Source: a virus (taxonomy: Duplodnaviria > Heunggongvirae > Uroviricota > Caudoviricetes). From it: a DNA stretch of 54,578 nucleotides. Both the position numbers and the translations under genes were made by a program. The stretch is taken from the IMG/VR virus record IMGVR_UViG_3300013383_000019, one strand, 5' to 3'. Below are positions 1-54,578 of the stretch, one piece after another. Each line of letters begins with the position of its first letter. Within the stretch, counting starts at the first letter, position 1. The notes beneath the pieces are model-generated. The model had not been told where the DNA came from and ran no database searches. It saw only the letters and a program-made list of their open reading frames with translations.

Positions 1-1104
1 CCGAAAGAAAAAGGCAAACTCCTCATCGACGAAGACACCCGCTGGATCATCGAAAAGATATACGCGCTTGCGCTGGAAGGAAACGGCTACAATGTAATCG
101 CAAGGTATCTGAGGACGTCCAAAGTCCCTACCCCGGGCTGGGTTGGCTATAGCCGCTACGGCGCGTATTCGCAATACTATGAGAACGCCGCCGAAGAGAA
201 GAAAAGCTTCTGGCAAAGCTCCGCCGTGCGTTCCATACTGATGGATGAAACATACATTGGAAATACGATTCATTACCGCAGGCAAAAGATTTCGTACAAA
301 AGCAAAAAACGAATTCACAACTCCGCTGATGAGTTTTACCGGGTAGAAAATACCCATCCGCCTCTTATATCGCGCGAGACATTCGAGCGGGTTCAGGAAA
401 ATATTTCACGGCGGCGTCGTTCCTGCGGGGATGGGACGCCCCAGCTTTTCGCCGGTCTGCTAAAATGTTCAACCTGCGGGAAAGCGTTGAAAGCCCGTCC
501 CTGCTATGCTCCCGACGATAAAGCCTACGTCTGCCGGCAATATTCGGAATTCGGTAAAGAACACTGCACCGCGCATTACATAAGGCAGTCTACCCTCTAC
601 AATTATGTGCTATCACGGATACAGTATTGGACCTCGACACTCGCTGGGAACGAAATAGATTTTGCCCAGGAGATTATGAATTCTTCGCGCAAAGCAACTC
701 AGTCTAGTGGGGACAAGGAGCAAGCGAAGCTTGATGATAAAAAGCGGCGTCTACGAAAAATAGACGGGATGCTCGCCTCACTCTATGAGGATCGCGCCGA
801 AGGAAACATCACTCCGAACAATTTCTCGACGCTGCTCAAAAAATACCAAGACGAGCAAACCGCCCTTCAAGAATTCATCGCTGCCGCCGAAGAAGCACAA
901 CGAGCTACCGACGAAACCCAAAGAGGTCTTAACGAATGGGCTAACATGGTCAAACGTTACACCCATCCAACCAAACTGACTATCCCGATGCTCAATGCGC
1001 TGATCGACAAAATCGTAGTCCACGATAGACGCTGTGACCAGAATGGCAAACCAACGCAGAAAATAGAAATTTACTACAAGTTCGCCGGGAAGCTCGACCA
1101 ATAG
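1..1104 (+). CDS. Large serine recombinase (integrase), 5'-truncated by window
   Basis: Frame +1 open from base 1. Recombinase-domain motifs, zinc ribbon (CSTC...C...C), coiled coil and DUF4368-like C-terminus (LIDKIVVH...IEIYYKF). Ends in TAG, with an in-frame TGA at 1117-1119. Confidence 0.9.
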   Translation, partial: PKEKGKLLIDEDTRWIIEKIYALALEGNGYNVIARYLRTSKVPTPGWVGYSRYGAYSQYYENAAEEKKSFWQSSAVRSILMDETYIGNTIHYRRQKISYKSKKRIHNSADEFYRVENTHPPLISRETFERVQENISRRRRSCGDGTPQLFAGLLKCSTCGKALKARPCYAPDDKAYVCRQYSEFGKEHCTAHYIRQSTLYNYVLSRIQYWTSTLAGNEIDFAQEIMNSSRKATQSSGDKEQAKLDDKKRRLRKIDGMLASLYEDRAEGNITPNNFSTLLKKYQDEQTALQEFIAAAEEAQRATDETQRGLNEWANMVKRYTHPTKLTIPMLNALIDKIVVHDRRCDQNGKPTQKIEIYYKFAGKLDQ

Positions 1105-1204
1105 AATGTTTCCTTATGAAGGGGAACCCTTCCTTTACACTACGTAAGGAACTACTATACTACACAATGAACTACATCTCCTGCATTTGCATGCGTCCAA
1201 AAAC

Positions 1205-1256
1205 AAAAAATGACCCTGCCACCTCCGGAAAGGAAGTAGCAGGGTCAAATTTTTTC
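1205..1256 (-). terminator. Intrinsic terminator between convergent holin and integrase, possibly bidirectional
   Basis: TGACCCTGC/GCAGGGTCA stem extended by G-U pairs on the - strand, with A-run and T-run flanks. Confidence 0.85.
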
Positions 1257-1257
1257 T

Positions 1258-1539
1258 TTATCCTTCGCAGTCTTCGTCGTCATAGACATCATCGTCCACA
1301 GAATTTCTCATCGCAGACTCAATCTTCTTGAAATTTTCTATACCAGCTTTTCCGAAATATCCGACATGAACCGCCCCGGCCAATGTGGCCGCGGTCTGCA
1401 GTACATCGATCATATAATCCCCTACCGCGGGAAACAAAGCGATCATCACAATAACAAGCACAACCAGCGCCCAGAATATCCAGAAAGTTCTGAAAAGAAT
1501 AATTTTCGAAGTCTCGGGTTTAGAAAGATTTTGTTTCAT
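1258..1539 (-). CDS. Holin-like membrane protein (93 aa)
   Basis: Two hydrophobic segments, acidic C-terminus, last gene of the lysis cassette. Confidence 0.65.
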   Translation of the reverse strand: MKQNLSKPETSKIILFRTFWIFWALVVLVIVMIALFPAVGDYMIDVLQTAATLAGAVHVGYFGKAGIENFKKIESAMRNSVDDDVYDDEDCEG

Positions 1540-1850
1540 TGTTTCCCTGGCTCAGTGGGGAGTTCGTCCAGCGCCTCTTTCAAATGCCGGACAATGCCGT
1601 TCCCGCCGAGCGTTATATATTGTTTGAACATATCCTCGACCACTTCGCGCGCATCGATTGGAAAATACCCGAGATGTTCGTATTGATTGTGTGCCTGATA
1701 AAGCCGGTCCCGCAGCAGCGCCACCATTCCGTGTCTGAGCGCTTTTTGCGTGCTCGCCTCTTTCTTGATATACGCGACGAACGCTCCAACGACCGCCGTC
1801 AGCAGCTACTCAACCCAATACTTTACCAGGAATTGAATTAGCCATTCCAC
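1536..1850 (-). CDS. Lysis-cassette membrane protein (104 aa) with in-frame TAG at codon 15 (1806-1808)
   Basis: AGGAG RBS then GTG. MEWLIQFLVKYWVE*LLTAVVGAFVAYIKK runs in frame into ORF 1536..1727 (MVALLRDRL...). N-terminal TM helix spans the TAG. Confidence 0.8.
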
Positions 1851-1865
1851 CAGGAATCACTCCTG

Positions 1866-2774
1866 TCAATATATTTTTGCCTGCTGAAGCAAGGCTCTGA
1901 ACGCTTCGGCCTCGGCTCTTGTGTCGAACCGGACGCCGACCGTGTAGGCACTAGGCTCGGATTCACCACGCACCGACACATAGGCGGCCATAACATACCC
2001 CGTTTGCCCATTGTACTCCACTTCGTACCACCCGTCCGTGATCGTTTCCGTGCTCAGGATATTCACTTCAGCCCCATTAGGAATCTTCAGAATCCGGTCA
2101 GCCGAAGCGCCTGGATATTTCCGCATATTGAGCGCGCCGCCGTTCGCGGTCGTTACCGTTCCAATCATTGTTATCGGCACCTCTTTTTCTTGCGCGGGGC
2201 GTATTTCGCACCCCGGATAATAAAACGCGAGAATTTCCTCGCAGGTTTTGCCGAGCGTGCCCGCCGCGTACTTCGCGCCTTCCTGGCTCATGCCCACGCC
2301 GTGTCCCAACTTCTTTCCGTTTGTAGCCGCCAAGTCCCACGGGTCATCCTGCGAAGGCAGGTATGGGAGCGCCGTTGAATTCCAACGCTCCGCGTTGCTG
2401 ATTTCGCGCCCGCCATTTGACTTGCTGAACGGGCAGCTTGTCAGAGGTTTGCCGTCATAATAGAGCACGAGTCCGGCCGTTGCTTTTACGCCGCGATGCG
2501 CGTTTTCATAAGCAGGGTCTACAGCCCGCTCCGCCCGATACGCCTGCGCCGTAGAGGACGCGTCGCTGATGGGCACGCCCTTCGTTAGATACGGGAGCGC
2601 GTATGTTCGAGCCGCGATGGTCTGTGCTTTGCATGCCTCCAGCGGGGCGACTCCTATCTCGCTCGCCACAACGCCCAGTAAATACTGCTCGAAGGGGATG
2701 GAAACAACATCCCCTTTGGCAGCATGATAATAGTCCGCGTTTGTTTTACGCGTGAGCTTAACCTTGATGTTCAT
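1866..2774 (-). CDS. SpoIID/LytB-domain cell-wall hydrolase with C-terminal SH3b (endolysin)
   Basis: EQYLLGVVASE, KAQTIAARTY and GHGVGMSQ.GA...LAFYYPG SpoIID motifs; LNMR..P...WY.V.YNG..GYV SH3b. Confidence 0.85.
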   Translation of the reverse strand: MNIKVKLTRKTNADYYHAAKGDVVSIPFEQYLLGVVASEIGVAPLEACKAQTIAARTYALPYLTKGVPISDASSTAQAYRAERAVDPAYENAHRGVKATAGLVLYYDGKPLTSCPFSKSNGGREISNAERWNSTALPYLPSQDDPWDLAATNGKKLGHGVGMSQEGAKYAAGTLGKTCEEILAFYYPGCEIRPAQEKEVPITMIGTVTTANGGALNMRKYPGASADRILKIPNGAEVNILSTETITDGWYEVEYNGQTGYVMAAYVSVRGESEPSAYTVGVRFDTRAEAEAFRALLQQAKIY

Positions 2775-3175
2775 TATTCAGCCTGTTCGTCATTATTAAA
2801 CGCTTTGGCGAGCTCCTTCAGTGCCGCGGCACTCATCTGTTTCAGCGCCGCCTCAATAGCCGCGCGGTCGACCTTTAGCCCCGCCTGTTCCAGTTTCTGT
2901 CCGATGAGGGCCCACAGTTCGTCGTATTGCTTGGTGAGCTTGTTCTTGTTGAAATTCTTTCGAACTACGCCCGTCACGATCGTGGTCAACAGGCCGAGCA
3001 CAAAGCATAGCACCGCCACTGCCAGTTCGGTCAGGTCGAAAGCACCGGCAGCGTCCGGTTCAGTCACAGGTGCCACAGGAGCGGTCGGTTCAGCCGCTGT
3101 CTCCGCCGCGGCGATACCAACGCATACTGTCATCATAAAAACCTATGTGAGCAAAATGCAAAACACTTTATTCAT
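2774..3175 (-). CDS. Signal-peptide-bearing, LL-H holin-like membrane protein with in-frame TAG at codon 11 (3143-3145)
   Basis: AAGGAGG RBS, MNKVFCILLT*VFMMTVCVGIAAAE joins ORF 2774..3136; internal TM and IEAAL..M motif. Confidence 0.8.
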
Positions 3176-3189
3176 AATATTTCCTCCTT

Positions 3190-3507
3190 TTAGCGCGCAA
3201 AAACAATGTAATTTGTAATGGACGACATTGTTCCACTGGTTGCGGTAAGCGTCAGTTTTGTGCCCGACAAAACCCACGTTGCATACGCGCCGCCATTCGC
3301 AGTTTTTGTAGTAACTGTTCCGTCTTTCGAATAAGACCAGATTTCACGAGAGTACCCACTCGACACACTGTAATCCGCCACGCCCACCCATTCAGTCGGA
3401 GCGAACCCCAGATCAAATGTGAAGTTGCCGCGGTCAGCAGTGCCAGCCTCAAAGAAAATTTTCGCGCTCCCGCCGCCACTGCCTGTGGCCAAAGGCTGCA
3501 TGATCAT
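3190..3507 (-). CDS. Hypothetical tail-associated protein (105 aa)
   Basis: AGGAGGG RBS, beta-rich Ser/Thr/Gly composition, lies in the tail fibre block. Confidence 0.7.
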   Translation of the reverse strand: MIMQPLATGSGGGSAKIFFEAGTADRGNFTFDLGFAPTEWVGVADYSVSSGYSREIWSYSKDGTVTTKTANGGAYATWVLSGTKLTLTATSGTMSSITNYIVFAR

Positions 3508-3518
3508 AGTATCCCTCC

Positions 3519-4280
3519 TTATACCGGTACGCGGATGTAGACGACGCCTTGGTAACCCGCACCAGCGGTACCGGTATTTGGCCCGTAAGTTCCCATAGAA
3601 CCCGCACCATATCCACCGCCGCCAGAACCATAAAATGTCGCAGCTTTGCCATTGATCGAGTGACGCGAACCGCCCTGCCCACCGCCATAATTACCACCAG
3701 CGCCAGCGTCGCCGATACCGCTTGTTGACTTTGCCCCGTTGCTACCGTTCGAGCCGCCAGCGCCGCCATTGTATTGCCAACTATTATCGTCGGAGGAATA
3801 ATTCACGCCGCCACCGCCGCCGCCTGCGCAATGACACCTAAAGTTTGTCGTGTCCCCGAAAGGGTATTTAGTTATCCCGTCGCCTGTGGGAGCGTTAAAG
3901 TTTGCGCCAATATTTCCACCGCCGCCACCTGTGCCCCCGTTGGCTGTTGTCGTGCCATTCGCACTGACAAGTGAGCCAACTGAGGTATTCCCGCCGGAAC
4001 CGCCTATGGCAACCACATAATCACAGTGAAGGGACTGAGCGTCTACCTGCGCGCAATACGCGCCAGCACCGCCGCTGTAATACGAGTAGGTTGCCCCGCC
4101 CCCGCAGCACCACACATCCACATTCTTCGCCGTCCCCGTCACGGTCAGCGTGCCAGAGCCGGTCAGCGTATACAGGTCATACGTCACGCCACCGGAAGTG
4201 ATCTGCTTGAGCGTGTAAGCACCGGTATAGGTGAACTCGGCCTTTCCCGCCTTGCCGGGCAAGCTTATATTCAATATCAT
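3519..4280 (-). CDS. Glycine-rich tail/receptor-binding protein, paralog 1
   Basis: Start MILNISLPG after AGGAG RBS (ORF track start at 4403 too early). GGGGA repeats, C-terminal GAGYQGVVYIRVP. Confidence 0.8.
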   Translation of the reverse strand: MILNISLPGKAGKAEFTYTGAYTLKQITSGGVTYDLYTLTGSGTLTVTGTAKNVDVWCCGGGATYSYYSGGAGAYCAQVDAQSLHCDYVVAIGGSGGNTSVGSLVSANGTTTANGGTGGGGGNIGANFNAPTGDGITKYPFGDTTNFRCHCAGGGGGGVNYSSDDNSWQYNGGAGGSNGSNGAKSTSGIGDAGAGGNYGGGQGGSRHSINGKAATFYGSGGGGYGAGSMGTYGPNTGTAGAGYQGVVYIRVPV

Positions 4281-6514
4281 GCCGTCACTCCTTCTATGAC
4301 CACCACGTTGTATGTTACCGCTTCGTTCGGCACATCGCCGCCGCAAATAAAAGTAAGCGTTCCTGCCGCCTGTGCCGTGCATCGAATCTCTGCCGTCTGC
4401 CATGCCTCAAAGCTTGCTTCCGCCGGCGATACCTGCACCAGATTATCAGCCGTCACATGGGTGGCGGTCACGGTCTGCGTTTTCTCCGTCGCATCCCATC
4501 CTGCCGCCGTCAGGCTTACCGTATAAGCATAGAGGGTCGGTATAGTCGGTTTTCCACTCAGGTCGCCGTATGCTCCGGATGTGGCAACCGTCGCAAGCCC
4601 CGTAACGTCCGCCGCCGTATGTGTGTGGCTTGCCGCAGCGTAATCCGTTCCTGCCGTCGCAGCCGTAATCCCCGTGGAAGTTCCTTTCAGTAGACCCGTA
4701 GCGGTAATCTTGTTCTGCTTTGCCGAAAATAGCGTAGAGTGCGCGGAAGAAGAGGTGTTGTGTGTGTTCACAGCACCGCTCGCCTCAGCCCCCACCTCGC
4801 TTGCCGTGTAGGCGGGCTTGCTTTCGGCTTTCGCCCATGCAGGAACCGTGGGATCGGTTTCTGTGTAGCTCGTCAGATATTTAGCGTCGTTTTCAAAACT
4901 GGACACCTTCGTGGGGACTGTGGGGATCGTGGGTTTGTTCTTGATGAAAGCGTCTCCGCTTGTCGCCGTCCAGTCCGCCTGTACATTTTTCTGCGCCCCG
5001 GCTGCGATGCCACCAAGCTTTGTCTTCTCGTCGTCCGTGTAGTCGTTGCTGGATAGCCCTTTGCCCGTTACGGCACTCACCTTCCCTGCCAGTGCGGTTT
5101 CCAATCCAGTGATGTCCGTCTGTGCATGGGTGTGGTCGGCCGGTGTAAAGGCGTCAGGTTTTCCTGTAACGCTCGTCCATGTCGGCGCAACGTTCTTCTG
5201 CGCCCCCGCCTCGATTGCAGCCAGTTTTTCTTTCTCCGCCGTCGTGTAATCGTTCGTGGAAAGCCCCTTGCCTGTTACCGCGCTTACTTTGCCGGACAGA
5301 TCGGACGCTTTCGCGTAATATGCCGGCAGCTGTCCGCCCAGCTTGGCCGCATCGTCCACAATTCCGTCGCCGTTCGCGTCGTAAATGGCTTTCTGCATGT
5401 CGCCAACAGAGCCCGCACCATCGCCGTCCGCGCCGTCGTTAATGGTCGCGGTCTTCGTGCCGTCTTTGTCTGTGATGGTCAGTGTCGTGACTTTGCCCGT
5501 CTTGCTTACTGTAATGGTCGGGGATACGCCGTCGGTACCCTTTGCGCCTTGGCTTCCTGTTTCACCCTTCGCGCCGGGAGAACCAGTATCGCCCTTTGGG
5601 CCCTTGATGTTTACGCTCGCCGGGTTCGTCAAGCTCTTGTTGTTCGTCCAGCTCAGCACGCCCGCTTCGCTTACCGCCGGGGTAAATGTCGCGCCGTCCG
5701 CGCCGTCTTTACCATCCTTGCCTGCCGCGCCAGTGTCGCCTTTCGCGCCTTGGTCACCCTTCGCACCCGTCGGTCCCTGCAGCTGTCCCTGATCCTGCCA
5801 GCCCTTTGACGTATCCCACATGTAGATCGTGTAAGGCGCAGCCGTACCAATATTGTAATAGTCTCCCTGCGCCGGTGCGGTTACAGCCGCCTGCAGCGCG
5901 CTCAGCGTCGCATAGGTTCCGAGCACGCGGAAGTTTTTACCGTCTTCGCCCTTTGCGCCGTCTTTGCCGTCCTTGCCATCTTTGCCAGGTGCGCCTGTGT
6001 CTCCCTTTGCTCCCGTGTCGCCTTTTGGTCCCTGCGGTCCCTGAGGGCCTTGCGCTCCGACGAATTCGCCGTTATCCAGTTTTGTCTGCACGGTCGCCAC
6101 AATTGCCTGCGCGTTGCTCAGCGCGCCTTCGAGTTTGTCCAGCGTGTCCGCCACGGGGCTGTCCGGCGTTTCCGCCTGCCCGATCAGACTGCTGGCCACC
6201 GTCGCCGTATAGACCGCGCTCTTCACCCGCTTGTCGCCGACCAGAGCGCGGAGTTCTATCCTCATCTGGCCGGGGATAGAAACGTCCGCGTCGCTAATCG
6301 TAATAATTCTCGCGCTGCCGTCTGCGCTGCATTCCTTCAGGTACGCCCCAAGGTCGCCCTGCCGCTGCATCGCGCATACAATACTCGCGCCGGGGTATTC
6401 GGCGAGGACTTCGCCGCAGTCAAAGGCAATCTGCCTTGTTCCGTTTTCCCCGCGCCGCCCGATCAGGCCAAGCTCCTGTTCCCGCTGGGAGAACGCCGCG
6501 TTAATTGTTATCAT
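4277..6514 (-). CDS. Tail fibre / upper-baseplate-like protein with collagen-like G-X-Y repeats (745 aa)
   Basis: BppU-like N-terminus, GPQGPKGD repeats, repeated KGLS(T/S)NDYT modules, C-terminal LTAAGW...QAAG.LTF module. Confidence 0.85.
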   Translation of the reverse strand: MITINAAFSQREQELGLIGRRGENGTRQIAFDCGEVLAEYPGASIVCAMQRQGDLGAYLKECSADGSARIITISDADVSIPGQMRIELRALVGDKRVKSAVYTATVASSLIGQAETPDSPVADTLDKLEGALSNAQAIVATVQTKLDNGEFVGAQGPQGPQGPKGDTGAKGDTGAPGKDGKDGKDGAKGEDGKNFRVLGTYATLSALQAAVTAPAQGDYYNIGTAAPYTIYMWDTSKGWQDQGQLQGPTGAKGDQGAKGDTGAAGKDGKDGADGATFTPAVSEAGVLSWTNNKSLTNPASVNIKGPKGDTGSPGAKGETGSQGAKGTDGVSPTITVSKTGKVTTLTITDKDGTKTATINDGADGDGAGSVGDMQKAIYDANGDGIVDDAAKLGGQLPAYYAKASDLSGKVSAVTGKGLSTNDYTTAEKEKLAAIEAGAQKNVAPTWTSVTGKPDAFTPADHTHAQTDITGLETALAGKVSAVTGKGLSSNDYTDDEKTKLGGIAAGAQKNVQADWTATSGDAFIKNKPTIPTVPTKVSSFENDAKYLTSYTETDPTVPAWAKAESKPAYTASEVGAEASGAVNTHNTSSSAHSTLFSAKQNKITATGLLKGTSTGITAATAGTDYAAASHTHTAADVTGLATVATSGAYGDLSGKPTIPTLYAYTVSLTAAGWDATEKTQTVTATHVTADNLVQVSPAEASFEAWQTAEIRCTAQAAGTLTFICGGDVPNEAVTYNVVVIEGVTA

Positions 6515-6535
6515 CCGCCTCGCCTCCGCTGTTTG

Positions 6536-7141
6536 TTATGCCTGTTCCGTCCAGCCGTCCGGGTAGTCGGTCGGAGAATAGGTACAGCCGTCCATCTTGC
6601 AGATGTAATGCTTGCCATTGAATGTTATCTTGTCGCCGGTCTTGTATGCGTCGTGTGCCCCGGTCGGCTGAACAAACGCAGGCCATTCGTCGGTTTCGGT
6701 TCCGGTTTCTTCTCCGTCTGCTTTCCATGCACTCGCCAGATCGGTGGGGCTGTAGTTCGTGTCGGTCAGGCACTCGTAATACTTACCGTCCGTGAAGATC
6801 ATCCATTCGCCCTTGCGGTACATATCCTGCTCGCCGGTCGGGGCAACCCATGCCCGCGCCGTCTCCTTGGATGTGCCATGATACTGCATCCACAGCGCCG
6901 GGTATTTATCCGGGGTCCAGTCCGTGTTTTCGGTCGAGTCATGCGCCTGCACGCACTTGTACGGGACGCCTGCATAAACTCGAACATCGCCTACTGCATA
7001 TGCGCCCGCCTTCCAAGGGCGGATCATTTCTACTACGGCGTTAATTTCAACTGCGCCCTGCGCCGCCGCAAGCGTTACGCCGCCGTCCATCGCCGCTCGA
7101 ATTGCTTTCAGTTTGGTTCGCTGGCTTTCGCTCATATTCAT
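6536..7141 (-). CDS. Carbohydrate-binding (CBM5/12-like) repeat protein (201 aa)
   Basis: Three W..(G)..Y..GD.V/I...G..Y.C repeats. Confidence 0.8.
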   Translation of the reverse strand: MNMSESQRTKLKAIRAAMDGGVTLAAAQGAVEINAVVEMIRPWKAGAYAVGDVRVYAGVPYKCVQAHDSTENTDWTPDKYPALWMQYHGTSKETARAWVAPTGEQDMYRKGEWMIFTDGKYYECLTDTNYSPTDLASAWKADGEETGTETDEWPAFVQPTGAHDAYKTGDKITFNGKHYICKMDGCTYSPTDYPDGWTEQA

Positions 7142-7398
7142 TCGTCATCCGCTCCTTCCAGAATTGCAATTGCTTCCGTGACAGCCGCGCTGTCGCCGAT
7201 GGGCAGCGTGACCTGTTCCCCTTCTATATTGCGCGTCCAAGCACTGCCGTTAAAAAGATCACCGACCGTCAAGCCAAGAGGCCCTGCGTCGATCAGTACG
7301 CGCCCCAGCGCGATCTGCAGCTCACTTTGCTGGTCTTCGCGCGCCACAATTACATTTTCAACCATCGTATGGTCCGTCGATAAAACTGCAAATTTCAT
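7138..7398 (-). CDS. Small tail-fibre-associated protein (86 aa)
   Basis: AGGA RBS, ATGA overlap with the next gene. Confidence 0.7.
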   Translation of the reverse strand: MKFAVLSTDHTMVENVIVAREDQQSELQIALGRVLIDAGPLGLTVGDLFNGSAWTRNIEGEQVTLPIGDSAAVTEAIAILEGADDE

Positions 7399-7423
7399 TC
7401 CTTTATATCCTCCTGTTATTCAA

Positions 7424-8191
7424 TTATTCAGTTGGGATGAGCAGATACACAATGCCTTGGTAGCCGGAACCACCGTCATAGTATCTATTCGCATAGCCGG
7501 GGTCAACCGTAATCGAATAATGATCGCAGCCACCGCCGCCGCCGCCGCTACCGTAGAAAGTCGCAGCGCTGCCCCTGGCTTCATTGCCGCCATTACCGCC
7601 GCCACGAGTTCCTCCAGCACAATTCTCGCTATAGGTTGAGCCGTTACCGCCATTCGAACCGCCGTCATATCCGTAGATGGAGCTCACATAATAATTATAG
7701 TCGCTTTCTTTACCCGTGATAACCTCGCCTTTCCCAGCACCGCCACCGGCACAATGGCAATATAGGGACGTATCTCCAAACGGATACTTGGCAACGCCGT
7801 CGCCTTTGCCCGGGGAATAACTCGCCGTGCCACCGCCCCCAGTACCGCCGTCTCGACTAGATACGGCTGTAACAGACAGCAAAGAGCCAAATGATGTCGC
7901 TCCTTGTGCCGCGCCCACAGTAACAGCATAATCCCCTTTCAGATCTGTGCTGTCTAATTGCACGCAGTAAGCCCCCGCGCCGCCATCTCCGCCCTTCTTA
8001 CCGTTCGCCCCGCCTCCGCAGAGCCACATCTTTACACCTTTCGCTTTGCCCTTTACGTTCAGCGTGCCGGAACCGGTAATCTTGTAAAGCGTATAAGTCT
8101 GCCCGTTCAACGTATAGCTTTCGGTCGTGTGGTTTCCGCTGTACGTAACTGTAGCCTTCCCACCGCCGCCGATCATCCTGTTAAAAATCAT
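7424..8191 (-). CDS. Glycine-rich tail protein, paralog 2
   Basis: LCGGGANG, PFGD, HCAGGGG, FYGSGGGG and GSGYQGIVY motifs shared with the other paralogs. Confidence 0.8.
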   Translation of the reverse strand: MIFNRMIGGGGKATVTYSGNHTTESYTLNGQTYTLYKITGSGTLNVKGKAKGVKMWLCGGGANGKKGGDGGAGAYCVQLDSTDLKGDYAVTVGAAQGATSFGSLLSVTAVSSRDGGTGGGGTASYSPGKGDGVAKYPFGDTSLYCHCAGGGAGKGEVITGKESDYNYYVSSIYGYDGGSNGGNGSTYSENCAGGTRGGGNGGNEARGSAATFYGSGGGGGGCDHYSITVDPGYANRYYDGGSGYQGIVYLLIPTE

Positions 8192-8215
8192 AAGATCACC
8201 CTTTAGCCCTTATGT

Positions 8216-9040
8216 TTAAGCGGGCACGCGGATGTACACGATGCCCTGATAACCGGAGCCGCCATAGGCGCTGTTCGGGGTATACGTATAAGGGACGACC
8301 TTACATCCAGCGCCGCCGCCACCAGAACCATAAAATCTAGCGCCAGACCCGCTGTTCGGTCCCGAATTGGAGGACGATCCGCCAGTGCCGCCCCCATAGT
8401 TACCGCCGCTTCCGCCCGAAAGAGTGGAACTGTCCGAATACCTTCCTGCGCCGCCACTTCCGCCGTTCGAGCCGCCAGCGCCTCCGGTAAACCACTGCAA
8501 ATCCGCGCCGCGATAATATGCGCCGCCACCGCCGCCCGCACAATGCGGCTTAAATGTAGTACTGTCTCCGAACGGTATCTTGCTTTGTCCGTCGCCGGAA
8601 CCGCCGCCATAGCCAGATACATTCGTGCTCTCGCTCGACGGGCTTCTATATCCTCCCGCACCACCGCCGCCACTGCCGCCAGATTTCCCGGAGACGGCAG
8701 TAACAGAAAGCAGGGTTCCAAACGACGTTGTTCCTTGCGCCGCGCCTACCGTAATAGCATAGGATCCGCTCAGTGTTTGATTTTCCGCTGAAGCAGCATA
8801 AGCGCCGGCACCACCTTCCCCACGGCCGTCGTAGGTGTCTACCAGATTCGTTCCGTTCGCCCCGCCGCCGCAAAGCCAGATATCCACGCCTTTCGCGCGG
8901 CCCTTGACGGAGAGGGTGCCGGAGCCGGTAATCTTGTAAAGCGTGTAGGCCTGCCCGTCCGCCGTGTAGCTTTCCGTTGTGCAGGTTCCGCTGTAGGCAA
9001 TTTTTGCCTTCCCGCTCCCTGCTGGTAAATTCAGTATCAT
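8216..9040 (-). CDS. Glycine-rich tail protein, paralog 3
   Basis: Same motif set as paralogs 1, 2 and 4. Confidence 0.8.
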   Translation of the reverse strand: MILNLPAGSGKAKIAYSGTCTTESYTADGQAYTLYKITGSGTLSVKGRAKGVDIWLCGGGANGTNLVDTYDGRGEGGAGAYAASAENQTLSGSYAITVGAAQGTTSFGTLLSVTAVSGKSGGSGGGGAGGYRSPSSESTNVSGYGGGSGDGQSKIPFGDSTTFKPHCAGGGGGAYYRGADLQWFTGGAGGSNGGSGGAGRYSDSSTLSGGSGGNYGGGTGGSSSNSGPNSGSGARFYGSGGGGAGCKVVPYTYTPNSAYGGSGYQGIVYIRVPA

Positions 9041-9058
9041 ACTTTCCCCTTTCTGCCT

Positions 9059-10120
9059 TTATGCCGGCACGCGGATATACACAACGCCTTGATATCCCGC
9101 GCCACCGTTATAGTAAGTATTTTTGCCGTAGTACGGATAGCTATAGTTATCTTGTCCGTCTGTACCGCCGCCACCTCCACCGGAGCCGTAAAATGTCGCT
9201 GCGCTTCCGGCTGATTTTCCACCACCGGTTCCACCTCCGACACTTCCCCCGGGTGCGTTGCGAGATTGGTATACAGTCGGAGACCAGCCTTTACCACCCG
9301 CCGCACCGTTAGAACCGCCATTTCCAGCATAAGCACAGTTGCTATAAGTCGTATACTCGTCCGGGTCATATCGAATATTGTATTCGCCCGAACCGCCACC
9401 GCCTCCCGCACAATGGCATTGGAAGATCGTTGAGTCTCCAAACGGATATTTTGTTACACCGTCGCCCGTGCCGCCATTACTTGACGTACCACCGCCGCCA
9501 GTACCGCCGTTCGCGCCGCTAGCTCCGTTGGCCGAGAAAACTGTTTCGCTGCTACGGGTAATGGTGCTATTTCCACCAGCGCTCGCCACCGCGATTGCAT
9601 ATGTACCGGACAAGCTTTGACTGTCATACTGGGCGCAAAACGCGCCGCCTCCGCCAAGTCCACCGCCGGAGGAACCACCTTTCGCACCGTTCGCCCCGCC
9701 TCCGCAGAGCCAGACCGCGACGTTTTCATACGTGCCTTCCACCGTCAGCGTTCCGCTCCCGGTAATCGTGTATTGCGTATACGTCACGCCGTTTACGGTA
9801 ATCTCCTTTGTGATGTGCGCGCCGGAGTAGCTCATCGACTTCTTTTCCTGCACCGTCACGGCCTGCGTGACGGTTTTCGTCCCTCCGCCGAAGGATACCG
9901 TCAGCGTGACGGCCGTGGTTTCCAGCGTGAGCGTGGCAGGCGAGACGGTATAGGCGTTCGTTGCGATGCGCGTGCCGTCCGCAAAAACGAGCGAGACTAC
10001 CATTCCCGCCGGGTCGAACGCTTCGCCCAGATTATACGTCGTTTTCGTGGGCGGGGTGGTGATTTCGACGCTCTGCCAGACCAGAATATCGGTCGAGCCT
10101 GTCGAGCTGTTATAGATCAT
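9059..10120 (-). CDS. Glycine-rich tail protein, paralog 4, with N-terminal Ig-like domain
   Basis: Start MIYNSS; ITTPPTKTTY..GE.FDP.GM.V Ig-like motif followed by the Gly-rich module. Confidence 0.8.
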   Translation of the reverse strand: MIYNSSTGSTDILVWQSVEITTPPTKTTYNLGEAFDPAGMVVSLVFADGTRIATNAYTVSPATLTLETTAVTLTVSFGGGTKTVTQAVTVQEKKSMSYSGAHITKEITVNGVTYTQYTITGSGTLTVEGTYENVAVWLCGGGANGAKGGSSGGGLGGGGAFCAQYDSQSLSGTYAIAVASAGGNSTITRSSETVFSANGASGANGGTGGGGTSSNGGTGDGVTKYPFGDSTIFQCHCAGGGGGSGEYNIRYDPDEYTTYSNCAYAGNGGSNGAAGGKGWSPTVYQSRNAPGGSVGGGTGGGKSAGSAATFYGSGGGGGGTDGQDNYSYPYYGKNTYYNGGAGYQGVVYIRVPA

Positions 10121-10133
10121 GCGCGCCGCCCCC

Positions 10134-11300
10134 TTAGCCGAAGATCGCCACATTCGCGGTCACGTCTTCTGTAGGCGTATCCGAGCAGGTGAAGACCAGC
10201 GCGTTCGCCGCCTGCGCGGAGCAGTAAATATCCGCGTCCGTCCATGCCGCGCGGCTGCCGGGCGCATAGGTGACGATGACCATGTTATCAGCCGTCACGC
10301 CGGATACAGTCACGGTCTGAGTAGTGCCGCTCCATCCCGCCGCCGTCAGCGTGACCTGCGCCTGTGCGACGGTGGGCAAGGTGGGTTTGTTCAAGATAAC
10401 TGCATCTCCAGTGGTGGCCGCCCAGTCCGCTTGCACGTTTTTCTGCGCGCCGGTTTCGATGCCGCTGAGCTTGGTCTTTTCCGCAGTCGTGTAGTCGTTC
10501 GTGGACAACCCTTTGCCGGAGACTTTATCCACCTTGTTTGCGAACAGCGTACTGTGGGCGGACGTGCTGGTGTTGTGCGTGCTCACTGCGCCGCTCGCTT
10601 CAGCGCCCACTTCGGCTGCCGTGTAGGTCGGCTTCGACGCTGCCAGCGCCCAGGAGGGGATTTTCGATTTGATATAAGCCCAGAGCGCGCTCATGGGGCG
10701 ACGGAAATATGTTTTCGTGGTGTCCCCGCCGCCCGCATACTGCGAAATGTAGAAATCTGCGTCTTGAGGAGTGGCTGAAGCGGTATCAAGAGACTGGATA
10801 AAAACATTTGCGCTCTCTTTCAGCGTCGTCCTCCCCGACCCGCCGTATGCCGCGCCGATAACGCCCACGTTAACCGCGGCGGAACCGTCGTAGGTTTTGC
10901 CGTTGATCTTAATGGAATTGGTAACCTTGTCGGCAGTTCCGGCAGTCGCGGCTTTGCCTTCATACGATGTAATAGGAGTAAACGCCGAACCGCTCCAATA
11001 AATCGGTTTCGTCGCGCTACCTTTCGCCGCACTCCCCATTATTCCCGCAAGACTATGCGTGTGACTTGCTGCGGCGTAGTCCGTCCCCGCCACCGCCGCC
11101 GTGATGGTGCCCGCGCCATCTCCTTTGAGGATGCCCTTCGCGGTAATCTTATCCTGCTTCGCCGTCACAGTCGAAAGCTTGCTTGCCATCGTGTCAATCT
11201 TGTCGCTGTCGGCCACGCTGACCCCGTTCTGGGTGAGATAGTCACCCAGTGTGGTCTTCGCGCCGCTAATGCGATCAATCTCACCCTGAACGTTTCCCAT
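10134..11300 (-). CDS. Tail fibre-like protein (388 aa)
   Basis: Shares AGTDYAAASHTH, KPTYTAAEVGA, KGLSTNDYT and LTAAGW modules with 4277..6514. Confidence 0.8.
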   Translation of the reverse strand: MGNVQGEIDRISGAKTTLGDYLTQNGVSVADSDKIDTMASKLSTVTAKQDKITAKGILKGDGAGTITAAVAGTDYAAASHTHSLAGIMGSAAKGSATKPIYWSGSAFTPITSYEGKAATAGTADKVTNSIKINGKTYDGSAAVNVGVIGAAYGGSGRTTLKESANVFIQSLDTASATPQDADFYISQYAGGGDTTKTYFRRPMSALWAYIKSKIPSWALAASKPTYTAAEVGAEASGAVSTHNTSTSAHSTLFANKVDKVSGKGLSTNDYTTAEKTKLSGIETGAQKNVQADWAATTGDAVILNKPTLPTVAQAQVTLTAAGWSGTTQTVTVSGVTADNMVIVTYAPGSRAAWTDADIYCSAQAANALVFTCSDTPTEDVTANVAIFG

Positions 11301-11314
11301 CTTACTTCACCGCC

Positions 11315-12529
11315 TCAGATCGCCGCCAGCGCGTCGTAGATATCATCGGTGAGCGACACCGTGCCGCCCGTCGTGTACCCCGCCGGGATGGTAACCGAAG
11401 TTGCCGTCAGCCCGTCGATGGTCGCGCTGGTGCTGCCATTGTTGGCCATTGTGCCGGTGAGCAGCACGGGCAAAGACTTCGCGCTGTCCCAGCCGATTGC
11501 CGTCGTGTCCGCCAGCATGCCAGCGGCTGTGGCGGTCATACCGGTCGCGTCCTTGTACTTGGTCGGGATGCGGGCGACCGTGACGCTCGAGAGCACCTTG
11601 CCCGCCGTCGGGGAGATGGTCTGCGCGGATTCGGTCGGGGTGGCAGACTTCGTTTCCGTTACCAGCTTGACCACGCCGGTGCCGTCATGGTAACCCTTCG
11701 CGATAGTGTAGCTTGTGGTTGTTGTATCCAGTGTTTTCGAAACCGAGCCGTTATTGGCCATCGTACCGGTCACGGCCACAGGGGCCTCCGCCTCCGCGTC
11801 CCAGCCGATTGCGGTTTCGTCCTTGAGCAGCTTGTCTGCCGTAACCGTTACATCAGTCGCGTCGGCATACTTGGCCGGGATCGCGCCAACGGTTACCTTT
11901 GCGAGCACCTTCCCCACCGCAGGTGTAACGTCCTGCGCCTCTTCAGCCGGCGTGACGGTCTTGGTTTCTGTCGTGATGGATACCTTGCCTTCGCCGCTGT
12001 GATAGCCGGCGGGAATAGTATAGCTGGTTGTTGTTGTGTCCAGCGTCTTCGTAGCAGCGCCGTTATTCACCATCGTACCGGTTGTAACTTTGCCGTCCGC
12101 CGTCACGAAAACCTTGCCGGCCAATACATTACCAGCTGCTGCTGTAGTGCTCGAAACGTCCTGATACGCTTCCGGAATTGCCGCGACGGTCACAGCGGAC
12201 AAGCCATAATAGCCTTCATCCGATGTAATGCTCTGTTCTTTCTTCGTCGGGGTAACTTTCTTTGTCTGCAGGGTATAGTTGCCGCCGCCCGCAACGCCTG
12301 CAACAGTACCGGAACCGTTGTGGTATCCCTTCGGGATGGTGTAGGTCGCGCCCTCGGTAACAGTCGCCTGTACCGCGCCATTGTTTTCGATTCCTTCAAT
12401 CGCTGTAGCGAGATCGTCCAGCGTTGCGGTCGAGGTCGCCAGTCCAAGGTCAATCAATTTGGTTCTAATTGTATTTCGGTCGGTCTGAATTCGGGCAATC
12501 TGGGTTGCAATCGTAGTGGAATTCGGCAT
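11315..12529 (-). CDS. Tail fibre-like repeat protein (404 aa)
   Basis: Repeated TGTM.NNG..(S)YTIP.GYH.G.G.V units. Confidence 0.8.
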   Translation of the reverse strand: MPNSTTIATQIARIQTDRNTIRTKLIDLGLATSTATLDDLATAIEGIENNGAVQATVTEGATYTIPKGYHNGSGTVAGVAGGGNYTLQTKKVTPTKKEQSITSDEGYYGLSAVTVAAIPEAYQDVSSTTAAAGNVLAGKVFVTADGKVTTGTMVNNGAATKTLDTTTTSYTIPAGYHSGEGKVSITTETKTVTPAEEAQDVTPAVGKVLAKVTVGAIPAKYADATDVTVTADKLLKDETAIGWDAEAEAPVAVTGTMANNGSVSKTLDTTTTSYTIAKGYHDGTGVVKLVTETKSATPTESAQTISPTAGKVLSSVTVARIPTKYKDATGMTATAAGMLADTTAIGWDSAKSLPVLLTGTMANNGSTSATIDGLTATSVTIPAGYTTGGTVSLTDDIYDALAAI

Positions 12530-12543
12530 TAAAAATCAGCTCC

Positions 12544-12837
12544 TTAAATAGTGTTTAACAAAGCGGCGATATTGCCGATTTCAGCATATACTGCCGCAGA
12601 GGTAACGGGCAGGGTGTTGTCCTGTTCGACGGCGTCCGTTCTGACAACAGACAGCACGCCGTCCTCGGTAATCGTCAGCGCGTCGCCGACTTTAATCCCG
12701 CCCAACGTTTTGTCGGTTGCGGGCTGAAGCGTGAAGCTCCCCCCGTATCCGCCAACTTTCCCAACGGATACGTTGATGTTGGGCGGTTTCCATGCGGCCA
12801 CATTCACCTTGGGAAGGCCGACTCCATAGTCTGCCAT
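12544..12837 (-). CDS. Small tail protein (97 aa)
   Basis: Start MADYGV after GGGGGA RBS; LQPAT...LGGIKVG..L.I..DG.LS motif typical of phage fibre proteins. Confidence 0.75.
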   Translation of the reverse strand: MADYGVGLPKVNVAAWKPPNINVSVGKVGGYGGSFTLQPATDKTLGGIKVGDALTITEDGVLSVVRTDAVEQDNTLPVTSAAVYAEIGNIAALLNTI

Positions 12838-12842
12838 GGTTA

Positions 12843-13184
12843 TCATCCCCCTTCGTAATTTACCGCGTTGATCTTCGGCATTACGTCAAAGGGGCCGTTG
12901 TATGTCGCGGTGCGGCGCTTCTCTCCGACAAACTCAATCGTAAGGTCGTACGTCCAATGCCCCTTCGGTATCTTGGCCGTCTCTTCATACGATATCGTCA
13001 GCGGATAAGCCCCCTATTCCTCGTCGTAATGAAGCTCCTGCTGGAACTGCGCCGCCCGGCAGGTAAAGTAAACGGCGGCAATCCAGGCCGGATTTATCGC
13101 TTCGCCAGCGTCGTCCAGCAACGTAAACGCGCGATCAACAGAATCGCCCTGCACGAATTCAATCGCGGCAGAGGTATCGTTCAT
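12843..13184 (-). CDS. BppU-like small baseplate protein (113 aa) with in-frame TAG at codon 57 (13014-13016)
   Basis: GGAGGTG RBS; MNDTSAAIEFVQGDS...HYDEE*GAYPLTISYEETAKIPKGHWTYDLTIEF...VNYEGG, ending at a TGA abutting the next gene. Confidence 0.8.
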
Positions 13185-13208
13185 GCTCTTCACCTCCATA
13201 GCACATAA

Positions 13209-13241
13209 CAAAAATGGGAGGAATTAAAAACTCCCCCCTCT
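13209..13241 (-). terminator. Intrinsic terminator
   Basis: GGGGGAG...TTCCTCCC hairpin followed by ATTTTTGTT on the - strand. Confidence 0.7.
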
Positions 13242-13281
13242 GTATAATATCCAACGAAAACAGGTTTCGGTAGACAGCGCA

Positions 13282-14457
13282 TTATGCTGTCGTTGTATCC
13301 ATCGCCATGACGTTCACAGTCACCGCATCCGCGGGCGCGTCGTCGATGCACGCGAACGTAAGGCTTCCCGCCGCCTGCGCGGAACAGTAGATTCCGCTCT
13401 CCCGCCACGCAGCCACCGAAGCCGGCGCGGGTTCCACAATAATTGTGTTGCTCGCCGTTACCATGTTCAGCCCTGTGCTGATGGTCTGCGCCTTCTCAGT
13501 CCATCCCGCCGCCGTCAGGGTGATGGACGTAACGGTCGGAGGAGCCGCATAATCTAGCCCCGCCACAGCCAGCGTCACCTTTCCGCCGGTCGCCCGCAGC
13601 ATGCCGGAACGCTGTGTCCCTGATGTGTTGGGGAAATCGGTCGCCGTGTTCGCCGTGATCTTGTTCGGTCCCATAATATTCTTCGAGGCGGGCGTTGTGT
13701 AGCCGTCGATGGGTGCCCAGCTCAGCGTACCGTCGTCCGCCACCGTGGGCACAAACGCAGGCCCCGCAACGCCCTGAGGCCCCTTGATGTTCGCAGCCGC
13801 CGGTGCGGTTTCTGTGTTGTCTTTTGTCCAGCTGATTCCGCCGTCCTCCGCCACGGTCGGCTTCCATACGTCGCCCGCGGGGCCTTTGATATTCTTTGTC
13901 GCGGGCGTGGCGTAGCCTTCAATCGCGCTCCAGCTCAGGTTGCCGCTGTCGTCCACGCTTGGAATGAACGCGGGGCCTGCGGGGCCATGAAGAGATCCCA
14001 TGTTCAGCCATGCGCTGTTGTTCCACATGTAGACCTCGTAAGCTCCGGCTGTGCCCACTGCATAAAAGTCGCTCTGCGCGGGGTTTGACACGCCCGCCTG
14101 CAAGGCCGCTAGCGTCGCGTACACGCCCTTGATTGTAAAGTTCTTGCCGGGATCGCCCTGTTCGCCCTTCGGTCCCGTGATGTTGCGTGCCGTCGGGTTT
14201 TCCAGTTCAGCATTGTTTGTCCATGTGATATTGCCGCTTGCATCCACCGTGGGGGTGAAGGTCGCGCCCCTGCGGCTGATAAGCGAATAGTTCGGGTCGT
14301 CGTTCGCGCCCGTCGGAGCCGTGCCGCTCACGTCTTTAAGCACAATGTAGCCGTTGCCCTCATATTCCACAATGTCCTATTTTTTGTATTCCGCGCTCGC
14401 ATCGTATTTGCCGCGCGGTACGGTTACAACGCGGCCGAGAGAAATTTTGTCTGCCAT
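13282..14457 (-). CDS. Tail fibre with collagen-like repeats (391 aa), in-frame TAG at codon 27 (14377-14379)
   Basis: AGGAGAG RBS; MADKISLGRVVTVPRGKYDASAEYKK*DIVEYEGNGY is the common phage N-terminal motif LG.V...RG.Y.....Y..LD.V.Y.G. Confidence 0.85.
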
Positions 14458-14472
14458 GCCGGTTCACTCTCC

Positions 14473-15489
14473 TTAATTGTAATATACATCCATGCTGGGT
14501 ATGATCTCGCCGTAGAAGTCTGAAGCCAGGAAGTACAGCGTGCCGATGTGCTGGCCGTCCCATAGATCGCCGTTCTGATAGACGAGCGTGTTGCTGAAGG
14601 AATACCATTTGCTGTTGACTTTGACAACGCCATACACTGCGTCTGCATAATCCATGGACGGTGTGTCCTCGTTCGCATTGAAGTAGAACTGCGGAGGCGA
14701 ACCATAGAAGTCGACGACATTGGTAACCGTTTTCGATTTGACATACACCGAGATAGTCGCGCCCGAACCAACCGTAGCGCTCACGCCTCGAGAAGTCGTA
14801 AGCGTCAAATACTCCAGCCTGTATGTACTAGGCGTATCACCGTAAAACCACACCTCGGGGCTCGCATAGTTCTCCTCATAGTAATCCACCGCGCATTCCA
14901 CTGTCCGGTCATCGTCATCCACGTCCTTGACGCTCGCCTTCACTTTGTTTATGTCGTAGTTCTTCAGCACATTGCTGTAGATCGTCGCTTTCCAAACACC
15001 GTTTGTGTAAATGCTGATCTGCGCCGCCTCGCACCCCATAACAAACGGCTTCTGTACCACGTCGAACCGGCCGCTCTGGCTCCCCATGCAGTGCGCGTTT
15101 GCCGCGTCCATAACTGTCGCTTCCCATGTCGCGTAGGTGCCGGCATTCGGCAGCGTAAACGTGTAACTGCACGAGGTTGCCCGCGTCGGTTCCGGCGATT
15201 CGTAAACAAGCGGGTCTTTCCCTTCAACTGTCAGCGTGAACTTGTATCTGTACCGACCTGTGCCGCCGCTCACGTTCAGCATGTTGATGTAAAATTCTCC
15301 GCCCCACCAGTCCGCACCGTAAGCGTCTACTGTGTATTCCAGATTGGGCGAATAGAACAGCCGGGGTTTGTTGTTCTCGTCGCCAATCCAGCCCGCGACC
15401 ACGCGCACCGGCTTATTGTTCGCGTCGCCGTAAAACAGTCCCGCCACGTATTGCGGCTTGCTGTCTGCGTTTCCAATATATAACGCCAT
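14473..15489 (-). CDS. Tail-associated protein (338 aa)
   Basis: GGGAG RBS, beta-rich, lies in the tail block. Confidence 0.7.
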   Translation of the reverse strand: MALYIGNADSKPQYVAGLFYGDANNKPVRVVAGWIGDENNKPRLFYSPNLEYTVDAYGADWWGGEFYINMLNVSGGTGRYRYKFTLTVEGKDPLVYESPEPTRATSCSYTFTLPNAGTYATWEATVMDAANAHCMGSQSGRFDVVQKPFVMGCEAAQISIYTNGVWKATIYSNVLKNYDINKVKASVKDVDDDDRTVECAVDYYEENYASPEVWFYGDTPSTYRLEYLTLTTSRGVSATVGSGATISVYVKSKTVTNVVDFYGSPPQFYFNANEDTPSMDYADAVYGVVKVNSKWYSFSNTLVYQNGDLWDGQHIGTLYFLASDFYGEIIPSMDVYYN

Positions 15490-15495
15490 TCCCGT

Positions 15496-16878
15496 TCACT
15501 CTCCCGTGTCCAGCTGTAAATACAGGTAGCCCTTTGGCAGCACATAGCTGTCGGAAGGCTCCGACGTCCCCGTCCAGATTTCGCTCCGGAGGAACGCGTC
15601 CGTCAGCTCCCGCTTCGTCGTGCCAGTGCCATGATACATCTTCCAGTCCGCTGAAATCTGTACCGCGTCCTGCTCGTTGCCGATCATTCCAAAGGATACC
15701 CCGCGCCCACCGGCCGGAAAGAAAATCGGGTATATACCGGAAGAAAGCGTTGTGATTTTCGATACCGTCGAAAGCTTGTCGCTTACCGTAATCTGTATCT
15801 CGTGTACCACCGGGTCTTCCGTCGTCGGAAACTCTACCGCATATGCCTGCGTAACGTCTACGTCCTGCGTGCCCAGTGCCGTCCACGCCTCGTCGCCCAC
15901 CGTCCGGAATTCGACCTTCACCACTTTGCCGCCGCTGGTTACCGGTTCCAGCGCGTTCTTCCCGCCCAGCGGATAAAAGTTCACGCTGCAGCTTGCGCTC
16001 ACGTAATTGCTTTCGTCGTCCGGCATACAGTCGTCCGTGCTTCGATAGGCTTTCACGTCGTAGATCGAGGGCGAGCTGTAGTCGAGCACCTTCAGCGTCT
16101 TCCCCGTCCATGGTCCCGGAAAGTCGACTCCTGTTGTGGAACTGGCGATTTCGAGCGTTACATCTTCCGTTGTCACGCGCCGCTTCGCCGAGTCCAACGA
16201 CGTCGCATAGCAACGCACTTCGTCTCCAAAGATATCGATCTTCTCAAATACATGGCGCACAGTTAGTTGGGTTTTACTGCCGTATACGCAGCTGTTGCGG
16301 GATGCCTCGGGCACCGCGTCGTATGAGGCCGGTATCGAGTCCAGCTCTCCGTCGGACGTATATTTGATCGAGAAGGATTTATAATAACGCCCCACAGATA
16401 CCGCGAGGTCGCCAAAGTGGTAATACCCCGCCTTGAATGTTGCCGTAACTACAACGTCGCTCATCTTGCGGATGCAGTAAAGCGCGCCGTCCTGCAGCTC
16501 CCATTGCTCCGCCGCGCCGCCGCTCAGGTTTCGCACACCGAATACGGCGCTGGGTATTGTAACCGCTTCCTTGGGCGGCACGTTTACGCTGAACCGGGCT
16601 TGCTTCGTCGCCAGCGTACGTTCCGTGTCCGGCGCGATAATGCTGAGCGTAACCAGCACCGAACAGGATTCCGTCAGCGTCTCTGGAATAGTGAATGTAA
16701 AAATACCTTCCATGTCGTGCGTATACATTCGATCGTATTCGTTCCCGCCGACGTTAAACCGCAGATGGTTGTATAGCCACCTCATGTTTCCGCCAAATGT
16801 TATCGTCTGTTTTTCTCCCGGTTTTAAGGTGTCGTATTGTACCTTAATCCAACCCTCGGTTTCTTGCTCAACGCTCAT
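15496..16878 (-). CDS. Minor tail / baseplate protein (DUF859-like, 460 aa)
   Basis: C-terminal EIQITVSDKLS...GRGVSFG motif resembling DUF859 siphovirus proteins; follows the Tal-like gene. Confidence 0.65.
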   Translation of the reverse strand: MSVEQETEGWIKVQYDTLKPGEKQTITFGGNMRWLYNHLRFNVGGNEYDRMYTHDMEGIFTFTIPETLTESCSVLVTLSIIAPDTERTLATKQARFSVNVPPKEAVTIPSAVFGVRNLSGGAAEQWELQDGALYCIRKMSDVVVTATFKAGYYHFGDLAVSVGRYYKSFSIKYTSDGELDSIPASYDAVPEASRNSCVYGSKTQLTVRHVFEKIDIFGDEVRCYATSLDSAKRRVTTEDVTLEIASSTTGVDFPGPWTGKTLKVLDYSSPSIYDVKAYRSTDDCMPDDESNYVSASCSVNFYPLGGKNALEPVTSGGKVVKVEFRTVGDEAWTALGTQDVDVTQAYAVEFPTTEDPVVHEIQITVSDKLSTVSKITTLSSGIYPIFFPAGGRGVSFGMIGNEQDAVQISADWKMYHGTGTTKRELTDAFLRSEIWTGTSEPSDSYVLPKGYLYLQLDTGE

Positions 16879-16892
16879 GCCTTACACTTCCT

Positions 16893-19800
16893 TTATGTCC
16901 TTTTATATTTAAGCCCCATGCCCGCGGTAACGGCTTCCCATTCCCATACGCCGCCCAGCGCCTTCGCGCCCACCGTGAGCTTGTTCGTCACGTTCGCCTC
17001 TGTGATATACATTCTGTTGTTGCTGATATAGGCGATCTCTTCGTCTCCTTCCAGAAACGCCAGCTTTTCGTTGTCGATCTTCGTCTTGAACCGGCTGTTC
17101 GATTTGCCGATTTCCATGCCGCTCGCGTCTGTGCGGATGTAGGTTTCCAGCGATCCGAGCCGGCCGTCCATCTCCTCCGCCTGTTCCGTGAAGGTCTGCG
17201 TAATGCTGGTTGTCGTCTGCTCGATGCGGGAGGAGAGCTTGTCATCCAGCGTCGCCACTTCGGAGTTAATCTTAGCCGAGAGCACTTCAAAGTTGGAGCG
17301 CGTCTGGCTGAGAATTTCCGCGTTATACGTGTCGTCCGTCCGGTCGATGACCGTCATGTTCGTCTCGACGCTGTGGATTTCGCCCAGCGTATCCGTGTAG
17401 AGATCAGAACCGTCGATGGAGTATTGAATCTTCCCCGCGCTGTAAACCACCAGCTGGTCGTCCTCAATGGCAAACTCGCCGCCCTTGTAGTCGCCGGAGC
17501 GATAATAGGTAAGCTCGTTGCTGTGGTCGATGTCGAAGTACGTTCCAACCGTCGTGTATTCCAGCTTGCAGCTAAACACCGCGTGAAAGTCCACATCTTC
17601 GTTTGTCAGCACAATGCTGTACGGGTCCCCCGCCGGGTGTTTCGGCTGCCACATTTCGTCCGTTTTCGCCAGCTCCGTCACGTTCACAACCTTCTTGAGC
17701 GAAGAGATGTTCTCGTCCGTGATGTCACGCTCGTCCTCAAATCCAAGGCTGAACCGGACTCTTGTCGTCCCCGCCGGCAGCGTATAGCTTCTGCCAATCG
17801 TCCACCCCGTCCAGCCAAGATATTTGTTGCTGTCGTCGTAGCCGTAGATCGCGTATTTCAATCCTTCAATCGGCGTGATTCCAATCCGATACTCGGCGAT
17901 GGGATAATATACGTTGCAGTAAGCCGTTGTAGTCGCCGTGATGCTTTCCTCGTCCGGGTTCACGTCTTCGCCGTTCGCCGAGCTAATCCCGCCGGCGCGT
18001 AAACCAATTTCCATCTCGTAGGTTTTATAGGTTTGGCGTGTCCACGTGAAAGCTTCCGCGCCCAGGCTGTTTGTGATGTTCGCGCCGTTGCGCGTTACCA
18101 TCGGGGTGATCGTGGTCTGTGTCAGAATGTTGTCCAGATAGATACCGTTGTCGGCAGTGAGCGTCAGCGTCACGCCAAACAGGTCGGTCATCGATTCAAT
18201 CGCCTTCGGGATCACGTCCTCAACGATCATCGTGATGGATTTGTTGCTGCTCAGGTCGAGGCTCTGGCCCACGTCCGAGGCCAGCTTGTTCGCCGTGATG
18301 CTGCCCGCCCGGATGCGATCAGAACTTAAAAAGCCCGTTGTAATCGTGTCCGCCACAAGCCCTTCGCCGGTGCCGCAGGTACGCCAGTTCCAGTTGCCCT
18401 CATCGTCTTTGCCGTAGGCGATCATCAGTCCTTCGCCGCTCAGCAACATCGCGCTCTGTCCGGTCGCCGATTCCAGAATGATATTGCCGTTGTCGTCCGT
18501 GTACCAGCCGGAGCGGGAGAAAAGCAGTTTGTTCTTCAGAATATCCAGCTGTCCTTCCAGCCGATCGATCGCGATGGAGCCGTCTCCATTAATCGCCCCG
18601 GCGCGACTGTACAGGCTGTTCTTCTGATATACCATGTCGGACAGGCGGGTGATGCGGCTCAGCACACTGTCGAATGTTTTGCCAGACATCAGCACATCTT
18701 CGTTCGAAACCTCCGCCGAGTCCCTGCTCGGGTCGTCCAGATAACGCGTAACCGTTTTTACATAGACGATATCGTTCACGCCCAGCTCCGTGTCGTAAAC
18801 CCGCGCCCGGCAGTTCAGCGTCAGGTTTCCCTCCGTGTAGCCCATCGCTTCCGAAAGCGGCACCAGCGACATCGTGTAAGACACGGAAGGCCGGCTCACC
18901 TGCTTCATTACGTCGACCGCATCTTCGTAGAGGAACCGTTCCTGCCCCACCGTGTAGTTGCTGTCCGACCAGTATCCGTCCTTGAGCATGTCGCCCATCG
19001 CGTTCATGAAATTCGCTTCAATTTGCGCCTGCGTCTGCAAAAGGCCGGCCTGGCTGTCCGCGCCGTCGTTCTTCAGCTTGTCGATCTCAAGCGCCAGCGC
19101 CACCGCACGATGTACCATACTGTAAAGCCCCTCGATCGCTTCCTGCGCCGGGATAGCTTCCTGGTCTTCCGTCGCCTCCTGTGCCGGCTGCGCCTCCACG
19201 CCGAATCGGATTTTTGCCAGCTCCGCGCGGATGGATGTGATCTCCTTTTCGAATTCCTTCTTCGCGCTCTCGCTTGTGCTCGGGTCTTCGTATTTCTTCG
19301 TGATCGTTTCCAGCCGCTTCAGTTTCGCCTCGATCGCGCATTCCTTCGCGCCGATCAGGCTGTTCGATTTGGCTTTGCTCGCGTATTTCAGTATATAGGT
19401 CGAACCGGTCGGGATGTCAAATTCCTTGTTGTCGTCTACGGTTTCATACGCGCATTGCGCTACCGGAGTGTCTTCCACTACGCCGTCCCGCTTCGCTGTA
19501 TAAAGAACAACAATACTGTCGCCCTGTTTCAGGTCGCGGTCTTCCAGCGTCGCGCCCCCGCCATATACAGCCGCCGGGTTTCCCGCGCTGTCGTTAACGA
19601 TTTGACTGTTCTCCACCTTGTAGATCACGTAGGGGATCTGTCCCCAGAGGCCGTTCAGCTCCGTCTCTTTCTCATTGATCTCGGTCGTCTTCGCCATGAT
19701 CTTGTCCGTGGCTTCTTTCATGTTCGCAAGATAAGCGTCCAGCGCCTTCTGGTGCTCGTCTGTGAACACGCCGATTTCTTTGTAGTAATCAAAGTTTAAC

Positions 19801-20567
19801 AGGTAGCTCAGCCCCGTCGGGTTCACGTCGTCAATGCCCACATAGCCGTAGTCGCCGTATTCACCCTCCACGTACAGCCGGGTCACAATGCTTTCCGAGT
19901 CATATTCCACCGAGAGCGAATCGAGGTTCTTGCCGATGTAAAGCTCCCGCGTTTCCATAATATCCCGGTCATTCAGCGCGTGCAGGTCGACCGTTTTCGT
20001 ATCACCGTGGAACACAGGATAGGCGTTAAACAGCCCGCACAGCTCGTTGATCAGCTGATAACTGCCCACTTTGCTCTCCGTCTTGAGCGACCGCTGCTTG
20101 ACAACCTTCTCCCCGCTTTCGCTGAAGCCGTCCCGCTCGTAGAACGTATCGCACGTACCAATGCTCCATCCAGTGTTCGCGAGGATCTGCCCCAGCAGGT
20201 AGTCCGCCGTGCCGATGCCGTTCTCGTCGTCAAAGGCCAAGTACAAATTCTTTGTCTTCAGGATAGAGGAAAGATGCGAGCAGTTAACCTCCTGCCCTAT
20301 GTGCCGGCTGCCCTTCGTTTTTCTCGGCGTGTGGATAATAAACCAGTCTTCGGCCGTTCCAATCTTCAAGCGCAGCAGGTACTCGCTCTTAATGTAATGC
20401 CACCGAAACCCGGTAGGGGGAATGCTGAAGGAAAGCTCCTTCCAACCGTTCAACTCCTCTTTGTACACAATGTCATACGCCTGCCCTTCGGCCTGTGCTT
20501 CCGAATCGTACAGGTCGCAAAGCTTTCTGTGTTTATAATCATAAACGGAAAGAGATACACGTTTCAT
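16893..20567 (-). CDS. Large minor tail protein, Tal/endopeptidase-like (1224 aa)
   Basis: N-terminal NGWKELSF.IP, IVTRLYVEG and WNWRT.GTG.GL.AD.ITTG motifs; C-terminal KLAFL.G..EIAYISNN; downstream of Dit. Confidence 0.85.
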   Translation of the reverse strand: MKRVSLSVYDYKHRKLCDLYDSEAQAEGQAYDIVYKEELNGWKELSFSIPPTGFRWHYIKSEYLLRLKIGTAEDWFIIHTPRKTKGSRHIGQEVNCSHLSSILKTKNLYLAFDDENGIGTADYLLGQILANTGWSIGTCDTFYERDGFSESGEKVVKQRSLKTESKVGSYQLINELCGLFNAYPVFHGDTKTVDLHALNDRDIMETRELYIGKNLDSLSVEYDSESIVTRLYVEGEYGDYGYVGIDDVNPTGLSYLLNFDYYKEIGVFTDEHQKALDAYLANMKEATDKIMAKTTEINEKETELNGLWGQIPYVIYKVENSQIVNDSAGNPAAVYGGGATLEDRDLKQGDSIVVLYTAKRDGVVEDTPVAQCAYETVDDNKEFDIPTGSTYILKYASKAKSNSLIGAKECAIEAKLKRLETITKKYEDPSTSESAKKEFEKEITSIRAELAKIRFGVEAQPAQEATEDQEAIPAQEAIEGLYSMVHRAVALALEIDKLKNDGADSQAGLLQTQAQIEANFMNAMGDMLKDGYWSDSNYTVGQERFLYEDAVDVMKQVSRPSVSYTMSLVPLSEAMGYTEGNLTLNCRARVYDTELGVNDIVYVKTVTRYLDDPSRDSAEVSNEDVLMSGKTFDSVLSRITRLSDMVYQKNSLYSRAGAINGDGSIAIDRLEGQLDILKNKLLFSRSGWYTDDNGNIILESATGQSAMLLSGEGLMIAYGKDDEGNWNWRTCGTGEGLVADTITTGFLSSDRIRAGSITANKLASDVGQSLDLSSNKSITMIVEDVIPKAIESMTDLFGVTLTLTADNGIYLDNILTQTTITPMVTRNGANITNSLGAEAFTWTRQTYKTYEMEIGLRAGGISSANGEDVNPDEESITATTTAYCNVYYPIAEYRIGITPIEGLKYAIYGYDDSNKYLGWTGWTIGRSYTLPAGTTRVRFSLGFEDERDITDENISSLKKVVNVTELAKTDEMWQPKHPAGDPYSIVLTNEDVDFHAVFSCKLEYTTVGTYFDIDHSNELTYYRSGDYKGGEFAIEDDQLVVYSAGKIQYSIDGSDLYTDTLGEIHSVETNMTVIDRTDDTYNAEILSQTRSNFEVLSAKINSEVATLDDKLSSRIEQTTTSITQTFTEQAEEMDGRLGSLETYIRTDASGMEIGKSNSRFKTKIDNEKLAFLEGDEEIAYISNNRMYITEANVTNKLTVGAKALGGVWEWEAVTAGMGLKYKRT

Positions 20568-20585
20568 TGTTGTCTGTCTCCTTCC

Positions 20586-21665
20586 TTATAAAATTTTCGG
20601 TTTGTATTCAACTTCAAGTTTTTCCATTTTGCTGAATCCAGTAATCTGTATCCGATTCAGCGTTGCGATCATCGTCTCCGCCATAGAGGAGGTCGCGGCC
20701 TTTGTGTCAATCACAACGCTGTTCGCGCCGTCCGCCAGTTTTACGTTGAGAATTCTCCGCCATGCGCTCTCAACCCAAATATACCGCCCGGCATAGCTCT
20801 CGCTCAGCGTCACGCCTGCCACCGCCACAACATTGCTGTCTTCCGTAGTGGTTGCGGTAACACCGTCGCGCTCCAGGTTCGCAGGCTCCAGCTTAATGAA
20901 GCCGTCGTCATGGTACCCGAACGCAAACGTCGGCGAACCAAGCCCCAGCAGCTTCACCGATCCATACTGGCTGTCAATCTCCAGATAAGACCCGGCGTTA
21001 TTATCGTCCACCGGCATCCGCTGATAGCCTTCCAGTGGCACCAGCGTGCAGACCTGGTTGTTCGCTGCGTTGCGAATCTGCACCTTGTCGTTTATCAGAC
21101 CGGAAATACAAATGCGCGTGTCGCACGGCTCTGTCCCGCAATTATATAGAAGAAAATCGCTCGTGTTTTTGTCCGGCGCTTCAGGCATCAGCGACGGGAT
21201 CAGCATATCGCAATAATTGACCGCTTTTAGGCAGTCGTCGTTCGTCACATCCAGCCTGTCATAAAGCAGGTAGCCGCACGGGTCGTACGCCGTAAATGTT
21301 ATAGTAAATGTGCCGCTGATTCGCCCGTTGTCCGCCGGATAAATTTTGTATGTAATCGCCTTTGTCGGGCGTACATTGTAATACATAAAAGGCGCGTCGT
21401 CGAATATCAGCCGCCCCTCTGTTTTTCGGTCAAGCCAGCGCTTAATCTTCTCCCATTGCCTGATTGTGATCTCTTCAAACCAGCACAGCAGAGAAAACTC
21501 ACGCGTCTTCAGCCGGGTAAAATAAAAATACCCGCCGTCACGGCCGGTAATTTCATCTTCGGCAACTTCGTATGTCGCCTATTTTCGCTGTCTGGAGTCA
21601 GCCGCCGGGGCAAATCCAACTTCCATCGTGTCGCTATGAATTCCGTTGTAGGAAAATCCATCCAT
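20586..21665 (-). CDS. Distal tail protein (Dit-like, 359 aa), in-frame TAG at codon 29 (21579-21581)
   Basis: AGGAGTG RBS; MDGFSYNGIHS...SRQRK*ATYEV...ITGRDGGY...WL....GRLIFDD.P.MYY...FTITF.A.DP is a Dit signature joined across the TAG to ORF 20586..21386. Confidence 0.88.
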
Positions 21666-21761
21666 ACGGTGTTCACTCCTTTATCCTTTATAACGTAATG
21701 AAGGGTCCTTCAACCAAGTTTTTATTCGCGCCCGCGCGAGTGATCACTTCCTCGGGGGCAC

Positions 21762-21788
21762 AAAAAAGCGCCTCCGAAGAGACGCCTC
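21762..21788 (-). terminator. Terminator closing the higBA insert
   Basis: AGGCGTCTC-TTCG-GAGGCGCT hairpin plus T6 on the - strand. Confidence 0.8.
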
Positions 21789-21828
21789 ATATCCAAGGTT
21801 AATTGAGATTATTTATTATGGTCAAGCC

Positions 21829-22926
21829 TTATACCTCAGCCCATTTATAACGCGGTTTATATTTCTGCCAGATCCAAGGAATTCGTCCCTCCTTCTGCAG
21901 CCTTCCAATAACTACATACGAAGGCACTGCTTGCGTCCGAGCATATGCTTCGATAGAAGCATACGAATACGAACCGGCTTGGACAAATCGTTCATAGCTC
22001 TTCTGGTCGAGCAATCTACTGCTGGCAAACAGGTCGGCTGCGGCTTCTTTTTTCCCATCTTTTGAATACTCTGCATCTATAAAACTGCCAGATTTAGAAA
22101 CATCACCATTCACAATATGCCCTAATTCATGGAACAATGAGAACCAAAAAATATCCGCAAACGCACCGCGTATCGTAAGAACCATTTGATATGCCCCATC
22201 TTCCTTGCTCGCTATATACCCATGCACCGGCGCGCCGCGGAAGTTATGAACGATGCTAAAGTCGATACCATGCTGCGCAAACAGATCTTTTAGTAAGTTC
22301 TGCAAATCGCCATGATCCGATAGCATGATTTCTTTAAGCCTGGAAACCAGTTCATCAACGCGCGTTGGGTCAAAGTCAGAACTAATTGGTCTCTCTGATC
22401 CAAGAACTTTACAGAGGCAGAGCCACGCGCCAAGAACGTATTGGTCCACAGAAACTTTATCTGACATCCTAAAAGCTCCAGAAGGAGCAAGCACCTTCAA
22501 TGCCGCCAGGTTACTTACTCGGAAAAGCTTCCTAAGACATATTATCGTTTCTGTTTGGGGTAAACCATCTGGTATAACCAGTATCTTCTTCAAGTAATCT
22601 ACAACTTCGTGAATCGCCAACAAAGCATTCTTTTCTTCTTCTGAAATATTTTTCTCTTCTTGAAGGCTCAAAGATTCAGCGTCGTAGTTTGCCTGCAAAT
22701 TAAGCCAGAACGACTTTGGCACGCCAAAGGCATATTCAAGCCCCCTTGCCAGCCCTTTGGAGATATCCTTCTTCCCGTGGATTACCTCGCTCAAAAACGC
22801 TTCAGAAACATCAGCTCTCTGCGCCAGTTCCTTCTGTGTTATGTTTCGCTCTTCCAACAAATCAGAAATGGTCTCGCCGGGGTGGATCAGCAAATCAGGG
22901 GATATACCATGTTTCTTTTCTACCAT
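21829..22926 (-). CDS. higA: HigA-family antitoxin (XRE HTH plus ImmA/IrrE M78 peptidase domain)
   Basis: IHPGET..DLL....TQ.ELA.R, FWLNLQA.YD and FWFSLFHELGH (HExxH) motifs. Confidence 0.88.
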   Translation of the reverse strand: MVEKKHGISPDLLIHPGETISDLLEERNITQKELAQRADVSEAFLSEVIHGKKDISKGLARGLEYAFGVPKSFWLNLQANYDAESLSLQEEKNISEEEKNALLAIHEVVDYLKKILVIPDGLPQTETIICLRKLFRVSNLAALKVLAPSGAFRMSDKVSVDQYVLGAWLCLCKVLGSERPISSDFDPTRVDELVSRLKEIMLSDHGDLQNLLKDLFAQHGIDFSIVHNFRGAPVHGYIASKEDGAYQMVLTIRGAFADIFWFSLFHELGHIVNGDVSKSGSFIDAEYSKDGKKEAAADLFASSRLLDQKSYERFVQAGSYSYASIEAYARTQAVPSYVVIGRLQKEGRIPWIWQKYKPRYKWAEV

Positions 22927-23233
22927 GATAATCGACCACTCCTTCCATCTCAATTTCTTCGCATATCATTACAGCATCGCCTTTTTCATTTGGCTTCATG
23001 ATTAATCGGACATTTCCGGTGATCCGAACAGAATACTTGCCTATATTTTCTCCTTTCATCGGTTCGGGACGCCCCAAATTCAGCTTCAGAAAATCACCAA
23101 ATGTGTCCGCCGCCTTTAAGCGGTCTATATGCTTCTTCACTGTTCGAACCCAATCTTCGGGGATTTTTCGCTTCATTTCTGCATAATCCTCAAAGAATCG
23201 CTCCACTCTTTTATCCACATACGTTATCCGCAA
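22895..23233 (-). CDS. higB: HigB/RelE-family toxin
   Basis: TTG start; L.AA....D......G..E.MKG...G.YSVRITGN.RLI motif, upstream of higA. Confidence 0.85.
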   Translation of the reverse strand: MRITYVDKRVERFFEDYAEMKRKIPEDWVRTVKKHIDRLKAADTFGDFLKLNLGRPEPMKGENIGKYSVRITGNVRLIMKPNEKGDAVMICEEIEMEGVVDYHGRKETWYIP

Positions 23234-23296
23234 TCGACCACCACCATTTGGAATCACTTTGTCATCTGATAGTTAGCCAAAAAGTTAACCGTGCCC

Positions 23297-23325
23297 ATTA
23301 TAACCCAAACGCAAAGATTAGTCAA
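23297..23325 (-). promoter_or_regulatory. Sigma-A promoter of higBA
   Basis: TTGACT-17 bp-TATAAT. Confidence 0.8.
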
Positions 23326-23416
23326 TAGGCTAATTCAATCAAAAAGATATTCGCTTGGATCGATCTCTGTGAGGGGCTGCTCCTTTATCCTTTATAAATA
23401 CGGCACCCAGTCAATC

Positions 23417-23581
23417 TTATTCCTCTCGGAGGCAAAGCCGCTCGAATTGTTCAGCCGATTCCATAATTTCGTTGAACTTCACAGCATCGAAAGCCTCTTC
23501 TTTTATTCTCTGCGCTTCTTCTTCACTGATAAAGTGAGCACCCGGTTTCGCAACGGTGTAAACCATCATCATATCATTCAT
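23417..23581 (-). CDS. Small acidic protein (54 aa) coupled to the PBECR4 gene
   Basis: GGAGG RBS; start overlaps the upstream stop. Confidence 0.6.
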   Translation of the reverse strand: MNDMMMVYTVAKPGAHFISEEEAQRIKEEAFDAVKFNEIMESAEQFERLCLREE

Positions 23582-24245
23582 CCTCCATTGGGTTAAGCAG
23601 CTCTTCAGATTCATTATCAGCCAGAGTTAACAACCGTTGCTGCAATGGTTCAACAAGCATGCTGAATACTTCATCCGGCAAAGAATTTGCCGGCATGCCC
23701 GAATCGCAGAACAGAAGCTTAGAATATTTTTTCGAATCATTCGACTTTGAAAAAATATATGCTACACCATAGACCGTTTTGCTTTTAGCTGAGCAGTCTT
23801 CATCTCTCAGCGACTGTGCCACATAGCAGTCTCCGTTTGTGTCCTTGTTCATACAAAGTGAAAACTTCAAATCGGTTGTTCCAAATTTATATGTACAGGT
23901 AACCGTTGTAATTTCCTCAAGTATAAAACTCTTTGTGGTTATTATTGTGGAAACATGGCTAAGGTGTTGTAATTTACGGACACATAAATCATACGGGTGC
24001 TGCGAAGTAAAATTAATTTGCTTGACAGTTAACATACGTCGTGCAGCTTTGCTATAAAAATCCTTTGCTGACAGATTGGTGTCAACGCCCGTCAAATGTC
24101 GAAAATTTTCTGCTTTATAAATTACTTCAATGTATCTACCATCAAACACATATAAAAATTTTTTGCCTACCAAATTTTTTCTATACAAATCAGCGGCCGT
24201 ATGAATCTGCTGAACGACCATCAGCCTGTCTTGTTTTTTGCTCAT
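23574..24245 (-). CDS. PBECR4-like predicted ribonuclease, copy 1 (223 aa)
   Basis: Y...L.GK.FLYVFD..YIEV.....NF.HLTGV and RKL motifs as recalled for the PBECR4 family; AT-rich insert. Confidence 0.75.
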   Translation of the reverse strand: MSKKQDRLMVVQQIHTAADLYRKNLVGKKFLYVFDGRYIEVIYKAENFRHLTGVDTNLSAKDFYSKAARRMLTVKQINFTSQHPYDLCVRKLQHLSHVSTIITTKSFILEEITTVTCTYKFGTTDLKFSLCMNKDTNGDCYVAQSLRDEDCSAKSKTVYGVAYIFSKSNDSKKYSKLLFCDSGMPANSLPDEVFSMLVEPLQQRLLTLADNESEELLNPMEDE

Positions 24246-24249
24246 ACGT

Positions 24250-24525
24250 ATAACCGCCTTTAGATACTCATAAATCAGAACGCGCTGGACAACATTAAAG
24301 TCATCCAGCGCCCTGCTTTTGTAAATAGCGGTTTTATGCTGGCTGTCAGCCGCGATACCCTTCCGGGTATCTATAGCCGTCGGAATCCTTAAGTCCCCGA
24401 CGCGGACTCGCCTTATCTCCCCAGCGCGGGCGCGATACCCTTCCGAGTATCTTTCAGTCTCGGCGTTTTACCTGCCCGAGCACAGTACAGCTTTTACGTG
24501 CCGCCACACGAAGCATCTCTGCTTG
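24250..24525 (-). ncRNA. Structured leader RNA with two GAUACYC-GGAA-GGGUAUC hairpins
   Basis: 22-nt repeat at 24351-24372 and 24431-24452 (1 mismatch), further hairpins, long stem at 24282-24311, between a promoter and the RNase gene. Confidence 0.6.
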
Positions 24526-24530
24526 CTTTT

Positions 24531-24559
24531 ATTATATTCCTGGCATGAGCAAAAATCAA
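24531..24559 (-). promoter_or_regulatory. Sigma-A promoter of PBECR4 cassette 1
   Basis: TTGATT-17 bp-TATAAT. Confidence 0.7.
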
Positions 24560-24603
24560 CAACAAAATTTAACAAATATATTTTTTACTTTATTTTTGTC
24601 AAT

Positions 24604-24630
24604 GAAAAGGGAGGTGATCCCCTCCCTTTC
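24604..24630 (-). terminator. Terminator after the tape measure gene
   Basis: AAAGGGAGG/CCTCCCTTT inverted repeat right after the stop. Confidence 0.7.
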
Positions 24631-24632
24631 AT

Positions 24633-27600
24633 TCACTTGGATAACCTTATGCCGCCCACAGACTGAACCCGTCCGGATTTTTCCAGCACATGGTCGAAGA
24701 ATTTTTCGGCCAGTTCGTCATAGTCCGTGTCGTTGTCCAGCTTGTCCACCTGGATTACAACGTCGCCGAACGTCAGCGTCGGCTGAGAGCGGGAATTCGT
24801 CTCCGCGCCAAACGCCGGCATTGTCGGTACGTTAATTGTTTTGATCGCGTGCAGCGTGTCGATCATGTCCTCAAACAGTTCGGTCTGATAAGGCGAAAGG
24901 ACGCGCTCCGGCTTGCTCGGCGTACCGTCCAGCCATGCAAGGCCGGTCTTTGTGTTCAGGCCGCCCGAAGCATATTGCGATACGGTTGTTTTCCCATTAC
25001 CGCTTGCCGAGGGTCTAAGCGTGTCCTGGCTCGAGTTCCGAGGCGCGCTGCTGGTGCTGCTATAGCTTCTAATGGAACTGATAGCACCGCTGAGCATTGT
25101 TTGGTACTGAGCGCGCACCTGCGCCTGCCCAGCCGAGCCTCCCGCCGCCGCCAGGTGATTATTCAGCCAGCGCTTAGCGATTCTCTTAGCCGCGCTGTTT
25201 GCGGCAGACCTAGAGCTATATCCGGTATACACCTGGCCGTCAAACGTAAAAGACCAGAGCGTCTTAGGCTTCGAGCTGCCGTTAGGCTTTTGAGTAGAAC
25301 CAGGGCTGGGACTCGGACTCGGGCTGGAATCATATCCACCGTCATAACTGCCGCCATTACTCCCCGACGCCGGCATCACCGGCTGGTAATCATAGCTGCT
25401 GATATCCACCGCAACATCCTTGTAGGCGTTCTTCAGGTTCTCCAGCTGCTCTTTCCACGCGTCGACGTATGCCTCCGCCTGCAGCTTGCCCGCCGCCTTA
25501 TAGTCCGCACTGTTGTCCATCAGGAACTGGATAATCGCGTCGTCGCCCTTCGAGATAATTTCTTCAATTTCGTCCCAGTATGTGACGATCGCGCCGCGCA
25601 TGTCGTTGAGCATATCCTGCCAGCCGTTTGTGATATCCGTGCGCGTGGCGTCCGTGGAGTTTTTATACTCTTCGCTGTTCTCCTTCAGCCACTGCAGAAT
25701 TTCCTCGTCGGACTGCGCCATGATCTTCTGCACTTCTTCAATGAAATTGCGCGGGTTCGCCAGCAGGTCTTCGTAGTATTTTTCAATGTAGTCGGCGTAT
25801 TCTTCCGTGCTCGTGATCTGTTGATCGATCGCGTCCTGCTGGGCCTCGACTTCCTTCTCCGCCGTGTCCCATGCGATTTCGTCGCGCAGGTCTTTAATCT
25901 GCTCCTGCAGTTCCATCGCTTCTTTGCGCCGCGTCGAGTCGGCCGATATGCGCGCCAGTTTCGCTTCCAGCTTTTTCAGTTCAACCAGCTTTTCTTCTTC
26001 TTGCTGCGCTTCCTTGCGCGCGTTCAGCTGTTCCTGCAGCGCCTGCTTTTCTTCTTCCAGCGCGTCCTTTTTCGCGTCCGCCGTCTCAAGGATTTCGTCG
26101 CGTTCTTTTTCGTATCGCGCCTTGATGATATCGAGTATCGCTTCCTCTGTTTCGATCGTGCCCTGCAGCATGCGCTCCTTCAGCTCTTCCCGGTCCTCGA
26201 TCGCTTCCAGAATCGTGTTCCGCAGGTCGATCTCCATCTGCCGGATCTTGTTCTTCCATTCCTTAATTTCCTTGTTCAGTGCTTCGATATCGTTCCGGTT
26301 CTGCTTCAGCTGCTTGCTGTATTCCATGTGCTGCTGCTGCAAGCTCTTCAGATCGTCCGCCGCCTCAGAATAACCTTCCGCGGAGGTACTCATCGCGTTG
26401 ACTTCCGCCCGCTTGGCTTCCATCAGGCTTTCGATCTTCGAGAGGTTCGCCTGTATCGTATCCGTGTTAGCCTGTATCGCCTGCTTTTCGTATTCGATAC
26501 ATTTCAGCACGCCCTGAATTTCGCCGCGGCTTTCGAAGTACGCTTTCTCCAGCTCGATGATGGCTTTCTTGTGGTTCTGAATCGTATCAATCTGGTCGAG
26601 CACGTCCAGAAACCGCTCAATCTCGGAGGGGCCGCTGTTCCCGCTGCTGCCACTGCCTCCGCCGTAAGAACTGCTGGGGCTGCGGCGGCTGCTTCCGCCT
26701 CCGCCGCCACCACTGCGTCGGCTGCTGGAACCGCTTCTTCTGCCGTTGCTCTTCGAGCCAAGACCGGTGACGTTTACCTTGCCATTTTTGTCCAGGCTTA
26801 CAGTCGCGCCGTTTACGCTTGCCAGCTGCTCAATAAGCCCAAGAATAGCATTGGCAGTCTCATTGCCCTCAGCCGCCAATGCCTTTAGCTGCGAAATCCA
26901 TGTGCTGGGGTCAAGACTGATTCCTGTCAGCGTCAGCATTGAGCTGATCAACCATTCGACGCTGCTGGTCGCCATGTCCGTGTCCCCCGCCAGCAATGCC
27001 GCCGCCATAGCCAAATCATATTCAGAGTTGATCGCGAATCCGCAATAGTCCGCCAGATTCGCCAGTGCCGTAGTGTATGCGTCGGTGCCAGCCTGCGTCG
27101 TGTCCATCACGGTCGCAAGGTCTGCCTGCGCCAGCGCCAGGTCGTTCAGCTTTGTCCCGATGCCGGCGATGGATTTCAGATACTCCGCCTGGGACTTCCC
27201 GCTGTTGCTGATTACATCGACGGCTTCCTCCCAGATTTTATTCTGCTTGGCAAGCTGCGTGCCTTCTTTTGTCAGCCCCTCACGCGTCAGTTTCTTCGCC
27301 GCGTCCAGCGCGTCTTCGTGTGCGTCCGACATGTCGCCCAAACTGGTCACATAATCCTTGATCGCGTCCGAGCCTTCCAGCAATGTCTTCTGCATTGTTT
27401 TGCCGAGGCTGTTCCATACGGCGATAAACGCCTCCTCCGAGCCGGTGTCCAACGCCTCCTGAATGTTCGCCAAGGCCGCATTGTATTCCGTCGTACCGTT
27501 CTGCGCCTCATAAAGCGCGTCTGCTGTTTCCTGCAAGCTCCCGCGGCATTGTTCAAGCATTTCCACATAAGCTGATACAACGTCTTCCCAATCACTGTCC

Positions 27601-30600
27601 GGGTCGAAAAGTACGTTCCAGAAGCTGCCGTAGTCCTCGCGGAAGCCTTCTGCCAGCGTGGCGTTTTCCGTGTACATCTCGTAGATCTTTTCCCGCAGCA
27701 TTTCAATGGCTTCGGCTTTATCCTCCAGATTTGCCGAATCCATGAATACACCCGCCAGATCGTTGATCTGCCCAGAGTAACTGTTATCCGCCGCGGTCTG
27801 CGCTTCCGCGTTCAGCTTTTCGTTTTTCGCATATTCGGCCTGCTCCGCAAAGAAATCTTCCTTCGACGCCGAGGAAATATTCGCCAGCATTTCATAGACC
27901 TTTGCCAGTGCTTCCGCCCACGCACCCGTTTCGTCGGTCACTTCTACCGTCCCGGCGAGGATATTGTAAAGTTCAGGATAGGTCTGCGCGAAGCTCTCCT
28001 GCATGTCAGAAGACCATGTGTTAAATTCCTTCCGCGCGTTTTCCAGTCCGCCCGAAAGTCCCATCACGCCATTGGCGAACGTCGGTACCTGACCTTCCGT
28101 GAACGCCTTGTCCAGCGCGCCCACCTGGTCGGCAAACCCGGCCTCTTTCGCTTTCGCCAGCGCTTCCTGCGCTTTCAGATTTTCCGCCATCTCCGAACGC
28201 TCTTCGGCGTACGCCACCGTGGTTCCGTTGATAATACCCTTCAGGTAGCTGTATGCGTCGCCTTCCTTCATCAGCCCTGCGTAGATATCGCCCAGCATCG
28301 GGTAGGCTTTCGTCATCTCTTCCACCAGGTCTGCGTTCGCCGCATGCGCTTCATCCATTGCGGTCTTGAAAAGGCTCACGTCAAATTTCTTCGTGTCCGC
28401 GTTCATCGATTTGCTCAGAATGTCGCTCGTCGCATCCCGGTAATTGTTCTTCGCCGCGTCGGATGCTTTCTGTTTCTCCAGCCATTCCGCGTAGTATTTG
28501 CCGAAGCTCCCCATTTTTTCGGCCGCCGCATCCGCGGCCTCCCCCACGGCCGTAACCGAAGCCACCGCCGTTTCTTTCCACTTAACGAATTCCTCTTCAT
28601 TATAGTCGGGGAGCAGGTCGATCTTCGCGCCTTCAATTTCACCGTTCTCAACTTGCGCGTTGTATTCGGAAATATATCCGTTGATACCGTCGACGATTTT
28701 CTTGTAGCCGTCATAATCCACAGCTTCCGGCGCTTTCAGCATCTCGTTGTATTCGTCCATCAGCTTGGTGAATTCCGGCGAGGAAGCGAGTTCAGCTAGT
28801 GTGTCTCTGCACGTCGTGAACATTTCCGTGACCGAACTGAGCAATTCCTCTGTAACCGCTGCCGGGTTCTGTTCATACAACTTCTGCAGGAATGTAAACA
28901 GCTCGTCGCTGTATTCGCTCAGCGCGCTCTTGAAGTTGTCCGGGAGCACGTCGGCCATATCGGCTCCTTCAAGATTTTGCTTTACCGCGCCCACATAACT
29001 TTTAACCAGAGAAGCGGCCTTATTCAGCATTTCTTCCGTCAGCGCGTCTGCGTCTCCGCCAACTGAATTCCGCATCGATTCCACGATCGTGCCTATGAAC
29101 GAATCGATATTCTTCGTAATTTCCGCCGGCACATCCATAAAGCTGCTGTCCTGTCCGAACGCGTTCAAGCTCTGTTCAATGCTGTCCCACGCGTCGGAAA
29201 TACCGGCAGCCGCTTTCTCTGCGCTCGCCCCAACCAGCGTGTTGAGGTTCATCATCTCCATGTTGATGTCGTTACTGAGCTTATTAACGTATTGGCTCGC
29301 TTCAAGATATTCGTCTGCTATCGAATAATAATTCTCGGCGTCCGCAGTCATACCGCCCCACCATTCTCGGTTTTTAGCGCCCAGACTGCTGCTTTGAATA
29401 TACATATCCTGCAGATAATTTGTGAACCCGCGTTTAGATGCTTTCGCCGGATCTTCCAGCCCCTGTGTATATTCATCCCAGTATTTCAGTACATTCTTCT
29501 GGAGATCAACCTTGTCCATCTCCGCGTACGCGTCCTTAACCGTCTGAACCTGCTCCGCGAACTTGCTGAACGCGTCCAGCTGCGAGATCGAATTCTGCAG
29601 GTCCACCTGTTCCCGCAGTTCCTCGTTCATCGCCCGGATAGCTTCGCTGCCGCTGTTGTACTGGCCTTCCAGTCCTTCCAGCTTTGTCTGTAAAGTATAG
29701 GAGGTTCCGGACAACTGCGCGAATATCGCGTCCATCCGCTCCGTGTCGCTCGTCGTCTTGTTTTGCTTTCCGGCGAGTTTCGTGTATTCATCGATCAGCG
29801 GGGAGATCGTCCCGGTGTAATCCTTCAGCGTGCTCAGCTGTTCGCTGTAATCCGGCAGCTCTACCGCAGACGCTTTTTTGATCGCGCCGGTAACGGCCGT
29901 GATAACCGTAACAAGCCCCGCCAGCGCAGTGACGATCAGCCCGATCGGGTTCGAGGCCGATGCAATGCCAGCAACAAGCCCAATGCTTTTGATTGCCTTA
30001 ATCAGCGATACGATCTTGGTGAGCACCACCACAACTGCTCCAAGCGCAGCTGCCGCCGCGGGGATTGTAACGTTAAACCCTCTCAGGGATTCCGTGCCGC
30101 TCGCGATCAGGTCGACAAATCCGGCCAGTCCGTCATAAGCGCCTTTCATCCAGTCCGCGCTCAGCAGTCCATAAAGGCTTTCCAAAGACGACTTCAGCCG
30201 TCCCTGTGCCGCCTCAACCGATTCCATATACACGCTGTATTTCTGCGTCGCTGTGCCGGCCGCGTTCAGCGCGCCCTCATAAAGTTCAAACGCACGGCTG
30301 CCGCCCTCTGCGCCCTTAGCCATGTCGCTCATCAATGCGAGGAAGGTGTTCTGCTGTCTTGCGCCGGCGATGGTGGTCGAGATATACGCCTTCTGTTTTG
30401 CGTCCAGCGTGTCCCATTGTTCGGCAATTTCCGTCATGATGTCGGACATGCTGCGCCAGTTGTTCTCTTCGTCCAGCAGTTCAATACCGAGCGTGCCCAG
30501 CGCTTTTGTCACGTCGTTGATCTGGGTCGCGTCCTCTTCATTAAAACCCTTCTGCTTTATGGAGTGCATGCGCGCCATCAGAGAGTTGAACGCCGTACCG

Positions 30601-32641
30601 ATTACCTCAGGTGCCTGCCGCGTTTTTTCGCTGACGGTCGCAATATACGCGCCAAGCCATTCAAAGCTCACGCCAAATTCTTCGGCGGACGCAGATGCTT
30701 TCTGCATCGCCACACCAATTTCATCGGCCTTTCTGTTACTTTTATGACCTACAAATATTCTGTAGGCGGATAGGATTTTCATCCTACCTCTGCAACTTAA
30801 ATAAGGTATGTTGCAGAACAGACTGTATCTTCATCCCTAAATAGGGAGTCCACCGTAGCTACATCATCACTGATGCAACATTCAGTCGTTACCGCGCTTA
30901 ACACGCATCGGAGTTACCCTCCTCAGGGCTTTCCCCGAACAAGTGGATTCTTTTATAACACATTACTGTGTATACGGGCTATTTGTCGTTAACCCGATGC
31001 CGATTCGTCTCCCAAGTATGCAAACACATCTACGACCTTCTGCGCAGACAAGTCCATTGTATTGGTGGCTGCCGTAACCAGTTCAGCCGCCTCTGTAAAT
31101 TCCAGCGAACTGATCTTCGCGTATTGCGTCGCCGCCTTGATACGCCGGTTTGTTTCGTCCTCATCCAGGCCCTGCCGCCAGAATTCCACGGCCGCCTTCG
31201 CAATGTCGGTAGAAGATACGCTCATCTCTTTTGCCAGCGTGCGGTATTCCGCGCCCAGCTTTGCCGCCTGCTCTTCGCTGTACCCCGAAACAATTCGGAT
31301 CTCGTTCATCAGATCATAGTATTCCGACGCGTAGGAGATCGCATCCTGGAACATGTTCTTAAGCGTATTGGTTGTCCATGTAATCGCCTGTTCTGCAAGC
31401 TTGGTTCCAATTTTGTCAAGGAACTGCCCGTTAATATCCAGCATTTCGCCCTGCTTGGAATACAGGTCGTTGACCTGGTGCAACGTGTTCTCAATTGCAG
31501 TAAGTTCTTCTTGGGAAAGCTGGAGCTTTTTCAACTGCTCGGCTACCTCATCGGTGGCTTTCTTCGCCTCATCCCCGACTTTCGCCCACGCTTCCATGCC
31601 GTCCTTATCTTTGTTCGCGTAAGACCTGCCGATACCGCTCAGCGCGGTCTGCATTTGCGCTAACGCCTTCTGTGCTTTCGCCAGCTGCTCTGCCCCGGCG
31701 TTTCCAGTGTTCGTGTTCTGCTTTGCCAGCACGTCGGAAATTTTCTGCTCCAGCGTAAGCAGCTGCTGTTTCCGTTCGGTTGTCAGGTCAAGCTTTTGAA
31801 TTTCCTCGCTCTGCTGGGTCAGCAGCTTTTTAGACGCTTCAATCCGCTCCTGCCAGTAGGACGTATCCTGTCCGCTTTTCTGTGCGCTGTTGTAGTTGCG
31901 GACATACTCGGCCAGCCGCTTGTATTCCTCCGTCATCTGCTTCAGGCCGGTTTCTCCGCTGCCGCTTTCTTTCAGCGCGCTCTGATATTGCTTGATGATT
32001 TTCGCGCGCTCTTCGCTCAGCTTATTCAGGTTTGAAAGCTGTTTCGCTTCGTCGCTCAGCGTCGAAGACTGTTCCCTGCTTTTTGCGATCAGTTCGCCGT
32101 ATTTCTGGATTTCCGAGTCCAGCCGCTTCGCCTGGTCGCTGCCCTCCGCAGCAGAAAGCCGCTGCGTTCGCAGAGAATACATTTCCTTAAGATAGCCGAT
32201 CTGTTCCTTATAAAGCGCGTTCGCCTTATCGATTTCCTTTGCGAGCTCACCCTTGGTTGTGGTCGTCCGGCTCAGCTATTCTCCCTGCTTCCGAACCTCC
32301 GTTATCGCAGCCCCGAGGTCTTTATAGCCTTTGGTGGTCTGCGTCATGCTGCCGTCTTTCGCTAGCTTGGAGGTGACGCTCATCACCCGTTCAATCTCGG
32401 TTGTCGCGCCGGCAAATCCAGTAGCCATTTCCTTCCCGGCCTGCCCGCCCGTCTTGGCCGCGCTCTGAACCTCGTCCTTGAGCCGCGTCAGCATCGCCTT
32501 AATCTGCTTCTCCACTACGTCGCTCATGTTCAGGTTCACGCCGGTGCCAATAGACTTCAGAAGCTTATTGACTCCCTCGACGTCCTTATTGAGCTTGCTC
32601 AGATCCAGCCGCAACGAGGCGATATATTTTTCGTCCGCCAA
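24633..32641 (-). CDS. Tape measure protein, about 2581 aa: exon 32641-30992 (TAG at codon 122, 32276-32278) plus exon 30728-24633
   Basis: ORFs 32276..32641, 30989..32182 and 24633..30782 join: KQGE*LSRTTT readthrough is in frame, and splicing restores AYLGDESASG|ADEIGVAMQK in the TP901-type tape measure domain. Confidence 0.9.
30729..30991 (-). ncRNA. Group I intron (263 nt, no ORF) in the tape measure gene
   Basis: P1 CGGGU|UA with UAGCCCG (U-G at splice site), P7 GACUG/CAGUC (GAAGAUACAGUC), terminal G, frame restored. Confidence 0.9.
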
Positions 32642-32675
32642 ATTCCTTCACTTCCTTTGTCTTATTGGGATTCGT

Positions 32676-32704
32676 TTGACAAACGCAAACGAACTTGCTA
32701 TATT
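32676..32704 (+). promoter_or_regulatory. Sigma-A promoter with extended -10
   Basis: TTGACA-17 bp-TATATT with TG at -15/-14. Confidence 0.85.
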
Positions 32705-32726
32705 ATTATTAAAAGGGGGTATTGAT

Positions 32727-33419
32727 TTGCTGGGCATATTTGTGTGGTTCCTTGTGGCACTTCCATTCTTATGGCCTGTATACAAACACTGGCGCACCGC
32801 TAAAGAGATGATCCCGATACACGACAAGGCGCAGGAAGCGTTCCATAAGGAATGCGACCGGCTTGGCATTCAATGTACCAAAGAATTCTCCGACGTCTAC
32901 AGCACCTCGTTCATCCGCTGCGACGATAAATCCGAACGCATCGCCGTATATGCCGGGAGATCGAACCGTTTTTCCGTTATCCCTTATAGCGATTTCTTCT
33001 CACTCTATCCTGACGCCTGGTTCAAAGACCCACCCCCCAAAAAGAGCGGCGCGAGCAAAACTCAATATGTAACGACCCGTATCGGCAACACATCAGTAAC
33101 AACGAAATACGACGGTATCACGGCCTTTAGTGCGCGGGTCGACGGATATAAGCCTGCTATTACGCCGATTCGCGACGGCGTTATCTGTCATTACTCCCCT
33201 GCTTTTGTTTTTGATATGACTGAGAACGTTGGTCATTCCCGTATAAAAAAAACAAAAGAATTCTGCGAAGCTACCGATAAGGAAATGCGCTACATCCGTA
33301 CCTATTCGTTTAACACTACCCCCGGTCAAACTTACGCTGAATGGAAAAAGATCGATGATGAGTTAACCCGCGCCCGCGCCAACAGACCCGACCCCTATGG
33401 GAACTACCATCTGAAATAA
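32727..33419 (+). CDS. Moron: membrane-anchored protein (230 aa) antisense to the tail operon
   Basis: AAGGGGG RBS, TTG start, N-terminal TM (LGIFVWFLVALPFLW), own promoter. Confidence 0.75.
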   Translation: MLGIFVWFLVALPFLWPVYKHWRTAKEMIPIHDKAQEAFHKECDRLGIQCTKEFSDVYSTSFIRCDDKSERIAVYAGRSNRFSVIPYSDFFSLYPDAWFKDPPPKKSGASKTQYVTTRIGNTSVTTKYDGITAFSARVDGYKPAITPIRDGVICHYSPAFVFDMTENVGHSRIKKTKEFCEATDKEMRYIRTYSFNTTPGQTYAEWKKIDDELTRARANRPDPYGNYHLK

Positions 33420-33439
33420 TAAAACCAGGTTTTCCGGTT

Positions 33440-34036
33440 TTATTTTTTTGCCAGATTCATCCCGCCCGGGATAGCGGCCGGCTTCTTCTGCACGCTCTTT
33501 ATCATATCGCGTTCTTTCACCGCGCCCAGAATATCGATCATCTTCTCCTTCAAGTCCTCCGCCTGCGCAAGCGTTTCGGCCGTTTTCTCCGCGTCCAGCA
33601 GATAACCCATCCGGTTCTTAATGAAGTAGGGCAGCGAACCGCGCTTTTCAATAGCCGCCGTCGCAGCAAACGCCATCTTGTCTCCCATGCCCAACGTAAA
33701 ATAGGCGTCCTCGCCGACGATCTCCCTTACCGTCTCCAACAGCTTTGTCCGCTTCGCGTAATCAAACACATCTTCCGTCGGAATACCGTCAACATCGATA
33801 TTGGTGTAGTATTTTACCATCACATAATCCCACTCAATATCCATTCGGTAGCTGTCATAAACAATGCCGTTCTCTTCATCTGCCACCACCAGTGCCCGCG
33901 CCGCGTATTCAGCCGCCGCCTCTTCCCGCTCCGCATAGGGCAGATAGTTCCGGATCTTCACCTGCGTGCCGTCTTCCAGCGCAACGTCTGTCCACACTTC
34001 CGGCTTCGCCGTCATATCAATTTTGATTTTTTCCAT
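33440..34036 (-). CDS. Tail-assembly-region protein (198 aa)
   Basis: AGGAG RBS, between the chaperone genes and tape measure. Confidence 0.75.
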   Translation of the reverse strand: MEKIKIDMTAKPEVWTDVALEDGTQVKIRNYLPYAEREEAAAEYAARALVVADEENGIVYDSYRMDIEWDYVMVKYYTNIDVDGIPTEDVFDYAKRTKLLETVREIVGEDAYFTLGMGDKMAFAATAAIEKRGSLPYFIKNRMGYLLDAEKTAETLAQAEDLKEKMIDILGAVKERDMIKSVQKKPAAIPGGMNLAKK

Positions 34037-34389
34037 TACCCTTTTGCTCCTTTAATTTTCCTGCTCGGTTTAATCTGCACATCGGCGCTGCCAAAGAAGT
34101 CTGCCAGCGCGTTCATAGCCTTATTATTCATACCGTTCTGCTCGCCGACGTTGAACGGGTTATGTTCCAATATCATATCCCAGCTGCTCTCGCAGAAACT
34201 GTTCCCGGCATAATTGACCACCGCATCATAGGTAAGCCGATACCCCAGCTCCGTCAAAATGTCTTCAAAGAAGACGTAGCTCATGTTATTAATCTGTTCT
34301 TCGTCCACAACGCCAAGATAGGTTGCCACCATCGCGACAGCCCGATCAAGGCTTATACCGCCGCCTTTCTGGTCCTCTCCATGTTTTTT
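34036..34389 (-). CDS. Tail assembly chaperone frameshift extension (gpT-like)
   Basis: -1 frame open from slippery A_AAA_AAC (34383-34389) through KGGGISLDRAVAMVATYLG to the stop at 34036; no clear RBS at ATG 34332. Confidence 0.75.
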   Translation of the reverse strand, partial: KKHGEDQKGGGISLDRAVAMVATYLGVVDEEQINNMSYVFFEDILTELGYRLTYDAVVNYAGNSFCESSWDMILEHNPFNVGEQNGMNNKAMNALADFFGSADVQIKPSRKIKGAKG

Positions 34390-34802
34390 AGTTTTTCTTC
34401 CTTCTCGTCAATCTTGTTTACGCGCCGGAAGATAGCGAGGATCTTTTCAATGGTCGCGGTATCCATCTCGTCGTAATTTGCAAGAATAAGCGCTTCATTA
34501 TCCGTCGCCGCGATGAGCCAGTCCATCAATGCTTTATCTCCATCACGCTCATCCCCAAACGCCCCCGCGTCCATCGCCAGCACATCCGTCACCGGATATA
34601 CGTCAAGCAGCTTGTAGAGCATCGCTGTCCGGTTCCGCTGGTATTTTAATTTTGTCGCCTTTATTTCAACCGGTTCTCCGCCGATCATTACCGTATTCTC
34701 AGGGTTCCCAACCTTCGGGAGTTCTTTTATTTTCGCCGGCGTTGCGTTCAGCTTTTTCTCCTGCTGTTCTGCGCTCGGCAGTTCTTTCTTTTTTGTGGCC
34801 AT
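34353..34802 (-). CDS. Tail assembly chaperone (gpG-like, 149 aa)
   Basis: AAGGAG RBS, MATKKKEL start, slippery heptamer near the 3' end. Confidence 0.8.
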   Translation of the reverse strand: MATKKKELPSAEQQEKKLNATPAKIKELPKVGNPENTVMIGGEPVEIKATKLKYQRNRTAMLYKLLDVYPVTDVLAMDAGAFGDERDGDKALMDWLIAATDNEALILANYDEMDTATIEKILAIFRRVNKIDEKEEKLKNMERTRKAAV

Positions 34803-34825
34803 ATTCCTTTGCTCCTTTACCGCAA

Positions 34826-34852
34826 ATAAAAAGCGCCCGAAGGCGCTCATTG
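34826..34852 (-). terminator. Terminator of PBECR4 cassette 2
   Basis: GAGCGCC-TTCG-GGCGCTT plus T-run. Confidence 0.8.
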
Positions 34853-34882
34853 AAATAATTTCGTTTATATTATTTATGGGAT

Positions 34883-35515
34883 TCATTTTTCAAAATCAGG
34901 TTTCGGAAGATAAGAGAATTCTGCGGGGTAAATAATTCTATCCCAATTGACTTTCCTCGCGTAGTAGACATTCTTCGAATAACTGCTCTTCGACGCCCGC
35001 ACAAAAACGGCAATAACTTGATACGGGGAAACAACACGTTCCCGTATGTCGTCGTTCAAAAAGGTATTCGGCACATATATTTTTCTTTCCGCGTCAAGCT
35101 TAAATCCTACGCAAGCACGACTGCTGCCTATAAGTTTCTCTGTGTATAGACTTATTCCGCTGCCATTGAAGTCCCCCCCCATCATTTTTGCATTCAAGAA
35201 TTGTCCCGAAAATGCATACGATAAGATTCGCAACTTCAGCTCAGTTGTCCCGTCTTGAGCAAAATCAAAATCGTCCGGACTTAATTTTTTCGCCAGGCAA
35301 CGATCATAAAAAGTATTTGCATTGTATTGCTGCGTCCCAAGAAGCTTCACACCTGTTAAATGCAAAAAGTTCGTTTTATCAAACGCAACTTCCACATAAA
35401 TAACGTGATTGCTAGACGGTTTATATCCGAGGAACAACATCTGCTTGTTTTCATAATTCATATGATAATTTTCAGCAGCGGAACAGATCGCTGCAATCGC
35501 CTGCGATTTATGCAT
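34883..35515 (-). CDS. PBECR4-like predicted ribonuclease, copy 2 (about 210 aa)
   Basis: A.NY......K..LF......EV.F...NFLHLTGV, F..DGTTELKL and YVPNT.L..DIR motifs; start may be 35515 or 35536. Confidence 0.8.
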   Translation of the reverse strand: MHKSQAIAAICSAAENYHMNYENKQMLFLGYKPSSNHVIYVEVAFDKTNFLHLTGVKLLGTQQYNANTFYDRCLAKKLSPDDFDFAQDGTTELKLRILSYAFSGQFLNAKMMGGDFNGSGISLYTEKLIGSSRACVGFKLDAERKIYVPNTFLNDDIRERVVSPYQVIAVFVRASKSSYSKNVYYARKVNWDRIIYPAEFSYLPKPDFEK

Positions 35516-35590
35516 AGCTTTTGTTGATTCCCCCATAAATTTATGGGAAGACCGCAACACCGCAGCATTGCCGGTCTTCCCAATTGTCCA

Positions 35591-35722
35591 GTTTTTCTGT
35601 TGCCCGCCAACTCACGGCTCCTTCCGTGCCAAGCGCGTTCTGCCGTATCATTTCTGGTTTTTCTGTTGCCAGCCAACTTACAGCTCCCTCCGCACCAAGT
35701 ACGTTCTGCTGCATCAATTTCG
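35591..35722 (-). repeat. Two tandem 66-nt repeats with compensatory base changes (candidate RNA antitoxin)
   Basis: Units 35591-35656 and 35657-35722; stem UACGGC/GCCGUG versus UGCAGC/GCUGUA; both end AACAGAAAAAC. Confidence 0.85.
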
Positions 35723-35771
35723 GGTTTAGGTGCTGAACACACCAGCGGGATGCCGCCCGCTCTCCAAATCC

Positions 35772-35800
35772 ATTATATGAAAGACATTAGCTTTTGTCAA
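35772..35800 (-). promoter_or_regulatory. Consensus sigma-A promoter of PBECR4 cassette 2
   Basis: TTGACA-17 bp-TATAAT. Confidence 0.9.
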
Positions 35801-35842
35801 CTGACAAAAACAGGAAATTATATTACAGTTATAATATTATCC

Positions 35843-35875
35843 AAAAAGAAAGGGGACCTGATTTCTCAGATCCCC
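35843..35875 (-). terminator. Terminator after the tail tube gene
   Basis: GGGGATCTGA-GAAA-TCAGGTCCCC plus TTTCTTTTT. Confidence 0.85.
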
Positions 35876-35886
35876 TCCTAAAAATC

Positions 35887-37335
35887 TTACGCCCAGTCGA
35901 CAGTTGTCTCCTCGGTCTTGGTAACGACGTTGCCGTTTGCGTCGAACGGCTCATAGGTCAGCGACCACATCTTGCCGTCTGCACGCTTCGGGTCGATGGA
36001 GCTGAAGGTAACGCTGTTGGTTGCAGCTGTCTTATCATTTATCTTCAACATGGTTCGCTATGCCATGCCCGCGTCTTTACGCTGCTGCATCTTTATATAT
36101 ACATGCAGATGAGACTATATCTTCCTCCTCTTTCTCAGGTAGGAGTCTTCCCATTTGGAGCGCCAATCACTTGCGCCCTACTCCCTTGCGGGATAGTCGT
36201 TAGGCTTTTATGGAATTAATCCTTTTTAGCACGGTGAGTTATCTTACCGGCGCTGCATCAACCGATAAGACTTTCTCCGTTTAAGGAAGGTTTTGTCAAG
36301 CACATTTCTGTGCAGGGAACCTATCTGTTAAGCTCGTGTCGAAACCCGGTGCCGCGCTTACGCGGACACGGTAAAGATGAATCTGAATTTCACCCTTCTG
36401 GGTAGATTCGGTGCAGTCAGTACCACTGGAATACCTTATGTTCACACAAGGTCGCTACTTCTTGTGCCGCTGCGGTGTACAACTTCGCAGCCGCTGCATC
36501 TTTATATATACATGCAGAGCAGACTATATCATGCTCCAACTTGGAGCCTCACCATTTCGAACGCCAATAGCTTGCGCCCTACTCTACTCGCTTCTTCGGT
36601 TTCCCTATGCTTTCGATAGTCGTTAGAGTTTCACAGTCAACGCTTGGTTGATTGATTACTACGGCAGGTTACCCTCATCGAGGGCTTTCCCCGTTTAGAT
36701 GAGTTATTCGATAAGGATCTCTCCTTAAAGGGTCAATTCAGTTTAACCGGCCATGTGGCGTACACCTCGCCCTTGGACATCGGGGTGGTTGTGCTGATGC
36801 CGATGCGGGTCGCGCCCACGCTGCGGCGCTTGTAAGAAACGCGGATGGTTTCGCCTTCGGTGTAGTCGCCTTCGGCGAAGGTGATCTCCGTCTTGGGTTC
36901 AGTGTCAGCTGTGCCCTTGGTCACCGCAACGGCAAATTTACCCACGGCAGCGGCTTCCGCCCGCTCCATATTACGGATCGCGACGGACTCAACCTGCACC
37001 TCGTAGGGGATTGTAATCTTGTTTTCCGTAACGTCGTAGCGCTTTGTCTCGAACTTACCGTAGTCGCCGGTCTGATCAGTCACCGCGTTCGCCATGGTAA
37101 ACATATCCATGGTAAACTGGGCGGAAGCAAAGCTCAGTTCCAGCGTCTTGTCGGTATCAATAACCGCCAGCGGGAAGAAGCTGTGACCGCCGTTGATGGT
37201 GATCGAGTTAGATGTGTTCGAGAAGTTTGTGCTGGTCTATTCGTCGAAGTTGAACACTGCGCCATCGCAGCGGATGAAGTCAACGTTTGCAACGTCGGCG
37301 ATATAACCATCATATTTCGGGATGTAAATGGCCAT
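35887..37335 (-). CDS. Major tail (tube) protein, 280 aa: exons 37335-36745, 36433-36331, 36035-35887; TAG at codon 33 (37237-37239)
   Basis: AGGAGG RBS; MAIYIPKYDG...FNFDE*TSTNF; spliced product TWPV|YSSGTDC...GFDTS|YKTAATNSVTFSSIDPKRADGK; exons total 843 nt. Confidence 0.88.
36036..36330 (-). ncRNA. Group I intron 2 of the tail tube gene (295 nt, no ORF)
   Basis: P1 GAGCU|UA with UAGGUUC, P7 GACUA/UAGUC (GAAGAUAUAGUC), terminal G. Confidence 0.9.
36434..36744 (-). ncRNA. Group I intron 1 of the tail tube gene (311 nt, no ORF; junction ambiguous by 1 nt)
   Basis: P1 GGUU|AA with UUGACC, P7 GACUA/UAGUC, terminal G; shares TCTGCATGTATATATAAAGATGCAGC and GTAGGGCGCAAG blocks with intron 2. Confidence 0.9.
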
Positions 37336-37392
37336 ACTATGGTTCCTCCTTGTTTTGTGTTCTGTTCCCGATTCCTCCTAAAATCAGTCCCG

Positions 37393-37878
37393 TCACACGG
37401 TTGTTTTATAGGAAAAGGTTATGTGATACCTTTTGTATCCCACAACCTTGGTCCACAAATTATATTCGTTTTCAAAGCGAAAACTCATATGCTGTATATG
37501 CTTCTCCCTGAGCAGAAGATATTTCAGCCGGTCGGCGATCAGGTGATACCGCTTCTGCAGGCGATCGCTCGTCGTGTTATACACCGCGTCGTCCTTGACG
37601 TAAATGTCCATTTCTTTGTAATGGAATTTCACGTTCGGGTTCCGCAGCGTGCCGCCGTCTGAGTCGTAGCAAATAATACGAACCTTTTCGTCCGTAATTA
37701 ACTCGTCCGGGTTCTCGCCTTCGATAAAATAGTTCGCGACAAAATCTATAACGTTTGCCCGCTCGGGGACCAGCATCAGCGTTCGAAGCTTCTCGTCCCG
37801 GAAGAGAACATACCGGATAATGTTATTCCAGTTGTCCGCCCATGTTCTGGTTTTTTCTACCATGCGTTCATCCGGCAT
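37393..37878 (-). CDS. Tail terminator / completion protein
   Basis: Directly upstream of the tail tube gene; start MPDERM chosen from the RBS. Confidence 0.65.
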   Translation of the reverse strand: MPDERMVEKTRTWADNWNNIIRYVLFRDEKLRTLMLVPERANVIDFVANYFIEGENPDELITDEKVRIICYDSDGGTLRNPNVKFHYKEMDIYVKDDAVYNTTSDRLQKRYHLIADRLKYLLLREKHIQHMSFRFENEYNLWTKVVGYKRYHITFSYKTTV

Positions 37879-37891
37879 CCAATCAGCCCCC

Positions 37892-38458
37892 TTATTGCGT
37901 ATGTATGTTTCCGGAAAATATGCTGTCCGGCAAATTGGCAGCCGCTGCATCAAGTGCATTCACCGCTCTCGCAGCGATTCTTTGCGCCGCGTTTTCGATA
38001 AAAAAATTTCCAACCTGATTAAACTGTTCAGGCAGCGCGTATTCAGACTTCGCGGCCGACGGCTGTTTCCCGGTGATGTCGTCGTCCCAGACAGAGCGCC
38101 CCGGAGGACCTGCCATGATAAAAGAATTCCCGACAACAGACCCGCTGCCGACTGCAATAATCATCGCCCGAACCTTTTCCGCCAAACTTTTCCGCCCCAG
38201 CAGAGCGGGCGCGCCGGCTCCGAGTTCAATGTAGTCCGTCGCGATTTCGCGCAAAACTTCCGTCATAGAGTCGCGCAGTTCTTCTCGCCATGCGGGCTTT
38301 CCGGGGCCGTCGCCATGCATCGTAACCATGACTTCCTGCTTCAATATCTCAATCAGCTGGTCTTCGATGCCTTCCAGCACCTTCACATAATAATCGCGCA
38401 GCGCAGCCTTGACCGCCGCCTCATTTATCGTCAGCTGGTTAATTTTGCTTTCCGCCAT
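37892..38458 (-). CDS. Neck / tail completion protein
   Basis: Synteny in the head-tail block. Confidence 0.65.
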   Translation of the reverse strand: MAESKINQLTINEAAVKAALRDYYVKVLEGIEDQLIEILKQEVMVTMHGDGPGKPAWREELRDSMTEVLREIATDYIELGAGAPALLGRKSLAEKVRAMIIAVGSGSVVGNSFIMAGPPGRSVWDDDITGKQPSAAKSEYALPEQFNQVGNFFIENAAQRIAARAVNALDAAAANLPDSIFSGNIHTQ

Positions 38459-38461
38459 TAA

Positions 38462-39247
38462 TTATTCACCGGCCTCATCCAGATCCCCGCCCGCAACGCG
38501 TTTTGCATGAATCGTCAACACACCAAATTTACGATTAATTTCTATTTCCGCCGCCGAGATATTGATAACGCGGTACGTGAATCCGTTAATTACAAACTGG
38601 TCGTTGATCTCGATGTTCTGCGTCTGGGAATTCCATTGCAGATAGCACGTAATCAGGTGGTCGGCGTGAATACCCGGGATGCCCTGCGACATCGAATAAT
38701 CCGGCCGCCCCGCATATTCCGCATGAATGCCCGGAATGTTGTCCGCTACCACGATTTCTTTCGCGTCCCAGATGAGAAATCCATTCGCGTCTACCATCTC
38801 TTCGCCCGGTCGGGTAAATTTGAATACAGTATTGCATTCAATCGACTGTGTCGCCTGGTTGTTCGGATGGTTCTGCACATTCCAGTTCAGCAGGAAAATC
38901 ATCCCGTCGTCGCGCACAACCATATCGCCCTTGTAAATCGGGATATCGTGCGTCACCTTAAAGTTGGTAGACATGTCTGAGTTACCAATCTTCGACTTCC
39001 AGTCAATAGGCGTCTGCTGCGCCCGCAGGTAGGTCGGCACATAGTCCGCTTCCTGCGCTTTGTACCAGTCATGTATCAGTTCAAACGTAAAGTTGACGTG
39101 TGGGATATCGTGCTGCAGCAGCCGCCTGAAATCCGCATCCAGCGTAGGCGGCGGCCGGAAGTCCCGGCGGGAGCCTCTCACAATTGCGGGGATAGTTTTC
39201 TTCGCGGCCTTTATTTCGTCCGTTCTCCCCCATACGACAGATGGCAT
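38462..39247 (-). CDS. Head-tail adaptor / closure protein (261 aa)
   Basis: Synteny; beta-rich I..GD.V...DG..FL and I.INDQF.I.G..YRV motifs. Confidence 0.65.
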   Translation of the reverse strand: MPSVVWGRTDEIKAAKKTIPAIVRGSRRDFRPPPTLDADFRRLLQHDIPHVNFTFELIHDWYKAQEADYVPTYLRAQQTPIDWKSKIGNSDMSTNFKVTHDIPIYKGDMVVRDDGMIFLLNWNVQNHPNNQATQSIECNTVFKFTRPGEEMVDANGFLIWDAKEIVVADNIPGIHAEYAGRPDYSMSQGIPGIHADHLITCYLQWNSQTQNIEINDQFVINGFTYRVINISAAEIEINRKFGVLTIHAKRVAGGDLDEAGE

Positions 39248-39520
39248 TTACTCACCGCCTTCCACAATGTTCTGCGGCAGGCGTTCAATTTCGCCGGCCT
39301 TGTCCAGCAGCTTGTGCTTTATCCTGCAAAACGCCGCCCAGGATTCATTAGACCATTCGCTCTTCGGCTTATTGTCGTTCAGCAGATAAGCCATATCCTC
39401 AACATCTGTGATCAGCCGCAGCTAATCCATTCGCAGCATGCCCGTGTACTCGTCCAGCCGGTAGCTCTTATCATATTGCGGCTCCAGCTTTTCATTATAA
39501 TATGTAACCTTAACCTTCAT
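39248..39520 (-). CDS. Head-tail block protein (90 aa), in-frame TAG at codon 33 (39422-39424); missed by the ORF track
   Basis: GAGGTG RBS; MKVKVTYYNEKLEPQYDKSYRLDEYTGMLRMD*LRLITDVEDMAY...VEGGE-TAA fills the gap exactly and abuts the next ATG. Confidence 0.82.
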
Positions 39521-39530
39521 GCGCGCCACC

Positions 39531-39953
39531 TCACAAAATATTGTAGCGCGCCATCTTGTACCAGATCATCCGCTGCCGGGAATCCAGATCTGTGATTTTC
39601 TGCTGCAAGTTTGCGAACGGTTTGTCGCCGTGCGTCACGGACATCGCGTCCGTCGTGTAGCTTGTGATATCATCCACGCTCGCCTGTACCTTGCGGTAGA
39701 AAGCGATCTCTGCCGTTGTGAGCACATATTCCTGCTCGTCCAGCAGCAGGTCGTCCGAGAACCGGGCGCGAATTCCTCCGTCGAAGATAAACATATCTTC
39801 GGAATACTGCATCGTGCGCCCCGTCATCACATACAAATATCGAATAGCGTCCACCACGAACTCGATGAGCTCATCTTCGCCGACCGTATCGGGAACGCTC
39901 TGCCATTCGATGCGCTGAAAAAGCCGATGCGCAAGATTTATCACGTCGGTCAT
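39531..39953 (-). CDS. Head-tail connector-like protein
   Basis: AGGAG RBS, helical, synteny. Confidence 0.65.
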   Translation of the reverse strand: MTDVINLAHRLFQRIEWQSVPDTVGEDELIEFVVDAIRYLYVMTGRTMQYSEDMFIFDGGIRARFSDDLLLDEQEYVLTTAEIAFYRKVQASVDDITSYTTDAMSVTHGDKPFANLQQKITDLDSRQRMIWYKMARYNIL

Positions 39954-39967
39954 GGCGTTCACTCCTT

Positions 39968-40396
39968 TTATTCTTCGTCAACAAAGGCGCGCCCAGGCAT
40001 ATGCTCGCGCAGCACCTTCAATTTCCCCATCGTCAGGTTCATCTTGACCGCCACGTCATAAATCCGGTCAAGAATATACGGCTCTTTTACCGTTTCCAGC
40101 CACTCGCCAATTTTCTTCGGCGTCCCGCCCAGTCTCTTCTGGATTTCCTCATCTGTGATGAACGCGGGATTCGTTTCCGGATCGATACCGATCGCCTGCA
40201 TTACCGCTTCTTCTTTTTTATCTACACGCAGGTATCCCCGCTGAAACAGCGTGCTGATAGACGCGATATAGCTGATATCGTCCTCGCTCAACAGTGCAAA
40301 ACTGCCGGGCGCAATATTCAGCCCCATCGGCCGGTCAAACGTCACAACACCGACGTCAAACTTCTGCGGGTTAAAAACCTTGATTCTCTCTGCCAT
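39968..40396 (-). CDS. Phage protein downstream of the capsid gene (142 aa)
   Basis: AAGGAG RBS, intact ORF. Confidence 0.7.
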   Translation of the reverse strand: MAERIKVFNPQKFDVGVVTFDRPMGLNIAPGSFALLSEDDISYIASISTLFQRGYLRVDKKEEAVMQAIGIDPETNPAFITDEEIQKRLGGTPKKIGEWLETVKEPYILDRIYDVAVKMNLTMGKLKVLREHMPGRAFVDEE

Positions 40397-40414
40397 TGCC
40401 TTTGCTCCTTTATA

Positions 40415-40448
40415 AAAATCAGGGGGAGGGGAATTTCCCCTCGCCCCT
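40415..40448 (-). terminator. Terminator after the capsid gene
   Basis: GGGGCGAGGGG/CCCCTCCCCC hairpin plus ATTTTTAT. Confidence 0.75.
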
Positions 40449-40457
40449 TAGCGAAGA

Positions 40458-41465
40458 TTAAAGAGTTGTGTCTTCGTACACGCTCAGATACGGACGATCG
40501 CCATAGACGATACCGGCACCCAGATACTGGTCCAGACGGACTTCGTAGGAGCTGTCGTCAATATTGGTCGCTTCCTGAGAGAAGATGTCGCCTTCGAACA
40601 CGACCTTGAGCGGACGCATTGCGGCGTCTGCGCCGGCCGGGAAGATGTACAGCTTGTCGGTGTCAAGAGCAAAGGTGTTGGTGCCCTCGACGATGGGGTT
40701 GATCATATTGATAACCTTCGCGCCGTTGTAGATGCCAACATAACCCATGCGGTTCGCTTCCTCGATAAGGCTGTCAGCAAACTGCTTGGTTGTAGTATTC
40801 GCAGAGAAGCCGGTCTGCTCAGCGAGCTTCGAGACAATATCGATGTCGCCGACGATAACCGCGCCGCCGCCGGCGGACACACGGTTCCAGAAACGAATCT
40901 GGTTATCGAGGGTTGCCTTCACCACGCCGGAACCGGACGCATAAAACGGAGAAGCCCACTGGGTAGCAGCCGCGTTCAGCACACCCTTGATATAGCCAAG
41001 CTCTTTAAGCTCCATCTGGTACGCCGCGTCATTAATCAGATCAGACATCTGTGCCTGACCGGTCTTCAGCTCGACGATGTTGATCACCGGGCGGGCAGAC
41101 ACGGCAACGGTGTCCAACGTAATCTGTTTGTTCGCGACCTTGCTGCGAGCAGTGGTTGCGCCCTTCGCCTGGATGTAGGCGCGGATGCCTTCCTGCTTCA
41201 CCTTGAAGGCGGCCTTCTCGTTGAAGCCCACGCGCTTCACATCGGCAACCATATCAAGGAAGTTGGTGGCCGGACGAACGATTTCGTTCACTGCAAAGCC
41301 AACCAGCTGCGCGATCTGGTAGCGGTTGTTGGGGGTGGGGTTGGATGCCAGATCCTTAATCAGATTGCTGGCCTCCGCTGCAACGTTAGAGTCGACGCGC
41401 TCATGCTTGGCCTGCGCCACCATAACGTCGACGATTTTGGAATCCTTACGAATCTCAATAGCCAT
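40458..41465 (-). CDS. Major capsid protein (335 aa)
   Basis: Size, synteny after protease and decoration genes, strong codon bias, HK97-like C-terminal pattern. Confidence 0.8.
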   Translation of the reverse strand: MAIEIRKDSKIVDVMVAQAKHERVDSNVAAEASNLIKDLASNPTPNNRYQIAQLVGFAVNEIVRPATNFLDMVADVKRVGFNEKAAFKVKQEGIRAYIQAKGATTARSKVANKQITLDTVAVSARPVINIVELKTGQAQMSDLINDAAYQMELKELGYIKGVLNAAATQWASPFYASGSGVVKATLDNQIRFWNRVSAGGGAVIVGDIDIVSKLAEQTGFSANTTTKQFADSLIEEANRMGYVGIYNGAKVINMINPIVEGTNTFALDTDKLYIFPAGADAAMRPLKVVFEGDIFSQEATNIDDSSYEVRLDQYLGAGIVYGDRPYLSVYEDTTL

Positions 41466-41504
41466 TATCTTTCACCTCAAATTATCAATTCCGGTATTCG
41501 CGGA

Positions 41505-41957
41505 TTAGGGGTCGCCGCCAGTACCGGCTGTCTTCTTGGCAACGGTACCGTTAGCCGCAATATTCGCCTGATCGCCAACCGCCAGCGCCGCGTACACGGT
41601 ATCGTCAACGGTCATGATCAGCTCTTCACCATCAAGGCAGCGGTGCATGCGAACATAATCGCCCACCTTGCAGGTGTACTTCGCGGTGTCGTAAGCTTCG
41701 GCGTCATTAATGTCCCATTCGTTCTCAAGGAAGAAGACTTCGTCGTCGCCGTGGTTCACAACGTCCAGCACGAGCGCCGGGCGGTTCCACAGCGTGGTCT
41801 TTTCCACAACGCGCAGAACCATACCGGTCTTTGCGGCTGCGACAGGCTTCACGCCGTCAGTAGTAATTTCAACAAACACGCCGTTCTCCATTGCGGCAGC
41901 GGCGGTATTGGCTCCGTCGTAAACGTAGCCCTGCAGTTTCTTCATATATCCTGCCAT
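41505..41957 (-). CDS. Capsid decoration / cement-like protein (150 aa)
   Basis: AGGAGG RBS, ENG.FV motif, between scaffold and capsid genes. Confidence 0.65.
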   Translation of the reverse strand: MAGYMKKLQGYVYDGANTAAAAMENGVFVEITTDGVKPVAAAKTGMVLRVVEKTTLWNRPALVLDVVNHGDDEVFFLENEWDINDAEAYDTAKYTCKVGDYVRMHRCLDGEELIMTVDDTVYAALAVGDQANIAANGTVAKKTAGTGGDP

Positions 41958-41975
41958 AATTTTTCCTCCTCGCAA

Positions 41976-43163
41976 TCAGCGGCTTTCAAGCAGACCGCCG
42001 TACTTGCTTTCAACTTTCATATTTTCGGTAATCACAAAGCTCGCCGTAGCAGTCTGTGTTTCCGGCTTGGAAATTTCCATCGCCATCGTGGCGATAGTTT
42101 CATAGTTCAGTTCCGCGATTGCCGCCTGAACCTTTTCGTCCTCAACGTCCAGCCCCTGCTTCTGTGCGAATGCTTTCGCGTTTTCCTGCTTGGCCTTCAG
42201 TTCGGCTGCCGCCTGTTCCGCCTTAATGGTTTCCAGCTCGGCCTTGGCCTTGTTCAATTCCTCGATCTGAGCGTTCAGCTCTTCGATCTTCTGGTCTTTT
42301 TCAGCGGCTGCCGCGTTCGCCTCTTCCAGCTTCTCGGCGCACTGCTTGCGCTCCTCTTCCGCCGCCGCAGCGGTTTCCGCATCGCGCTTGGCCTTTTCTT
42401 CGGCCTCAGGATCGGGCTTCGCCTCTTCCTTCAGCTTCTCGTTTTCCTCGGCCATCGCAGCGTTCTGCTGCTGAAGCTCCGCAATCAGCTGATCCTTTTC
42501 AGCAATTGCCTGCTTGGCTTCTTCAATCGTCACTTTGTTTTCAACTCCTTCAGTCGCGTTCTCCGCTTCCGCTCCATCCGCTTTTTCCTCCGCCACCAGC
42601 GACAGCGCCGTAGACTCGCGATAAGCCGGAGTCGATACGATCGCCATGCCCGTCAACGCGTTCGTGTCCGCCGCGTCCACATAGCGAACGCCCTCGATCA
42701 CAACCGTGTTATCCGGCACATACTTGATCTCGAAAGAAAAATTCAGCGCGGCAATGTTGTACAATTCCAGTACGCACTGGCAAACGTCCGCTTCCCGCTT
42801 GGGGATGCGAGCCTCGCCCATCAGCGATATGCCGTACTCGTCGCTCTCCTTCCAGAAGCGGCAGAGACTGCCAATCTGGGTAGAGTCGAACTTTCCGGTG
42901 CCCGGATTGTACATATGCCCAAGGTTTCTGTAGTCGCGCGCCCGCAGCCGATTGATATCGACATAGAGCGGGAGGCAGTCATACTTCGCAGGGTTCATAA
43001 CAATTTCATCAATGAACGCCTGCGTGACGCCTTCCCGGTTTCCATTCGGGCGCGTAGACAACATTCTCATCGTGACATAAAGAAAAATGTCATTCGATTT
43101 CTGTTCGGAGATGGAGATGTCGGAAGCAAGAAAGTAAAGTTTCTCGTCCGTCAACATAACCAC
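41976..43163 (-). CDS. Prohead protease-scaffold fusion (395 aa)
   Basis: N-terminal HK97-type protease fold (FSFEI...GMAIV..PAY), C-terminal Ala/Glu/Lys coiled coil. Confidence 0.8.
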   Translation of the reverse strand: MVMLTDEKLYFLASDISISEQKSNDIFLYVTMRMLSTRPNGNREGVTQAFIDEIVMNPAKYDCLPLYVDINRLRARDYRNLGHMYNPGTGKFDSTQIGSLCRFWKESDEYGISLMGEARIPKREADVCQCVLELYNIAALNFSFEIKYVPDNTVVIEGVRYVDAADTNALTGMAIVSTPAYRESTALSLVAEEKADGAEAENATEGVENKVTIEEAKQAIAEKDQLIAELQQQNAAMAEENEKLKEEAKPDPEAEEKAKRDAETAAAAEEERKQCAEKLEEANAAAAEKDQKIEELNAQIEELNKAKAELETIKAEQAAAELKAKQENAKAFAQKQGLDVEDEKVQAAIAELNYETIATMAMEISKPETQTATASFVITENMKVESKYGGLLESR

Positions 43164-43250
43164 AATCCTTCCTCAAAACTGCGTTAGGAGGGCCACAGTT
43201 TCTTGTGAAGTTATATAAACATGGCTTTCGCCATATCTATCAAAAAATTT

Positions 43251-44837
43251 TTACCCATCTGTGCTGGGCTTCGGCTGCTTGCCCGTTATCGCGTTCGCCG
43301 GATCGCTCGTGCGCTCCGATTCGTCCACTTCAGGCCGTCCAACCTTCCCCTCGATCAACGGCTCGTCCGGTTCCGTATTGGAAACCGTGTCATTGTCTGT
43401 GCTGTTGCCTGCGTCTGTTTCTTTCTTCGGCATCAACACCTGCGCATTGCCGCTGTTATCCTCTGTTTTCTTCCGCTCGACTTCCTGATCGTAGTCATAG
43501 CCGTAGGTTTGCAGCAGCGTCTTGTCGGACACCACGCCCTTCTCCCACAGCTTCATACACGCTTCGCGGAAGTCCTTGTCGCCAGAGAGGTCGACCGGCG
43601 GGAATGTAAACAGAGGGATGCTGGATTCCGCGCTATGCGGGATAGAAGCCGCGCCGCCCGCGCCGTTCAGCCTGCGATTGATTTTGTTCATCATCTCGCA
43701 GAAGCTGTCCTTCGCCTGACGGATACGCATCGCCGCCGTCTTCATGCTGACCTGCGCGCTCGCGAACGTCGAGCCGTCTTCCGACCGGCCGCTGACGATC
43801 ACGCCGCTGATTCCGCCGGCATTCAGGATTTCGGCGTTCACGCCCTTGTACTTGTCGTACTCGAACATGTCGTCCATCTTCGGCTGGATCACTTCTGCCG
43901 CGCACCAGTTATTGGTAACCGCCAGTGCGGTGCCCGTCATGGCGCTTTTGAAGATGTTCGACACCTGCCGCAGCGCGTCGACTGTCGGGACCACTTCATT
44001 CTTCGGGTCGCCGTATTTTACATGGAGAAAAGCCATCGCGCCCAAGTTCAGCAGCGAATCTTCATACTGCGAAATAATTTCCTTCTTGGAAAACGCGCGC
44101 AGGCATGTCGCCACCATCGGCACCGCATACCGCACCCAGTCTTCCTTCAGGTCCTGCAATACGAACGTATTCGCCGGATTCAGCTGGACATATTCCTTGC
44201 CTTCCTTTACGGCCGTCTGCACTTCTTTGGGGAAACCGCGCAGCCGAACGTCCAGCAGCTCGTCGTCCAGGTAATCCTTTTTTGCTTTAACGCCTTCGCG
44301 CTTCAGGTCCTGCGTAATGGTGCGGCAGTTGAATTCCAGCACCGGTTCTCCATCTACCATGACGTTCGCAATACGGATCATGTGTACCGGCAAAGTAATA
44401 AGAGAACCATCATCCATCAGGTATACATATACGTTTCCGTATTTGTAATATTGGAGGAAGATGCTCCTCATCTTATCTTTCAAATGAATCCTGTCATAGT
44501 AGTCAAGATATTTCTTCTTAACCTTCTCATTCGCGCCAACAAGTCGAAAGTCATCCGCAATACTAAACGGAGTGTAGACTTCCTTGATAATGCCGCGATA
44601 CAAAGGATCGGCGTCTACGTAATAATCGCTCAGCTGAAACAGACTTGTAATATTTGTCTGTTTATCTCTCAGTATCGTATCATAGTCATAACTCGCAAGA
44701 TCACCTGTATAGGTAATGTTGCGGTTATTGAACGTAATGCTTACATCGTCTTTGGCCGCGCCCACCGCGATTTCCCTCGGAGGGGCGAGCGAAGACTGCT
44801 GAGGCGAACGGTTCCATAGCCTGTTAAAAAATCCCAT
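43251..44837 (-). CDS. Portal protein (528 aa)
   Basis: Follows TerL; AGGAGG RBS, MGFFNRLW start, YY.YGNVY motif. Confidence 0.8.
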   Translation of the reverse strand: MGFFNRLWNRSPQQSSLAPPREIAVGAAKDDVSITFNNRNITYTGDLASYDYDTILRDKQTNITSLFQLSDYYVDADPLYRGIIKEVYTPFSIADDFRLVGANEKVKKKYLDYYDRIHLKDKMRSIFLQYYKYGNVYVYLMDDGSLITLPVHMIRIANVMVDGEPVLEFNCRTITQDLKREGVKAKKDYLDDELLDVRLRGFPKEVQTAVKEGKEYVQLNPANTFVLQDLKEDWVRYAVPMVATCLRAFSKKEIISQYEDSLLNLGAMAFLHVKYGDPKNEVVPTVDALRQVSNIFKSAMTGTALAVTNNWCAAEVIQPKMDDMFEYDKYKGVNAEILNAGGISGVIVSGRSEDGSTFASAQVSMKTAAMRIRQAKDSFCEMMNKINRRLNGAGGAASIPHSAESSIPLFTFPPVDLSGDKDFREACMKLWEKGVVSDKTLLQTYGYDYDQEVERKKTEDNSGNAQVLMPKKETDAGNSTDNDTVSNTEPDEPLIEGKVGRPEVDESERTSDPANAITGKQPKPSTDG

Positions 44838-44851
44838 CGCCTGTCGCCTCC

Positions 44852-46540
44852 TTAAAATTTTGTAACCAGCCCAATGCACTCCTCAGAGGAGCCCTGGATG
44901 TATTTCTTTTTGCGCAGTTCTTCCAGCCCACTGATATATAGCAACGCCATGCCCAGCGAACTGTACCGGTCTTTGTGCTGCGTTGATTTTGCCACGTCGT
45001 ACACGACCGCGCCCGCCTGCGTCGCTTTCGCAACCACGTTGCCCATCTCGATCTGGAGCGCGTCCGCTTCGATGAAAATCGCTTTCTCTTCCTGCGTCAG
45101 TGCTTTGCTTTGCGTTTCGTCATCATCTTCATCCCGCAGCATCACCTTGTTCCCAAGCACATGGCGCGAGTTAACCGGCAGCTCAAGCGATTCCTGCTCG
45201 AGAGCGATTGTTATGGAGGATACGATCTGCTGGTTTACCGTGATATTCGCAATAACCGGATGCAATAGCGGCACCGCATTGTGGATAATAGATTTCTCTG
45301 TGTCCATTACCAGCGGCGGATATTCCTTCCCATTTATGTCCACCCACGGCTGTGCCAGGAATTGCGGGAAAGCGTCACCCAGGCCGCGATGGTCGAATAC
45401 AACCTTGACTGTCCGCGGGAATTTCACCAGCAACTTTCGTACCTCGCCAGCCAACGCGTCCAGCCGTTTGCCGTGAAAAGATCGAATGTAGACAAGTTTC
45501 TTAATGTAGCCTCCATCGTCGCATTCGATCAATTTGATTACCGTAATAACCGCGTTGTCTGCATACTTCGAAGCCGACGTAGCCAAGTCGACGCCAATTA
45601 TGTAGTCTGATGTGCTCGATTTCGGCATTGCCACCTCGACGTCTTTCAGCACGCGGCATTTCTCCGTCAGTTCGTATGGGAACAAACTTCCCGCCTCAGC
45701 GCCGACAAAAATCGAATCATACTCCATTGCGAATTTGGATTCTTCCATGTCCCGGCGTTCCTTCTCGAAAAACGCCATAGGAGAAATCCCGACACGCGCC
45801 GCCGCCTCATAGTTTAACGCGCAGGCAAAGCAGTCTTTCTCGCCCTTTGCCATGTTCCGCAGTGTCCCGGTGAAAGCGTCGAAAAAATAATTGCTCTTCA
45901 GACACGCACTGGTGATACTAATCATCTTGGATGGATAGTCCGGTATCCCAAGCTGTACGCAGTTGTCGCGCGTCGTATTTCGAACCGGCTTCGCGATGGC
46001 TTCAAGGTCTTCCTTTTTTACCTCGGGTGCTTCGTCGATGACAATAACTTTCGCACGGTTTCCGCGGAATGTACCAATTGAATAGCTCTCAATTTTGCTT
46101 CCGTTCCGCAGCCGGCATACACCCTTGTTGCGGGCAAGCTGTACGGCGGAATGCCCGTTTGTTTCAATTTCCCGCAGTATATCCGTGTTCCGCACAAAGT
46201 AGTCGTCGATCTTTTTGATAACCAGCGTTGCCTGCTCCGCTGTGCCGCTGATGACCGCAATCAGGCTTCCGGGGTACAACACCCCCATCGCCAGACAGCA
46301 CACCGCCGTCAGCCATGTCTTACCGAAGCCGCGGCTCTGCACAAAATAGATTGTCTCGCGGTTTCCAAACATCCGGGCTTCGACCTTCTGGACATCTTTA
46401 AGCTTTATCTTGAAGTAGTCCTCGATGAAAACATCCAAATGTGTTCGCCAATACCAGATCTGCTCCTCCCAGCCGGGATCATTTTTGATCTCACGAATCT
46501 GGGTTGCTTTCATGATTCTGCTGTGGTCAATTGGGTTCAT
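44852..46540 (-). CDS. terL: Terminase large subunit (562 aa)
   Basis: Walker A SRGFGKT, Walker B VIVIDEA, nuclease IGVDLA and KDRYS motifs. Confidence 0.92.
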   Translation of the reverse strand: MNPIDHSRIMKATQIREIKNDPGWEEQIWYWRTHLDVFIEDYFKIKLKDVQKVEARMFGNRETIYFVQSRGFGKTWLTAVCCLAMGVLYPGSLIAVISGTAEQATLVIKKIDDYFVRNTDILREIETNGHSAVQLARNKGVCRLRNGSKIESYSIGTFRGNRAKVIVIDEAPEVKKEDLEAIAKPVRNTTRDNCVQLGIPDYPSKMISITSACLKSNYFFDAFTGTLRNMAKGEKDCFACALNYEAAARVGISPMAFFEKERRDMEESKFAMEYDSIFVGAEAGSLFPYELTEKCRVLKDVEVAMPKSSTSDYIIGVDLATSASKYADNAVITVIKLIECDDGGYIKKLVYIRSFHGKRLDALAGEVRKLLVKFPRTVKVVFDHRGLGDAFPQFLAQPWVDINGKEYPPLVMDTEKSIIHNAVPLLHPVIANITVNQQIVSSITIALEQESLELPVNSRHVLGNKVMLRDEDDDETQSKALTQEEKAIFIEADALQIEMGNVVAKATQAGAVVYDVAKSTQHKDRYSSLGMALLYISGLEELRKKKYIQGSSEECIGLVTKF

Positions 46541-47415
46541 AGCTGCCCCTCCAACCCGACCGACCGGAGCGTGTGCTCAAAATCATGTATTATCTTGTCC
46601 ACGTCATCTTCAGGAAAAGTGAAACCGTTTGTGTCCAGTTTGCCTGATACTTCGAGCCGCAGGATAATTTCGCCCAGCGATCCTAGCCCCGTTGCCTCGC
46701 CCGCCTTGCGTTTACAAGCTGCGAAGTTCGAGGATTTTGAAAGGTCGTCAAATATTTTCTGCGCTTCTTTGTATTCCTGATAGGACCCTTCGCCTCGCCG
46801 CATCCTGTCTTCCGCAACATCGGCGTTCAGGCTCGCCTTCGCAATTTTGCGTGCGTAATCCTGAATATTGATATTGTCCAACACGAAGTCTTCTTCGTAC
46901 CGGGCGTAGGTATCATCCAGCCACTCGATCTGGGTCGGTGTATAGTAACCGCGCCAGACCTTGCTGTATACCATCTTCTCCGCCTTTGTAGCGTCGTCGA
47001 TCATCTGCTCCCCGTCGGTGGATTGGGAGTTGCCCATGTTGTCGACATACACATAGATATTCGACAGGTTCATAATTCCCCAGAAACTCTTGATCGTAAA
47101 CTTCGTTACCATCTCGCGCTTCTTTTCAATCGGAGTAGATGAGCTGCAATATGTCTGGTCGGTGGAAAGTTGCAGATACGCTTTCTTTTCTGCGGTTTCC
47201 CAGTATTTGTCTTTCCAAAGGCGGTTGTTTTCGTAGCAATACTGCTCCAGCTTCTCCTTATCGGTGCAGTATTCCTTCGCACAATCGCGGCACCAGGAGT
47301 CGCGATACATCTGCTGCTTCCAGCCCTTGTTGGGATAGTATTCGATAAGGGGAAGAACTCTGTTGCAGCGCATGCAAATCTTGGTGATTACACCGGCTTG
47401 TTTTTGCCGCGCCAT
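46537..47415 (-). CDS. Zinc-finger protein upstream of TerL, probable terminase small subunit (292 aa)
   Basis: CxxC...CxxC N-terminus, ATGA overlap with terL. Confidence 0.6.
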   Translation of the reverse strand: MARQKQAGVITKICMRCNRVLPLIEYYPNKGWKQQMYRDSWCRDCAKEYCTDKEKLEQYCYENNRLWKDKYWETAEKKAYLQLSTDQTYCSSSTPIEKKREMVTKFTIKSFWGIMNLSNIYVYVDNMGNSQSTDGEQMIDDATKAEKMVYSKVWRGYYTPTQIEWLDDTYARYEEDFVLDNINIQDYARKIAKASLNADVAEDRMRRGEGSYQEYKEAQKIFDDLSKSSNFAACKRKAGEATGLGSLGEIILRLEVSGKLDTNGFTFPEDDVDKIIHDFEHTLRSVGLEGQL

Positions 47416-47429
47416 AATAATTCCTCCAA

Positions 47430-47460
47430 TAAAAATACCCCGGCCTTGCGGCAGGGGTAG
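47430..47460 (-). terminator. Intrinsic terminator
   Basis: TACCCCTGCC-GCAA-GGCCGGGGTA plus T5. Confidence 0.8.
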
Positions 47461-47463
47461 AAC

Positions 47464-48648
47464 TTACAATTTGATTGGATACACGCACCGGCGGCCATAA
47501 CCATGTTCTATCAGCATAGCGATCGCCCCGGCGGTTCCCCCGTAGTGTTTTGTCTGCGCATAACGGTCAGGGCCGCAAATGCTCGGTATCCGAACGATCA
47601 CGCTGTTCCCGTCCGGCGTTACGCCGGATGGATATTCCTGCTCCCGATGCTTGTGCGCACAGATGAAAAAATCGATCGGCTCCCCGTAAAGGTTCACCGC
47701 ATTGCGCGCGATATCTGAGATGGAGCGTTCTTCGTCTCCGTGTAGCAGGAGAAAATTAAACCCTTCCACGCTCACGTAGTTCATCCGCTCGCAGCTCGCG
47801 TCGATATAAATTCCGTCCTCCGCAAGCCGGCTCTCAAGATACCACATAATGATCTTCTCAAGATTTTCCTCTTCAAACTCGCGGTTCTTTGCTTTCAGCG
47901 GGCGAACTTCAGAATGATTGCCGCTTACCGCATGCACGGAAACCAGACATCCTGTTTCGATGTACAGTCGCTGTATCCATTTCGCAAGATATTCCGCCAG
48001 CTGGATTGTGCTCTCCACAAGCCCGTATTCCAGCCGCATCAATTGAGATTGTCGGAGCATCCCGTCCAGCATGTCGCCCATGAGGAATAGATACAGCGTG
48101 TGCGGATGTTCCTTTACTACGATCTTTTTCGTCTCGACCAGAAGTCTTTCCATTCGGCTTCTGAACACATTGTGATCGTACTGATTTACAACTTCTCCGC
48201 GCAGCCCCTTGATCTTTATCTCTGCCCCATAATGGAAATCGCCGACAGCCAGCGTCAACGCCTTGTTGCCATTGTCGCTGTCAAGCCGCACCGGAGTCCA
48301 TTTGTATTGCCCTGCCGAAGGCAGCGCTTTCACCGCCTCACGGATCGTCTCCCGTAATAGTTCGCTGCGAGACTGTGTGCGATACATCTGGTTGACTTGC
48401 TTCGTCAAGTCGCGCATCTTCTGCCGTTCGATGAAACCGGCTTCCTGCCCGCCGCCCAGCATCCCTGCGTCAGCCGCGAGCTTTATTCCCACGCCGGCTT
48501 TGCGCAGCGTTTCAGCGTTGATGCCAAGGTCATATTCCTCAACGATCTCGCTCCAATCCTTGTCGCTCAGACCGTTTTTCTTTTCCTTAATGACGCCGAT
48601 CAGGTTTCTTTTTTCCTGCGCCGTCAGCTCCTCCAACAATCTGCTCAT
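47464..48648 (-). CDS. Calcineurin-like metallophosphoesterase (394 aa)
   Basis: GDFHYG, MGD, GNH, HGD and H.H motifs. Confidence 0.88.
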   Translation of the reverse strand: MSRLLEELTAQEKRNLIGVIKEKKNGLSDKDWSEIVEEYDLGINAETLRKAGVGIKLAADAGMLGGGQEAGFIERQKMRDLTKQVNQMYRTQSRSELLRETIREAVKALPSAGQYKWTPVRLDSDNGNKALTLAVGDFHYGAEIKIKGLRGEVVNQYDHNVFRSRMERLLVETKKIVVKEHPHTLYLFLMGDMLDGMLRQSQLMRLEYGLVESTIQLAEYLAKWIQRLYIETGCLVSVHAVSGNHSEVRPLKAKNREFEEENLEKIIMWYLESRLAEDGIYIDASCERMNYVSVEGFNFLLLHGDEERSISDIARNAVNLYGEPIDFFICAHKHREQEYPSGVTPDGNSVIVRIPSICGPDRYAQTKHYGGTAGAIAMLIEHGYGRRCVYPIKL

Positions 48649-48679
48649 TGTCTGCTCCTTTATCCATGAAACACCTTTA

Positions 48680-48713
48680 TAAAAAGAGGGCGGCAGAGAA
48701 GTTGTGCCGCCCA
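48680..48713 (-). terminator. Intrinsic terminator
   Basis: GGGCGGCA/TGCCGCCC stem plus TCTTTTT. Confidence 0.8.
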
Positions 48714-48729
48714 GTGGAACATTGATCCG

Positions 48730-49224
48730 TCAGGACATGTACTGCTGCGCCGGATGATCTGCCAGCCATTCGTTGCCGCTGGTCAGATTATAATGAGCGG
48801 AAGTAGCGCCGACGTGTGTGAACGTGCCGAGATATTCTGTAACCTTGAAATACGGACAAATCTCCGGATTCTTGTGGTCGCAGAATTCCTTCGTCACCTG
48901 GCCATTCTCCATCAGGGTAAACGTACCGGGGTTGGCATAATCATGATAGCCCCACTTACCATCCGTGGTCTTTGTCACAACGCTTCGTGCAGCCGCGCCG
49001 CTCGCCGCATGGCCATCCGTATAATCCCACCATGTGCTATTCAGCGGGTAGCGAGTATTCTCGATCTGGACGAAAGAATCGGTCTTTGCATCCGCCACAA
49101 GCTTGCCGCCGTGAGGAAGCGTCGCCGCACCGAGCAGGCTGTTGCCGTTCCAGACATAGCAGCACGTGGTCGCAATCGATTCGTTCATAGACATCTTATT
49201 CATAGAGATAACAGGTTTCAGCAT
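48730..49224 (-). CDS. Hypothetical protein (164 aa, CC motif near the N-terminus)
   Basis: GGAGG RBS, intact ORF, followed by a terminator. Confidence 0.7.
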   Translation of the reverse strand: MLKPVISMNKMSMNESIATTCCYVWNGNSLLGAATLPHGGKLVADAKTDSFVQIENTRYPLNSTWWDYTDGHAASGAAARSVVTKTTDGKWGYHDYANPGTFTLMENGQVTKEFCDHKNPEICPYFKVTEYLGTFTHVGATSAHYNLTSGNEWLADHPAQQYMS

Positions 49225-49330
49225 TAAAGGTTCCTCCGTTTTGTGTTAAAATGTTGGGGCGGGCGGGAGGGAAGAATTGTCAGCGACCAGAGATGAAATA
49301 AATCTCAATAAACAGAAAGGAATACATAAG

Positions 49331-49438
49331 ATGGTTTTGATTTCAGTTCTCACACTGTAGAATGATATCGCCAAAGAGATTTTCTTGGTGCTGCTCGGCA
49401 TTCTTATCGAACAGTATCTTGAAGGTCGCTTAAAGTAA
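49331..49438 (+). CDS. 35-aa hydrophobic peptide, type I toxin-like, in-frame TAG at codon 10 (49358-49360)
   Basis: GAAAGGA RBS; MVLISVLTL*NDIAKEIFLVLLGILIEQYLEGRLK; TAACAGC/GCTGTTA hairpin at the stop; TG-N-TAAAAT extended -10 near 49247. Confidence 0.55.
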
Positions 49439-49539
49439 CAGCCCCAAGCTGTTATGTGATAGAGGCTAAGCCTTGATGGGATTCCGGCTTCCCGGTTCCA
49501 CCTGAAGCAAGCCGCCCGCCATAGCCCGTTATACGGGCG

Positions 49540-49617
49540 TGGTCGCACGATTCAGAGTCGAACTGACTAAGCCGAGGTATAAGCTCGGAGCGAAAATACC
49601 GTTTCGCGTTTCGTGCG
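49540..49617 (-). tRNA. tRNA with UAU anticodon (Ile, AUA-reading), atypical D and T arms
   Basis: 7-bp acceptor CGCACGA/TCGTGCG, A73, encoded CCA, stem CCGAG/CTCGG with loop CT-TAT-AC. Confidence 0.75.
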
Positions 49618-49823
49618 ATGCGGGGTCTTGTACGTAACTCGACCCCTGTGCTTTCCTTTTTCGTCAGGAAGCCAAACGCCATATTTGTATGGAATCCGCG
49701 TCAGCAATTTCGGTTCGACGCGATTAACCGGCAGACGACCCTCCGGAAGGCTTCGCCCGGGAGCGCTTCCCGAAGCAGGACGCATCTGCGCGCCCTCCGC
49801 TTGTTGCCTCTGGCCATTGGCGT

Positions 49824-49900
49824 TGGTGAGCGGTGAGGAGTTCGAATCCTCAACTCGCGAGATTAGAAGTCGCTGTGTCTGCCAATTGCACCAACCGCCC
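49824..49900 (-). tRNA. Amber suppressor tRNA (anticodon CUA) with Leu-type identity elements
   Basis: GGGCGGT TG GTGCAATTGGCAGACAC A GCGAC TT-CTA-AT CTCGC GAGTT GAGGA TTCGAAC TCCTC ACCGCTC A CCA; anticodon at 49864-49866; A73, A15-U48, A20a, G21. Confidence 0.85.
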
Positions 49901-49915
49901 AAGTCAAGATATCCT

Positions 49916-49974
49916 GGACGCGTTTCTAAAATGCAAGTTACAAATTTGCTCTAGAATGTTTGCTGTAAGCGTCC
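49916..49974 (-). ncRNA. ACAGCAA hairpin motif, copy A
   Basis: GGACGC-TTACAGCAA...GCGTCC-AG; same pattern at 51317, 51404 and 51518. Confidence 0.6.
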
Positions 49975-49977
49975 AAA

Positions 49978-50050
49978 TGGAGCCGAGGGGATTCGAACCC
50001 CTAACCTCTCGCGTGCAAGGCGAGTACGCTGCCAATTGCGTCACGGCCCC
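49978..50050 (-). tRNA. tRNA-Ala(UGC), CCA not encoded
   Basis: Cloverleaf, G3-U70, anticodon TGC. Confidence 0.95.
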
Positions 50051-50133
50051 AAACGCCGGTTTCCCGGCGTCCAGAAAGGAGGTATTCAATGAAAAGCCGG
50101 CGTCGAGGCAGCAACTCTCCGCCGACACGATGC

Positions 50134-50209
50134 TGGAGCCGTCTCTCGGACTCGAACCGAGCGCCTGCGCTTTACAAGAGCGCTGCTCTGCCAAATGAGC
50201 TAAGACGGC
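50134..50209 (-). tRNA. tRNA-Thr(UGU)
   Basis: Cloverleaf, anticodon TGT, encoded CCA. Confidence 0.95.
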
Positions 50210-50211
50210 AA

Positions 50212-50282
50212 AGCGCGATACGGGATTTGAACCCGCTACAACGCCTTGGAAGGGCGTTATGTTACCGTTACATTAATCGCGC
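50212..50282 (-). tRNA. tRNA-Gly(UCC), CCA not encoded
   Basis: Cloverleaf, anticodon TCC, U73. Confidence 0.93.
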
Positions 50283-50396
50283 GGGTGAGGTTTGGCTCTT
50301 TGCGTATAACGCATTATCCCAGCCTCGAATTGGGGTGGCTTACTTTACTTCCAGCCGCCTTAGGAAGAATGGATTTGGCTCTAGGCGAATGAGCCA

Positions 50397-50467
50397 TTGC
50401 GCAGCCGGGATTCGAACCCGGATTACAGGAACATGAATCCCGCGTGCTGCCTTTACACTACCGCGCG
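50397..50467 (-). tRNA. tRNA(CAU), initiator-like
   Basis: Anticodon CAT, C1-A72 mismatch, G run at 28-30 rather than 29-31, CCA not encoded. Confidence 0.8.
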
Positions 50468-50481
50468 TCGTGTGTTATAAT
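50452..50481 (+). promoter_or_regulatory. Sigma-A promoter for 50569..50823; -35 lies inside the antisense tRNA(CAU) gene
   Basis: TTTACA-18 bp-TATAAT with extended TG. Confidence 0.65.
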
Positions 50482-50568
50482 AATGGCACAGCAGTATACT
50501 TCGAGTTTTCGCGAAGAACAGCCTTGGTTATTTTATTAGGGCGGAAAATAATTCAAGGAGGTTTTCTC

Positions 50569-50823
50569 ATGAACACTTAGAAGAAACTGTTTGTATAGCT
50601 GCTGTGCCTCGCCATCATGACTCCATTCCTTGGAGAATTTCTCTCCTTGCCGTCATGGTGGGCAGCCATAGCAGGTGCGCTGTGCGTCGTTCACGAAATT
50701 CTTTCGTTGGTCATTCCGACTCAGTACGCTAAGTTTGTTGAATGGACAAATCCGCAGAAACAGTGGAAGACCCGCCTGAAAAGGCGAAGACGACGACATA
50801 ACGCTGGAAGCCGTTTCCGTTAA
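50569..50823 (+). CDS. 84-aa membrane protein, paralog A, two in-frame TAGs (codons 4 and 10)
   Basis: AAGGAGG RBS; MNT*KKLFV*LLCLAIMTPFLGEFLSLP...WKTRLKRRRRRH; TAGs at 50578 and 50596. Confidence 0.85.
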
Positions 50824-50836
50824 GGAGCGGCTTTTG
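50808..50836 (+). terminator. Terminator of paralog A
   Basis: AAGCCGTTTCC/GGAGCGGCTT plus TT. Confidence 0.75.
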
Positions 50837-50844
50837 CTATTTAT

Positions 50845-50931
50845 TGGCGGAGAGAGCCTGATTCGAACAGGCGCGCCTTACGGCCTATCGGTTTAGCAAA
50901 CCGACCTCTTAAACCGCTTGAGTATCTCTCC
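50845..50931 (-). tRNA. tRNA-Ser(GCU)
   Basis: Class II cloverleaf with long variable arm, G73, encoded CCA. Confidence 0.95.
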
Positions 50932-50946
50932 ATAATATGCTATACT
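50918..50946 (+). promoter_or_regulatory. Sigma-A promoter for 51034..51288; -35 lies inside the antisense tRNA-Ser gene
   Basis: TTGAGT-17 bp-TATACT with extended TG. Confidence 0.7.
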
Positions 50947-51033
50947 GTTCGTACGGGCTGGAACGCTCTGACTTTCCGCGGTTGCCGCATGTGTGTTTTA
51001 TTGGCGAGAAAAACATCACATGGAGGTACACCA

Positions 51034-51288
51034 ATGAAAACATAGAGAATTCTGCTCGTCATCCTTTTGTGTGCGGCGTTCGCCGTATCGTTCCTGGCGG
51101 ATTATTTCCCGCTACCGCGTGCGATTGTCAGTATAGCAAAAGGTGTTTGTGCCGCCAAGGAATTCTTGGCGCTGCTCTTTCCCGCGACGTATGCCACGTA
51201 GCTGGAACGACCACTTGGGCGGAAGCGCTGGAAAACTCGCCTGATAAGAAGATCCAAACGGCGCAAACAAACAGGGGCTGCCCGATAA
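51034..51288 (+). CDS. 84-aa membrane protein, paralog B, two in-frame TAGs (codons 4 and 56); missed by the ORF track
   Basis: GGAGG RBS; MKT*RILLVILLCAAFAVSFLADYFPLP...YAT*LERPLGRKRWKTRLIRR; same length as A and alignable without gaps. Confidence 0.85.
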
Positions 51289-51306
51289 GGGCGGCTCTTG
51301 TTTCTT
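51274..51306 (+). terminator. Terminator of paralog B
   Basis: GGGGCTGCCC/GGGCGGCTCT plus TGTTTCTT. Confidence 0.75.
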
Positions 51307-51316
51307 AAATAAGACT

Positions 51317-51374
51317 GGGCGTGTTATGAAATAAAGATTACGAATCTTCTCCAAATAGATTGCTGTTAGCGCCC
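51317..51374 (-). ncRNA. ACAGCAA hairpin motif, copy B
   Basis: GGGCG-CTAACAGCAA...CGCCC-AGTCTTA. Confidence 0.6.
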
Positions 51375-51377
51375 GCT

Positions 51378-51501
51378 ACCGCGCGCCCGGACTTGAACCG
51401 GGAATGCGCAGGATGTCATCAAAAAACTTGCTGTCAGCGCACCACTATATAAACCGTGCGCGTTTCTTTTCCCTGTCGCTCTACCATTGAGCTACACGCG
51501 G
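51378..51501 (-). ncRNA. tRNA-like RNA with a 59-nt insert replacing the anticodon loop
   Basis: Acceptor CCGCGTG/CGCGCGG, canonical D arm and T arm, CAGG/CCTG stem enclosing 51413-51471; overlaps ACAGCAA motif copy D. Confidence 0.75.
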
Positions 51502-51517
51502 ATAATGCAGTAAGACT

Positions 51518-51607
51518 GGGCGCATGTTTTTGATGAATCACTGATGTCAAACCAGTGACTGAAAGTTTTCATTAGAACTTATATCAATTGTGTTGCTGTC
51601 AGCGCCC
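51518..51607 (-). ncRNA. ACAGCAA hairpin motif, copy C
   Basis: GGGCGC-TGACAGCAA...GCGCCC-AGTCTTA. Confidence 0.6.
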
Positions 51608-51672
51608 AATATTCAGTTGTCAATGTTCGCCGTGAACTTTTGCGTTCACTATTAAAGGGAACATTTTAAGGG

Positions 51673-52461
51673 TCATTTTTTCACTTTTGCAAAAACTTTT
51701 TCAACTTTTTCCAAAGTTTTTTCATCCGCGATTCCATTCGCTGGCAATGTGTTGTCCTGCTGAAATCTCTTCACCGCTCGCTGTGTGAGCGCACCGAACT
51801 TACCGTCCGCCGCCCCACAGGAATACCCGATTTCATTCAGCCGATTCTGAAGCATACGGACATCGTTCCCACTCGACCCACGCTTCAATATAGTTCTTTT
51901 TATAGGGCTCGGCTTAGCTTCTGGTTCGGATTCGGGTTCACTGCTTCCTGTATATGTAAGTGCCGGCATCTCGAACCAGTGTGTAAAATTCCGATCCGCG
52001 ACATTCGCCTCGACAATCCCTGTGGCAAACCCGCGAGCCTCAACCAGTTTCCCGCCTCCGATATAAACACCCACATGCCCGCTACGCCACAGTATCAAGC
52101 CAGGACACTCCGGCAACGTGTTGATTATTCCCCATTTCAGCCCGCGCTGCTTCGCATAGGAAAACATCCCGTTCGCGCCTCTATCGGGGCAGCCATTCGA
52201 CCCATATCGCATCTTGCCGGTTTCTTCGTCCGTCCACATATACCCCTTGATGAGCCCGATACAGTCTGCGCATTTTTTGCCGGCTTCTATATCTGCGCGA
52301 TAGCGCGGCATCCTTGCCGCCGTATAATGCGCCGGGTACTGAGCTGCCTTGCGCTTCAACAGCGCGGTTGTACAATCATGGCAATGCGTGCCATACCAAT
52401 AAGGTTGTCCAACCCATTCTTTTACAAATGCAACCAGACCGGCCGCAGTCTTTATCGCCAT
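51673..52461 (-). CDS. NlpC/P60-family peptidoglycan hydrolase with PG-binding domain
   Basis: DC.GLIKG catalytic Cys, GHVGVYIG, C-terminal L..GS.G.DV..LQ..L...ADG.FG..T..AV..FQ. Confidence 0.9.
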   Translation of the reverse strand: MAIKTAAGLVAFVKEWVGQPYWYGTHCHDCTTALLKRKAAQYPAHYTAARMPRYRADIEAGKKCADCIGLIKGYMWTDEETGKMRYGSNGCPDRGANGMFSYAKQRGLKWGIINTLPECPGLILWRSGHVGVYIGGGKLVEARGFATGIVEANVADRNFTHWFEMPALTYTGSSEPESEPEAKPSPIKRTILKRGSSGNDVRMLQNRLNEIGYSCGAADGKFGALTQRAVKRFQQDNTLPANGIADEKTLEKVEKVFAKVKK

Positions 52462-52462
52462 T

Positions 52463-53179
52463 TCAGCTCACCCTCTCAACAAACTCATCAACTATACGGT
52501 TCAAATCCTGATCGAAGAACGCAACAATCTTTCCATTCTTTACAGCGCACGCAATATGATCCATATCATAAAGCTCGCCCTCGCGGGTCTGCTTCACGCC
52601 ATATTGTTCTACCTGCAAAGAAATATGGTATCGGTTGCCAAACAGCTCAAACTCATTGCCTGTGTCAACAACCGGGAAAAAGAATTCACACGCGCCGAGC
52701 TCATTTCGAATTTGCTCGGAGCGGACAATGCGTGATACTCGCTTCGGCTTCTTTTTCGGGGCGGCTCTGCGCCGCTCCATGCGCTCAGCTTTGCGGTCAA
52801 GATTCTCAAGCAGAATCTCAAACCCGCTTTCGTCTTCATCTTCGGGGGGAGCACCATTGCCGTAAAGAGTGTATTCCACGCTGTGGGGGCAGGAAGATAC
52901 CGGGACTTCCCTCTTACCATTCAGAATATCCTTGTAATCAGTCACGATACCTTCTGTGTCGGAACGCATCAAAAAATATGCAAGCCCGTCGAGGAAGGTC
53001 TTCACCTTATCCTCCGGAGTCCGCTGATCATAATGCCGCGTGCTGATCCAGTTGTTTTCGCAATACTGCTTCCAGACTTCGATCTATTCGGCTATCGCCT
53101 TAGACCTCTGTTCACTGTCTGCAACGCGCAGCTTCTTTACTTTCCCGTTCGGGGTAATAACATTGTAACCAAGTATAAT
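52463..53179 (-). CDS. Conserved phage protein with in-frame TAG (53084-53086); start uncertain (ATT 53179, ATA 53176 or TTG 53209)
   Basis: GGGAGGG RBS, then ILGYNVITPNGKVKKL...SKAIAE*IEVWKQYCENNW...DKVKTFLDG in frame with ORF 52463..53005. Confidence 0.75.
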
Positions 53180-53211
53180 CAGTCCCTCCCTTATATTAAT
53201 ATCAAACAAGT

Positions 53212-53598
53212 TCAGTTTTTCGTAGACACATAAGTAGCATCCCACCGGGATTCGTTACATTTACAAATTTTCTGCACCGCCCGCCGAAACCAGACACTCA
53301 CCGTCGGGTGCTTGACGTTATTCATTTCAGCAATGTCCATAACTGTGTAGCCGCGCATCAGCTTATTCACGGTATATAGTTCCGCTTTCGATAGCCCGCA
53401 TTCCGCGATCAGCCGGTCAAGATCAGCATATGTGCAAATCACAGCGTCGTTGAAGCGGGGAACCCCGGTTGTTTCCGTGGGTCCCGCCGCCGCCAGTTCA
53501 GGGTAGAAAGATGGGTCGAGTTTGCCCCGCCCGGAAATCAGAAGCGACACCACGCGCGGTTCGCTCAGGCTGACATACCCTTCAGCATTTACATTCAT
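53212..53598 (-). CDS. Protein with sigma-70 region 4-like HTH (128 aa)
   Basis: LS..E...V...M.GYT..DIA......TVS....RA..KI motif. Confidence 0.7.
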   Translation of the reverse strand: MNVNAEGYVSLSEPRVVSLLISGRGKLDPSFYPELAAAGPTETTGVPRFNDAVICTYADLDRLIAECGLSKAELYTVNKLMRGYTVMDIAEMNNVKHPTVSVWFRRAVQKICKCNESRWDATYVSTKN

Positions 53599-54577
53599 CG
53601 AGCATCCCCTCCTTTGCGTGCGCAAGCAAGTCGGAAATATCAACGCCGTACTGTTTCGCAAACGTCAGCGTGCAGCTCATTGCCGCCGGCCACTCGTCGT
53701 CGCGCAGCATATCAAGATAAGAGCCTTTGCTGCCAACCTGCCGCCTTCCGATGCTAATGCCTTCCTTGTTGTACATCAGGCTCTTCCAGCAATTCCACAT
53801 CTTGCCATATTTCCATTCGCCGCCGTCAGGATAACGGATGCCGGCGATACGACGCACAACCGCGTTAATGAGCTTGCGGGTATCCCACTCCATTTCTTCC
53901 TTGAGCAGAACCTTGTTCTCAGCGTCGAGCCTTTCGTTATCATCCACCAGATTTTTGTTGGCCTCGCGCAGCGCTTTATTATTCCGGCTGAGATACTCTG
54001 TGAGCTGGGTCATATAGCTCGACGCCTCAATTATATTGCCGTTCGTAAAAGCTTCCCCAATACGCTTATACAGAATCACCTCTTTGTCGAGATCCTCAAC
54101 CGCTGCAAAACCAGGTACCTTCTCAAACACATTCAACAACTGCGTGCGCACCTCGGTTGCAACCCTCGAGCCGGGCATCAACATACCGATGCGAAGAACA
54201 GCACGGCGAGAAAAAACGCGGGTGCCACGGTTGCTAATTGTAATCACAACCCCGTCGCCGAAATCAATAAGGGAGCTTCCACGGGTGCTGTTTTTGAACT
54301 GAACAGGCTGTTCAGTTCTAACATTGCCAGTACCTAACTGGACTTCCTGTCCAGTTAGCCTATCTGCATCTTTAACCTGAATTCCGGGTTCAGTTAAAAA
54401 ATCCGCCGCCTTCTTCACCGCGGTACCGTCCGAATCGATCTCCGCCTTGTGCCGCTGATACACACGACGCATTGTATCGATATCAACCTCGTAATACTCC
54501 GCCACCTGCCGCGTAGTCATAAAATCTGTGCCGGGAATGGTAAGCAGGCGCTTCACCTTCTCGAGCGCTTCGATGCG
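53582..54577 (-). CDS. Phage antirepressor-like DNA-binding protein, 5'-truncated by window
   Basis: RIEALEKVK.LL..PG..FMTT.QVA.YYEV and FS.RA.LRIGML...S.VA..VR..LLN motifs. Confidence 0.7.
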   Translation of the reverse strand, partial: RIEALEKVKRLLTIPGTDFMTTRQVAEYYEVDIDTMRRVYQRHKAEIDSDGTAVKKAADFLTEPGIQVKDADRLTGQEVQLGTGNVRTEQPVQFKNSTRGSSLIDFGDGVVITISNRGTRVFSRRAVLRIGMLMPGSRVATEVRTQLLNVFEKVPGFAAVEDLDKEVILYKRIGEAFTNGNIIEASSYMTQLTEYLSRNNKALREANKNLVDDNERLDAENKVLLKEEMEWDTRKLINAVVRRIAGIRYPDGGEWKYGKMWNCWKSLMYNKEGISIGRRQVGSKGSYLDMLRDDEWPAAMSCTLTFAKQYGVDISDLLAHAKEGMLDECKC

Positions 54578-54578
54578 C

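Follow-up and report, generated by a model that had tools for sequence, protein, structure and literature searches.

The window analysed here, that is, the whole stretch of 54,578 nt from a Caudoviricetes virus (IMG/VR record IMGVR_UViG_3300013383_000019), is part of a temperate gut phage of ~118 kb with SPbeta-type virion proteins, whose host is probably a gut Clostridia bacterium. It begins with a large serine recombinase (integrase; 1..1104, plus strand; Pfam Recombinase, Zn_ribbon_recom and DUF4368), which is truncated at the window start; according to the ORF lists, it terminates with TAG and contains none in frame. A tRNA array on the minus strand consists of a 77-nt suppressor tRNA with the anticodon CUA (49824..49900; ARAGORN, 39.9 bits on the Rfam tRNA model) and of Ala(UGC), Thr(UGU), Gly(UCC), initiator-like Met(CAU) and Ser(GCU) tRNAs (49977..50931; ARAGORN, Rfam). 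The initial annotation had reported 14 in-frame TAG codons in 12 frames and proposed that they are read as leucine. All of these codons were found in the sequence, on the minus strand at 1806, 3143, 13014, 14377, 21579, 32276, 37237, 39422 and 53084 and on the plus strand at 49358, 50578, 50596, 51043 and 51199, and translating through TAG joins or lengthens the 12 frames listed initially.

Many of these frames are tail, head and lysis-region genes on the minus strand. A 104-aa protein with an N-terminal membrane helix (1536..1850; phrog_4105) adjoins the lysis genes and carries TAG at codon 15 (1806-1808); its PHROG match (residues 9-102) crosses the TAG, and the homologue column is variable there (Q, S, W, V, A, L). 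Next to the endolysin, a putative small secreted or membrane protein (2774..3175) was recognized from translation and context, with its TAG (3143-3145) in the hydrophobic core of a signal or membrane segment; a homologue of this frame was looked for and none was found. A 122-aa virion protein with a weak head-tail joining match (12843..13211) has TAG at codon 66 (13014-13016), again within its PHROG match (residues 18-116), and this TAG is retained in the relatives L003-L005 and is CAG in L001. The tail fibre protein (391 aa, 13282..14457) has TAG at codon 27 (14377-14379) in the motif Y..LD.V.Y.G, retained in L001 and L003-L005, and 8 of 10 N-terminal homologues have Leu there. In the distal tail protein Dit (359 aa, 20586..21665; phrog_33, Pfam Sipho_tail), TAG at codon 29 (21579-21581) is shared by all six loci of the clade; the column otherwise varies, with Q in a 72% homologue. 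The tail tube protein of the YomU_Tube type (200 aa, 36733..37335; phrog_2729), whose homologues carry PF27173, has TAG at codon 33 (37237-37239), where an 87%-identical relative has L (CTT in L103) and others have V, L, I or A. Finally, a 93-aa head-region protein (39248..39529) has TAG at codon 36 (39422-39424), which is retained in L100-L102 and is CTG in L103 (86% identical).

The tape measure gene (24633..32641, minus strand; PHROG tape-measure matches) has its TAG at codon 122 (32276-32278), facing CTG in L003 and L103. The initial annotation was right about this TAG and the gene identity, but its 550-aa frame is not a whole gene: the TAA closing it falls inside a group I-like intron of ~263 nt (30729..30991, minus strand), and the protein resumes in a 2049-aa frame, giving ~2581 aa after intron removal. 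The intron boundaries are inferred from the alignment to L001, which lacks the intron and has one continuous frame that re-aligns from the ADEIGV stretch after the gap; L003 has the intron. The full-length match to Rfam RF00028 (23.2 bits, E = 7.8e-4) is below the gathering score.

Near the tRNA array, a 260-aa protein of unknown function (52463..53245, minus strand) has TAG at codon 54 (53084-53086). Homologues of this protein, which adjoins the tRNA arrays of related phages, were found in G005-G009, with Leu at this codon in G005, G006 and G007 and TAG again in G009. The other three frames are on the plus strand. A putative 36-aa hydrophobic frame (49328..49438; TAG 49358-49360) was recognized by translation only, and two 84-aa membrane proteins, A (50569..50823; antisense within the tRNA cluster; TAG 50578 and 50596, codons 4 and 10) and B (51034..51288; TAG 51043 and 51199, codons 4 and 56), are paralogues with 41% identity that share the TAG at codon 4. 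As noted initially, codon 10 of A faces Ile and codon 56 of B faces Phe. Paralogue A has a promoter-like site (50452-50481) and a terminator-like site (50805-50836), and B has a promoter-like site (50918-50946).

In at least nine genes, among them Dit, tape measure, tail tube and tail fibre, the TAG is crossed by conserved protein sequence, and PHROG and Pfam profile matches cross it in Dit, the tail-tube-like protein, the tail fibre and the 104-aa and 122-aa proteins. Homologues support 10 of the 12 genes, the two others being 2774-3175 and the 36-aa frame. If TAGs were true stops, with genes starting downstream or broken and the CUA tRNA incidental, later start codons could in principle serve, since most TAGs are near 5' ends. 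However, when Dit, tail tube, tail fibre and the 260-aa protein are aligned with full-length homologues, the residues that precede the TAG are conserved too, and a downstream start hardly fits TAG at codon 122 of the tape measure or codon 66 of the 122-aa protein. Moreover, the CUA tRNA is present in seven of nine related IMG/VR records searched (G001, G005-G009 and G013; the low-GC control G014 is left aside in this count). The TAGs at 32276, 37237 and 39422 are retained in three independent assemblies from other samples (L100-L102), and those at 14377, 21579 and 13014 in diverged relatives, which contradicts assembly errors as well as true stops. No variant at a TAG was seen among the 40 listed of the 383 differences to contigs of four public runs (34600-54578). 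Thus, we consider true stops extremely improbable, and read-through of TAG, judged from sequence conservation, appears to be real for most of the 12 genes.

The claim that genes of the window end in stops other than TAG also held: under the standard code, minus-strand ORFs of at least 120 aa end with TAA (25) or TGA (20) and none with a genuine TAG, the single TAG end being the in-frame TAG of the tape measure. This scarcity is weak evidence because standard-code relatives also seldom use TAG stops (~5%). The in-frame TAGs are rare as well, 14 per ~15,500 codons (~0.09%), usually one per gene.

To assign a residue, we compared 22 independent sites at which one clade member (window, L001 or L003/L103) or paralogue has TAG. 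The facing residues were Leu at 13 sites, Gln at six and Ile, Phe and Thr at one each. A likelihood test that used substitution frequencies derived from these alignments ranked Leu first among the 20 residues, 20.4 log units ahead of Gln; restricted to the 10 sites of the window, it still favoured Leu over Gln by +8.5. The same test applied per genome gave Leu for the relatives L015 (+26.5), L111 (+25.7), L112 (+23.4) and L107 (+21.3), whose TAGs fall in uniformly Leu columns (20/20 to 35/35), and gave Gln for the low-GC, TAG-dense control phages L033, L035 and L037. On the other hand, a hydropathy test of TAG contexts across the window did not separate Leu from Gln.

Glutamine, inserted by a Gln-charged CUA tRNA as in the known code-15 phages, deserves consideration, because it is the sole TAG assignment reported for phages in the literature searched, and in E. 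coli mischarging with Gln is common among amber suppressors. It is the nearest sense residue for three window TAGs (Dit codon 29, codon 15 of the 104-aa protein and 13014), and 6/22 facing sites is far above the 2% expected for a Leu codon. However, each of the six facing Gln residues is encoded by CAG, which a single transition turns into TAG, whereas most of the facing Leu codons are CTN and would need two changes. The six Gln probably reflect single C-to-T transitions from abundant CAG at tolerant sites (tape measure and variable columns). Moreover, Gln would enter the mostly Leu column of the tail fibre, the aliphatic one of the tail tube and the Leu column (3/3) of the 260-aa protein, and the A73 and leucine-type D arm of the tRNA are not glutamine-type features. 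A glutamine reading is therefore quite improbable in our view. A different hydrophobic residue, for instance Met or Ile, seems very improbable: Met is second-best in the test and slightly above Leu for the relatives L108-L110, and a published isotype survey predicts Ile-type suppressors in gut phages (PMC10879173), but over the 22 sites Met and Ile are 10.7 and 17.7 log units below Leu, and the tRNA resembles tRNA-Leu, not tRNA-Met or tRNA-Ile.

The CUA tRNA has a short 5-nt variable loop, discriminator A73, an encoded CCA and a leucine-type D arm (3-bp stem, AAUUGGCAG loop, A15 with U48). In its D arm and A73 it agrees with the tRNA-Leu genes that these phages carry, among them a short-loop tRNA of G005 with the anticodon CAA, and its acceptor stem and D arm are common to an 89-nt long-arm CUA tRNA of phage G001, whose ten nearest non-suppressor neighbours are all tRNA-Leu. 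For the window tRNA, 7 of the 13 next nearest neighbours (among 68 tRNAs) are leucine tRNAs. From these features, we regard the window tRNA as leucine-type. An Rfam scan detected no theta ribozyme adjoining it. Efficient and specific leucylation is not assured, because the tRNA lacks a long variable arm and has two stem mismatches (13:22 and 31:39). These oddities, the modest score on the tRNA model, the presence of both Leu and Gln among the facing residues, and a host that presumably retains release factor 1 (no release-factor gene was noticed in the window) would suit a mixed or partial decoding, mainly to Leu, in which mischarging or weak competition with release factor 1 leaves truncated and full-length products together. 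Nevertheless, the phage and its relatives tolerate TAG at positions where essential virion proteins have a strongly conserved Leu, which argues for mostly faithful leucine insertion, and we regard mixed decoding as unlikely.

Since TAG lies inside a dozen working genes of a phage with its own leucine-type CUA tRNA, it is most likely read as leucine. The amber suppressor may derive from a tRNA-Leu whose anticodon is now CUA. Bacterial leucyl-tRNA synthetase (LeuRS) ignores the anticodon, and therefore the host enzyme is expected to load this tRNA with leucine. The tRNA would then compete with release factor 1 for UAG, and the ribosome would insert leucine there. The TAGs are concentrated towards the 5' ends of the genes (mean relative position 0.22; Kolmogorov-Smirnov p = 0.0012), mostly within the first 40 codons, and are retained in relatives at 3/4 and 3/6 verified sites versus 14-36% for other rare Leu codons. 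This clustering fits a translational gate opened when the suppressor tRNA is made: TAG genes would yield only short peptides without the tRNA and full-length products with it. As the genes with TAG are late ones (tail, head and lysis region) or encode small membrane proteins, TAG may, besides coding for leucine, gate the production of late and potentially harmful proteins. This explanation as a whole, namely a phage leucine-type suppressor, TAG as Leu and a gate on late genes, is in our judgement highly probable, and the residue tally, the window's own sites, the tRNA type and the contrast with the literature all support the leucine claim of the initial annotation.

The supP suppressor of E. 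coli inserts leucine at amber codons and comes from leuX tRNA-Leu(CAA). We propose that the window tRNA is similarly a tRNA-Leu with the anticodon CUA, one base from CAA, and a LeuRS substrate. However, supP-type suppressors are mutant host alleles with a long variable arm, whereas the window tRNA has a short loop, is encoded naturally by the phage and is maintained alongside conserved TAG codons. In this respect it resembles the type I short-loop tRNA-Leu(CAA) of Streptomyces coelicolor, a bacterial-type tRNA-Leu without a long variable arm that is leucylated by LeuRS (PMC6614811). That tRNA reads a normal Leu codon and its charging depended on Streptomyces LeuRS features (PMC6614811), so it is no proof that the phage host enzyme accepts the CUA tRNA. 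Code-15 gut phages (crAss-like, Lak, Garnet and Topaz) reassign TAG to Gln with phage suppressor tRNAs, and Borges et al. saw only TAG to Gln and TGA to Trp (bioRxiv 10.1101/2021.08.26.457843). The window phage shares with them in-frame TAG in late or structural genes, a phage CUA tRNA, an integrase with no in-frame TAG and a code switch proposed to control late or lytic genes. It differs in the residue, which appears to be Leu, and in its few TAGs near 5' ends, whereas the code-15 relatives of the control set have dozens to hundreds per 20 kb. For suppressor tRNAs of gut phages, Kienbeck et al. (2024; PMC10879173) predicted the isotypes Gln (69%), Trp (19%), Ile (10%) and Tyr (1%) but never Leu; like that set, ours is a CUA tRNA of gut Caudoviricetes linked to recoding. 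TAG as Leu would thus depart from the only assignment named for recoded TAG in the phage literature searched. The same assignment is found in NCBI codes 16 and 22 (chlorophycean and Scenedesmus mitochondria) and in some phyllopharyngean ciliates (PMC11687900), but those are whole-genome organelle or nuclear codes, whereas here it would operate in a virus within a presumably standard-code host.

All 14 in-frame TAG codons reported in the initial annotation were found at their positions and on their strands. The 12 frames carrying them, described there as otherwise intact phage genes, are all broken under the standard code and restored by TAG read-through, although two of them (2774-3175 and 49328-49438) are without homologue support. 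As in other stop-codon-recoded phages, conserved and otherwise intact genes are interrupted by in-frame stops. PHROG profile matches extend across the TAG in five proteins: Dit, tail tube, tail fibre and the two of 104 and 122 aa. Moreover, conservation reaches upstream of the TAG: the 28 residues before it in Dit (21579, codon 29) are conserved in a 72% homologue, likewise of 359 aa, the entire N-terminus before it in the tail tube (37237, codon 33) is conserved in an 87% homologue, and full-length homologues retain the N-terminal motif of the tail fibre (14377, codon 27) and the upstream sequence of the 260-aa protein (53084). The TAGs at 32276 (tape measure), 37237 and 39422 (a 93-aa protein) are retained in three independent assemblies from other samples (L100-L102), and those at 14377, 21579 and 13014 (the 122-aa protein) in relatives with 10-35% protein divergence. 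The TAGs are thus not assembly errors. No TAG variant was found among the differences listed, a minority of all differences, for contigs of four public runs spanning 34600-54578.

On the other hand, this phage does not show the marked drop in coding density with the standard code by which recoding is usually detected (an increase of at least 10% under an alternative code). Most genes are intact under code 11 and TAG accounts for just 14 of about 15,500 codons, so tools based on coding density would overlook this phage. The scarcity of TAG stops in the window is weak evidence for recoding, as TAG makes up only about 5% of the stops in standard-code relatives. Gene callers left a 1.2-kb stretch directly downstream of the tail tube empty, where short frames at 36296-36532 and 35887-36090 (minus strand) have in-frame TAGs at 36524, 36455 and 36058. 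All three are present in L100-L102 and the first two in 86%-identical L103, a diverged clade member, and these frames may be additional TAG-bearing genes beyond those first listed.

To assign the residue, every locus was translated with TAG as X, the best-scoring frame per region was kept, and the residue opposite each TAG was tabulated over 22 independent sites in the window clade (the window, L100-L102 and the diverged members L001 and L003/L103), including two paralogues, 84-aa membrane proteins encoded on the plus strand in the tRNA cluster (50569-50823 and 51034-51288). Leucine faced TAG at 13 of the 22 sites, mostly as CTG, CTT, CTC or CTA with one TTG, while glutamine did so at six (CAG wherever the codon was read), threonine at one (ACG), and isoleucine and phenylalanine at one each, both in the paralogues. 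In a likelihood test of 20 residues, with substitution frequencies taken from sense codons of the same alignments, leucine was the best at the 22 sites by 10.7 log units over methionine, 17.7 over isoleucine and 20.4 over glutamine; for the window's own ten TAG sites alone, it exceeded glutamine by 8.5 log units. Individual columns point in the same direction: leucine stands in eight of ten N-terminal homologues at tail fibre codon 27, L/V/I/A in all 23 homologues at tail tube codon 33, and, at 53084, leucine in three phages with a further phage having TAG. The proposal that UAG is read as leucine was thus supported by the alignments. Genetic code 15, in which TAG is glutamine, is disfavoured by the same tally and log units; 13 leucine replacements via two base changes would be very hard to explain under a glutamine code. 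The six glutamine-facing sites fit the leucine reading imperfectly; they belong either to variable columns or to the tape measure, and in our reading a C-to-T transition turned the common CAG codon into TAG where change was tolerated. The hydropathy around TAG was not significantly different from that around leucine or glutamine codons (Mann-Whitney p = 0.28 and 0.40, respectively). A positive kernel-density ratio for the TAG context depends on a few membrane-helix sites and was not relied on.

The test was also applied to related genomes one by one. Leucine was favoured over glutamine by 26.5 log units in L015 (34 sites), 25.7 in L111 (21 sites), 23.4 in L112 and 21.3 in L107, and was also assigned in L022 and L030; the TAG columns of the leucine-scoring relatives were leucine in 20/20 to 35/35. 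In contrast, glutamine was favoured by 61 to 86 units in the low-GC, TAG-dense controls L033, L035 and L037. The test therefore separates the two codes, and both codes occur among phages with the window's tail module. The phages of L033, L034, L046, L035 and L037 have 35-40% GC, the same Dit N-terminal domain, and about 100 in-frame TAGs per 10-20 kb, aligned with glutamine. The common domain indicates that TAG-to-Gln and TAG-to-Leu phages have homologous tail genes. In the related record G001 (loci L010, L011, L031 and L042), one Dit TAG (e.g. L011:10136) lies in a column that is tyrosine in 32/39 homologues, another TAG lies in a leucine column, and the suppressor tRNA is of leucine type. 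Searches for close relatives with Dit against IMG/VR and with the tail tube against the phage collection found nothing.

A phage-encoded suppressor tRNA matching the recoded stop, another feature of stop-codon-recoded phages, is predicted in the window. ARAGORN found six tRNAs at 49824-50931, one with the anticodon CUA at 49824-49900 (minus strand), which scored 39.9 bits against the Rfam tRNA model when scanned alone. This tRNA is atypical: only five of its 77 nt form the variable loop, the discriminator is A73, and the pairs 13:22 and 31:39 are mismatched. A CUA tRNA was found in seven of nine related IMG/VR records searched (G001, G005-G009 and G013), with the low-GC code-15 control G014 set aside. 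Two features of bacterial tRNA-Leu are present, namely the discriminator A73, seen in the sequence and the Rfam alignment, and a leucine-type D arm (3-bp stem, with A14, A15, G18 and G19 in an AAUUGG.AG loop), recognized by alignment with tRNA-Leu genes of related phages and two bacterial genomes. The long variable arm of type II tRNAs, also typical of bacterial tRNA-Leu, is replaced by the 5-nt loop. In G001, the homologous suppressor measures 89 nt and has a long variable arm; its acceptor stem is the same and its D arm nearly the same as those of the window tRNA. In a comparison with 68 distinct tRNAs, drawn from these phages and two bacterial genomes, every one of the ten non-suppressor tRNAs closest to that of G001 was a tRNA-Leu; the nearest neighbour of the window tRNA was the G001 suppressor, followed mainly by tRNA-Leu (7 of the next 13). 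The related phage G005 has a 76-nt tRNA (L147:1956-2031) with the anticodon CAA, one base change from CUA, a leucine-type D arm, A73 and a short variable loop. It may be a natural phage-encoded tRNA-Leu of the short-loop kind, and it shows that leucine-type tRNAs with a short loop exist among related phages.

Tyrosine-type long-arm suppressors had been suspected in G009 and G013 from the D arm; this idea was dropped because the alignment test gave leucine for G009 (L111). BLAST searches with the suppressor tRNAs yielded chance matches only, both in E. coli genomes and in phage records. No promoter of the window suppressor was detected in a consensus scan, and an Rfam scan found no ribozyme adjoining it. 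Among other tRNAs, the window tRNA-Met(CAU) at 50397-50467 (minus strand) opens its acceptor stem with a C1/A72 mismatch, a feature of bacterial initiator tRNAs. ARAGORN reported a tRNA with a four-base anticodon (GTTG) at L151:2320-2400 in the tRNA array of G009, itself a TAG-to-Leu phage. L096 (G004:C27:18220-18330), on a 25.8-kb contig of an Alloprevotella sp. MAG, contains an 87-nt long-arm CUA tRNA, whose sequence is unrelated to the window suppressor and whose nearest neighbour is a tRNA-Ser.

The window is mostly a single long minus-strand block of phage genes, encoding an exonuclease, an endonuclease-like protein, terminase, portal, YonB-type capsid protein and YomU-type tail tube (Pfam names), tape measure, Dit, a Prophage_tail protein, tail fibres and a SpoIID/SH3 endolysin, with a large serine recombinase gene in plus-strand orientation at the left end (1-1104). 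The names of the capsid and tail proteins come from Bacillus phage SPbeta, and identical proteins were found on contigs of up to 117-119 kb. Domain content (DUF4368 in the recombinase, SpoIID and SH3_3 in the endolysin) suggests a host in Firmicutes/Clostridia. Within the tape measure gene, an inserted segment of about 263 nt (30729-30991, minus strand; also L003:1816-2080) resembles a group I intron; its full-length RF00028 match scores 23.2 bits, against a gathering score of 50. It is absent from 94%-identical L001, whose frame is continuous across the site, and the TAA apparently ending a 550-aa frame falls inside it. Between Dit and the tape measure, a low-GC island (21829-24245; 43% versus about 55% GC) with an HTH_3 and Peptidase_M78 (ImmA/IrrE-like) gene is an apparent insertion in the tail module.

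Bacterial LeuRS ignores the anticodon, and the CUA tRNA may be charged with leucine by the host LeuRS. The one support for such charging of the window tRNA is the natural short-loop tRNA-Leu of Streptomyces coelicolor, which is leucylated by LeuRS (PMC6614811). The 14 TAGs compare with 1,123 ordinary leucine codons and lie near gene starts (mean relative position 0.22, nine of 14 in the first 36 codons; Kolmogorov-Smirnov p = 0.0012). In diverged relatives, TAG was retained at 3/4 and 3/6 verified sites, versus 14-36% for the other rare leucine codons CTA, TTA and TTG, and the changed sites mostly had a leucine codon instead. The TAGs near gene starts may act as gates opened by the suppressor tRNA, and their low number and position suggest regulation over wholesale recoding. 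As in recoded phages, the lysogeny gene is spared: the integrase (the serine recombinase) has no in-frame TAG and terminates in TAG. This is consistent with the published model in which a code switch separates lysogeny genes from late genes (bioRxiv 10.1101/2021.08.26.457843), with a sparse arrangement here of about one gate per gene. With one tRNA and few codons positioned at gene starts, a lytic-gate code switch would be testable in a simple system.

Taken together, we consider it probable, though far from settled, that TAG-to-Leu is a natural phage code absent from the searchable phage literature and common to an entire family of large phages that resemble SPbeta and infect Firmicutes of animal guts. 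This code would operate via long-arm and short-loop leucine-derived CUA tRNAs exploiting an anticodon-blind host LeuRS. Selection would hold the few TAGs close to the 5' ends of genes for late, lysis and membrane proteins, where they would form a switch invisible to current code-prediction tools. Annotation pipelines for phages offer codes 4, 11 and 15 only, and would split a dozen genes, or put glutamine for leucine, in this phage family. The short-loop leucine suppressor may also be of interest for genetic code expansion.

Finally, UAG is read as leucine in chlorophycean mitochondria (NCBI codes 16 and 22). The same reassignment is known in some ciliates (PMC11687900). In phages, the searchable literature treats recoded TAG as glutamine, in agreement with the initial impression that UAG as leucine is not a described phage code: the main survey observed only TAG to Gln and TGA to Trp in phages with a code unlike that of the host (bioRxiv 10.1101/2021.08.26.457843), and Gln, Trp, Ile and Tyr are the isotypes given in a survey of suppressor tRNAs (PMC10879173). 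The leucine reading would make LeuRS, which ignores the anticodon, a third host synthetase exploited by phages and widen the stated rule of GlnRS and TrpRS only. This phage has stop-codon recoding by a suppressor tRNA in common with the known recoded phages, but differs from them in the use of leucine and in the low density of TAG.

Follow-up and report, generated by a model that had tools for sequence, protein, structure and literature searches.

The stretch of DNA analysed here, called the window, comprises 54,578 nucleotides of IMG/VR virus record IMGVR_UViG_3300013383_000019 and holds the structural and lysis half of an SPbeta-like gut phage of about 119 kb; a terminase identical to that of the window is carried by a 119-kb contig. 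Thirteen in-frame TAG codons were located in the window, spread over 11 of its 52 genes. These genes, together with an amber suppressor tRNA gene and a recombinase gene that uses TAG as its stop, are the following.

1..1119 (+), large serine recombinase, its 5' part outside the window; terminates at TAG 1102-1104
1536..1850 (-), 104-aa membrane protein g1536, downstream of the lysin; TAG at codon 15 (1806-1808)
2774..3175 (-), membrane protein g2774 in holin position, directly upstream of the SpoIID/SH3 lysin; TAG at codon 11 (3143-3145)
12843..13184 (-), 113-aa protein (phrog_5774/1084); TAG at codon 57 (13014-13016)
13282..14457 (-), tail fibre protein; TAG at codon 27 (14377-14379)
20586..21665 (-), distal tail protein Dit (phrog_33, PF05709); TAG at codon 29 (21579-21581)
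24633..32641 (-), tape measure; single TAG at codon 122 (32276-32278)
36745..37335 (-), exon 1 of a YomU-like tail tube protein; TAG at codon 33 (37237-37239), spanned by the phrog_2729 match
39248..39520 (-), 90-aa protein of the head-tail region; TAG at codon 33 (39422-39424)
49824..49900 (-), tRNA(CUA), amber suppressor, found by ARAGORN and scoring 39.9 bits against the Rfam tRNA model
50569..50823 (+), 84-aa membrane protein, twin A; TAG at codons 4 and 10 (50578-50580, 50596-50598)
51034..51288 (+), 84-aa paralogous membrane protein, twin B; TAG at codons 4 and 56 (51043-51045, 51199-51201)
52463..53245 (-), gene without assigned function; TAG 53084-53086, which is codon 32, 42 or 54 depending on the start

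An earlier note made from the sequence had listed 14 TAG indices between positions 2774 and 39520; 13 of the 14 were located, one of its two codon-10 TAGs is absent from any credible gene, and the range does not hold, as five TAGs fall outside it. The length of 2581 aa given there for the tape measure is reproduced exactly when a 263-nt insertion (30729-30991) is removed, and a comparison of the intron-like insertions with Rfam returned no known family. Further exons of the tail tube lie at 36332-36433 and 35893-36033, as located by tblastn with the tube proteins of relatives L089 and L090. The 1224-aa Tal-like protein, the second part of the tape measure, the terminase, the portal and the capsid are indeed free of TAG; the same is true of the 395-aa protein between portal and capsid that had been called a protease, a name for which no family match was found there.

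By its sequence, the phage belongs with the SPbeta-like phages of Firmicutes, given its genome size of about 120 kb, its large serine recombinase, its YonB-type capsid and its YomU-type tube. The likeness extends to the Pfam families YonB capsid, YomX_C and YomU tube, found on orthologues in relatives, to the combination of the recombinase with a genome of about 119 kb, and to the terminase, which is 28% identical to those of the SPbeta group; the kinship is nevertheless distant. In the GenBank phage collection, blastn with the 7-kb head region gave no match and the terminase protein reached 31% identity with its best match, and a scan of IMG/VR with Dit as single protein also gave no match. 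A search of genome contigs returned one distant match in a metagenome-assembled genome, which was left out of the analysis. To our knowledge, SPbeta itself has not been reported to recode stop codons.

Among the minus-strand genes, 28 of 50 end in TAA, 22 in TGA and none in TAG, so that the late strand lacks TAG terminators, as a recoded block does. Alignments with relatives indicate that TAG is leucine, not glutamine: 31 of the 43 TAGs of the relatives align to leucine codons of the window, the remainder mostly to Ile, Val, Phe or Gln (Gln only 3), and in relative L089 leucine accounts for 16 of 24 and glutamine for none. The window TAG at codon 33 of 39248..39520 is answered by a leucine codon (CTG or CTT) in L088, L089 and L090. 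The leucine assumption of the earlier note was right; the assumption with which the present analysis began, TAG as glutamine (code 15), is ruled out by the same alignments, the few pairs of glutamine with TAG being single C-to-T steps. The tRNA(CUA) has a short variable loop, A73, a Leu-type D arm and a C31-C39 mismatch; in the D arm it hardly differs from a tRNA(CAA) of relative L088, and it has counterparts in L088 and L090. In the window and in both of these relatives the tRNA cluster stands at the head of the late block.

The TAG-bearing genes can give no full-length protein without tRNA(CUA), because homology and conserved N-terminal sequence continue upstream of the TAGs. Matches to PHROG families span the TAGs and tblastn alignments run through them; in the Dit alignment G3, F4, Y6, G8, H10 and P20 are invariant, which places a conserved N-terminus before the TAG at codon 29. 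In G001, a relative without tRNA(CUA), 12 orthologous genes contain no in-frame TAG. It is very improbable, in view of these matches and alignments, that the true starts lie downstream and that the TAGs are ordinary stops wrongly annotated. Such an artefact would fit the ambiguous start of 52463..53245 and the one claimed TAG that was not found; against it stand the Shine-Dalgarno (SD) motifs at the upstream starts (g2774 has a good one before its upstream ATG and none before the downstream ATG), the presence of the tRNA and the fact that no gene of the late strand terminates in TAG.

The placement of the TAGs near gene starts, claimed before, proved to be far beyond chance when compared with leucine codons. 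In the window 12 of 13 TAGs lie within 60 codons of the start, against 22% of leucine sites (binomial p 1.3e-7), the mean relative position of TAG in its gene is 0.20 (permutation p 9e-5), and TAG occupies 4.7% of leucine sites up to codon 60 and 0.11% of those further on. The bias recurs in relatives: among 20 distinct sites in four relatives, none of them common to the window, 8 are within 60 codons, against a null of 11.8% (p 0.0013). The TAG share of leucine in the first 60 codons is 8.6% in L088, 5.0% in L090, 9.3% in L003, 10.8% in L005 and 10.3% in L089, and beyond codon 60 it is 1.2%, 2.0%, 1.2%, 0.7% and 7.6%, respectively. L089 is rich in TAG, which is spread along its genes like an ordinary leucine codon, and the early TAG density of the window (4.7%) is not above that of L089. 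What varies across the relatives is the depletion of TAG downstream, not an enrichment at the 5' end.

Two further patterns that had been read from the window do not survive comparison with chance and with relatives. One TAG per gene, taken as usual, was rejected as a sign of design, since the 12 early TAGs fall in 10 genes and the mode of the random-placement null is 11. The supposed enrichment in tail and lysis genes is no more than chance would produce. The exemption of head and packaging genes has a chance probability of 0.16 in the window and is contradicted by relatives: TAG is present at capsid codon 54 and terminase codon 35 in L088 and at portal codon 61 in L090, none of which occurs in the window. 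Which genes bear TAG differs from relative to relative: TAGs of capsid, terminase and portal appear in some and are missing in others, while other targets are kept: Dit codon 29 (L003-L007), fibre codon 27 (L003, L005-L007), g1536 codon 15 (L091, L092, L093) and g2774 codon 11 (L093, at 60% identity). The tail tube TAG is common to L088 and the tape measure TAG to L003, with CTG at the latter site in L005; codon 57 of 12843..13184 is TAG in L005 and CAG in L003; and the TAG of 52463..53245 is common to L088, with a TAG at the adjacent aligned codon in L090. Conservation of sites was dropped as a proof of function. L003, L005 and L088 keep TAG at 8 of 11 window sites, whereas leucine codons other than CTG and TAG are kept at 28-51%, and 60-78% retention would be expected without selection (a rough estimate from four-fold-site divergence), because TAG has a single synonymous exit, the transversion to TTG.

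Late TAGs in the TAG-poor genomes are found at codons 109, 397 and 2438 of the tape measure, 245 and 330 of the fibre, 205 of the tail protein 15496..16878, 227 of the lysin-like protein 51673..52461, 138 of 37393..37959 and 81 of 39531..39962, while capsid and tube have early TAGs only (54 and 33). Of these, the tape measure, the fibre, the tail protein and the lysin-like protein are assumed here to be of low copy number, an assumption not extended to 37393..37959 and 39531..39962. We count this distribution in favour of the cost model given below.

The 5' bias is interpreted here, with roughly even confidence, as the mark of a leaky stop that is cheap to tolerate near a gene start rather than of a purpose-built late-gene switch. 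UAG is reassigned to leucine through the tRNA(CUA) that the phage encodes, with the host leucyl-tRNA synthetase (LeuRS) presumably charging it, and would act as a rare leucine codon at which the tRNA and host release factor 1 (RF1) compete. Suppression is probably incomplete, which we infer as the best explanation of the downstream depletion, so that each TAG would give some truncated product. A fragment shorter than about 60 residues would be cheap and unable to join assembly, while longer pieces of virion proteins that form multimers would be wasted synthesis and could poison assembly. Selection would then remove downstream TAGs, most strongly in high-copy proteins; in short genes, and elsewhere up to about codon 60, TAG would drift at a "free" level of 5-11% of leucine codons. 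The dependence of 11 genes on the tRNA would be a physical by-product, one that may be exploited for lysis or toxic membrane genes, and the 5' pattern itself, it is proposed, needs no gating function. Three points sit uneasily with such a cost model. The yield lost to termination is the same at any position, so the toxicity or waste of fragments must dominate; TAGs occur in capsid and tube, although these are presumably made in larger amounts than any other virion protein, which is odd if any termination is costly; and the codon-4 TAG of the twin membrane genes, the early TAGs kept in the lysis cassette and the TAG stop of the recombinase would fit a deliberate lock.

A serious though less probable alternative is a selected amber gate, in which early TAGs are kept because they put tail completion, lysis and the making of toxic membrane proteins under the control of the suppressor tRNA, either as a late checkpoint or as a safety lock of the lysogen against leaky transcription, the 5' position minimising the cost of the OFF state. 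The dependence on tRNA(CUA) is real, relatives keep the early TAGs of Dit, the fibre and the two lysis membrane proteins, and the tRNA cluster heads the late block in the three genomes named above. Twins A and B, which are 40% identical, each have their own SD and share the TAG at codon 4; TAG occupies about 15% of their leucine sites, and twin A has a near-consensus promoter (50452-50481) and a terminator-like hairpin (50805-50836). No homologues of the twins were found in the fetched relatives. The TAG stop of the recombinase is backed up by an in-frame TGA four codons on, both in the window and in L092, where recombinase domains are present; in L092 and L093 the gene terminates at this TAG too. 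On the other side, L089, which treats TAG as an ordinary codon, has at least as high a density of 5' TAGs as the window; relatives differ in which genes carry TAG, some of them with gated head genes and others without; the counts per gene fit random placement; and the retention of TAGs is explained by their single synonymous exit. The statement that the TAGs form a gate rather than neutral recoding therefore stands in part: the genes need the tRNA, the bias toward the 5' end holds up and the recombinase has a TAG stop, but a gate does not follow from the pattern. A selected gate may act on the lysis and toxic membrane genes. Only tentatively do we entertain the broader form of a cheap-to-abort lock, in which the leucine-inserting tRNA(CUA) would have to accumulate before any synthesis of Dit, fibre, tape measure, tube, holin-like and small toxic membrane proteins; if that form were true, unrelated recoded phages would be expected to show this 5' arrangement too, regardless of the residue that their TAG specifies. 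It is improbable that TAG merely follows a general 5' codon effect, by which rare or slow codons gather near starts as a ramp or through weak mRNA structure. Some such tendency is seen, with 40% of AGA, 41% of CGA and 25% of TTA codons in the first 60 codons, against 17-20% of common leucine codons, yet TAG is far more extreme (89-92%), 8 of 9 TAGs against a 40% null still give p ~0.004 (binomial), and the bias vanishes in L089.

The same reassignment of TAG to leucine is known from mitochondrial codes 16 and 22 (chlorophycean and Scenedesmus mitochondria), which differ from the window phage in being codes of organelle genomes, with complete reassignment and without a conflict between host and parasite codes or comparable competition by RF1. 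Among phages whose code is unlike that of the host, only TAG-to-Gln and TGA-to-Trp are stated to have been seen (10.1101/2021.08.26.457843). In code-15 gut phages, for which recoding has been validated by proteomics (PMC9523058), recoded stops were proposed to time late and lysis genes and the lysogeny switch (Borges et al., 10.1101/2021.08.26.457843), so the amber-gate hypothesis is already published for those phages, which lends it some support here. They resemble the window phage in having their own tRNA(CUA), in-frame TAGs in structural and lysis genes, avoidance of TAG as terminator and a lysogeny recombinase with TAG only as stop; they differ in that their TAG is glutamine, whereas that of the window aligns with leucine, and in that the window lineage is SPbeta-like. 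No mention of a 5' bias in TAG position within genes was found in that study. A synthetic "leak dampener", a coherent feed-forward loop on a suppressor tRNA, is reported to eliminate leaky expression (PMC7969014), by the same logic as the proposed gate; that is an engineered E. coli system, while separate regulation of tRNA(CUA) is not indicated in the window phage.

The debate on whether phage recoding is regulatory or merely tolerated has so far drawn chiefly on the identity of the genes with recoded stops, and position within the gene offers a second, independent read-out. The relatives form a natural series for this purpose: at one end stand TAG-poor genomes whose 5' bias is strong, at the other a TAG-rich genome in which it is slight or absent. 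For annotation, both code-11 and code-15 gene callers mis-translate the TAG genes, because the residue at TAG is leucine, and they truncate N-termini. In E. coli a T directly after TAG is a strong termination context; here it is rare, following TAG in 3 of 53 cases against 15%, which speaks for the leaky-stop reading. As had been described, CTG follows 5 of the 13 window TAGs and a GAN codon precedes 6 of them.

The window is the late half of an approximately 119-kb SPbeta-like phage, as established by its family content (the YonB capsid, YomX_C and YomU tube families are present in orthologues from relatives), by a 119-kb contig that holds a terminase identical to its own, and by the distant relative G001, whose complete genome of 111 kb has terminal repeats. 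No close relative was found among GenBank phages, although relatives of the terminase number in the hundreds. The minus strand carries nearly all genes, with few exceptions, and PHROG and Pfam searches place a sigma-factor-like gene and a lysin-domain protein at the high-coordinate end, followed by a cluster of six tRNAs. Toward low coordinates come an exonuclease, the terminase large subunit, portal and capsid, then the tail tube, the tape measure, a low-G+C toxin-antitoxin-like insertion, Dit and a 1224-aa Tal-like protein, and finally several fibre-like proteins and a SpoIID/SH3 lysin with small membrane proteins on either side. At its left end, the window has a large serine recombinase gene on the plus strand.

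A census of stop-to-stop frames delimited only by TAA and TGA, with inspection of starts and Shine-Dalgarno (SD) motifs and a search for small ORFs on both strands, located 13 in-frame TAGs in 11 credible genes. In the following list, twins A and B are paralogous ORFs for 84-aa membrane proteins, and genes prefixed g lie on the minus strand and are named by their lower coordinate.

In-frame TAG codons of the window
50569..50823, plus strand, twin A: codons 4 and 10
51034..51288, plus strand, twin B: codons 4 and 56
g2774, beside the lysin: codon 11
g1536, beside the lysin: codon 15
Fibre: codon 27
Dit: codon 29
g39248: codon 33
Tail tube: codon 33
g12843: codon 57
Tape measure: codon 122
52463..53245: codon 32, 42 or 54, depending on the start chosen

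The earlier note had given 14 indices, all of which are accounted for here except one at codon 10, and it had confined them to 2774-39520, a range outside which several TAGs lie. Its other readings agree with the frames: none of the large proteins that it named as TAG-free has a TAG, the 2581-aa tape measure forms a single frame once a 263-nt insertion (30729-30991, minus strand) is deleted, CTG directly follows five TAGs, and GAN codons directly precede six, where the note had counted several. PHROG matches extend across the TAGs, six of the 28 residues preceding the Dit TAG are invariant among 19 homologues, and good SD motifs stand at the starts upstream of the TAGs, while the ATG just past the g2774 TAG has none. 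The TAGs are therefore truly inside genes, and mis-annotation of starts is practically excluded as the source of their early positions. As a terminator, TAG is absent from all 50 minus-strand genes (28 TAA, 22 TGA, 0 TAG). The recombinase ends at TAG, as it does in the relatives L092 and L093, and in the window a TGA follows four codons further on. In the holin-like g2774 (stretch 3136-3175, minus strand), Met-Met stands at codons 14-15, shortly past the TAG and with no SD before it; translation restarting at this point would yield a shorter product, recalling holin/antiholin pairs with two starts.

TAG was initially assumed to encode glutamine, an assignment contradicted by codon-level comparison of the window with five relatives, two covering the tail module (L003 and L005) and three the head module (L088, L089 and L090). 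The relatives have 43 TAGs that stand opposite a sense codon of the window; 31 of these face Leu (CTG 16, CTT 5, TTG 5, CTC 4, CTA 1), three face Ile and three face CAG. The g39248 TAG is aligned with CTG or CTT in three relatives, and at 1258..1539, a third small membrane protein, the window has Leu where relatives show TAG; between the twins, Ile and Phe stand opposite the TAGs of the other ORF. The tRNA points the same way. Full-length products of the 11 genes need the amber suppressor of the phage, tRNA(CUA), encoded at 49824-49900 on the minus strand. Bacterial LeuRS ignores the anticodon and recognises its tRNA through A73 together with the D-arm and tertiary shape. In the suppressor, base 73 is A, the variable loop is short and the D arm is near-identical to that of the adjacent tRNA(CAA) of L088, so its charging with Leu is plausible. 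In L088, a 76-nt tRNA(CAA) lies beside tRNA(CUA) with the same D arm (L088:4478-4553 and 4706-4782). The suppressor of L090 is not of this type: it measures 92 nt and its variable arm is long (L090:7396-7487). The phage family thus contains two different kinds of amber suppressor. The tRNA of the window has a C31-C39 mismatch in its anticodon stem and scores 39.9 bits against the Rfam tRNA model, versus 54.2 bits for its L088 counterpart; a weaker tRNA might go with the very low downstream use of TAG in the window. Among phages that code unlike their hosts, a preprint by Borges (10.1101/2021.08.26.457843) saw only TAG-to-Gln and TGA-to-Trp, and the isotypes in a later survey of suppressors are Gln, Trp, Ile and Tyr; no literature report of TAG as Leu in phages was found.

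The early position of the TAGs is beyond chance. Against a null of all 1166 Leu-plus-TAG sites in 52 genes of the window, 12 of the 13 TAGs fall within the first 60 codons, which hold 22% of the sites (p = 1.3e-7), and on average the TAGs sit at a relative position of 0.20 (p = 9e-5). Within the 60-codon zone TAG accounts for 4.7% of Leu sites, beyond it for 0.11%, and ascertainment bias against late TAGs is absent, since every long TAA/TGA-delimited frame was inspected. Other rare codons show a mild 5' excess only (25-41%), and a general rare-codon ramp, being too weak for the contrast seen with TAG, is an improbable explanation. The same bias recurs in relatives, including among the 20 distinct sites not common to the window, eight of which lie within 60 codons versus a null of 11.8% (p = 0.0013).

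TAG position and TAG share of Leu codons in relatives
L003: 4 of 9 TAGs within 60 codons, with 9% of Leu sites there (p 0.007); share 9.3% in the first 60 codons, 1.2% beyond
L005: 4 of 7 TAGs, with 8% of Leu sites (p 0.001); share 10.8%, 0.7% beyond
L088: 6 of 9 TAGs, with 21% of Leu sites (p 0.004); share 8.6%, 1.2% beyond
L090: 4 of 9 TAGs, with 19% of Leu sites (p 0.08; rank test 0.015); share 5.0%, 2.0% beyond
L089: share 10.3%, 7.6% beyond

In L089, TAG makes up 8% of Leu codons and occurs throughout genes, at a mean relative position of 0.41 (p = 0.2). The start-proximal share is similar across genomes and the window is distinguished by downstream depletion; in TAG-poor genomes, TAG is tolerated almost only near starts. 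Across 53 distinct TAG sites (window and the five relatives), the preceding base is A in 43% versus 14% for Leu codons (p = 3e-7), G is depleted, and T immediately follows in only 3 of 53, a bias that suppression context, avoidance of CTAG or mutation could account for.

The earlier note interpreted the early TAGs as a translational gate that makes expression depend on the suppressor tRNA, which presupposes that the tRNA is timed or repressed in the lysogen. The idea is attractive for the lysis cassette and for the twin membrane ORFs, each with a TAG at codon 4 and its own SD, and twin A with a near-consensus promoter; a recombinase that reads TAG as a stop fits it as well. While the tRNA dependence of the 11 genes stands, the head-gene exemption does not, and the one-per-gene count is uninformative: the distribution of 12 early TAGs over 10 genes is typical of random placement, nine head and packaging genes would all be free of TAG by chance with P = 0.16, and relatives contradict an exemption. 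Head genes there are not exempt, with TAG at capsid codon 54 in L088 and L090, at terminase codon 35 in L088 and at portal codon 61 in L090, and in terminase, portal, capsid and almost all other head genes of L089. The spread of TAG along the genes of L089 runs against the note's reading as well. With the set of TAG-bearing genes also varying, a gate is only partly supported and seems rather unlikely. Nor was retention of TAG counted as evidence of function. The Dit and fibre TAGs occur in three lineages at 70-90% protein identity, that of g1536 is retained in three relatives and that of g2774 in one (60% identity), but TAG has a single synonymous neighbour, TTG, reached by transversion, so high neutral survival is expected. 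With 43% of four-fold sites identical between the window and L005, survival without selection is estimated from that divergence at roughly 60-78%, and three of four survived.

The reading preferred here, held with middling confidence, is incomplete suppression combined with selective clearance of TAG from downstream positions. Suppression of UAG would compete with host RF1 and stay incomplete; short abortive peptides would be harmless, while long fragments of multimeric virion proteins would be waste or assembly poison, and selection would thus clear TAG from downstream positions. Such clearance is consistent with a constant 5' share and a graded downstream share across the family, and with the changing gene set and random-looking counts per gene. 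In TAG-poor genomes, the proteins with late TAGs are for the most part ones expected to be low-copy (tape measure, fibres and further tail or lysin-like proteins), consistent with the preferred reading; capsid and tube have early TAGs only. Its weak point is that yield loss from termination is independent of position.

The phage is one of the alternatively coded phages that carry a suppressor tRNA of their own, but differs from code 15, in which TAG is Gln, by reading TAG as Leu. The regulatory idea has already been published as a hypothesis (10.1101/2021.08.26.457843); new here are the bias of position within genes, its recurrence in relatives and the contrast that a TAG-rich relative offers, which make the question of regulatory versus tolerated recoding testable.

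The tape measure and tail tube genes are interrupted. The insertion splitting the tape measure is ORF-less, begins after T and ends in G, is missing from L003 and in L005 is more conserved than the flanking exons. A small self-splicing intron, group I-like, is its probable identity, but an Rfam search of it gave no match. Two insertions of about 300 nt divide the YomU-like tube gene (35893-37335, minus strand) into three pieces (37335-36745, 36433-36332 and 36033-35893); motifs of repeat families D1, D3 and D5 are common to these two and to the tape-measure insertion. Between tape measure and Dit, the 43% G+C insertion (21829-24245, minus strand), not at this place in L005, carries a toxin-like gene (phrog_3066), an HTH/metalloprotease regulator-like gene and a phrog_18856 gene. 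Upstream of the 223-aa gene 23574..24245, 74 open codons lack ATG, GTG or TTG (24246-24467, minus strand). Upstream of the tape measure, 798 nt (32642-33439) have no credible minus-strand ORF, are overlapped by a plus-strand 313-aa ORF (32478..33419) and could hold chaperone exons or a further insertion. Within ORF 35458..35742, a 66-nt unit occurs twice in tandem at 35591-35722, the copies being 80% identical.

Follow-up and report, generated by a model that had tools for sequence, protein, structure and literature searches.

What does a structured RNA with two tandem repeats do directly in front of the gene for a predicted RNase, between the head and the tail genes of a phage? The question is raised by a stretch of 54,578 nucleotides (here, the window), which is a temperate tailed phage or prophage with almost all of its genes on the minus strand, lysis genes among them. 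A preliminary description had listed, in order, a promoter, short hairpins, two 66-nt repeats, a long hairpin, a nuclease gene and a terminator; all of these are present on the minus strand, and their coordinates are collected in Table 1 together with the main phage genes. As the cassette has a promoter of its own and is flanked by terminators, it has the anatomy of a moron of a temperate phage. The terminator on its upstream side ends the preceding phage gene, and the PBECR4 cassette is thereby insulated.

Table 1. Coordinates of the PBECR4 cassette and of landmark phage genes in the window
Feature	Position	Strand	Evidence and remarks
Integrase	226-1104		
Tail fibre	4277-6514		
Tape measure	24633-30782		
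Cassette-end intrinsic terminator	34831-34848	-	Terminator scan
PBECR4 gene, 210 aa, intact	34883-35515	-	PF18813, database protein P0001, homologues
Hairpin with c(UGCG)g loop, 37 nt	35545-35581	-	Sequence and fold
Tail T2 (CUGGAC)	35586-35591	-	Covariation; pairs with L0, closing the fold
Repeat unit 2, 66 nt	35592-35657	-	TRF, covariation; tail T1 (CCAG, 35654-35657), variable hairpin V2 (35613-35647), small hairpin S2 (35599-35611) with loop L2 (CGGG, 35603-35606), A-run (35592-35598)
Repeat unit 1, 67 nt	35658-35724	-	TRF, covariation; tail T0, variable hairpin V1 (35679-35713), small hairpin S1 (35665-35677) with loop L1 (CUGG, 35669-35672), A-run AGAAAAA (35658-35664)
A0 (UAAA) and tail T0 (CCCG, 35721-35724)	35721-35728	-	Covariation
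S0, leader hairpin GGUG/CACC	35729-35743	-	Covariation; loop L0 (GUUCAG, 35733-35738)
P0, 5' hairpin	35744-35761	-	Sequence and MFE fold
Sigma-70 promoter	35772-35800	-	12/12 consensus matches
Preceding-gene terminator	35849-35878	-	13-pair hairpin then T-run; closes upstream phage structural gene
Portal	43251-44879		
Terminase	44852-46540		

The surroundings hold several features worth recording in their own right. Two tandem group I intron matches (RF00028), both under the Rfam threshold, lie on the minus strand at 36092-36340 (38.1 bits, E 5e-8) and 36501-36754 (35.7 bits, E 2.5e-7). Their cores are ~85-90% alike and they sit between ORF 36733-37110 and ORF 35887-36051; it is likely that these twin introns split one phage structural gene into three exons directly upstream of the cassette. 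Inside the first of them, a 43-nt stretch (36168-36210) has 95% identity to a region annotated as an I-HmuI/HNH endonuclease in the Pseudomonas phages ZC03 and ZC08, and is probably conserved intron core. A weak group I intron match at 30790-31001 on the minus strand (23.2 bits, E 0.005) fills exactly the 200-nt gap between the tape-measure-like ORFs 30989-32182 and 24633-30782, and the tape measure gene, too, may be split by an intron. The phage genome further carries a cluster of four tRNA genes (49978-50467, minus strand).

Transcription of the cassette would begin at a promoter that deserves the name of consensus it had been given, with TTGACA at 35800-35795, a spacer of 17 nt and TATAAT at 35777-35772; relatives have a promoter at the same position. 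The hairpin P0 that follows is also found in relatives, with a sequence that varies from locus to locus. Tandem Repeats Finder (TRF) reports the repeats proper as 35591-35727 (period 66, 2.1 copies, 83% matches, score 190), and both units terminate in CAAC-AGAAAAAC. Between the RNA and the gene stands the hairpin with the UGCG loop, 29 nt from the PBECR4 ATG. Next to it comes AUAAAUUUAU, a poor U-tract, and the hairpin is absent from the list of the terminator scan. We read it as a leaky terminator or attenuator. At this position relatives have either the same kind of hairpin, its loop being CUGCGG or CUACGG, or else a plain intrinsic terminator, and in many of them a full intrinsic terminator stands where the window has its hairpin with a weak U-tract. 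As for the gene, the open reading frame spans 34883-35560. Translation probably begins with the ATG at 35515, in agreement with P0001 and the homologues, and the resulting 210 aa are identical to P0001.

The protein is the more easily named of the two parts. Its assignment to PBECR4 (PF18813), proposed earlier, is borne out at E 2.2e-26 and 93.8 bits against a cut-off of 27, over profile positions 2-187 of 188. PBECR4 is predicted, from the name of the Pfam family alone, to be an RNase with the BECR fold. The AF2 model is confident (pLDDT 84.7), and a Foldseek search of the PDB with it gave no match at E 0.001 or better; a wide VIA-align comparison reached at best Z 4.4, for a chain that is unrelated, and no solved RNase or type III toxin was returned. 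When the PBECR4 profile was run against all PDB sequences at E up to 10, ToxN, CptN, TenpN and AbiQ were not found. Csm5, a RAMP protein (6ifk_H), came up marginally in the same search (E 0.05) near the YVPNT.L..DIR motif, probably by chance. PADLOC gave no match, PHROGs gave a single match at 0.007 to a family of unknown function, and the matches in the ESM Atlas were all PBECR4 clusters.

A tree of 42 PBECR4 proteins falls into two deep clades (SH-aLRT 99). The residues conserved at 90% or more in both are only F45, H52, L53 and G55; in the window's clade K94, P149 and D156 are invariant too and R158 is nearly so, and the window protein keeps all of them. One clade is linked to RNA of the window type and the other to the Rfam family drum (RF02958), so that a single change of RNA class explains the distribution. 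This co-segregation of RNA class and protein clade is compatible with co-evolution and is no proof of it, as kin share labels and shared descent alone could explain the pattern.

What holds the RNA together is best seen by covariation. The structure that was tested on an alignment of 57 sequences has five hairpins (S0, V1, S1, V2 and S2) and three pseudoknots: L0:T2, between the S0 loop and the 3' tail; T0:L2, between the tail after S0 and the S2 loop; and L1:T1, between the S1 loop and the tail past the A-run. Its 38 pairs are 87.5% paired, with 313 cells in which both sides have changed; none of 500 shuffles scored as high, and sliding the partner by 1-3 columns brought pairing down to 49% at most. 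For the crossed pseudoknots the figure is 99.6%, with 65 double changes; T0:L2 is 99.1% paired and includes one pair with 22 double changes, and the crossed pairing L0:T2 is 100% paired. Local pseudoknots, in which a hairpin pairs with its own tail (L0:T0 and L2:T2), were tried as well and rejected, being 68.9% paired, which is the shuffled mean. In each motif-derived locus one S1/S2 motif or more was fixed by the search pattern, and for that reason the small stems carry less information than the V stems and the pseudoknots do.

The window RNA is itself a natural compensatory variant. It has GUUCAG:CUGGAC at L0:T2, where most relatives have GCUGA:UCAGY, so that both sides have changed and pairing is kept; its other two pseudoknots are CCCG:CGGG (T0:L2) and CUGG:CCAG (L1:T1). 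The compensatory changes that had been reported between the two repeats are real and go beyond the outer stem, where UGCAGC/GCUGUA in one copy stands against UACGGC/GCCGUG in the other and an A-U pair becomes G-C; there is a further one in the inner stem and another in the tail-loop pair (CCAG:CUGG versus CCCG:CGGG). Covariation thus supports a single closed fold in which the leader hairpin and both repeats are joined by the three pseudoknots. The 66-nt repeats of the preliminary description exist and covary, but they are not independent units, being locked with the leader hairpin into one fold. In most relatives the units measure 50-54 nt, and some have longer ones of 66-68 nt.

The A-runs also take on another meaning. 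They are the loops or strands that cross each pseudoknot, which makes the cleavage in A-rich linkers that was earlier carried over from known systems an assumption rather than something seen in the sequence; the A-runs may be structural and not cleavage sites. Were the RNA cut at the three A-runs all the same, the topology implies that the units would stay paired as a symmetric dimer, the 5' tail of each in the loop of its partner.

As had been suggested, a covariance model could be built from the relatives. This model (R1; 134 positions, from 57 diverse copies of the RNA) finds the window at 35584-35745 with 91.7 bits and E 3.8e-16, and gives no second credible match across the 54.6-kb window. 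A search of the window RNA against Rfam matched no family.

How general is the pairing of RNA and gene? Starting from the protein, homologues with 31-64% identity are found in metagenomes. The five loci from IMG/VR that were found in this way (36-48% identity) all share one leader. Its promoter is followed by a variable hairpin and by one of the form GGUG..CACC; then come two units, each with GUUGGCNGRCAAC-AGAAAAAYC at its end, and finally a hairpin whose loop is CUGCGG or CUACGG. More distant carriers are an Erysipelothrix phage (33%) and a plasmid of Enterococcus durans (26%); on a megaplasmid of Lachnospira eligens (23% identity) the leader RNA is seen more weakly.

A survey chosen without regard to the RNA was made by searching PF18813 in 301 Lachnospiraceae genomes, and it was present in 62 of them. 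The 420 nt upstream of 38 surveyed genes held a promoter, a structured RNA and a terminator in every case (38/38). By R1, the RNA of the window type precedes PBECR4 at 26 of 46 loci fetched through the protein; at 16 of the 46 the same position is taken by drum (56-105 bits). The family rule is therefore a structured partner RNA and not tandem repeats, as drum is not repetitive. The earlier expectation that homologues would have upstream repeats holds in part: homologues with 23-64% identity do carry the RNA, but the 16 drum loci are without repeats. At five loci fetched from this survey the match is interrupted by stop codons, and the survey lists many partial matches as well. At three other loci (L181, L156 and L007), structured or repeated RNAs that match neither R1 nor drum stand before PBECR4, which hints at further classes of partner RNA.

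Starting from the RNA, a search of species-representative genomes for a 22-nt motif gave at least 120 stretches that contain it; they belong mostly to Lachnospiraceae, Oscillospiraceae and other Clostridia, and a few to lactobacilli. The motif is also present in 18 IMG/VR contigs. Among the 145 motif groups listed, 84 have PBECR4 at most 1.3 kb downstream; ~60 of these genes are intact (175-250 aa). About a dozen groups have a truncated gene 3' of an intact RNA. At ~30 loci the RNA is full-scoring (74-130 bits; at some of them it is present twice or three times) and PBECR4 was not detected, a count to be read as an upper bound since a divergent gene may be nearby: the narrow PBECR4 HMMs that were used miss the drum clade, for example at L015, where Pfam found PBECR4. 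In some loci the place of the gene is occupied by an IS transposase or by hsdM, and among phage contigs with the motif and enough downstream sequence the gene-less RNA copies are the majority. These copies may be mere remnants.

Two loci deserve a separate mention. L097, a genome contig, has three full-scoring RNAs in a span of 3 kb (545-711, 935-1101 and 3254-3421; 87-90 bits) with no PBECR4 detected nearby. At L015:1632-2760, the repeat RNA in a variant form (59 bits), without a gene of its own, is followed by a second promoter, drum (71 bits) and a PBECR4 of the drum clade, which puts both RNA classes side by side.

We consider that the cassette is probably a prophage-borne, type III-like toxin-antitoxin or abortive-infection module of RNA antitoxin and RNase toxin, kept for the defence of the lysogen or as an addiction system. 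This reading draws on the tight linkage of RNA and gene, their co-segregation on the protein tree, decayed genes beside intact RNAs, RNAs without a gene, and carriage by mobile elements, the carriers including IMG/VR phages, the Erysipelothrix phage and the Enterococcus plasmid. Truncated or stop-containing PBECR4 genes and gene-less RNAs fit the signs typical of toxin genes. Also on the side of type III membership, the antitoxin-like RNA has pseudoknots, though these join units and do not lie within one; the poor U-tract of the window's hairpin speaks against it.

The steps that we infer for such a module are as follows. The consensus promoter would transcribe a structured RNA of ~180-220 nt, made up of the leader hairpin and two 66-nt units and locked in the closed fold by L0:T2, T0:L2 and L1:T1. 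Some transcripts would end at the hairpin at 35545-35581, leaving the RNA in excess over the mRNA, and read-through would yield PBECR4, a predicted metal-independent RNase. Bound to PBECR4, the RNA, possibly after being cut into its 66-nt units, would keep the enzyme inactive. Should the supply or the stability of the RNA drop, free PBECR4 would be toxic, cleaving cellular or phage RNA until growth stops; infection by another phage, a shut-off of transcription or loss of the prophage might be the trigger. Linkage and co-segregation bear on direct binding of the toxin by the RNA only in an indirect way. A search of sequencing runs for this stretch listed no RNA run. Cutting into units cannot in any case be the mechanism of the whole family, since the drum clade is without repeats.

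Could the RNA instead be a cis-acting leader that sets the expression of PBECR4 by termination and read-through, possibly with feedback from the protein, and neutralises nothing? The ~30 full-scoring RNAs that stand alone, with several copies at some loci, are difficult to place in such a scheme, which would otherwise account well for an RNA that is always upstream on the same strand, for the intervening hairpin or terminator and for a gene without a separate promoter. RCd22, the RNA of AbiF, too lowers expression in cis (bioRxiv 10.1101/2025.04.15.648962). However, the terminator stem lies outside the closed fold, which leaves no apparent anti-terminator alternative, and the sister RNA drum was judged an improbable riboswitch by Weinberg et al. 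(PMC5737381). Taken together, we think a purely cis-acting leader unlikely.

We find it quite improbable that RNA and PBECR4 form an active ribonucleoprotein, with the RNA as cofactor, guide, sensor or decoy substrate and not as inhibitor. It is true that so conserved a fold is elaborate for a mere plug, that two unrelated RNA classes are each bound up with one protein clade, and that Weinberg et al. took drum to be a candidate for some sophisticated biochemical function (PMC5737381). Yet the RNA has no guide-like variable region, its variable stems covarying just to keep pairing, and decayed genes by intact RNA together with gene-less RNAs suit an antidote better, because a cofactor without its enzyme would be useless.

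Next to no credence is left for the idea that the repeats encode a repetitive peptide or are a functionless duplication by chance or slippage: although a 58-aa ORF (35541-35717) spans them and the database gene call P0009 is translated through such repeats, either origin is ruled out by changes that are compensatory in RNA stems, by the match of the covariance model and by unit lengths that keep no reading frame.

The antitoxin reading can be carried further, to a version that we regard as possible but doubtful. PBECR4 with its two classes of partner RNA would then be a fourth RNA-antitoxin lineage, in which the toxin has no relation to the ToxN-like fold; two 66-nt units, as a precursor or cut at the A-runs, would close through reciprocal tail-loop pseudoknots into a two-fold symmetric RNA ring holding two toxins, and the gene-less RNAs of phages would be decoy antitoxins that disarm a PBECR4 defence of the host.

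To our knowledge, only three families of type III toxins are established, all of one fold. A fourth with an unrelated nuclease, if the RNA-antitoxin reading is true, would mean that the neutralisation of toxins by RNA arose on more than one occasion. PBECR4 and, by extension, the orphan RNA drum would then have a function, and the biology of gut Clostridia and their phages would be richer by one module for defence or addiction and perhaps by a phage counter-measure. The closed RNA with its three pseudoknots is an attractive structural target, as each helix has natural compensatory variants.

It remains to set the locus beside the systems that it most resembles. By the criteria of Blower et al. 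2012 (PMC3401426), a type III locus consists of a promoter, tandem repeats, a palindrome or terminator and a toxin gene; the window has the first three in that order, with PBECR4 in the place of the toxin gene, and the layout had rightly been called type III-like. Pseudoknotted, A-rich repeat RNAs are a hallmark of ToxI and CptI (PMC3401426, PMC4627078). In our literature search PBECR4 was mentioned in passing, and we found no paper tying it, or the window RNA, to an antitoxin role.

The likeness to CptIN is close. It too is found in gut Clostridia; its promoter is followed by roughly two RNA repeats in tandem, then by a hairpin terminator and the toxin gene, and its RNAs form pseudoknots with A-rich strands. 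CptIN assembles as a ring of two RNAs and two proteins (PMC4627078), where we have a closed two-unit RNA fold. However, CptN has 155 aa and a ToxN/Kid-like fold, whereas PBECR4 has 210 aa and matches CptN neither in sequence nor in fold; the CptI repeat is 45 nt long and unrelated in sequence to the window RNA; and the pseudoknots of CptI lie within one unit, whereas those of the window link the units and the leader. That PBECR4 is CptN was accordingly rejected, the CptI repeat and the CptN sequence being unrelated to the locus.

ToxIN/AbiQ and TenpIN share with the locus their layout and their carriage by mobile elements, and phages can carry antitoxin-like RNA (PMC3401426; PMC12283969). Their toxin families and RNAs are unrelated to those of the window, ToxIN having 5.5 repeats of 36 nt, and for them toxicity, RNA processing and phage defence have been demonstrated, whereas the present system is read from sequence. 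As far as this can be tested, the locus lies outside ToxIN, CptIN and TenpIN; a very distant kinship is compatible with the missing fold match.

The sister system is drum, in which a structured RNA with an A-rich end and a 3' terminator stands directly before a PBECR4 of the other clade. It is a single RNA of 112 nt without repeats, and the window RNA is not a member of it, as RF02958 gives no match at 35450-35850 even at E 10. When it was described in 2017, its association with nearby genes was noted but left unexplained, and no function was named (Weinberg et al., PMC5737381).

A further system for comparison is AbiF/RCd22 of a Clostridioides difficile prophage, which is likewise prophage-borne and has a non-coding RNA with two conserved motifs upstream of its gene. 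AbiF is Abi_2/HEPN-like and not a PBECR4, and RCd22 is unrelated to the window RNA. [quoted passage not shown]

Follow-up and report, generated by a model that had tools for sequence, protein, structure and literature searches.

The DNA analysed here, which we call the window, is a stretch of 54,578 nucleotides that forms part of an uncultured siphovirus-like gut phage. Six tRNA genes were found by ARAGORN in a row on its minus strand, in the order Ser, Met, Gly, Thr, Ala and, last, a tRNA with the anticodon CUA. The cluster is positioned between an endolysin-like gene and the packaging module, and the same order with the CUA tRNA last was found again in the related phages L226-L228. Further genes of the window encode a 1224-aa tail protein, collagen-like fibres and a serine integrase. 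The main features are as follows.

20586-21665, minus strand: distal tail protein gene
24633-32641, minus strand: tape-measure gene
43251-44879: portal gene
44852-46540: large terminase gene
47464-48648: nuclease gene near the CUA tRNA, used as bait for relatives
49824..49900, minus strand: tRNA(CUA), putative amber suppressor (ARAGORN; Rfam, 39.9 bits; orthologues; covariation; nearest neighbours are Leu tRNAs)
49977-50051, minus strand: tRNA-Ala(UGC) (ARAGORN, Rfam)
50134-50209, minus strand: tRNA-Thr(UGU) (ARAGORN, Rfam)
50212-50282, minus strand: tRNA-Gly(UCC) (ARAGORN, Rfam)
50397-50467, minus strand: tRNA-Met(CAU) (ARAGORN, Rfam)
50845-50931, minus strand: tRNA-Ser(GCU) (ARAGORN, Rfam)
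51130..51158, minus strand: sigma-70-like promoter match upstream of the tRNA cluster, TTGGCG-17-TATACT with TG (a consensus match only)
51673-52461: endolysin-like gene

The CUA tRNA gene is 77 nt long, and its score against RF00005 was obtained in a local search (E 1.6e-6; gathering score 29). The Rfam gathering run over the whole window omitted both this gene and the Ser tRNA, and both were above the cut-off when searched locally. As read from the sequence, the acceptor stem begins with G1-C72, G2.U71 and G3-C70, and the 3' end consists of A73 and a CCA that is encoded in the gene. U8 is present, the D stem has three base pairs (G10-C25, U11-A24, G12-C23) closed by C13.A22, and the 9-nt D loop, AAUUGGCAG, contains G18G19 and a following A. 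The anticodon stem is composed of four pairs and a C31.C39 mismatch, and it carries a 7-nt loop (U32 U33 C U A A37 U38). The variable loop is only 5 nt long (GAGUU), which places A15 opposite U48, and the T arm has the loop UUCGAAC on a stem with A53-U61. Thus, all of the sequence features listed in the preliminary description, namely CUA at 34-36, A73, the D arm, A15-U48, the 5-nt loop, C31-C39 and A53-U61, can be read in the sequence. Among the properties of an elongator tRNA in RF00005, the score above the cut-off, U8, A14, G18G19, U33 and a UUCRA-type T loop were all found. The exception is the near-universal G53-C61 pair closing the T loop, which is replaced by A53-U61 in all five orthologues, and the Rfam score is modest. 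The minimum free energy fold (z = -1.2) misfolded the D arm, as is usual for tRNAs, and is uninformative by itself.

ARAGORN labelled the gene "Pyl", which reflects the CUA anticodon only. tRNA-Pyl has an atypical fold, with a small D loop that lacks G18G19, a 3-nt variable loop and a long anticodon stem; the G18G19, the 9-nt D loop, the 5-nt variable loop and the standard T loop of the present tRNA contradict that assignment.

To collect relatives, we used the nuclease gene as bait. An orthologous 77-nt CUA tRNA was found at the same place in four phages (L226, L227, L228 and L230), the nucleases of which are 95, 79, 75 and 71% identical to that of the window, respectively. CUA, U33, A37, A73 and the D arm were invariant across the four orthologues, and the 30-40 pair changed from A-U to G-C, a compensated change. 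Position 31.39 varied among them (C.C, C.U, A-U and A.C). In the L228 orthologue, a fully paired A31-U39 closes a clean 7-nt loop, CUCUAAA, and the alternative register of the loop with the anticodon UCU (Arg), which the preliminary description had named as a possible refutation, is ruled out for this reason. Further, a single cloverleaf accommodated 13 short-armed tRNAs of the phage family (98.1% of cells), and 19 of its 20 pairs had changed on both sides (none of 500 shuffles reached that value); A14, A15, G18, G19, U48 and A73 were invariant. Judged by these comparisons, the CUA tRNA is a real conserved gene and not a chance occurrence. Other searches yielded little: the exact tRNA pattern with a free anticodon had no match among viral contigs, and a looser pattern combining the D loop and CUA gave 138 matches, of which only four were tRNAs. 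When 14.6 kb of the window was compared with the phage collection by Megablast, no match was obtained. A TerL bait recovered no relatives among genome contigs and only two (49%) among viral contigs, and the stretch retrieved from these two contained no tRNAs.

We examined the identity of the tRNA by comparison with a reference set built from two Clostridia genomes and with the tRNAs of the phage family. The D arm (U8 to A26) was identical at 18 of 20 positions to that of cellular Clostridia tRNA-Leu(UAG), and its best matches in the two reference genomes were all Leu tRNAs. In a comparison of 147 tRNAs with the anticodon masked, each CUA tRNA had a tRNA with a Leu anticodon as its closest non-CUA neighbour; the nearest neighbours of the window tRNA were the short-armed Leu(UAA) of L230 and Leu(CAA) of L228. 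Short-armed phage tRNAs with Leu anticodons were present with CAA in L228, L208 and L209, with UAA in L230, L208, L209 and L210, and with AAG in L209. From position 8 through the D arm to the 5' strand of the anticodon stem, the suppressor and the short-armed Leu tRNA of the same phage were identical at 28 of 31 bases in L228 and at 25 of 26 in L230. The features retained from the Leu tRNAs of the family are the D arm (3-bp stem, 13.22 mismatch, A14, A15, G18G19), U48, A73 and the T-loop partners. These comparisons show that the CUA tRNA descends from the phage family's own tRNA-Leu genes. The statement in the preliminary description that CUA is one change from Leu CAA was right, and UAA to CUA was likewise counted as one change.

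Several determinants in the leucine identity set of PMC9976931 were found in the CUA tRNA, namely A73, A14, A15-U48, and G18G19 with the following A in a Leu-type D loop. The long variable arm, which is the hallmark of type II tRNAs, is absent. In E. coli, the identity set of LeuRS comprises A73, A15-U48, G18G19 and A20a, and the anticodon and the long arm are dispensable (PMC9976931). What the preliminary description had given as established for LeuRS agrees with this report, in which A73 and tertiary elements matter and the anticodon does not.

A neighbouring gene of the cluster, tRNA-Ala(UGC) at 49977-50051 on the minus strand, keeps G3.U70, but in place of the D arm usual for Ala it has the D loop AAUUGGCA. 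Because of this D loop, a Leu-like D loop alone is no proof of leucine identity in the window phage.

The relatives also bear on how the short form of the tRNA arose. L209 encodes a 90-nt CUA tRNA with a long variable arm and L208 a 75-nt CUA tRNA with a 5-nt loop, and the 5' half of the latter is identical to that of the 90-nt tRNA at 42 of 44 positions. Since the family contains both versions, the long arm was lost within it. More distant relatives (L216-L219) have long-armed CUA tRNAs of 84-85 nt. What appears to be new here is the family of short-armed Leu-type tRNAs together with the way in which the short form arose.

Related tRNAs were also seen outside this group. Clostridia genomes and one viral contig contain Leu-type CUA tRNAs of 83-85 nt with a long arm (L027 at about 3103-3187, G001:C175:11097-11178; L022; L031; L133), and their D arm is identical to that of the window suppressor at 18 of 20 positions. 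In a Clostridia genome from sheep gut, a prophage that encodes a serine recombinase, a DUF2800 nuclease, PolA and ThyX is integrated beside gyrB, and just within it lies a 78-nt short-armed tRNA(CAA) with C13.A22 and the D loop AAUAGGCAG (L232 at 9187-9264, G001:C105:13186-13263). The tRNA cluster of the related phage L208 contains a tRNA with the four-base anticodon CAUA (4275-4348; ARAGORN).

We then turned to the use of TAG in the genes of the window. The in-frame and terminal TAGs and the residues or codons found at the same sites in relatives are as follows.

1102..1119, plus strand: end of the serine-integrase gene (1-1119), the only TAG found as a terminator; a second stop follows five codons later
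3143..3145, minus strand: codon 11 of a 133-aa gene (2774-3175), in its hydrophobic N-terminal segment
13014..13016, minus strand: codon 67 of a 123-aa gene (12843-13214); CAG (Gln) in L003 and L224
14377..14379, minus strand: codon 27 of the tail-fibre gene (13282-14457); conserved in L003
21579..21581, minus strand: codon 29 of the distal tail protein gene (20586-21665); full-length homologues span the site
32276..32278, minus strand: about codon 122 of the tape-measure gene; conserved in L003
37237..37239, minus strand: codon 33 of a major tail-like gene for a virion structural protein; L001 and L002 have Ile
39422..39424, minus strand: codon 33 of a 90-aa gene (39248-39520); TTG (Leu) in L209, ATT (Ile) in L001 and L002
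50569..50823, plus strand: gene for an 84-aa membrane protein; TAG is codon 4 (50578) and codon 10 (50596), and L226, L227 and L230 share both
51034..51288, plus strand: paralogue of the preceding gene, also for an 84-aa membrane protein; TAG is codon 4 (51043) and codon 56 (51199)
53084..53086, minus strand: within a gene of roughly 247 aa, function not assigned; conserved in L226-L230

TAG has been nearly removed as a terminator in the window phage, and single in-frame TAGs lie mostly near the 5' ends of genes. The stops of 41 curated minus-strand genes were TAA in 25 cases, TGA in 16 and TAG in none, and read-through of the integrase TAG adds only five residues because of the back-up stop. 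About a dozen TAGs were found in frame, one or two per gene, and eight of 12 fell in the first eighth of the gene (binomial tail 2e-5 under uniform placement). The genes that carry them encode tail, fibre, tape-measure, virion and small membrane proteins. The recoding of TAG in the window is sparse, and when the lengths of ORFs over the whole window were computed with read-through of TAG, TGA or TAA, all three lengthened ORFs, TAG least, so that TAG was not singled out. The signs by which phage recoding is recognised were all present, namely CUA in a 7-nt loop on a phage, in-frame TAG in conserved genes and avoidance of TAG as a terminator.

In the distal tail protein gene, there is no start codon for 65 codons after the TAG; the column of this TAG contains S, E, D, K, F or Q in distant homologues and is too variable to name a residue. 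The column of the tail-fibre TAG (14377..14379) contains Leu in the one well-aligned distant homologue and Arg in a second, poorly aligned one, and that of the TAG at 53084..53086 contains V, M, L, L, A, V and T in distant relatives. Codon 10 of the first 84-aa gene (50596) aligns with Ile of its paralogue, and opposite the TAG at 51199, L230 has CTT (Leu) and the paralogue has Phe. Altogether, L, I, V, M or F is found opposite six of the TAGs that belong to the window itself. The two 84-aa paralogues, each with a TAG at codon 4 and a second TAG, which three relatives share, lie antisense within the tRNA cluster and adjoin the endolysin-like gene; their products are possibly holin-like proteins.

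The residue that corresponds to TAG was judged from alignments in which all frames were translated with TAG as X and the window genes were aligned to those of relatives. At 45 unique sites, a relative had an in-frame TAG where the window had a sense codon. The window residue was Leu at 28 of these (62%, compared with a background of 7.3%; binomial p 6e-21), V at four, M and I at three each, Q at two, and G, R, T, S and W at one each. The partner codons for Leu were mostly CTG, CTT and CTC, which are two to three changes from TAG, in keeping with synonymous drift within Leu rather than chance neighbours. In L003, TAG stands in place of the L of G.LSW, a repeat motif of the fibre; almost every repeat aligned from distant homologues has L, I or V in this column. 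L209 and L221 have several TAGs each in their terminase, portal and nuclease genes, and TAG appears to serve as an ordinary Leu codon throughout these genes in such more heavily recoded relatives. The leucine identity put forward in the preliminary description is supported on three independent grounds of comparison: the similarity of the D arm and of the whole molecule to Leu tRNAs, the paralogy with short-armed CAA and UAA tRNAs of phages and the prevalence of Leu at TAG-aligned sites.

Differences of another kind were also seen. At five sites (21581, 13016, 25121, 31453 and 44843), of which the first two are the window's own TAGs, close relatives differ by CAG (Gln) and TAG; one TGG/TAG difference was seen among relatives. 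CAG to TAG is the sole first-position transition that creates TAG, and TGG to TAG is the other possible transition. The five CAG/TAG sites taken alone would suggest Gln. We read them as single C-to-T transitions, which would represent tolerated Gln-to-Leu changes at variable positions. They are the main reason why our confidence in the leucine reading is not higher.

Taken together, the CUA tRNA is probably a functional phage-encoded amber suppressor of leucine identity. In the mechanism that we propose, the LeuRS of the host, which is blind to the anticodon, would charge the CUA tRNA with leucine, and the charged tRNA would insert Leu at UAG in competition with release factor 1. Full-length late proteins would then be made only when the CUA tRNA is present, and TAG would act as a translational gate. 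The term "synthetase-free" in the preliminary description held for the window and extends no further than the window.

Among the other explanations, the charging of the tRNA with another amino acid (for example, Lys via U35) or with a mixture, with TAG sites that tolerate any residue, is improbable. CUA suppressors can be mischarged, the residues aligned with TAG also include V, M, I, Q, T, G, R, S and W, and many of the window's TAGs are at variable N-terminal positions. Against this, a share of Leu as high as that found, with partner codons that differ from TAG by two to three changes, would hardly arise if TAG were not equivalent to Leu; Lys was seen about once, in a weakly aligned stretch, and the architecture and the paralogy of the tRNA are specific to Leu.

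A suppressor that inserts glutamine, as in the published TAG-recoded (code 15) phages, is very improbable. The reading of TAG as Gln in published phage surveys and the five CAG/TAG differences, including those at 21581 and 13016, speak for it. However, Gln was not enriched at the TAG-aligned sites (two of 45, compared with a background of 3.5%), as code 15 would demand, and TAG replaces conserved hydrophobic residues in the G.LSW motif, at terminase and portal positions and in membrane segments. Further, the CUA tRNA has G1-C72, whereas the reference Gln tRNAs have U1 and those of the phage family A1, and its top neighbour was never a Gln tRNA.

That the gene is a decaying or non-translational tRNA-like element, with its TAGs read through in some other way or marking real truncations, is hardly credible, because the low Rfam score, the C31.C39 mismatch and A53-U61 are set against an encoded CCA, against a 77-nt gene that is kept with its CUA and with a compensated stem change in four orthologues at 71-95% nuclease identity, against the absence of TAG from the ends of all 41 genes and against conserved in-frame TAGs in essential virion genes with N-termini conserved across the TAG.

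We compared the leucine-type suppressor, as the favoured reading, with known systems. Leucine-inserting amber suppressors derived from tRNA-Leu are known from E. coli (the supP/leuX type) as laboratory mutants of long-armed cellular tRNAs. The phage tRNA resembles them in its tRNA-Leu body and in the one-base change of the anticodon to CUA, and the supP/leuX tRNA is charged by unaltered LeuRS. Unlike these mutants, it occurs naturally, as a conserved gene of phages, has a variable loop of only 5 nt and is tied to a systematic use of TAG. Because LeuRS ignores the anticodon, a Leu-type suppressor needs no change of synthetase recognition, and one base change in a phage tRNA-Leu gene would be enough for a change of the code, with no new enzyme. 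It would be the simplest route to such a change.

A Leu-type tRNA with a 5-nt variable loop is also known as the short-loop (type I) tRNALeu(CAA) of Streptomyces coelicolor and as animal mitochondrial tRNALeu, which are charged by a LeuRS that also handles long-armed tRNALeu (PMC6614811, PMC9976931). In contrast to these sense readers of cells and organelles, the CUA tRNA is borne by a phage and reads a stop codon, and its D stem of three pairs with the 13.22 mismatch is that of the long-armed type. In Streptomyces, one bacterial LeuRS charges tRNALeu with either a short or a long loop, and the loop needs at least five nucleotides to work (PMC6614811). However, the LeuRS of E. coli fails to charge the natural short-loop tRNALeu of Streptomyces (PMC6614811), and the competence of the host LeuRS for the CUA tRNA is no given for that reason. 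The natural series of long-armed, 75-nt and 77-nt CUA tRNAs bears on what a bacterial LeuRS needs in a tRNA.

Like the code 15 gut phages (crAss-like, Lak and phAss-1), the window phage has a CUA tRNA and a host on the standard code, presumably relies on the host synthetase and has its in-frame TAGs concentrated in genes for structural and lysis proteins. In code 15 phages, TAG is Gln; in contrast, TAG of the window aligns with Leu, and the tRNA is derived from tRNA-Leu. A survey of phage recoding observed only TAG-to-Gln and TGA-to-Trp changes and leaves leucine unmentioned, and TAG is read as Gln in phAss-1 (bioRxiv 10.1101/2021.08.26.457843, PMC9523058, PMC10607447). We found no paper on TAG-to-Leu in phages in the literature searched, which was itself a limited set. 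TAG is Leu in the chlorophycean mitochondrial code (NCBI table 16; TAG as L was confirmed by translation), which is genome-wide and organellar, unlike the present case, in which a virus overrides the code of its host. Stop recoding in phages is annotated by default as TAG to Gln, and a lineage in which TAG is Leu would be mistranslated. The window phage can probably write leucine with TAG in late genes, as far as the tRNA and the alignments tell, with only the charging enzyme of its host.

The idea of late-gene gating in recoded phages fits the set of TAG-bearing genes and the position of the tRNA cluster, from which we infer gating. The proposed gate on the timing of translation is open to direct test through the single early TAGs of the late genes. 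A wider reading, which we offer tentatively, would join these points: the phages would possess private hybrid tRNAs (CAA, UAA, AAG and CUA) that combine the D arm of a long-armed Leu tRNA with a short loop; the CUA tRNA would be a one-gene master switch that works through the host LeuRS; and one N-terminal TAG per gene would lock tail, fibre and candidate lysis membrane proteins until the tRNA accumulates. The loss of the arm might be adaptive, for example, in evading host factors that recognise long-armed tRNAs.

Matches resembling group I introns were seen in two of the genes that carry in-frame TAGs. The tape-measure gene contains about 209 nt (30783-30991, minus strand) that are absent from L003, with the break after ...GGGT, and this interruption gave a weak Rfam match to group I introns (23.2 bits, E 0.012). 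The major tail/virion structural gene, which holds the TAG at 37239, contains two further matches that resemble group I introns, both without an ORF, at 36092-36340 and 36501-36754 on the minus strand; they score 38.1 and 35.7 bits (E about 1e-6), less than the cut-off of 50.

Follow-up and report, generated by a model that had tools for sequence, protein, structure and literature searches.

[quoted passage not shown]

Two paralogous genes for 84-residue membrane proteins, each carrying two in-frame TAG codons, lie opposite the tRNA genes of a tailed gut phage (Caudoviricetes; IMG/VR record IMGVR_UViG_3300013383_000019), of which a stretch of 54,578 nucleotides was analysed (hereafter the window). 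These twins, ORF A and ORF B, are very probably genuine genes in which TAG is read as sense, because purifying selection acts across the TAGs, the TAGs are retained, and the phage has both a tRNA with anticodon CUA and a TAG-containing Dit gene. The TAG probably serves as a gate rather than as a neutral codon. As the best explanation of the whole we tentatively propose a TAG-gated, leader-locked, holin-like membrane effector acting late; that its role is to disrupt the membrane for lysis is the more doubtful part of this proposal.

The location, + strand orientation and equal length of the two frames, as well as their two TAGs each and the shared TAG at codon 4, are as described in the first-pass annotation (Table 1). 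The paralogy suspected there lies far above chance (41% identity over 82 of the 84 residues, E 3e-20, BLASTP), and the DNA of A and B aligns without a gap over the whole ORF. Codon 4 is TAG in both although the DNA has diverged by 45%. ORF B is indeed hidden from gene calling under code 11, which yields just a 44-aa fragment starting at TTG, and it is missing from a relative's gene list and from all gene calls examined. An internal start of ORF A at Met17, corresponding to a 68-aa code-11 ORF, was rejected: an SD is absent there, no Met of B corresponds to it, and a coding pattern is already seen in codons 1-16. The twins had also been described as antisense within the tRNA cluster. They do face tRNA genes of the - strand, but are located in the spacers between them, and their overlap with tRNA genes is limited to the -35 boxes, at the 5' ends of tRNA-Met and tRNA-Ser.

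Table 1. Twin cassettes and associated features in the window; leaders, hairpins and promoter-like sites are predictions.
Feature	Position	Strand	Description
Third small ORF	49331..49438	+	35 codons, hydrophobic; TAG at codon 10 (49358)
Amber-suppressor tRNA, anticodon CUA	49824..49900	-	Rfam tRNA, 39.9 bits
tRNA-Met(CAT)	50397..50467	-	Rfam tRNA; divergent from cassette A
Promoter-like site A	50452..50481	+	TTTACA, 18 nt, TG-TATAAT; 11/12 consensus matches
Leader A	50488..50568	+	~81 nt; hairpin 50523-50534 / 50545-50557
ORF A	50569..50823	+	84 codons + TAA; TAG 50578-50580 (codon 4) and 50596-50598 (codon 10)
Terminator-like hairpin A	50805..50846	+	-19.3 kcal/mol; T-rich tail
tRNA-Ser(GCT)	50845..50931	-	Rfam tRNA; between the cassettes, divergent from cassette B
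Promoter-like site B	50918..50946	+	TTGAGT, 17 nt, TG-TATACT; 9/12 consensus matches
Leader B	50953..51033	+	~81 nt; hairpin 50988-50999 / 51010-51022
ORF B	51034..51288	+	84 codons + TAA; TAG 51043-51045 (codon 4) and 51199-51201 (codon 56)
Terminator hairpin B	51269..51305	+	15 bp; -26 kcal/mol, z -6.2
PG_binding_1 cell-wall hydrolase gene	51673-52461	-	ends 385 nt past the ORF B stop

Lack of conservation of the frames in relatives had been named in the first-pass annotation as a result that would speak against these genes; the frames turn out to be under purifying selection across the TAGs. Between the window and its relative L001, dN/dS is ~0.1, and the ORF bodies differ by nine synonymous and three non-synonymous changes (P 4e-4), with no synonymous excess in the other two frames. 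Third positions account for 13 of the 15 listed body substitutions in two further relatives, X5 and X7 (P 3e-5), and among the indels listed for these relatives none falls inside either ORF and four fall in the leaders. Changes at third positions also occur before and between the TAGs. In the comparison of A with B, dN is 0.58 and dS is saturated, and over codons 1-16 the mismatches are distributed 5/4/11 by codon position. Over the middle 100 nt of either ORF, the window and L001 do not differ.

Conservation is uneven between the twins. All four TAGs are retained in L001. The double amber lock attributed to each gene stands for the window and for this relative, but not for ORF A of L046, where codon 4 is TCG (Ser) with no other accompanying change. 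The basic tail of ORF A is frameshifted in L001 and lost through a 17-nt deletion in L046. Because of this broken tail and the TCG codon, A is taken to be dispensable or decaying, and the double lock in A is not fixed. ORF B is intact and free of indels in every relative where it was seen; its tail has accumulated many substitutions, with frame and charge retained.

A profile search of 1.84 billion representative proteins returned only fragments of the same lineage (P0003 and P0004), once a match to P0007, an 888-aa tandem-repeat protein, had been discarded as a low-complexity artefact. No relatives of the twins were found in IMG/VR with peptide patterns and a TAG-retaining DNA pattern, in species genomes and JGI metagenomes with a DNA pattern, at 26 loci with relatives of the hydrolase, or at 16 loci that carry relatives of the 394-aa exonuclease encoded nearby. 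Searches for a host genome likewise yielded none. In Pfam, PHROGs and NCBIfam, neither A nor B has a significant match to any family, be it of holins, toxins or defence proteins.

The gene for the suppressor tRNA comes last in the tRNA cluster of the - strand. L001 also has a tRNA(CUA), with compensating changes in the anticodon stem, and the relatives L030, L031 and L038-L041 likewise carry one. Codon 29 of Dit, a TAG, lies inside the match to phrog_33 and is spanned by 18 full-length homologues, and TAG 33 of a virion protein lies inside the match to phrog_2729. When code-11 and TAG-sense lists of - strand ORFs of at least 100 aa are compared, only one ORF stops at TAG, and its frame stays open beyond that codon; the chance of such TAG avoidance is 0.0007-0.009 at a TAG share of 10-15%. 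No late gene terminates in TAG, and the integrase does. TAG totals ~14 codons in 54 kb, clustered towards gene 5' ends, and its density is ~40 times higher in the twins (4 in 168 codons) than elsewhere (roughly 10 in 16,000).

As to the residue inserted at TAG, the alignment of the paralogs and the build of the tRNA favour Leu. In its D-arm and general architecture the suppressor agrees with short-arm Leu-anticodon tRNAs of L030 and L031 (the L031 version has a long variable arm), and TAG stands opposite I/V and F when A and B are aligned. In relatives, TAGs occur within the hydrophobic cores of signal peptides, which likewise speaks against Gln. The nearest Dit homologue points otherwise, with CAG (Gln) at the TAG position. 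A Gln in P0041 was dismissed as evidence for Gln, being itself a TAG translated by code 15.

The hydrophobic N-terminal half and basic tail seen at first reading are borne out by the composition of both proteins. A short Lys/Arg N-terminus is followed by two predicted hydrophobic helices with a conserved Leu-Pro turn between them. Maxima of KD hydrophobicity over 19 residues reach 2.3 (A) and 2.6 (B) in the first segment, and 2.0 (A) and 1.7 (B, borderline) in the second, which is amphipathic with charges (K35, K41 and E42 in B). The C-terminal 25 residues (60-84) comprise 11 (A) and 12 (B) K/R and no D/E. With the topology derived from the positive-inside rule, A and B look like membrane proteins folded as an N-in/C-in two-helix hairpin with a cytoplasmic basic tail.

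Motifs for a sigma-70-like promoter (sigma-A in the first-pass annotation), an RBS and a terminator are present at both genes, as had been reported. The promoter-like sites are consensus matches only, of which the region holds 6 versus 3.5 expected; the -35 box of site A lies within the 5' end of the divergent tRNA-Met gene and that of site B within the D-arm region of the divergent tRNA-Ser gene. The -10 of site A is retained in L001, and site B is identical in L001 and L046. An SD is found 7 nt from the ATG in both cassettes (AAGGAGG, 50555-50561, in A; GGAGG, 51022-51026, in B). Both terminator hairpins place the TAA stop in their loop. That of A abuts the 3' end of tRNA-Ser; that of B is identical in L001, is preceded by an A-tract and followed by a U-tract, folds at -14.8 in its - strand version, and may be bidirectional. 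A further promoter-like site, on the - strand, lies inside ORF B (51158-51130, 9/12 match). ORF A is covered by short contigs of low depth in two RNA libraries, X20 and X26, and ORF B in X20; these contigs, which may stem from either strand or from DNA carry-over, are only a weak hint of transcription of the twins. Uncovered parts are uninformative.

Both leaders, whose start is set by a TSS inferred from the position of the -10, are predicted to hide the SD. In the predicted folds a hairpin covers the first SD bases of A and extends to the first G of the SD of B, and the 5' end of each leader pairs with codons 6-9 of its own ORF (50488-50495 with 50586-50594 in A; 50953-50962 with 51051-51059 in B). 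The z score of the fold is -3.45 for leader A, -5.7 for its L001 copy and -2.97 for leader B. In the consensus structure, derived from the same four sequences on which the pairs were scored and thus from two independent lineages, 98% of cells are paired versus 43-57% in slid controls, and eight leader pairs show changes on both sides (compensatory) between A and B versus one or two in the controls. A search of Rfam returned only tRNAs, with no match for the leaders or the repeated motif. Such a conserved, SD-burying leader would represent a further lock, which the first-pass annotation had missed.

Small membrane genes with early TAGs also occur elsewhere in these phages. The third small ORF of the window and its TAG are retained in L001. 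At positions 14300-15800 of L001, cassettes composed of a promoter, a leader and a small membrane ORF lie on the + strand among - strand genes, with TAG at codon 4 or at codons 2 and 5. Their protein families and leader sequences differ from those of the twins (no HMM or blastn match) and, unlike them, the twins are embedded in a tRNA cluster whose genes contain their -35 boxes. Between ORF B and the PG_binding_1 hydrolase gene there is a tRNA-like gene. At 1536-2774 the window also holds a more conventional candidate lysis pair, a SpoIID+SH3 lysin (1866-2774) with a 104-aa TM protein; the latter has a TAG at codon 15, retained in a 57%-identical homologue.

In the mechanism that we propose, a host-type promoter would produce an mRNA from which little protein is made. 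As long as the suppressor is absent, translation would stop after three codons, the early TAG at codon 4 keeping the truncated product minimal; full-length protein would therefore be delayed until tRNA(CUA) has accumulated, that is, until lytic growth. The protein would then insert in the membrane and most likely permeabilise or depolarise it, as a holin-like late effector alongside the PG_binding_1 hydrolase encoded downstream of ORF B. The presence of two TAGs per gene had been taken for a steep, AND-like response. Since both TAGs read the same input, they would not form a two-input AND, and the dependence on the suppressor would be at best squared. The density of TAG in the twins, the early TAGs of unrelated cassettes and the retained TAG of the 104-aa TM protein support the gate. 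Several points count against the explanation as a whole: the twins match no holin or toxin family in Pfam, PHROGs or NCBIfam; they run counter to the late operon and the hydrolase gene, with which they make up no holin-lysin pair; the window contains the more conventional pair at 1536-2774; the tail of A is broken in two relatives; the second segment of B is only borderline hydrophobic; and a host-type promoter with a strong SD also fits a function expressed from the prophage.

The tRNA operon and the twin cassettes might even constitute a single timer circuit ending in a sharply delayed, membrane-disrupting burst, an extension that we consider improbable. The - strand transcript of the tRNA cluster would run antisense through both cassettes and yield the suppressor from its last gene, so that one transcript would supply both the licence (the tRNA, probably Leu) and the brake (antisense RNA or polymerase collision), with the SD-burying leader and the codon 4 TAG as additional locks. 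If this were true, the timing of lysis or suicide would be built on the genetic code itself.

A prophage-serving function is the content of one alternative, less likely in our estimate, in which the twins are type-I-toxin-like or exclusion 'moron' cassettes not involved in lysis. Host RNA polymerase would transcribe them in the lysogen, where the folded leader and a - strand antisense RNA, either read-through from the tRNA operon or a transcript starting inside ORF B, would silence them; toxin would be made upon superinfection or stress, leading to abortive infection or exclusion. The individual promoter, SD and terminator of each cassette and their orientation against the surrounding operons agree with such a function, as do a leader whose buried SD and paired 5' end recall the layout of type I toxin mRNAs, the - strand promoter-like site in ORF B and the toxin-sized hydrophobic 35-codon ORF nearby. 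However, 84 residues with two hydrophobic segments exceed typical type I toxins, the families of defence proteins and toxins in Pfam, PHROGs and NCBIfam give no match, and the antisense RNA is putative, the - strand promoter-like site matching the consensus at only 9 of 12 positions. A suppressor silent in the lysogen would moreover leave the toxin unmade when needed. Somewhat less probable again is that the twins encode accessory membrane proteins of an ordinary kind, such as an antiholin, a regulator of lysis or an immunity factor, in which TAG is a plain sense codon and leader structure only tunes expression or stability. Structural genes such as Dit do use sense TAG, L046 exchanges TAG for TCG at codon 4 of A with nothing else changed, and the charged, amphipathic second segment would suit such proteins. 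A plain sense codon, however, would not lead one to expect a ~40-fold enrichment of TAG in the twins over the rest of the window, its recurrence at codons 2-5 of unrelated small membrane cassettes, its persistence at codon 4 of both paralogs through 45% DNA divergence, or a TAG position shared by 57%-identical homologues of another small TM protein.

That the twins are non-functional, either as decaying duplicates or as sequences conserved for the sake of a - strand RNA (tRNA-precursor spacers or processing elements), we regard as very improbable. The frameshift in A of L001 and the 17-nt deletion in L046 could be read as decay; the identity of the central 100 nt between the window and L001 and the confinement of homologues to one narrow lineage, across 1.84 billion representative proteins and several contig collections, would also be compatible with a lack of function. 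Yet only the + frame shows the bias towards third-position and synonymous changes, the SDs are strong and ideally spaced from the start codons, B has no indel in any relative while the leaders do carry indels, and the heavily substituted tail of B has kept its frame and charge.

The gating idea itself follows Borges et al. (preprint 10.1101/2021.08.26.457843), who proposed from statistics over whole lysis cassettes that recoding blocks premature expression of lysis-related proteins. Among the genes of recoded gut phages, recoding falls preferentially on those for lysis and structure (Borges et al., preprint 10.1101/2021.08.26.457843; Peters et al. 2022, PMC9523058), and in other phages a TM protein is preferentially recoded as well (Borges et al., preprint 10.1101/2021.08.26.457843). 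The present phage resembles them in its suppressor tRNA(CUA), the in-frame TAGs of its late genes, an integrase readable under the standard code, with TAG as its stop, and a strongly recoded small transmembrane protein. It differs in that TAG is rare and concentrated near gene 5' ends, that the clients are autonomous, oppositely oriented mini-cassettes outside the late operon, that the tRNA looks Leu-type rather than Gln-type, and that an SD-burying leader would provide a second lock.

Class II holins, such as S21 of phage 21, have two TM domains in an N-in/C-in topology and a charged C-terminal tail. The twins are like them in size, predicted two-helix hairpin, basic cytoplasmic tail and proximity to a hydrolase gene. 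Unlike class II holins, they belong to no holin family by sequence, lack a dual-start motif, have a second segment of only moderate hydrophobicity, and are not co-transcribed with the hydrolase gene, being on the opposite strand with their own promoter and terminator. Type I toxins are small hydrophobic peptides, usually of fewer than 60 aa with one TM helix, and their systems, among them hok/sok, fst/RNAII, aapA1/IsoA1 and bsrG/SR4, are frequently found on prophages; in the mRNAs of hok, fst and aapA1, a long structured leader hides the SD and has its 5' end in a closing helix. The hydrophobic protein with charged tail, the separate promoter and, in the predicted fold, the SD-hiding leader closed by a 5'-end helix are common to the twins and these toxins, and the twins' leader would sequester the SD in the manner required of a type I system. 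The twins depart from them in their 84 aa and two hydrophobic segments, and the 35-codon ORF at 49331-49438 fits the class better. We know of no type I system with amber-codon control.

What is new here is the prediction that both leaders combine an SD-burying hairpin with a helix between the 5' end and codons 6-9. To our knowledge, stop-codon gating of dangerous phage proteins has had no single-gene demonstration so far. If the gate is real, the twins would offer a compact and testable case of a stop codon used as a regulatory switch for such proteins, and a simple handle on it: a pair of short genes, each carrying two TAGs, a single tRNA, and a leader hairpin whose compensatory variants occur naturally. 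An entire class of small membrane genes escapes code-11 annotation in such phages, and tRNA clusters may conceal protein genes on their opposite strand.

Two 84-codon frames lie on the plus strand within 50452-51306, in spacers of a minus-strand tRNA cluster whose gene order is a tRNA-like gene, the ORF B spacer, Ser, the ORF A spacer, Met, Gly, Thr and Ala, with tRNA(CUA), the amber suppressor of the phage, at the end. Their products share 41% identity over 82 residues (E 3e-20), and the DNA aligns without gaps over the ORFs, the likeness continuing upstream through the leader and the -10 box. Upstream of each ORF lie a sigma-70-like promoter match with an extended -10 and a strong SD, spaced 7 nt from the ATG; the -35 box falls within the 5' end of a divergent tRNA gene, tRNA-Met in the case of A and tRNA-Ser in that of B. 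Both ORFs close in a predicted terminator hairpin whose loop contains the stop codon, folding at -19.3 kcal/mol (A) and -26 kcal/mol (B). The first-pass annotation had described paralogs with two TAGs each, one of them at a shared codon 4, and a promoter, RBS and terminator apiece, and all of these were recovered, the ORFs and their TAG codons at the positions tabulated below. It had also held ORF B to be missed by code-11 gene calling: a 44-aa fragment is all that code 11 leaves of it, and ORF A is reduced to a 68-aa ORF lacking an SD.

Positions of the twin genes and of other features discussed in the text
Feature	Position	Strand	Details
Integrase	226-1104	+	Ends in TAG
104-aa single-TM protein	1536-1850	-	phrog_4105; TAG codon 15
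SpoIID+SH3_3 lysin	1866-2774	-	Adjoins the 104-aa single-TM protein
Tape-measure-like gene and the 2049-aa ORF that follows it	30989-32641 and 24633-30782	-	Gene joined across TAG codon 122
Third small cassette	49331-49438	+	35-codon hydrophobic ORF; TAG codon 10; upstream extended -10 and SD
Atypical tRNA-like element	49540-49618	-	8-bp acceptor stem, T-arm, encoded CCA, possible TAT anticodon loop
Stem motif, four copies	49916-49976, 51306-51375, 51420-51450, 51590-51610	- (sense)	Repeated motif
tRNA-Thr(TGT)	50134-50209		Intact
Leader A hairpin	50523-50534 with 50545-50557	+	Consensus fold
ORF A	50569-50823	+	TAG codons 4 and 10; stop TAA
Leader B hairpin	50988-50999 with 51010-51022	+	Consensus fold
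ORF B	51034-51288	+	TAG codons 4 and 56; stop TAA
tRNA-like gene	51378-51501	-	52-nt insert in anticodon arm
Sigma-factor-like gene	53212-53661	-	phrog_3512, E 7e-7; just upstream of the PG_binding_1 hydrolase gene

Relatives of the twins are confined to one narrow lineage. One of them, the 20.6-kb Logan contig L001, matches the window at about 93% identity and retains all four TAGs; between its ORF bodies and ours there are 9 synonymous changes and 3 non-synonymous ones (binomial P 4e-4; dN/dS 0.07 for ORF B, 0.15 for ORF A), with no synonymous excess in the two other frames. Contigs from sequencing runs X5 and X7 span the whole twin stretch. Among the differences listed for them there is no indel inside either ORF and there are four in the two leaders, and 13 of the 15 listed ORF-body substitutions occupy third codon positions (P 3e-5); 19 differences with weaker support are left out of that list. 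Compared with each other, the paralogs give a dN of 0.58 and a saturated dS; over codons 1-16, which lie upstream of any code-11 start and span TAGs, mismatches by codon position number 5/4/11. The ORF B tail has accumulated many base changes between the window and L001, yet its frame and Lys/Arg richness are kept. The synonymous and third-position bias, the indel pattern, the mismatches in codons 1-16 and the preserved B tail therefore argue that both frames are translated through their TAGs, and we consider it very likely that the twins are real genes dependent on amber read-through. ORF A appears less stable than ORF B: a 1-nt deletion replaces its basic tail in L001, and L046, a 564-bp ENA contig at 1.3x coverage in which sequencing errors are possible, carries a 17-nt deletion in the tail region and TCG instead of TAG at codon 4, whereas ORF B is intact in every relative where it is seen. 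The first-pass annotation had staked its reading in part on conservation of the frames in relatives; they are conserved in L001, X5 and X7, with the A tail broken in L001 and L046.

TAG is read as sense elsewhere in this phage as well. The window comes from a temperate phage whose long minus-strand late operon holds terminase, Dit, tape measure and tail fibres. When code-11 and TAG-sense ORF lists are compared, only a single minus-strand ORF of at least 100 aa ends at TAG and continues in frame into a tape-measure-like gene; code 11 gives separate ORFs of 121 and 397 aa there, followed by a 2049-aa ORF. TAG codon 29 of Dit falls within the phrog_33 match and within alignments to 18 full-length homologues, and TAG 33 of a virion protein lies within its PHROG match. 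Borges et al. (10.1101/2021.08.26.457843) described recoded temperate phages in which the integrase stays readable under the standard code; the in-frame TAGs, late-gene TAG avoidance and tRNA(CUA) seen here match their pattern.

The distribution of TAG codons favours a putative regulatory role for the early ones. Of the 168 codons in the twins 4 are TAG, whereas the rest of the window has about 10 among roughly 16,000, and the paralogs share a TAG at codon 4 although their DNA has diverged by about 45%. In L001, unrelated small membrane cassettes carry a TAG at codon 4 or two of them, at codons 2 and 5; L047, a homologue of the 104-aa TM protein with 57% identity, keeps that protein's TAG unchanged. 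Throughout the window, the base after an in-frame TAG is never T. The 35-codon cassette is retained with its TAG in L001. The AND-like response first proposed for the two TAGs was overstated, because both read one input. The leaders are a further candidate element: with the transcript start inferred and set 7 nt after the -10, each measures about 81 nt, and leader plus the first 30 nt of the ORF folds better than shuffled sequence (z -3.5 for A and -3.0 for B in the window, -5.7 and -2.0 in L001). The consensus fold predicts a 12-bp hairpin whose 3' arm reaches into the SD, and an 8-bp helix joining the mRNA 5' end to codons 6-9. In this structure, derived from the same four sequences on which it was scored and which represent two independent lineages, 98% of cells are paired, a share that drops to 43-57% with the partner slid; both sides of 8 pairs differ between the A and B lineages, where slid controls give 1-2. 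We predict that the twins are probably gated by both suppressor and leader.

Evidence on the residue inserted at TAG points in more than one direction. The suppressor is built like tRNAs with Leu anticodons (CAA, TAA, AAG) in the related phages L030 and L031, the common features being A73, a variable loop of 5 nt and the D-loop AATTGGCAGAC; at the TAG positions that the twins do not share, the other paralog has I/V and F; and TAGs occur in the hydrophobic cores of relatives' signal peptides, all of which counts for Leu or another hydrophobic residue. The variable arm of the CTA tRNA, long in L031 and lost in its L030 counterpart, counts in the same direction. For Gln speaks the closest Dit homologue (72% identical, table 11), with CAG exactly at the TAG position; the L046 codon at position 4 of ORF A encodes Ser. 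L030 (2030-7973) and L031 (3054-7973) carry 15-21 tRNAs per phage. Their Leu-anticodon tRNAs all have short variable loops (74-78 nt), and the CTA tRNA measures 90 nt in L031 and 75 nt in L030. Homologous secreted-looking proteins lie between their tRNA genes (L030 2892-3338, L031 4982-5398), with signal-peptide-core TAGs at differing positions.

The tRNA cluster has further peculiarities. A stem motif of the type GGGCGC-N-ACAGCAA ... GCGCCC-AGTCTTA occurs four times among the tRNAs, two copies directly following tRNA 3' ends; it has no Rfam match, and in placement, the one feature compared, it resembles the theta (HDV-like) ribozymes associated with tRNAs in recoded gut phages (PMC10879173). 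One copy lies in the 52-nt insert of the tRNA-like gene, which the standard scan misses and ARAGORN in intron mode reads as tRNA-Val(GAC). In L001 (9080-9550) an insert of some 470 bp, which encodes a 119-aa PDDEXK_5 protein and has the look of a mobile intron or homing element, interrupts tRNA-Thr(TGT) on the 3' side of the anticodon. The atypical tRNA-like element, called by neither ARAGORN nor Rfam, is almost unchanged in L001; it sits in a non-coding stretch of about 380 nt that follows the suppressor tRNA.

Both twin proteins start with a short basic N-terminus. Residues 5-25 are strongly hydrophobic and residues 29-50 hydrophobic too but more amphipathic, with an invariant Leu-Pro at 27-28 between the two segments, and the tail has 11-12 Lys/Arg and no acidic residue, which bears out the hydrophobic N-terminal half and Arg/Lys-rich tail noted initially. 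Neither has a family match in Pfam, PHROGs or NCBIfam. The positive-inside rule predicts a hairpin with both ends inside (N-in/C-in), as in class II holins. A PG_binding_1 hydrolase gene on the opposite strand ends 385 nt past the ORF B stop. The sigma-factor-like gene may direct late transcription, and suggests that late genes would use their own promoters and the twins host-type ones. A second, more conventional and likely lysis pair, the SpoIID+SH3_3 lysin with the adjacent 104-aa TM protein, closes the late operon (1536-2774, minus strand), so 'the' holin need not be sought in the twins. Our tentative first choice for their action is a holin-like late membrane effector; a type-I-toxin-like or exclusion role ranks behind it and seems rather unlikely.

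The concept of TAG gating is already published (Borges et al., 10.1101/2021.08.26.457843). What is new here is the twin protein family, its site inside the tRNA cluster, the covarying leader predicted to bury the SD, and the evidence for early TAGs conserved as TAG.
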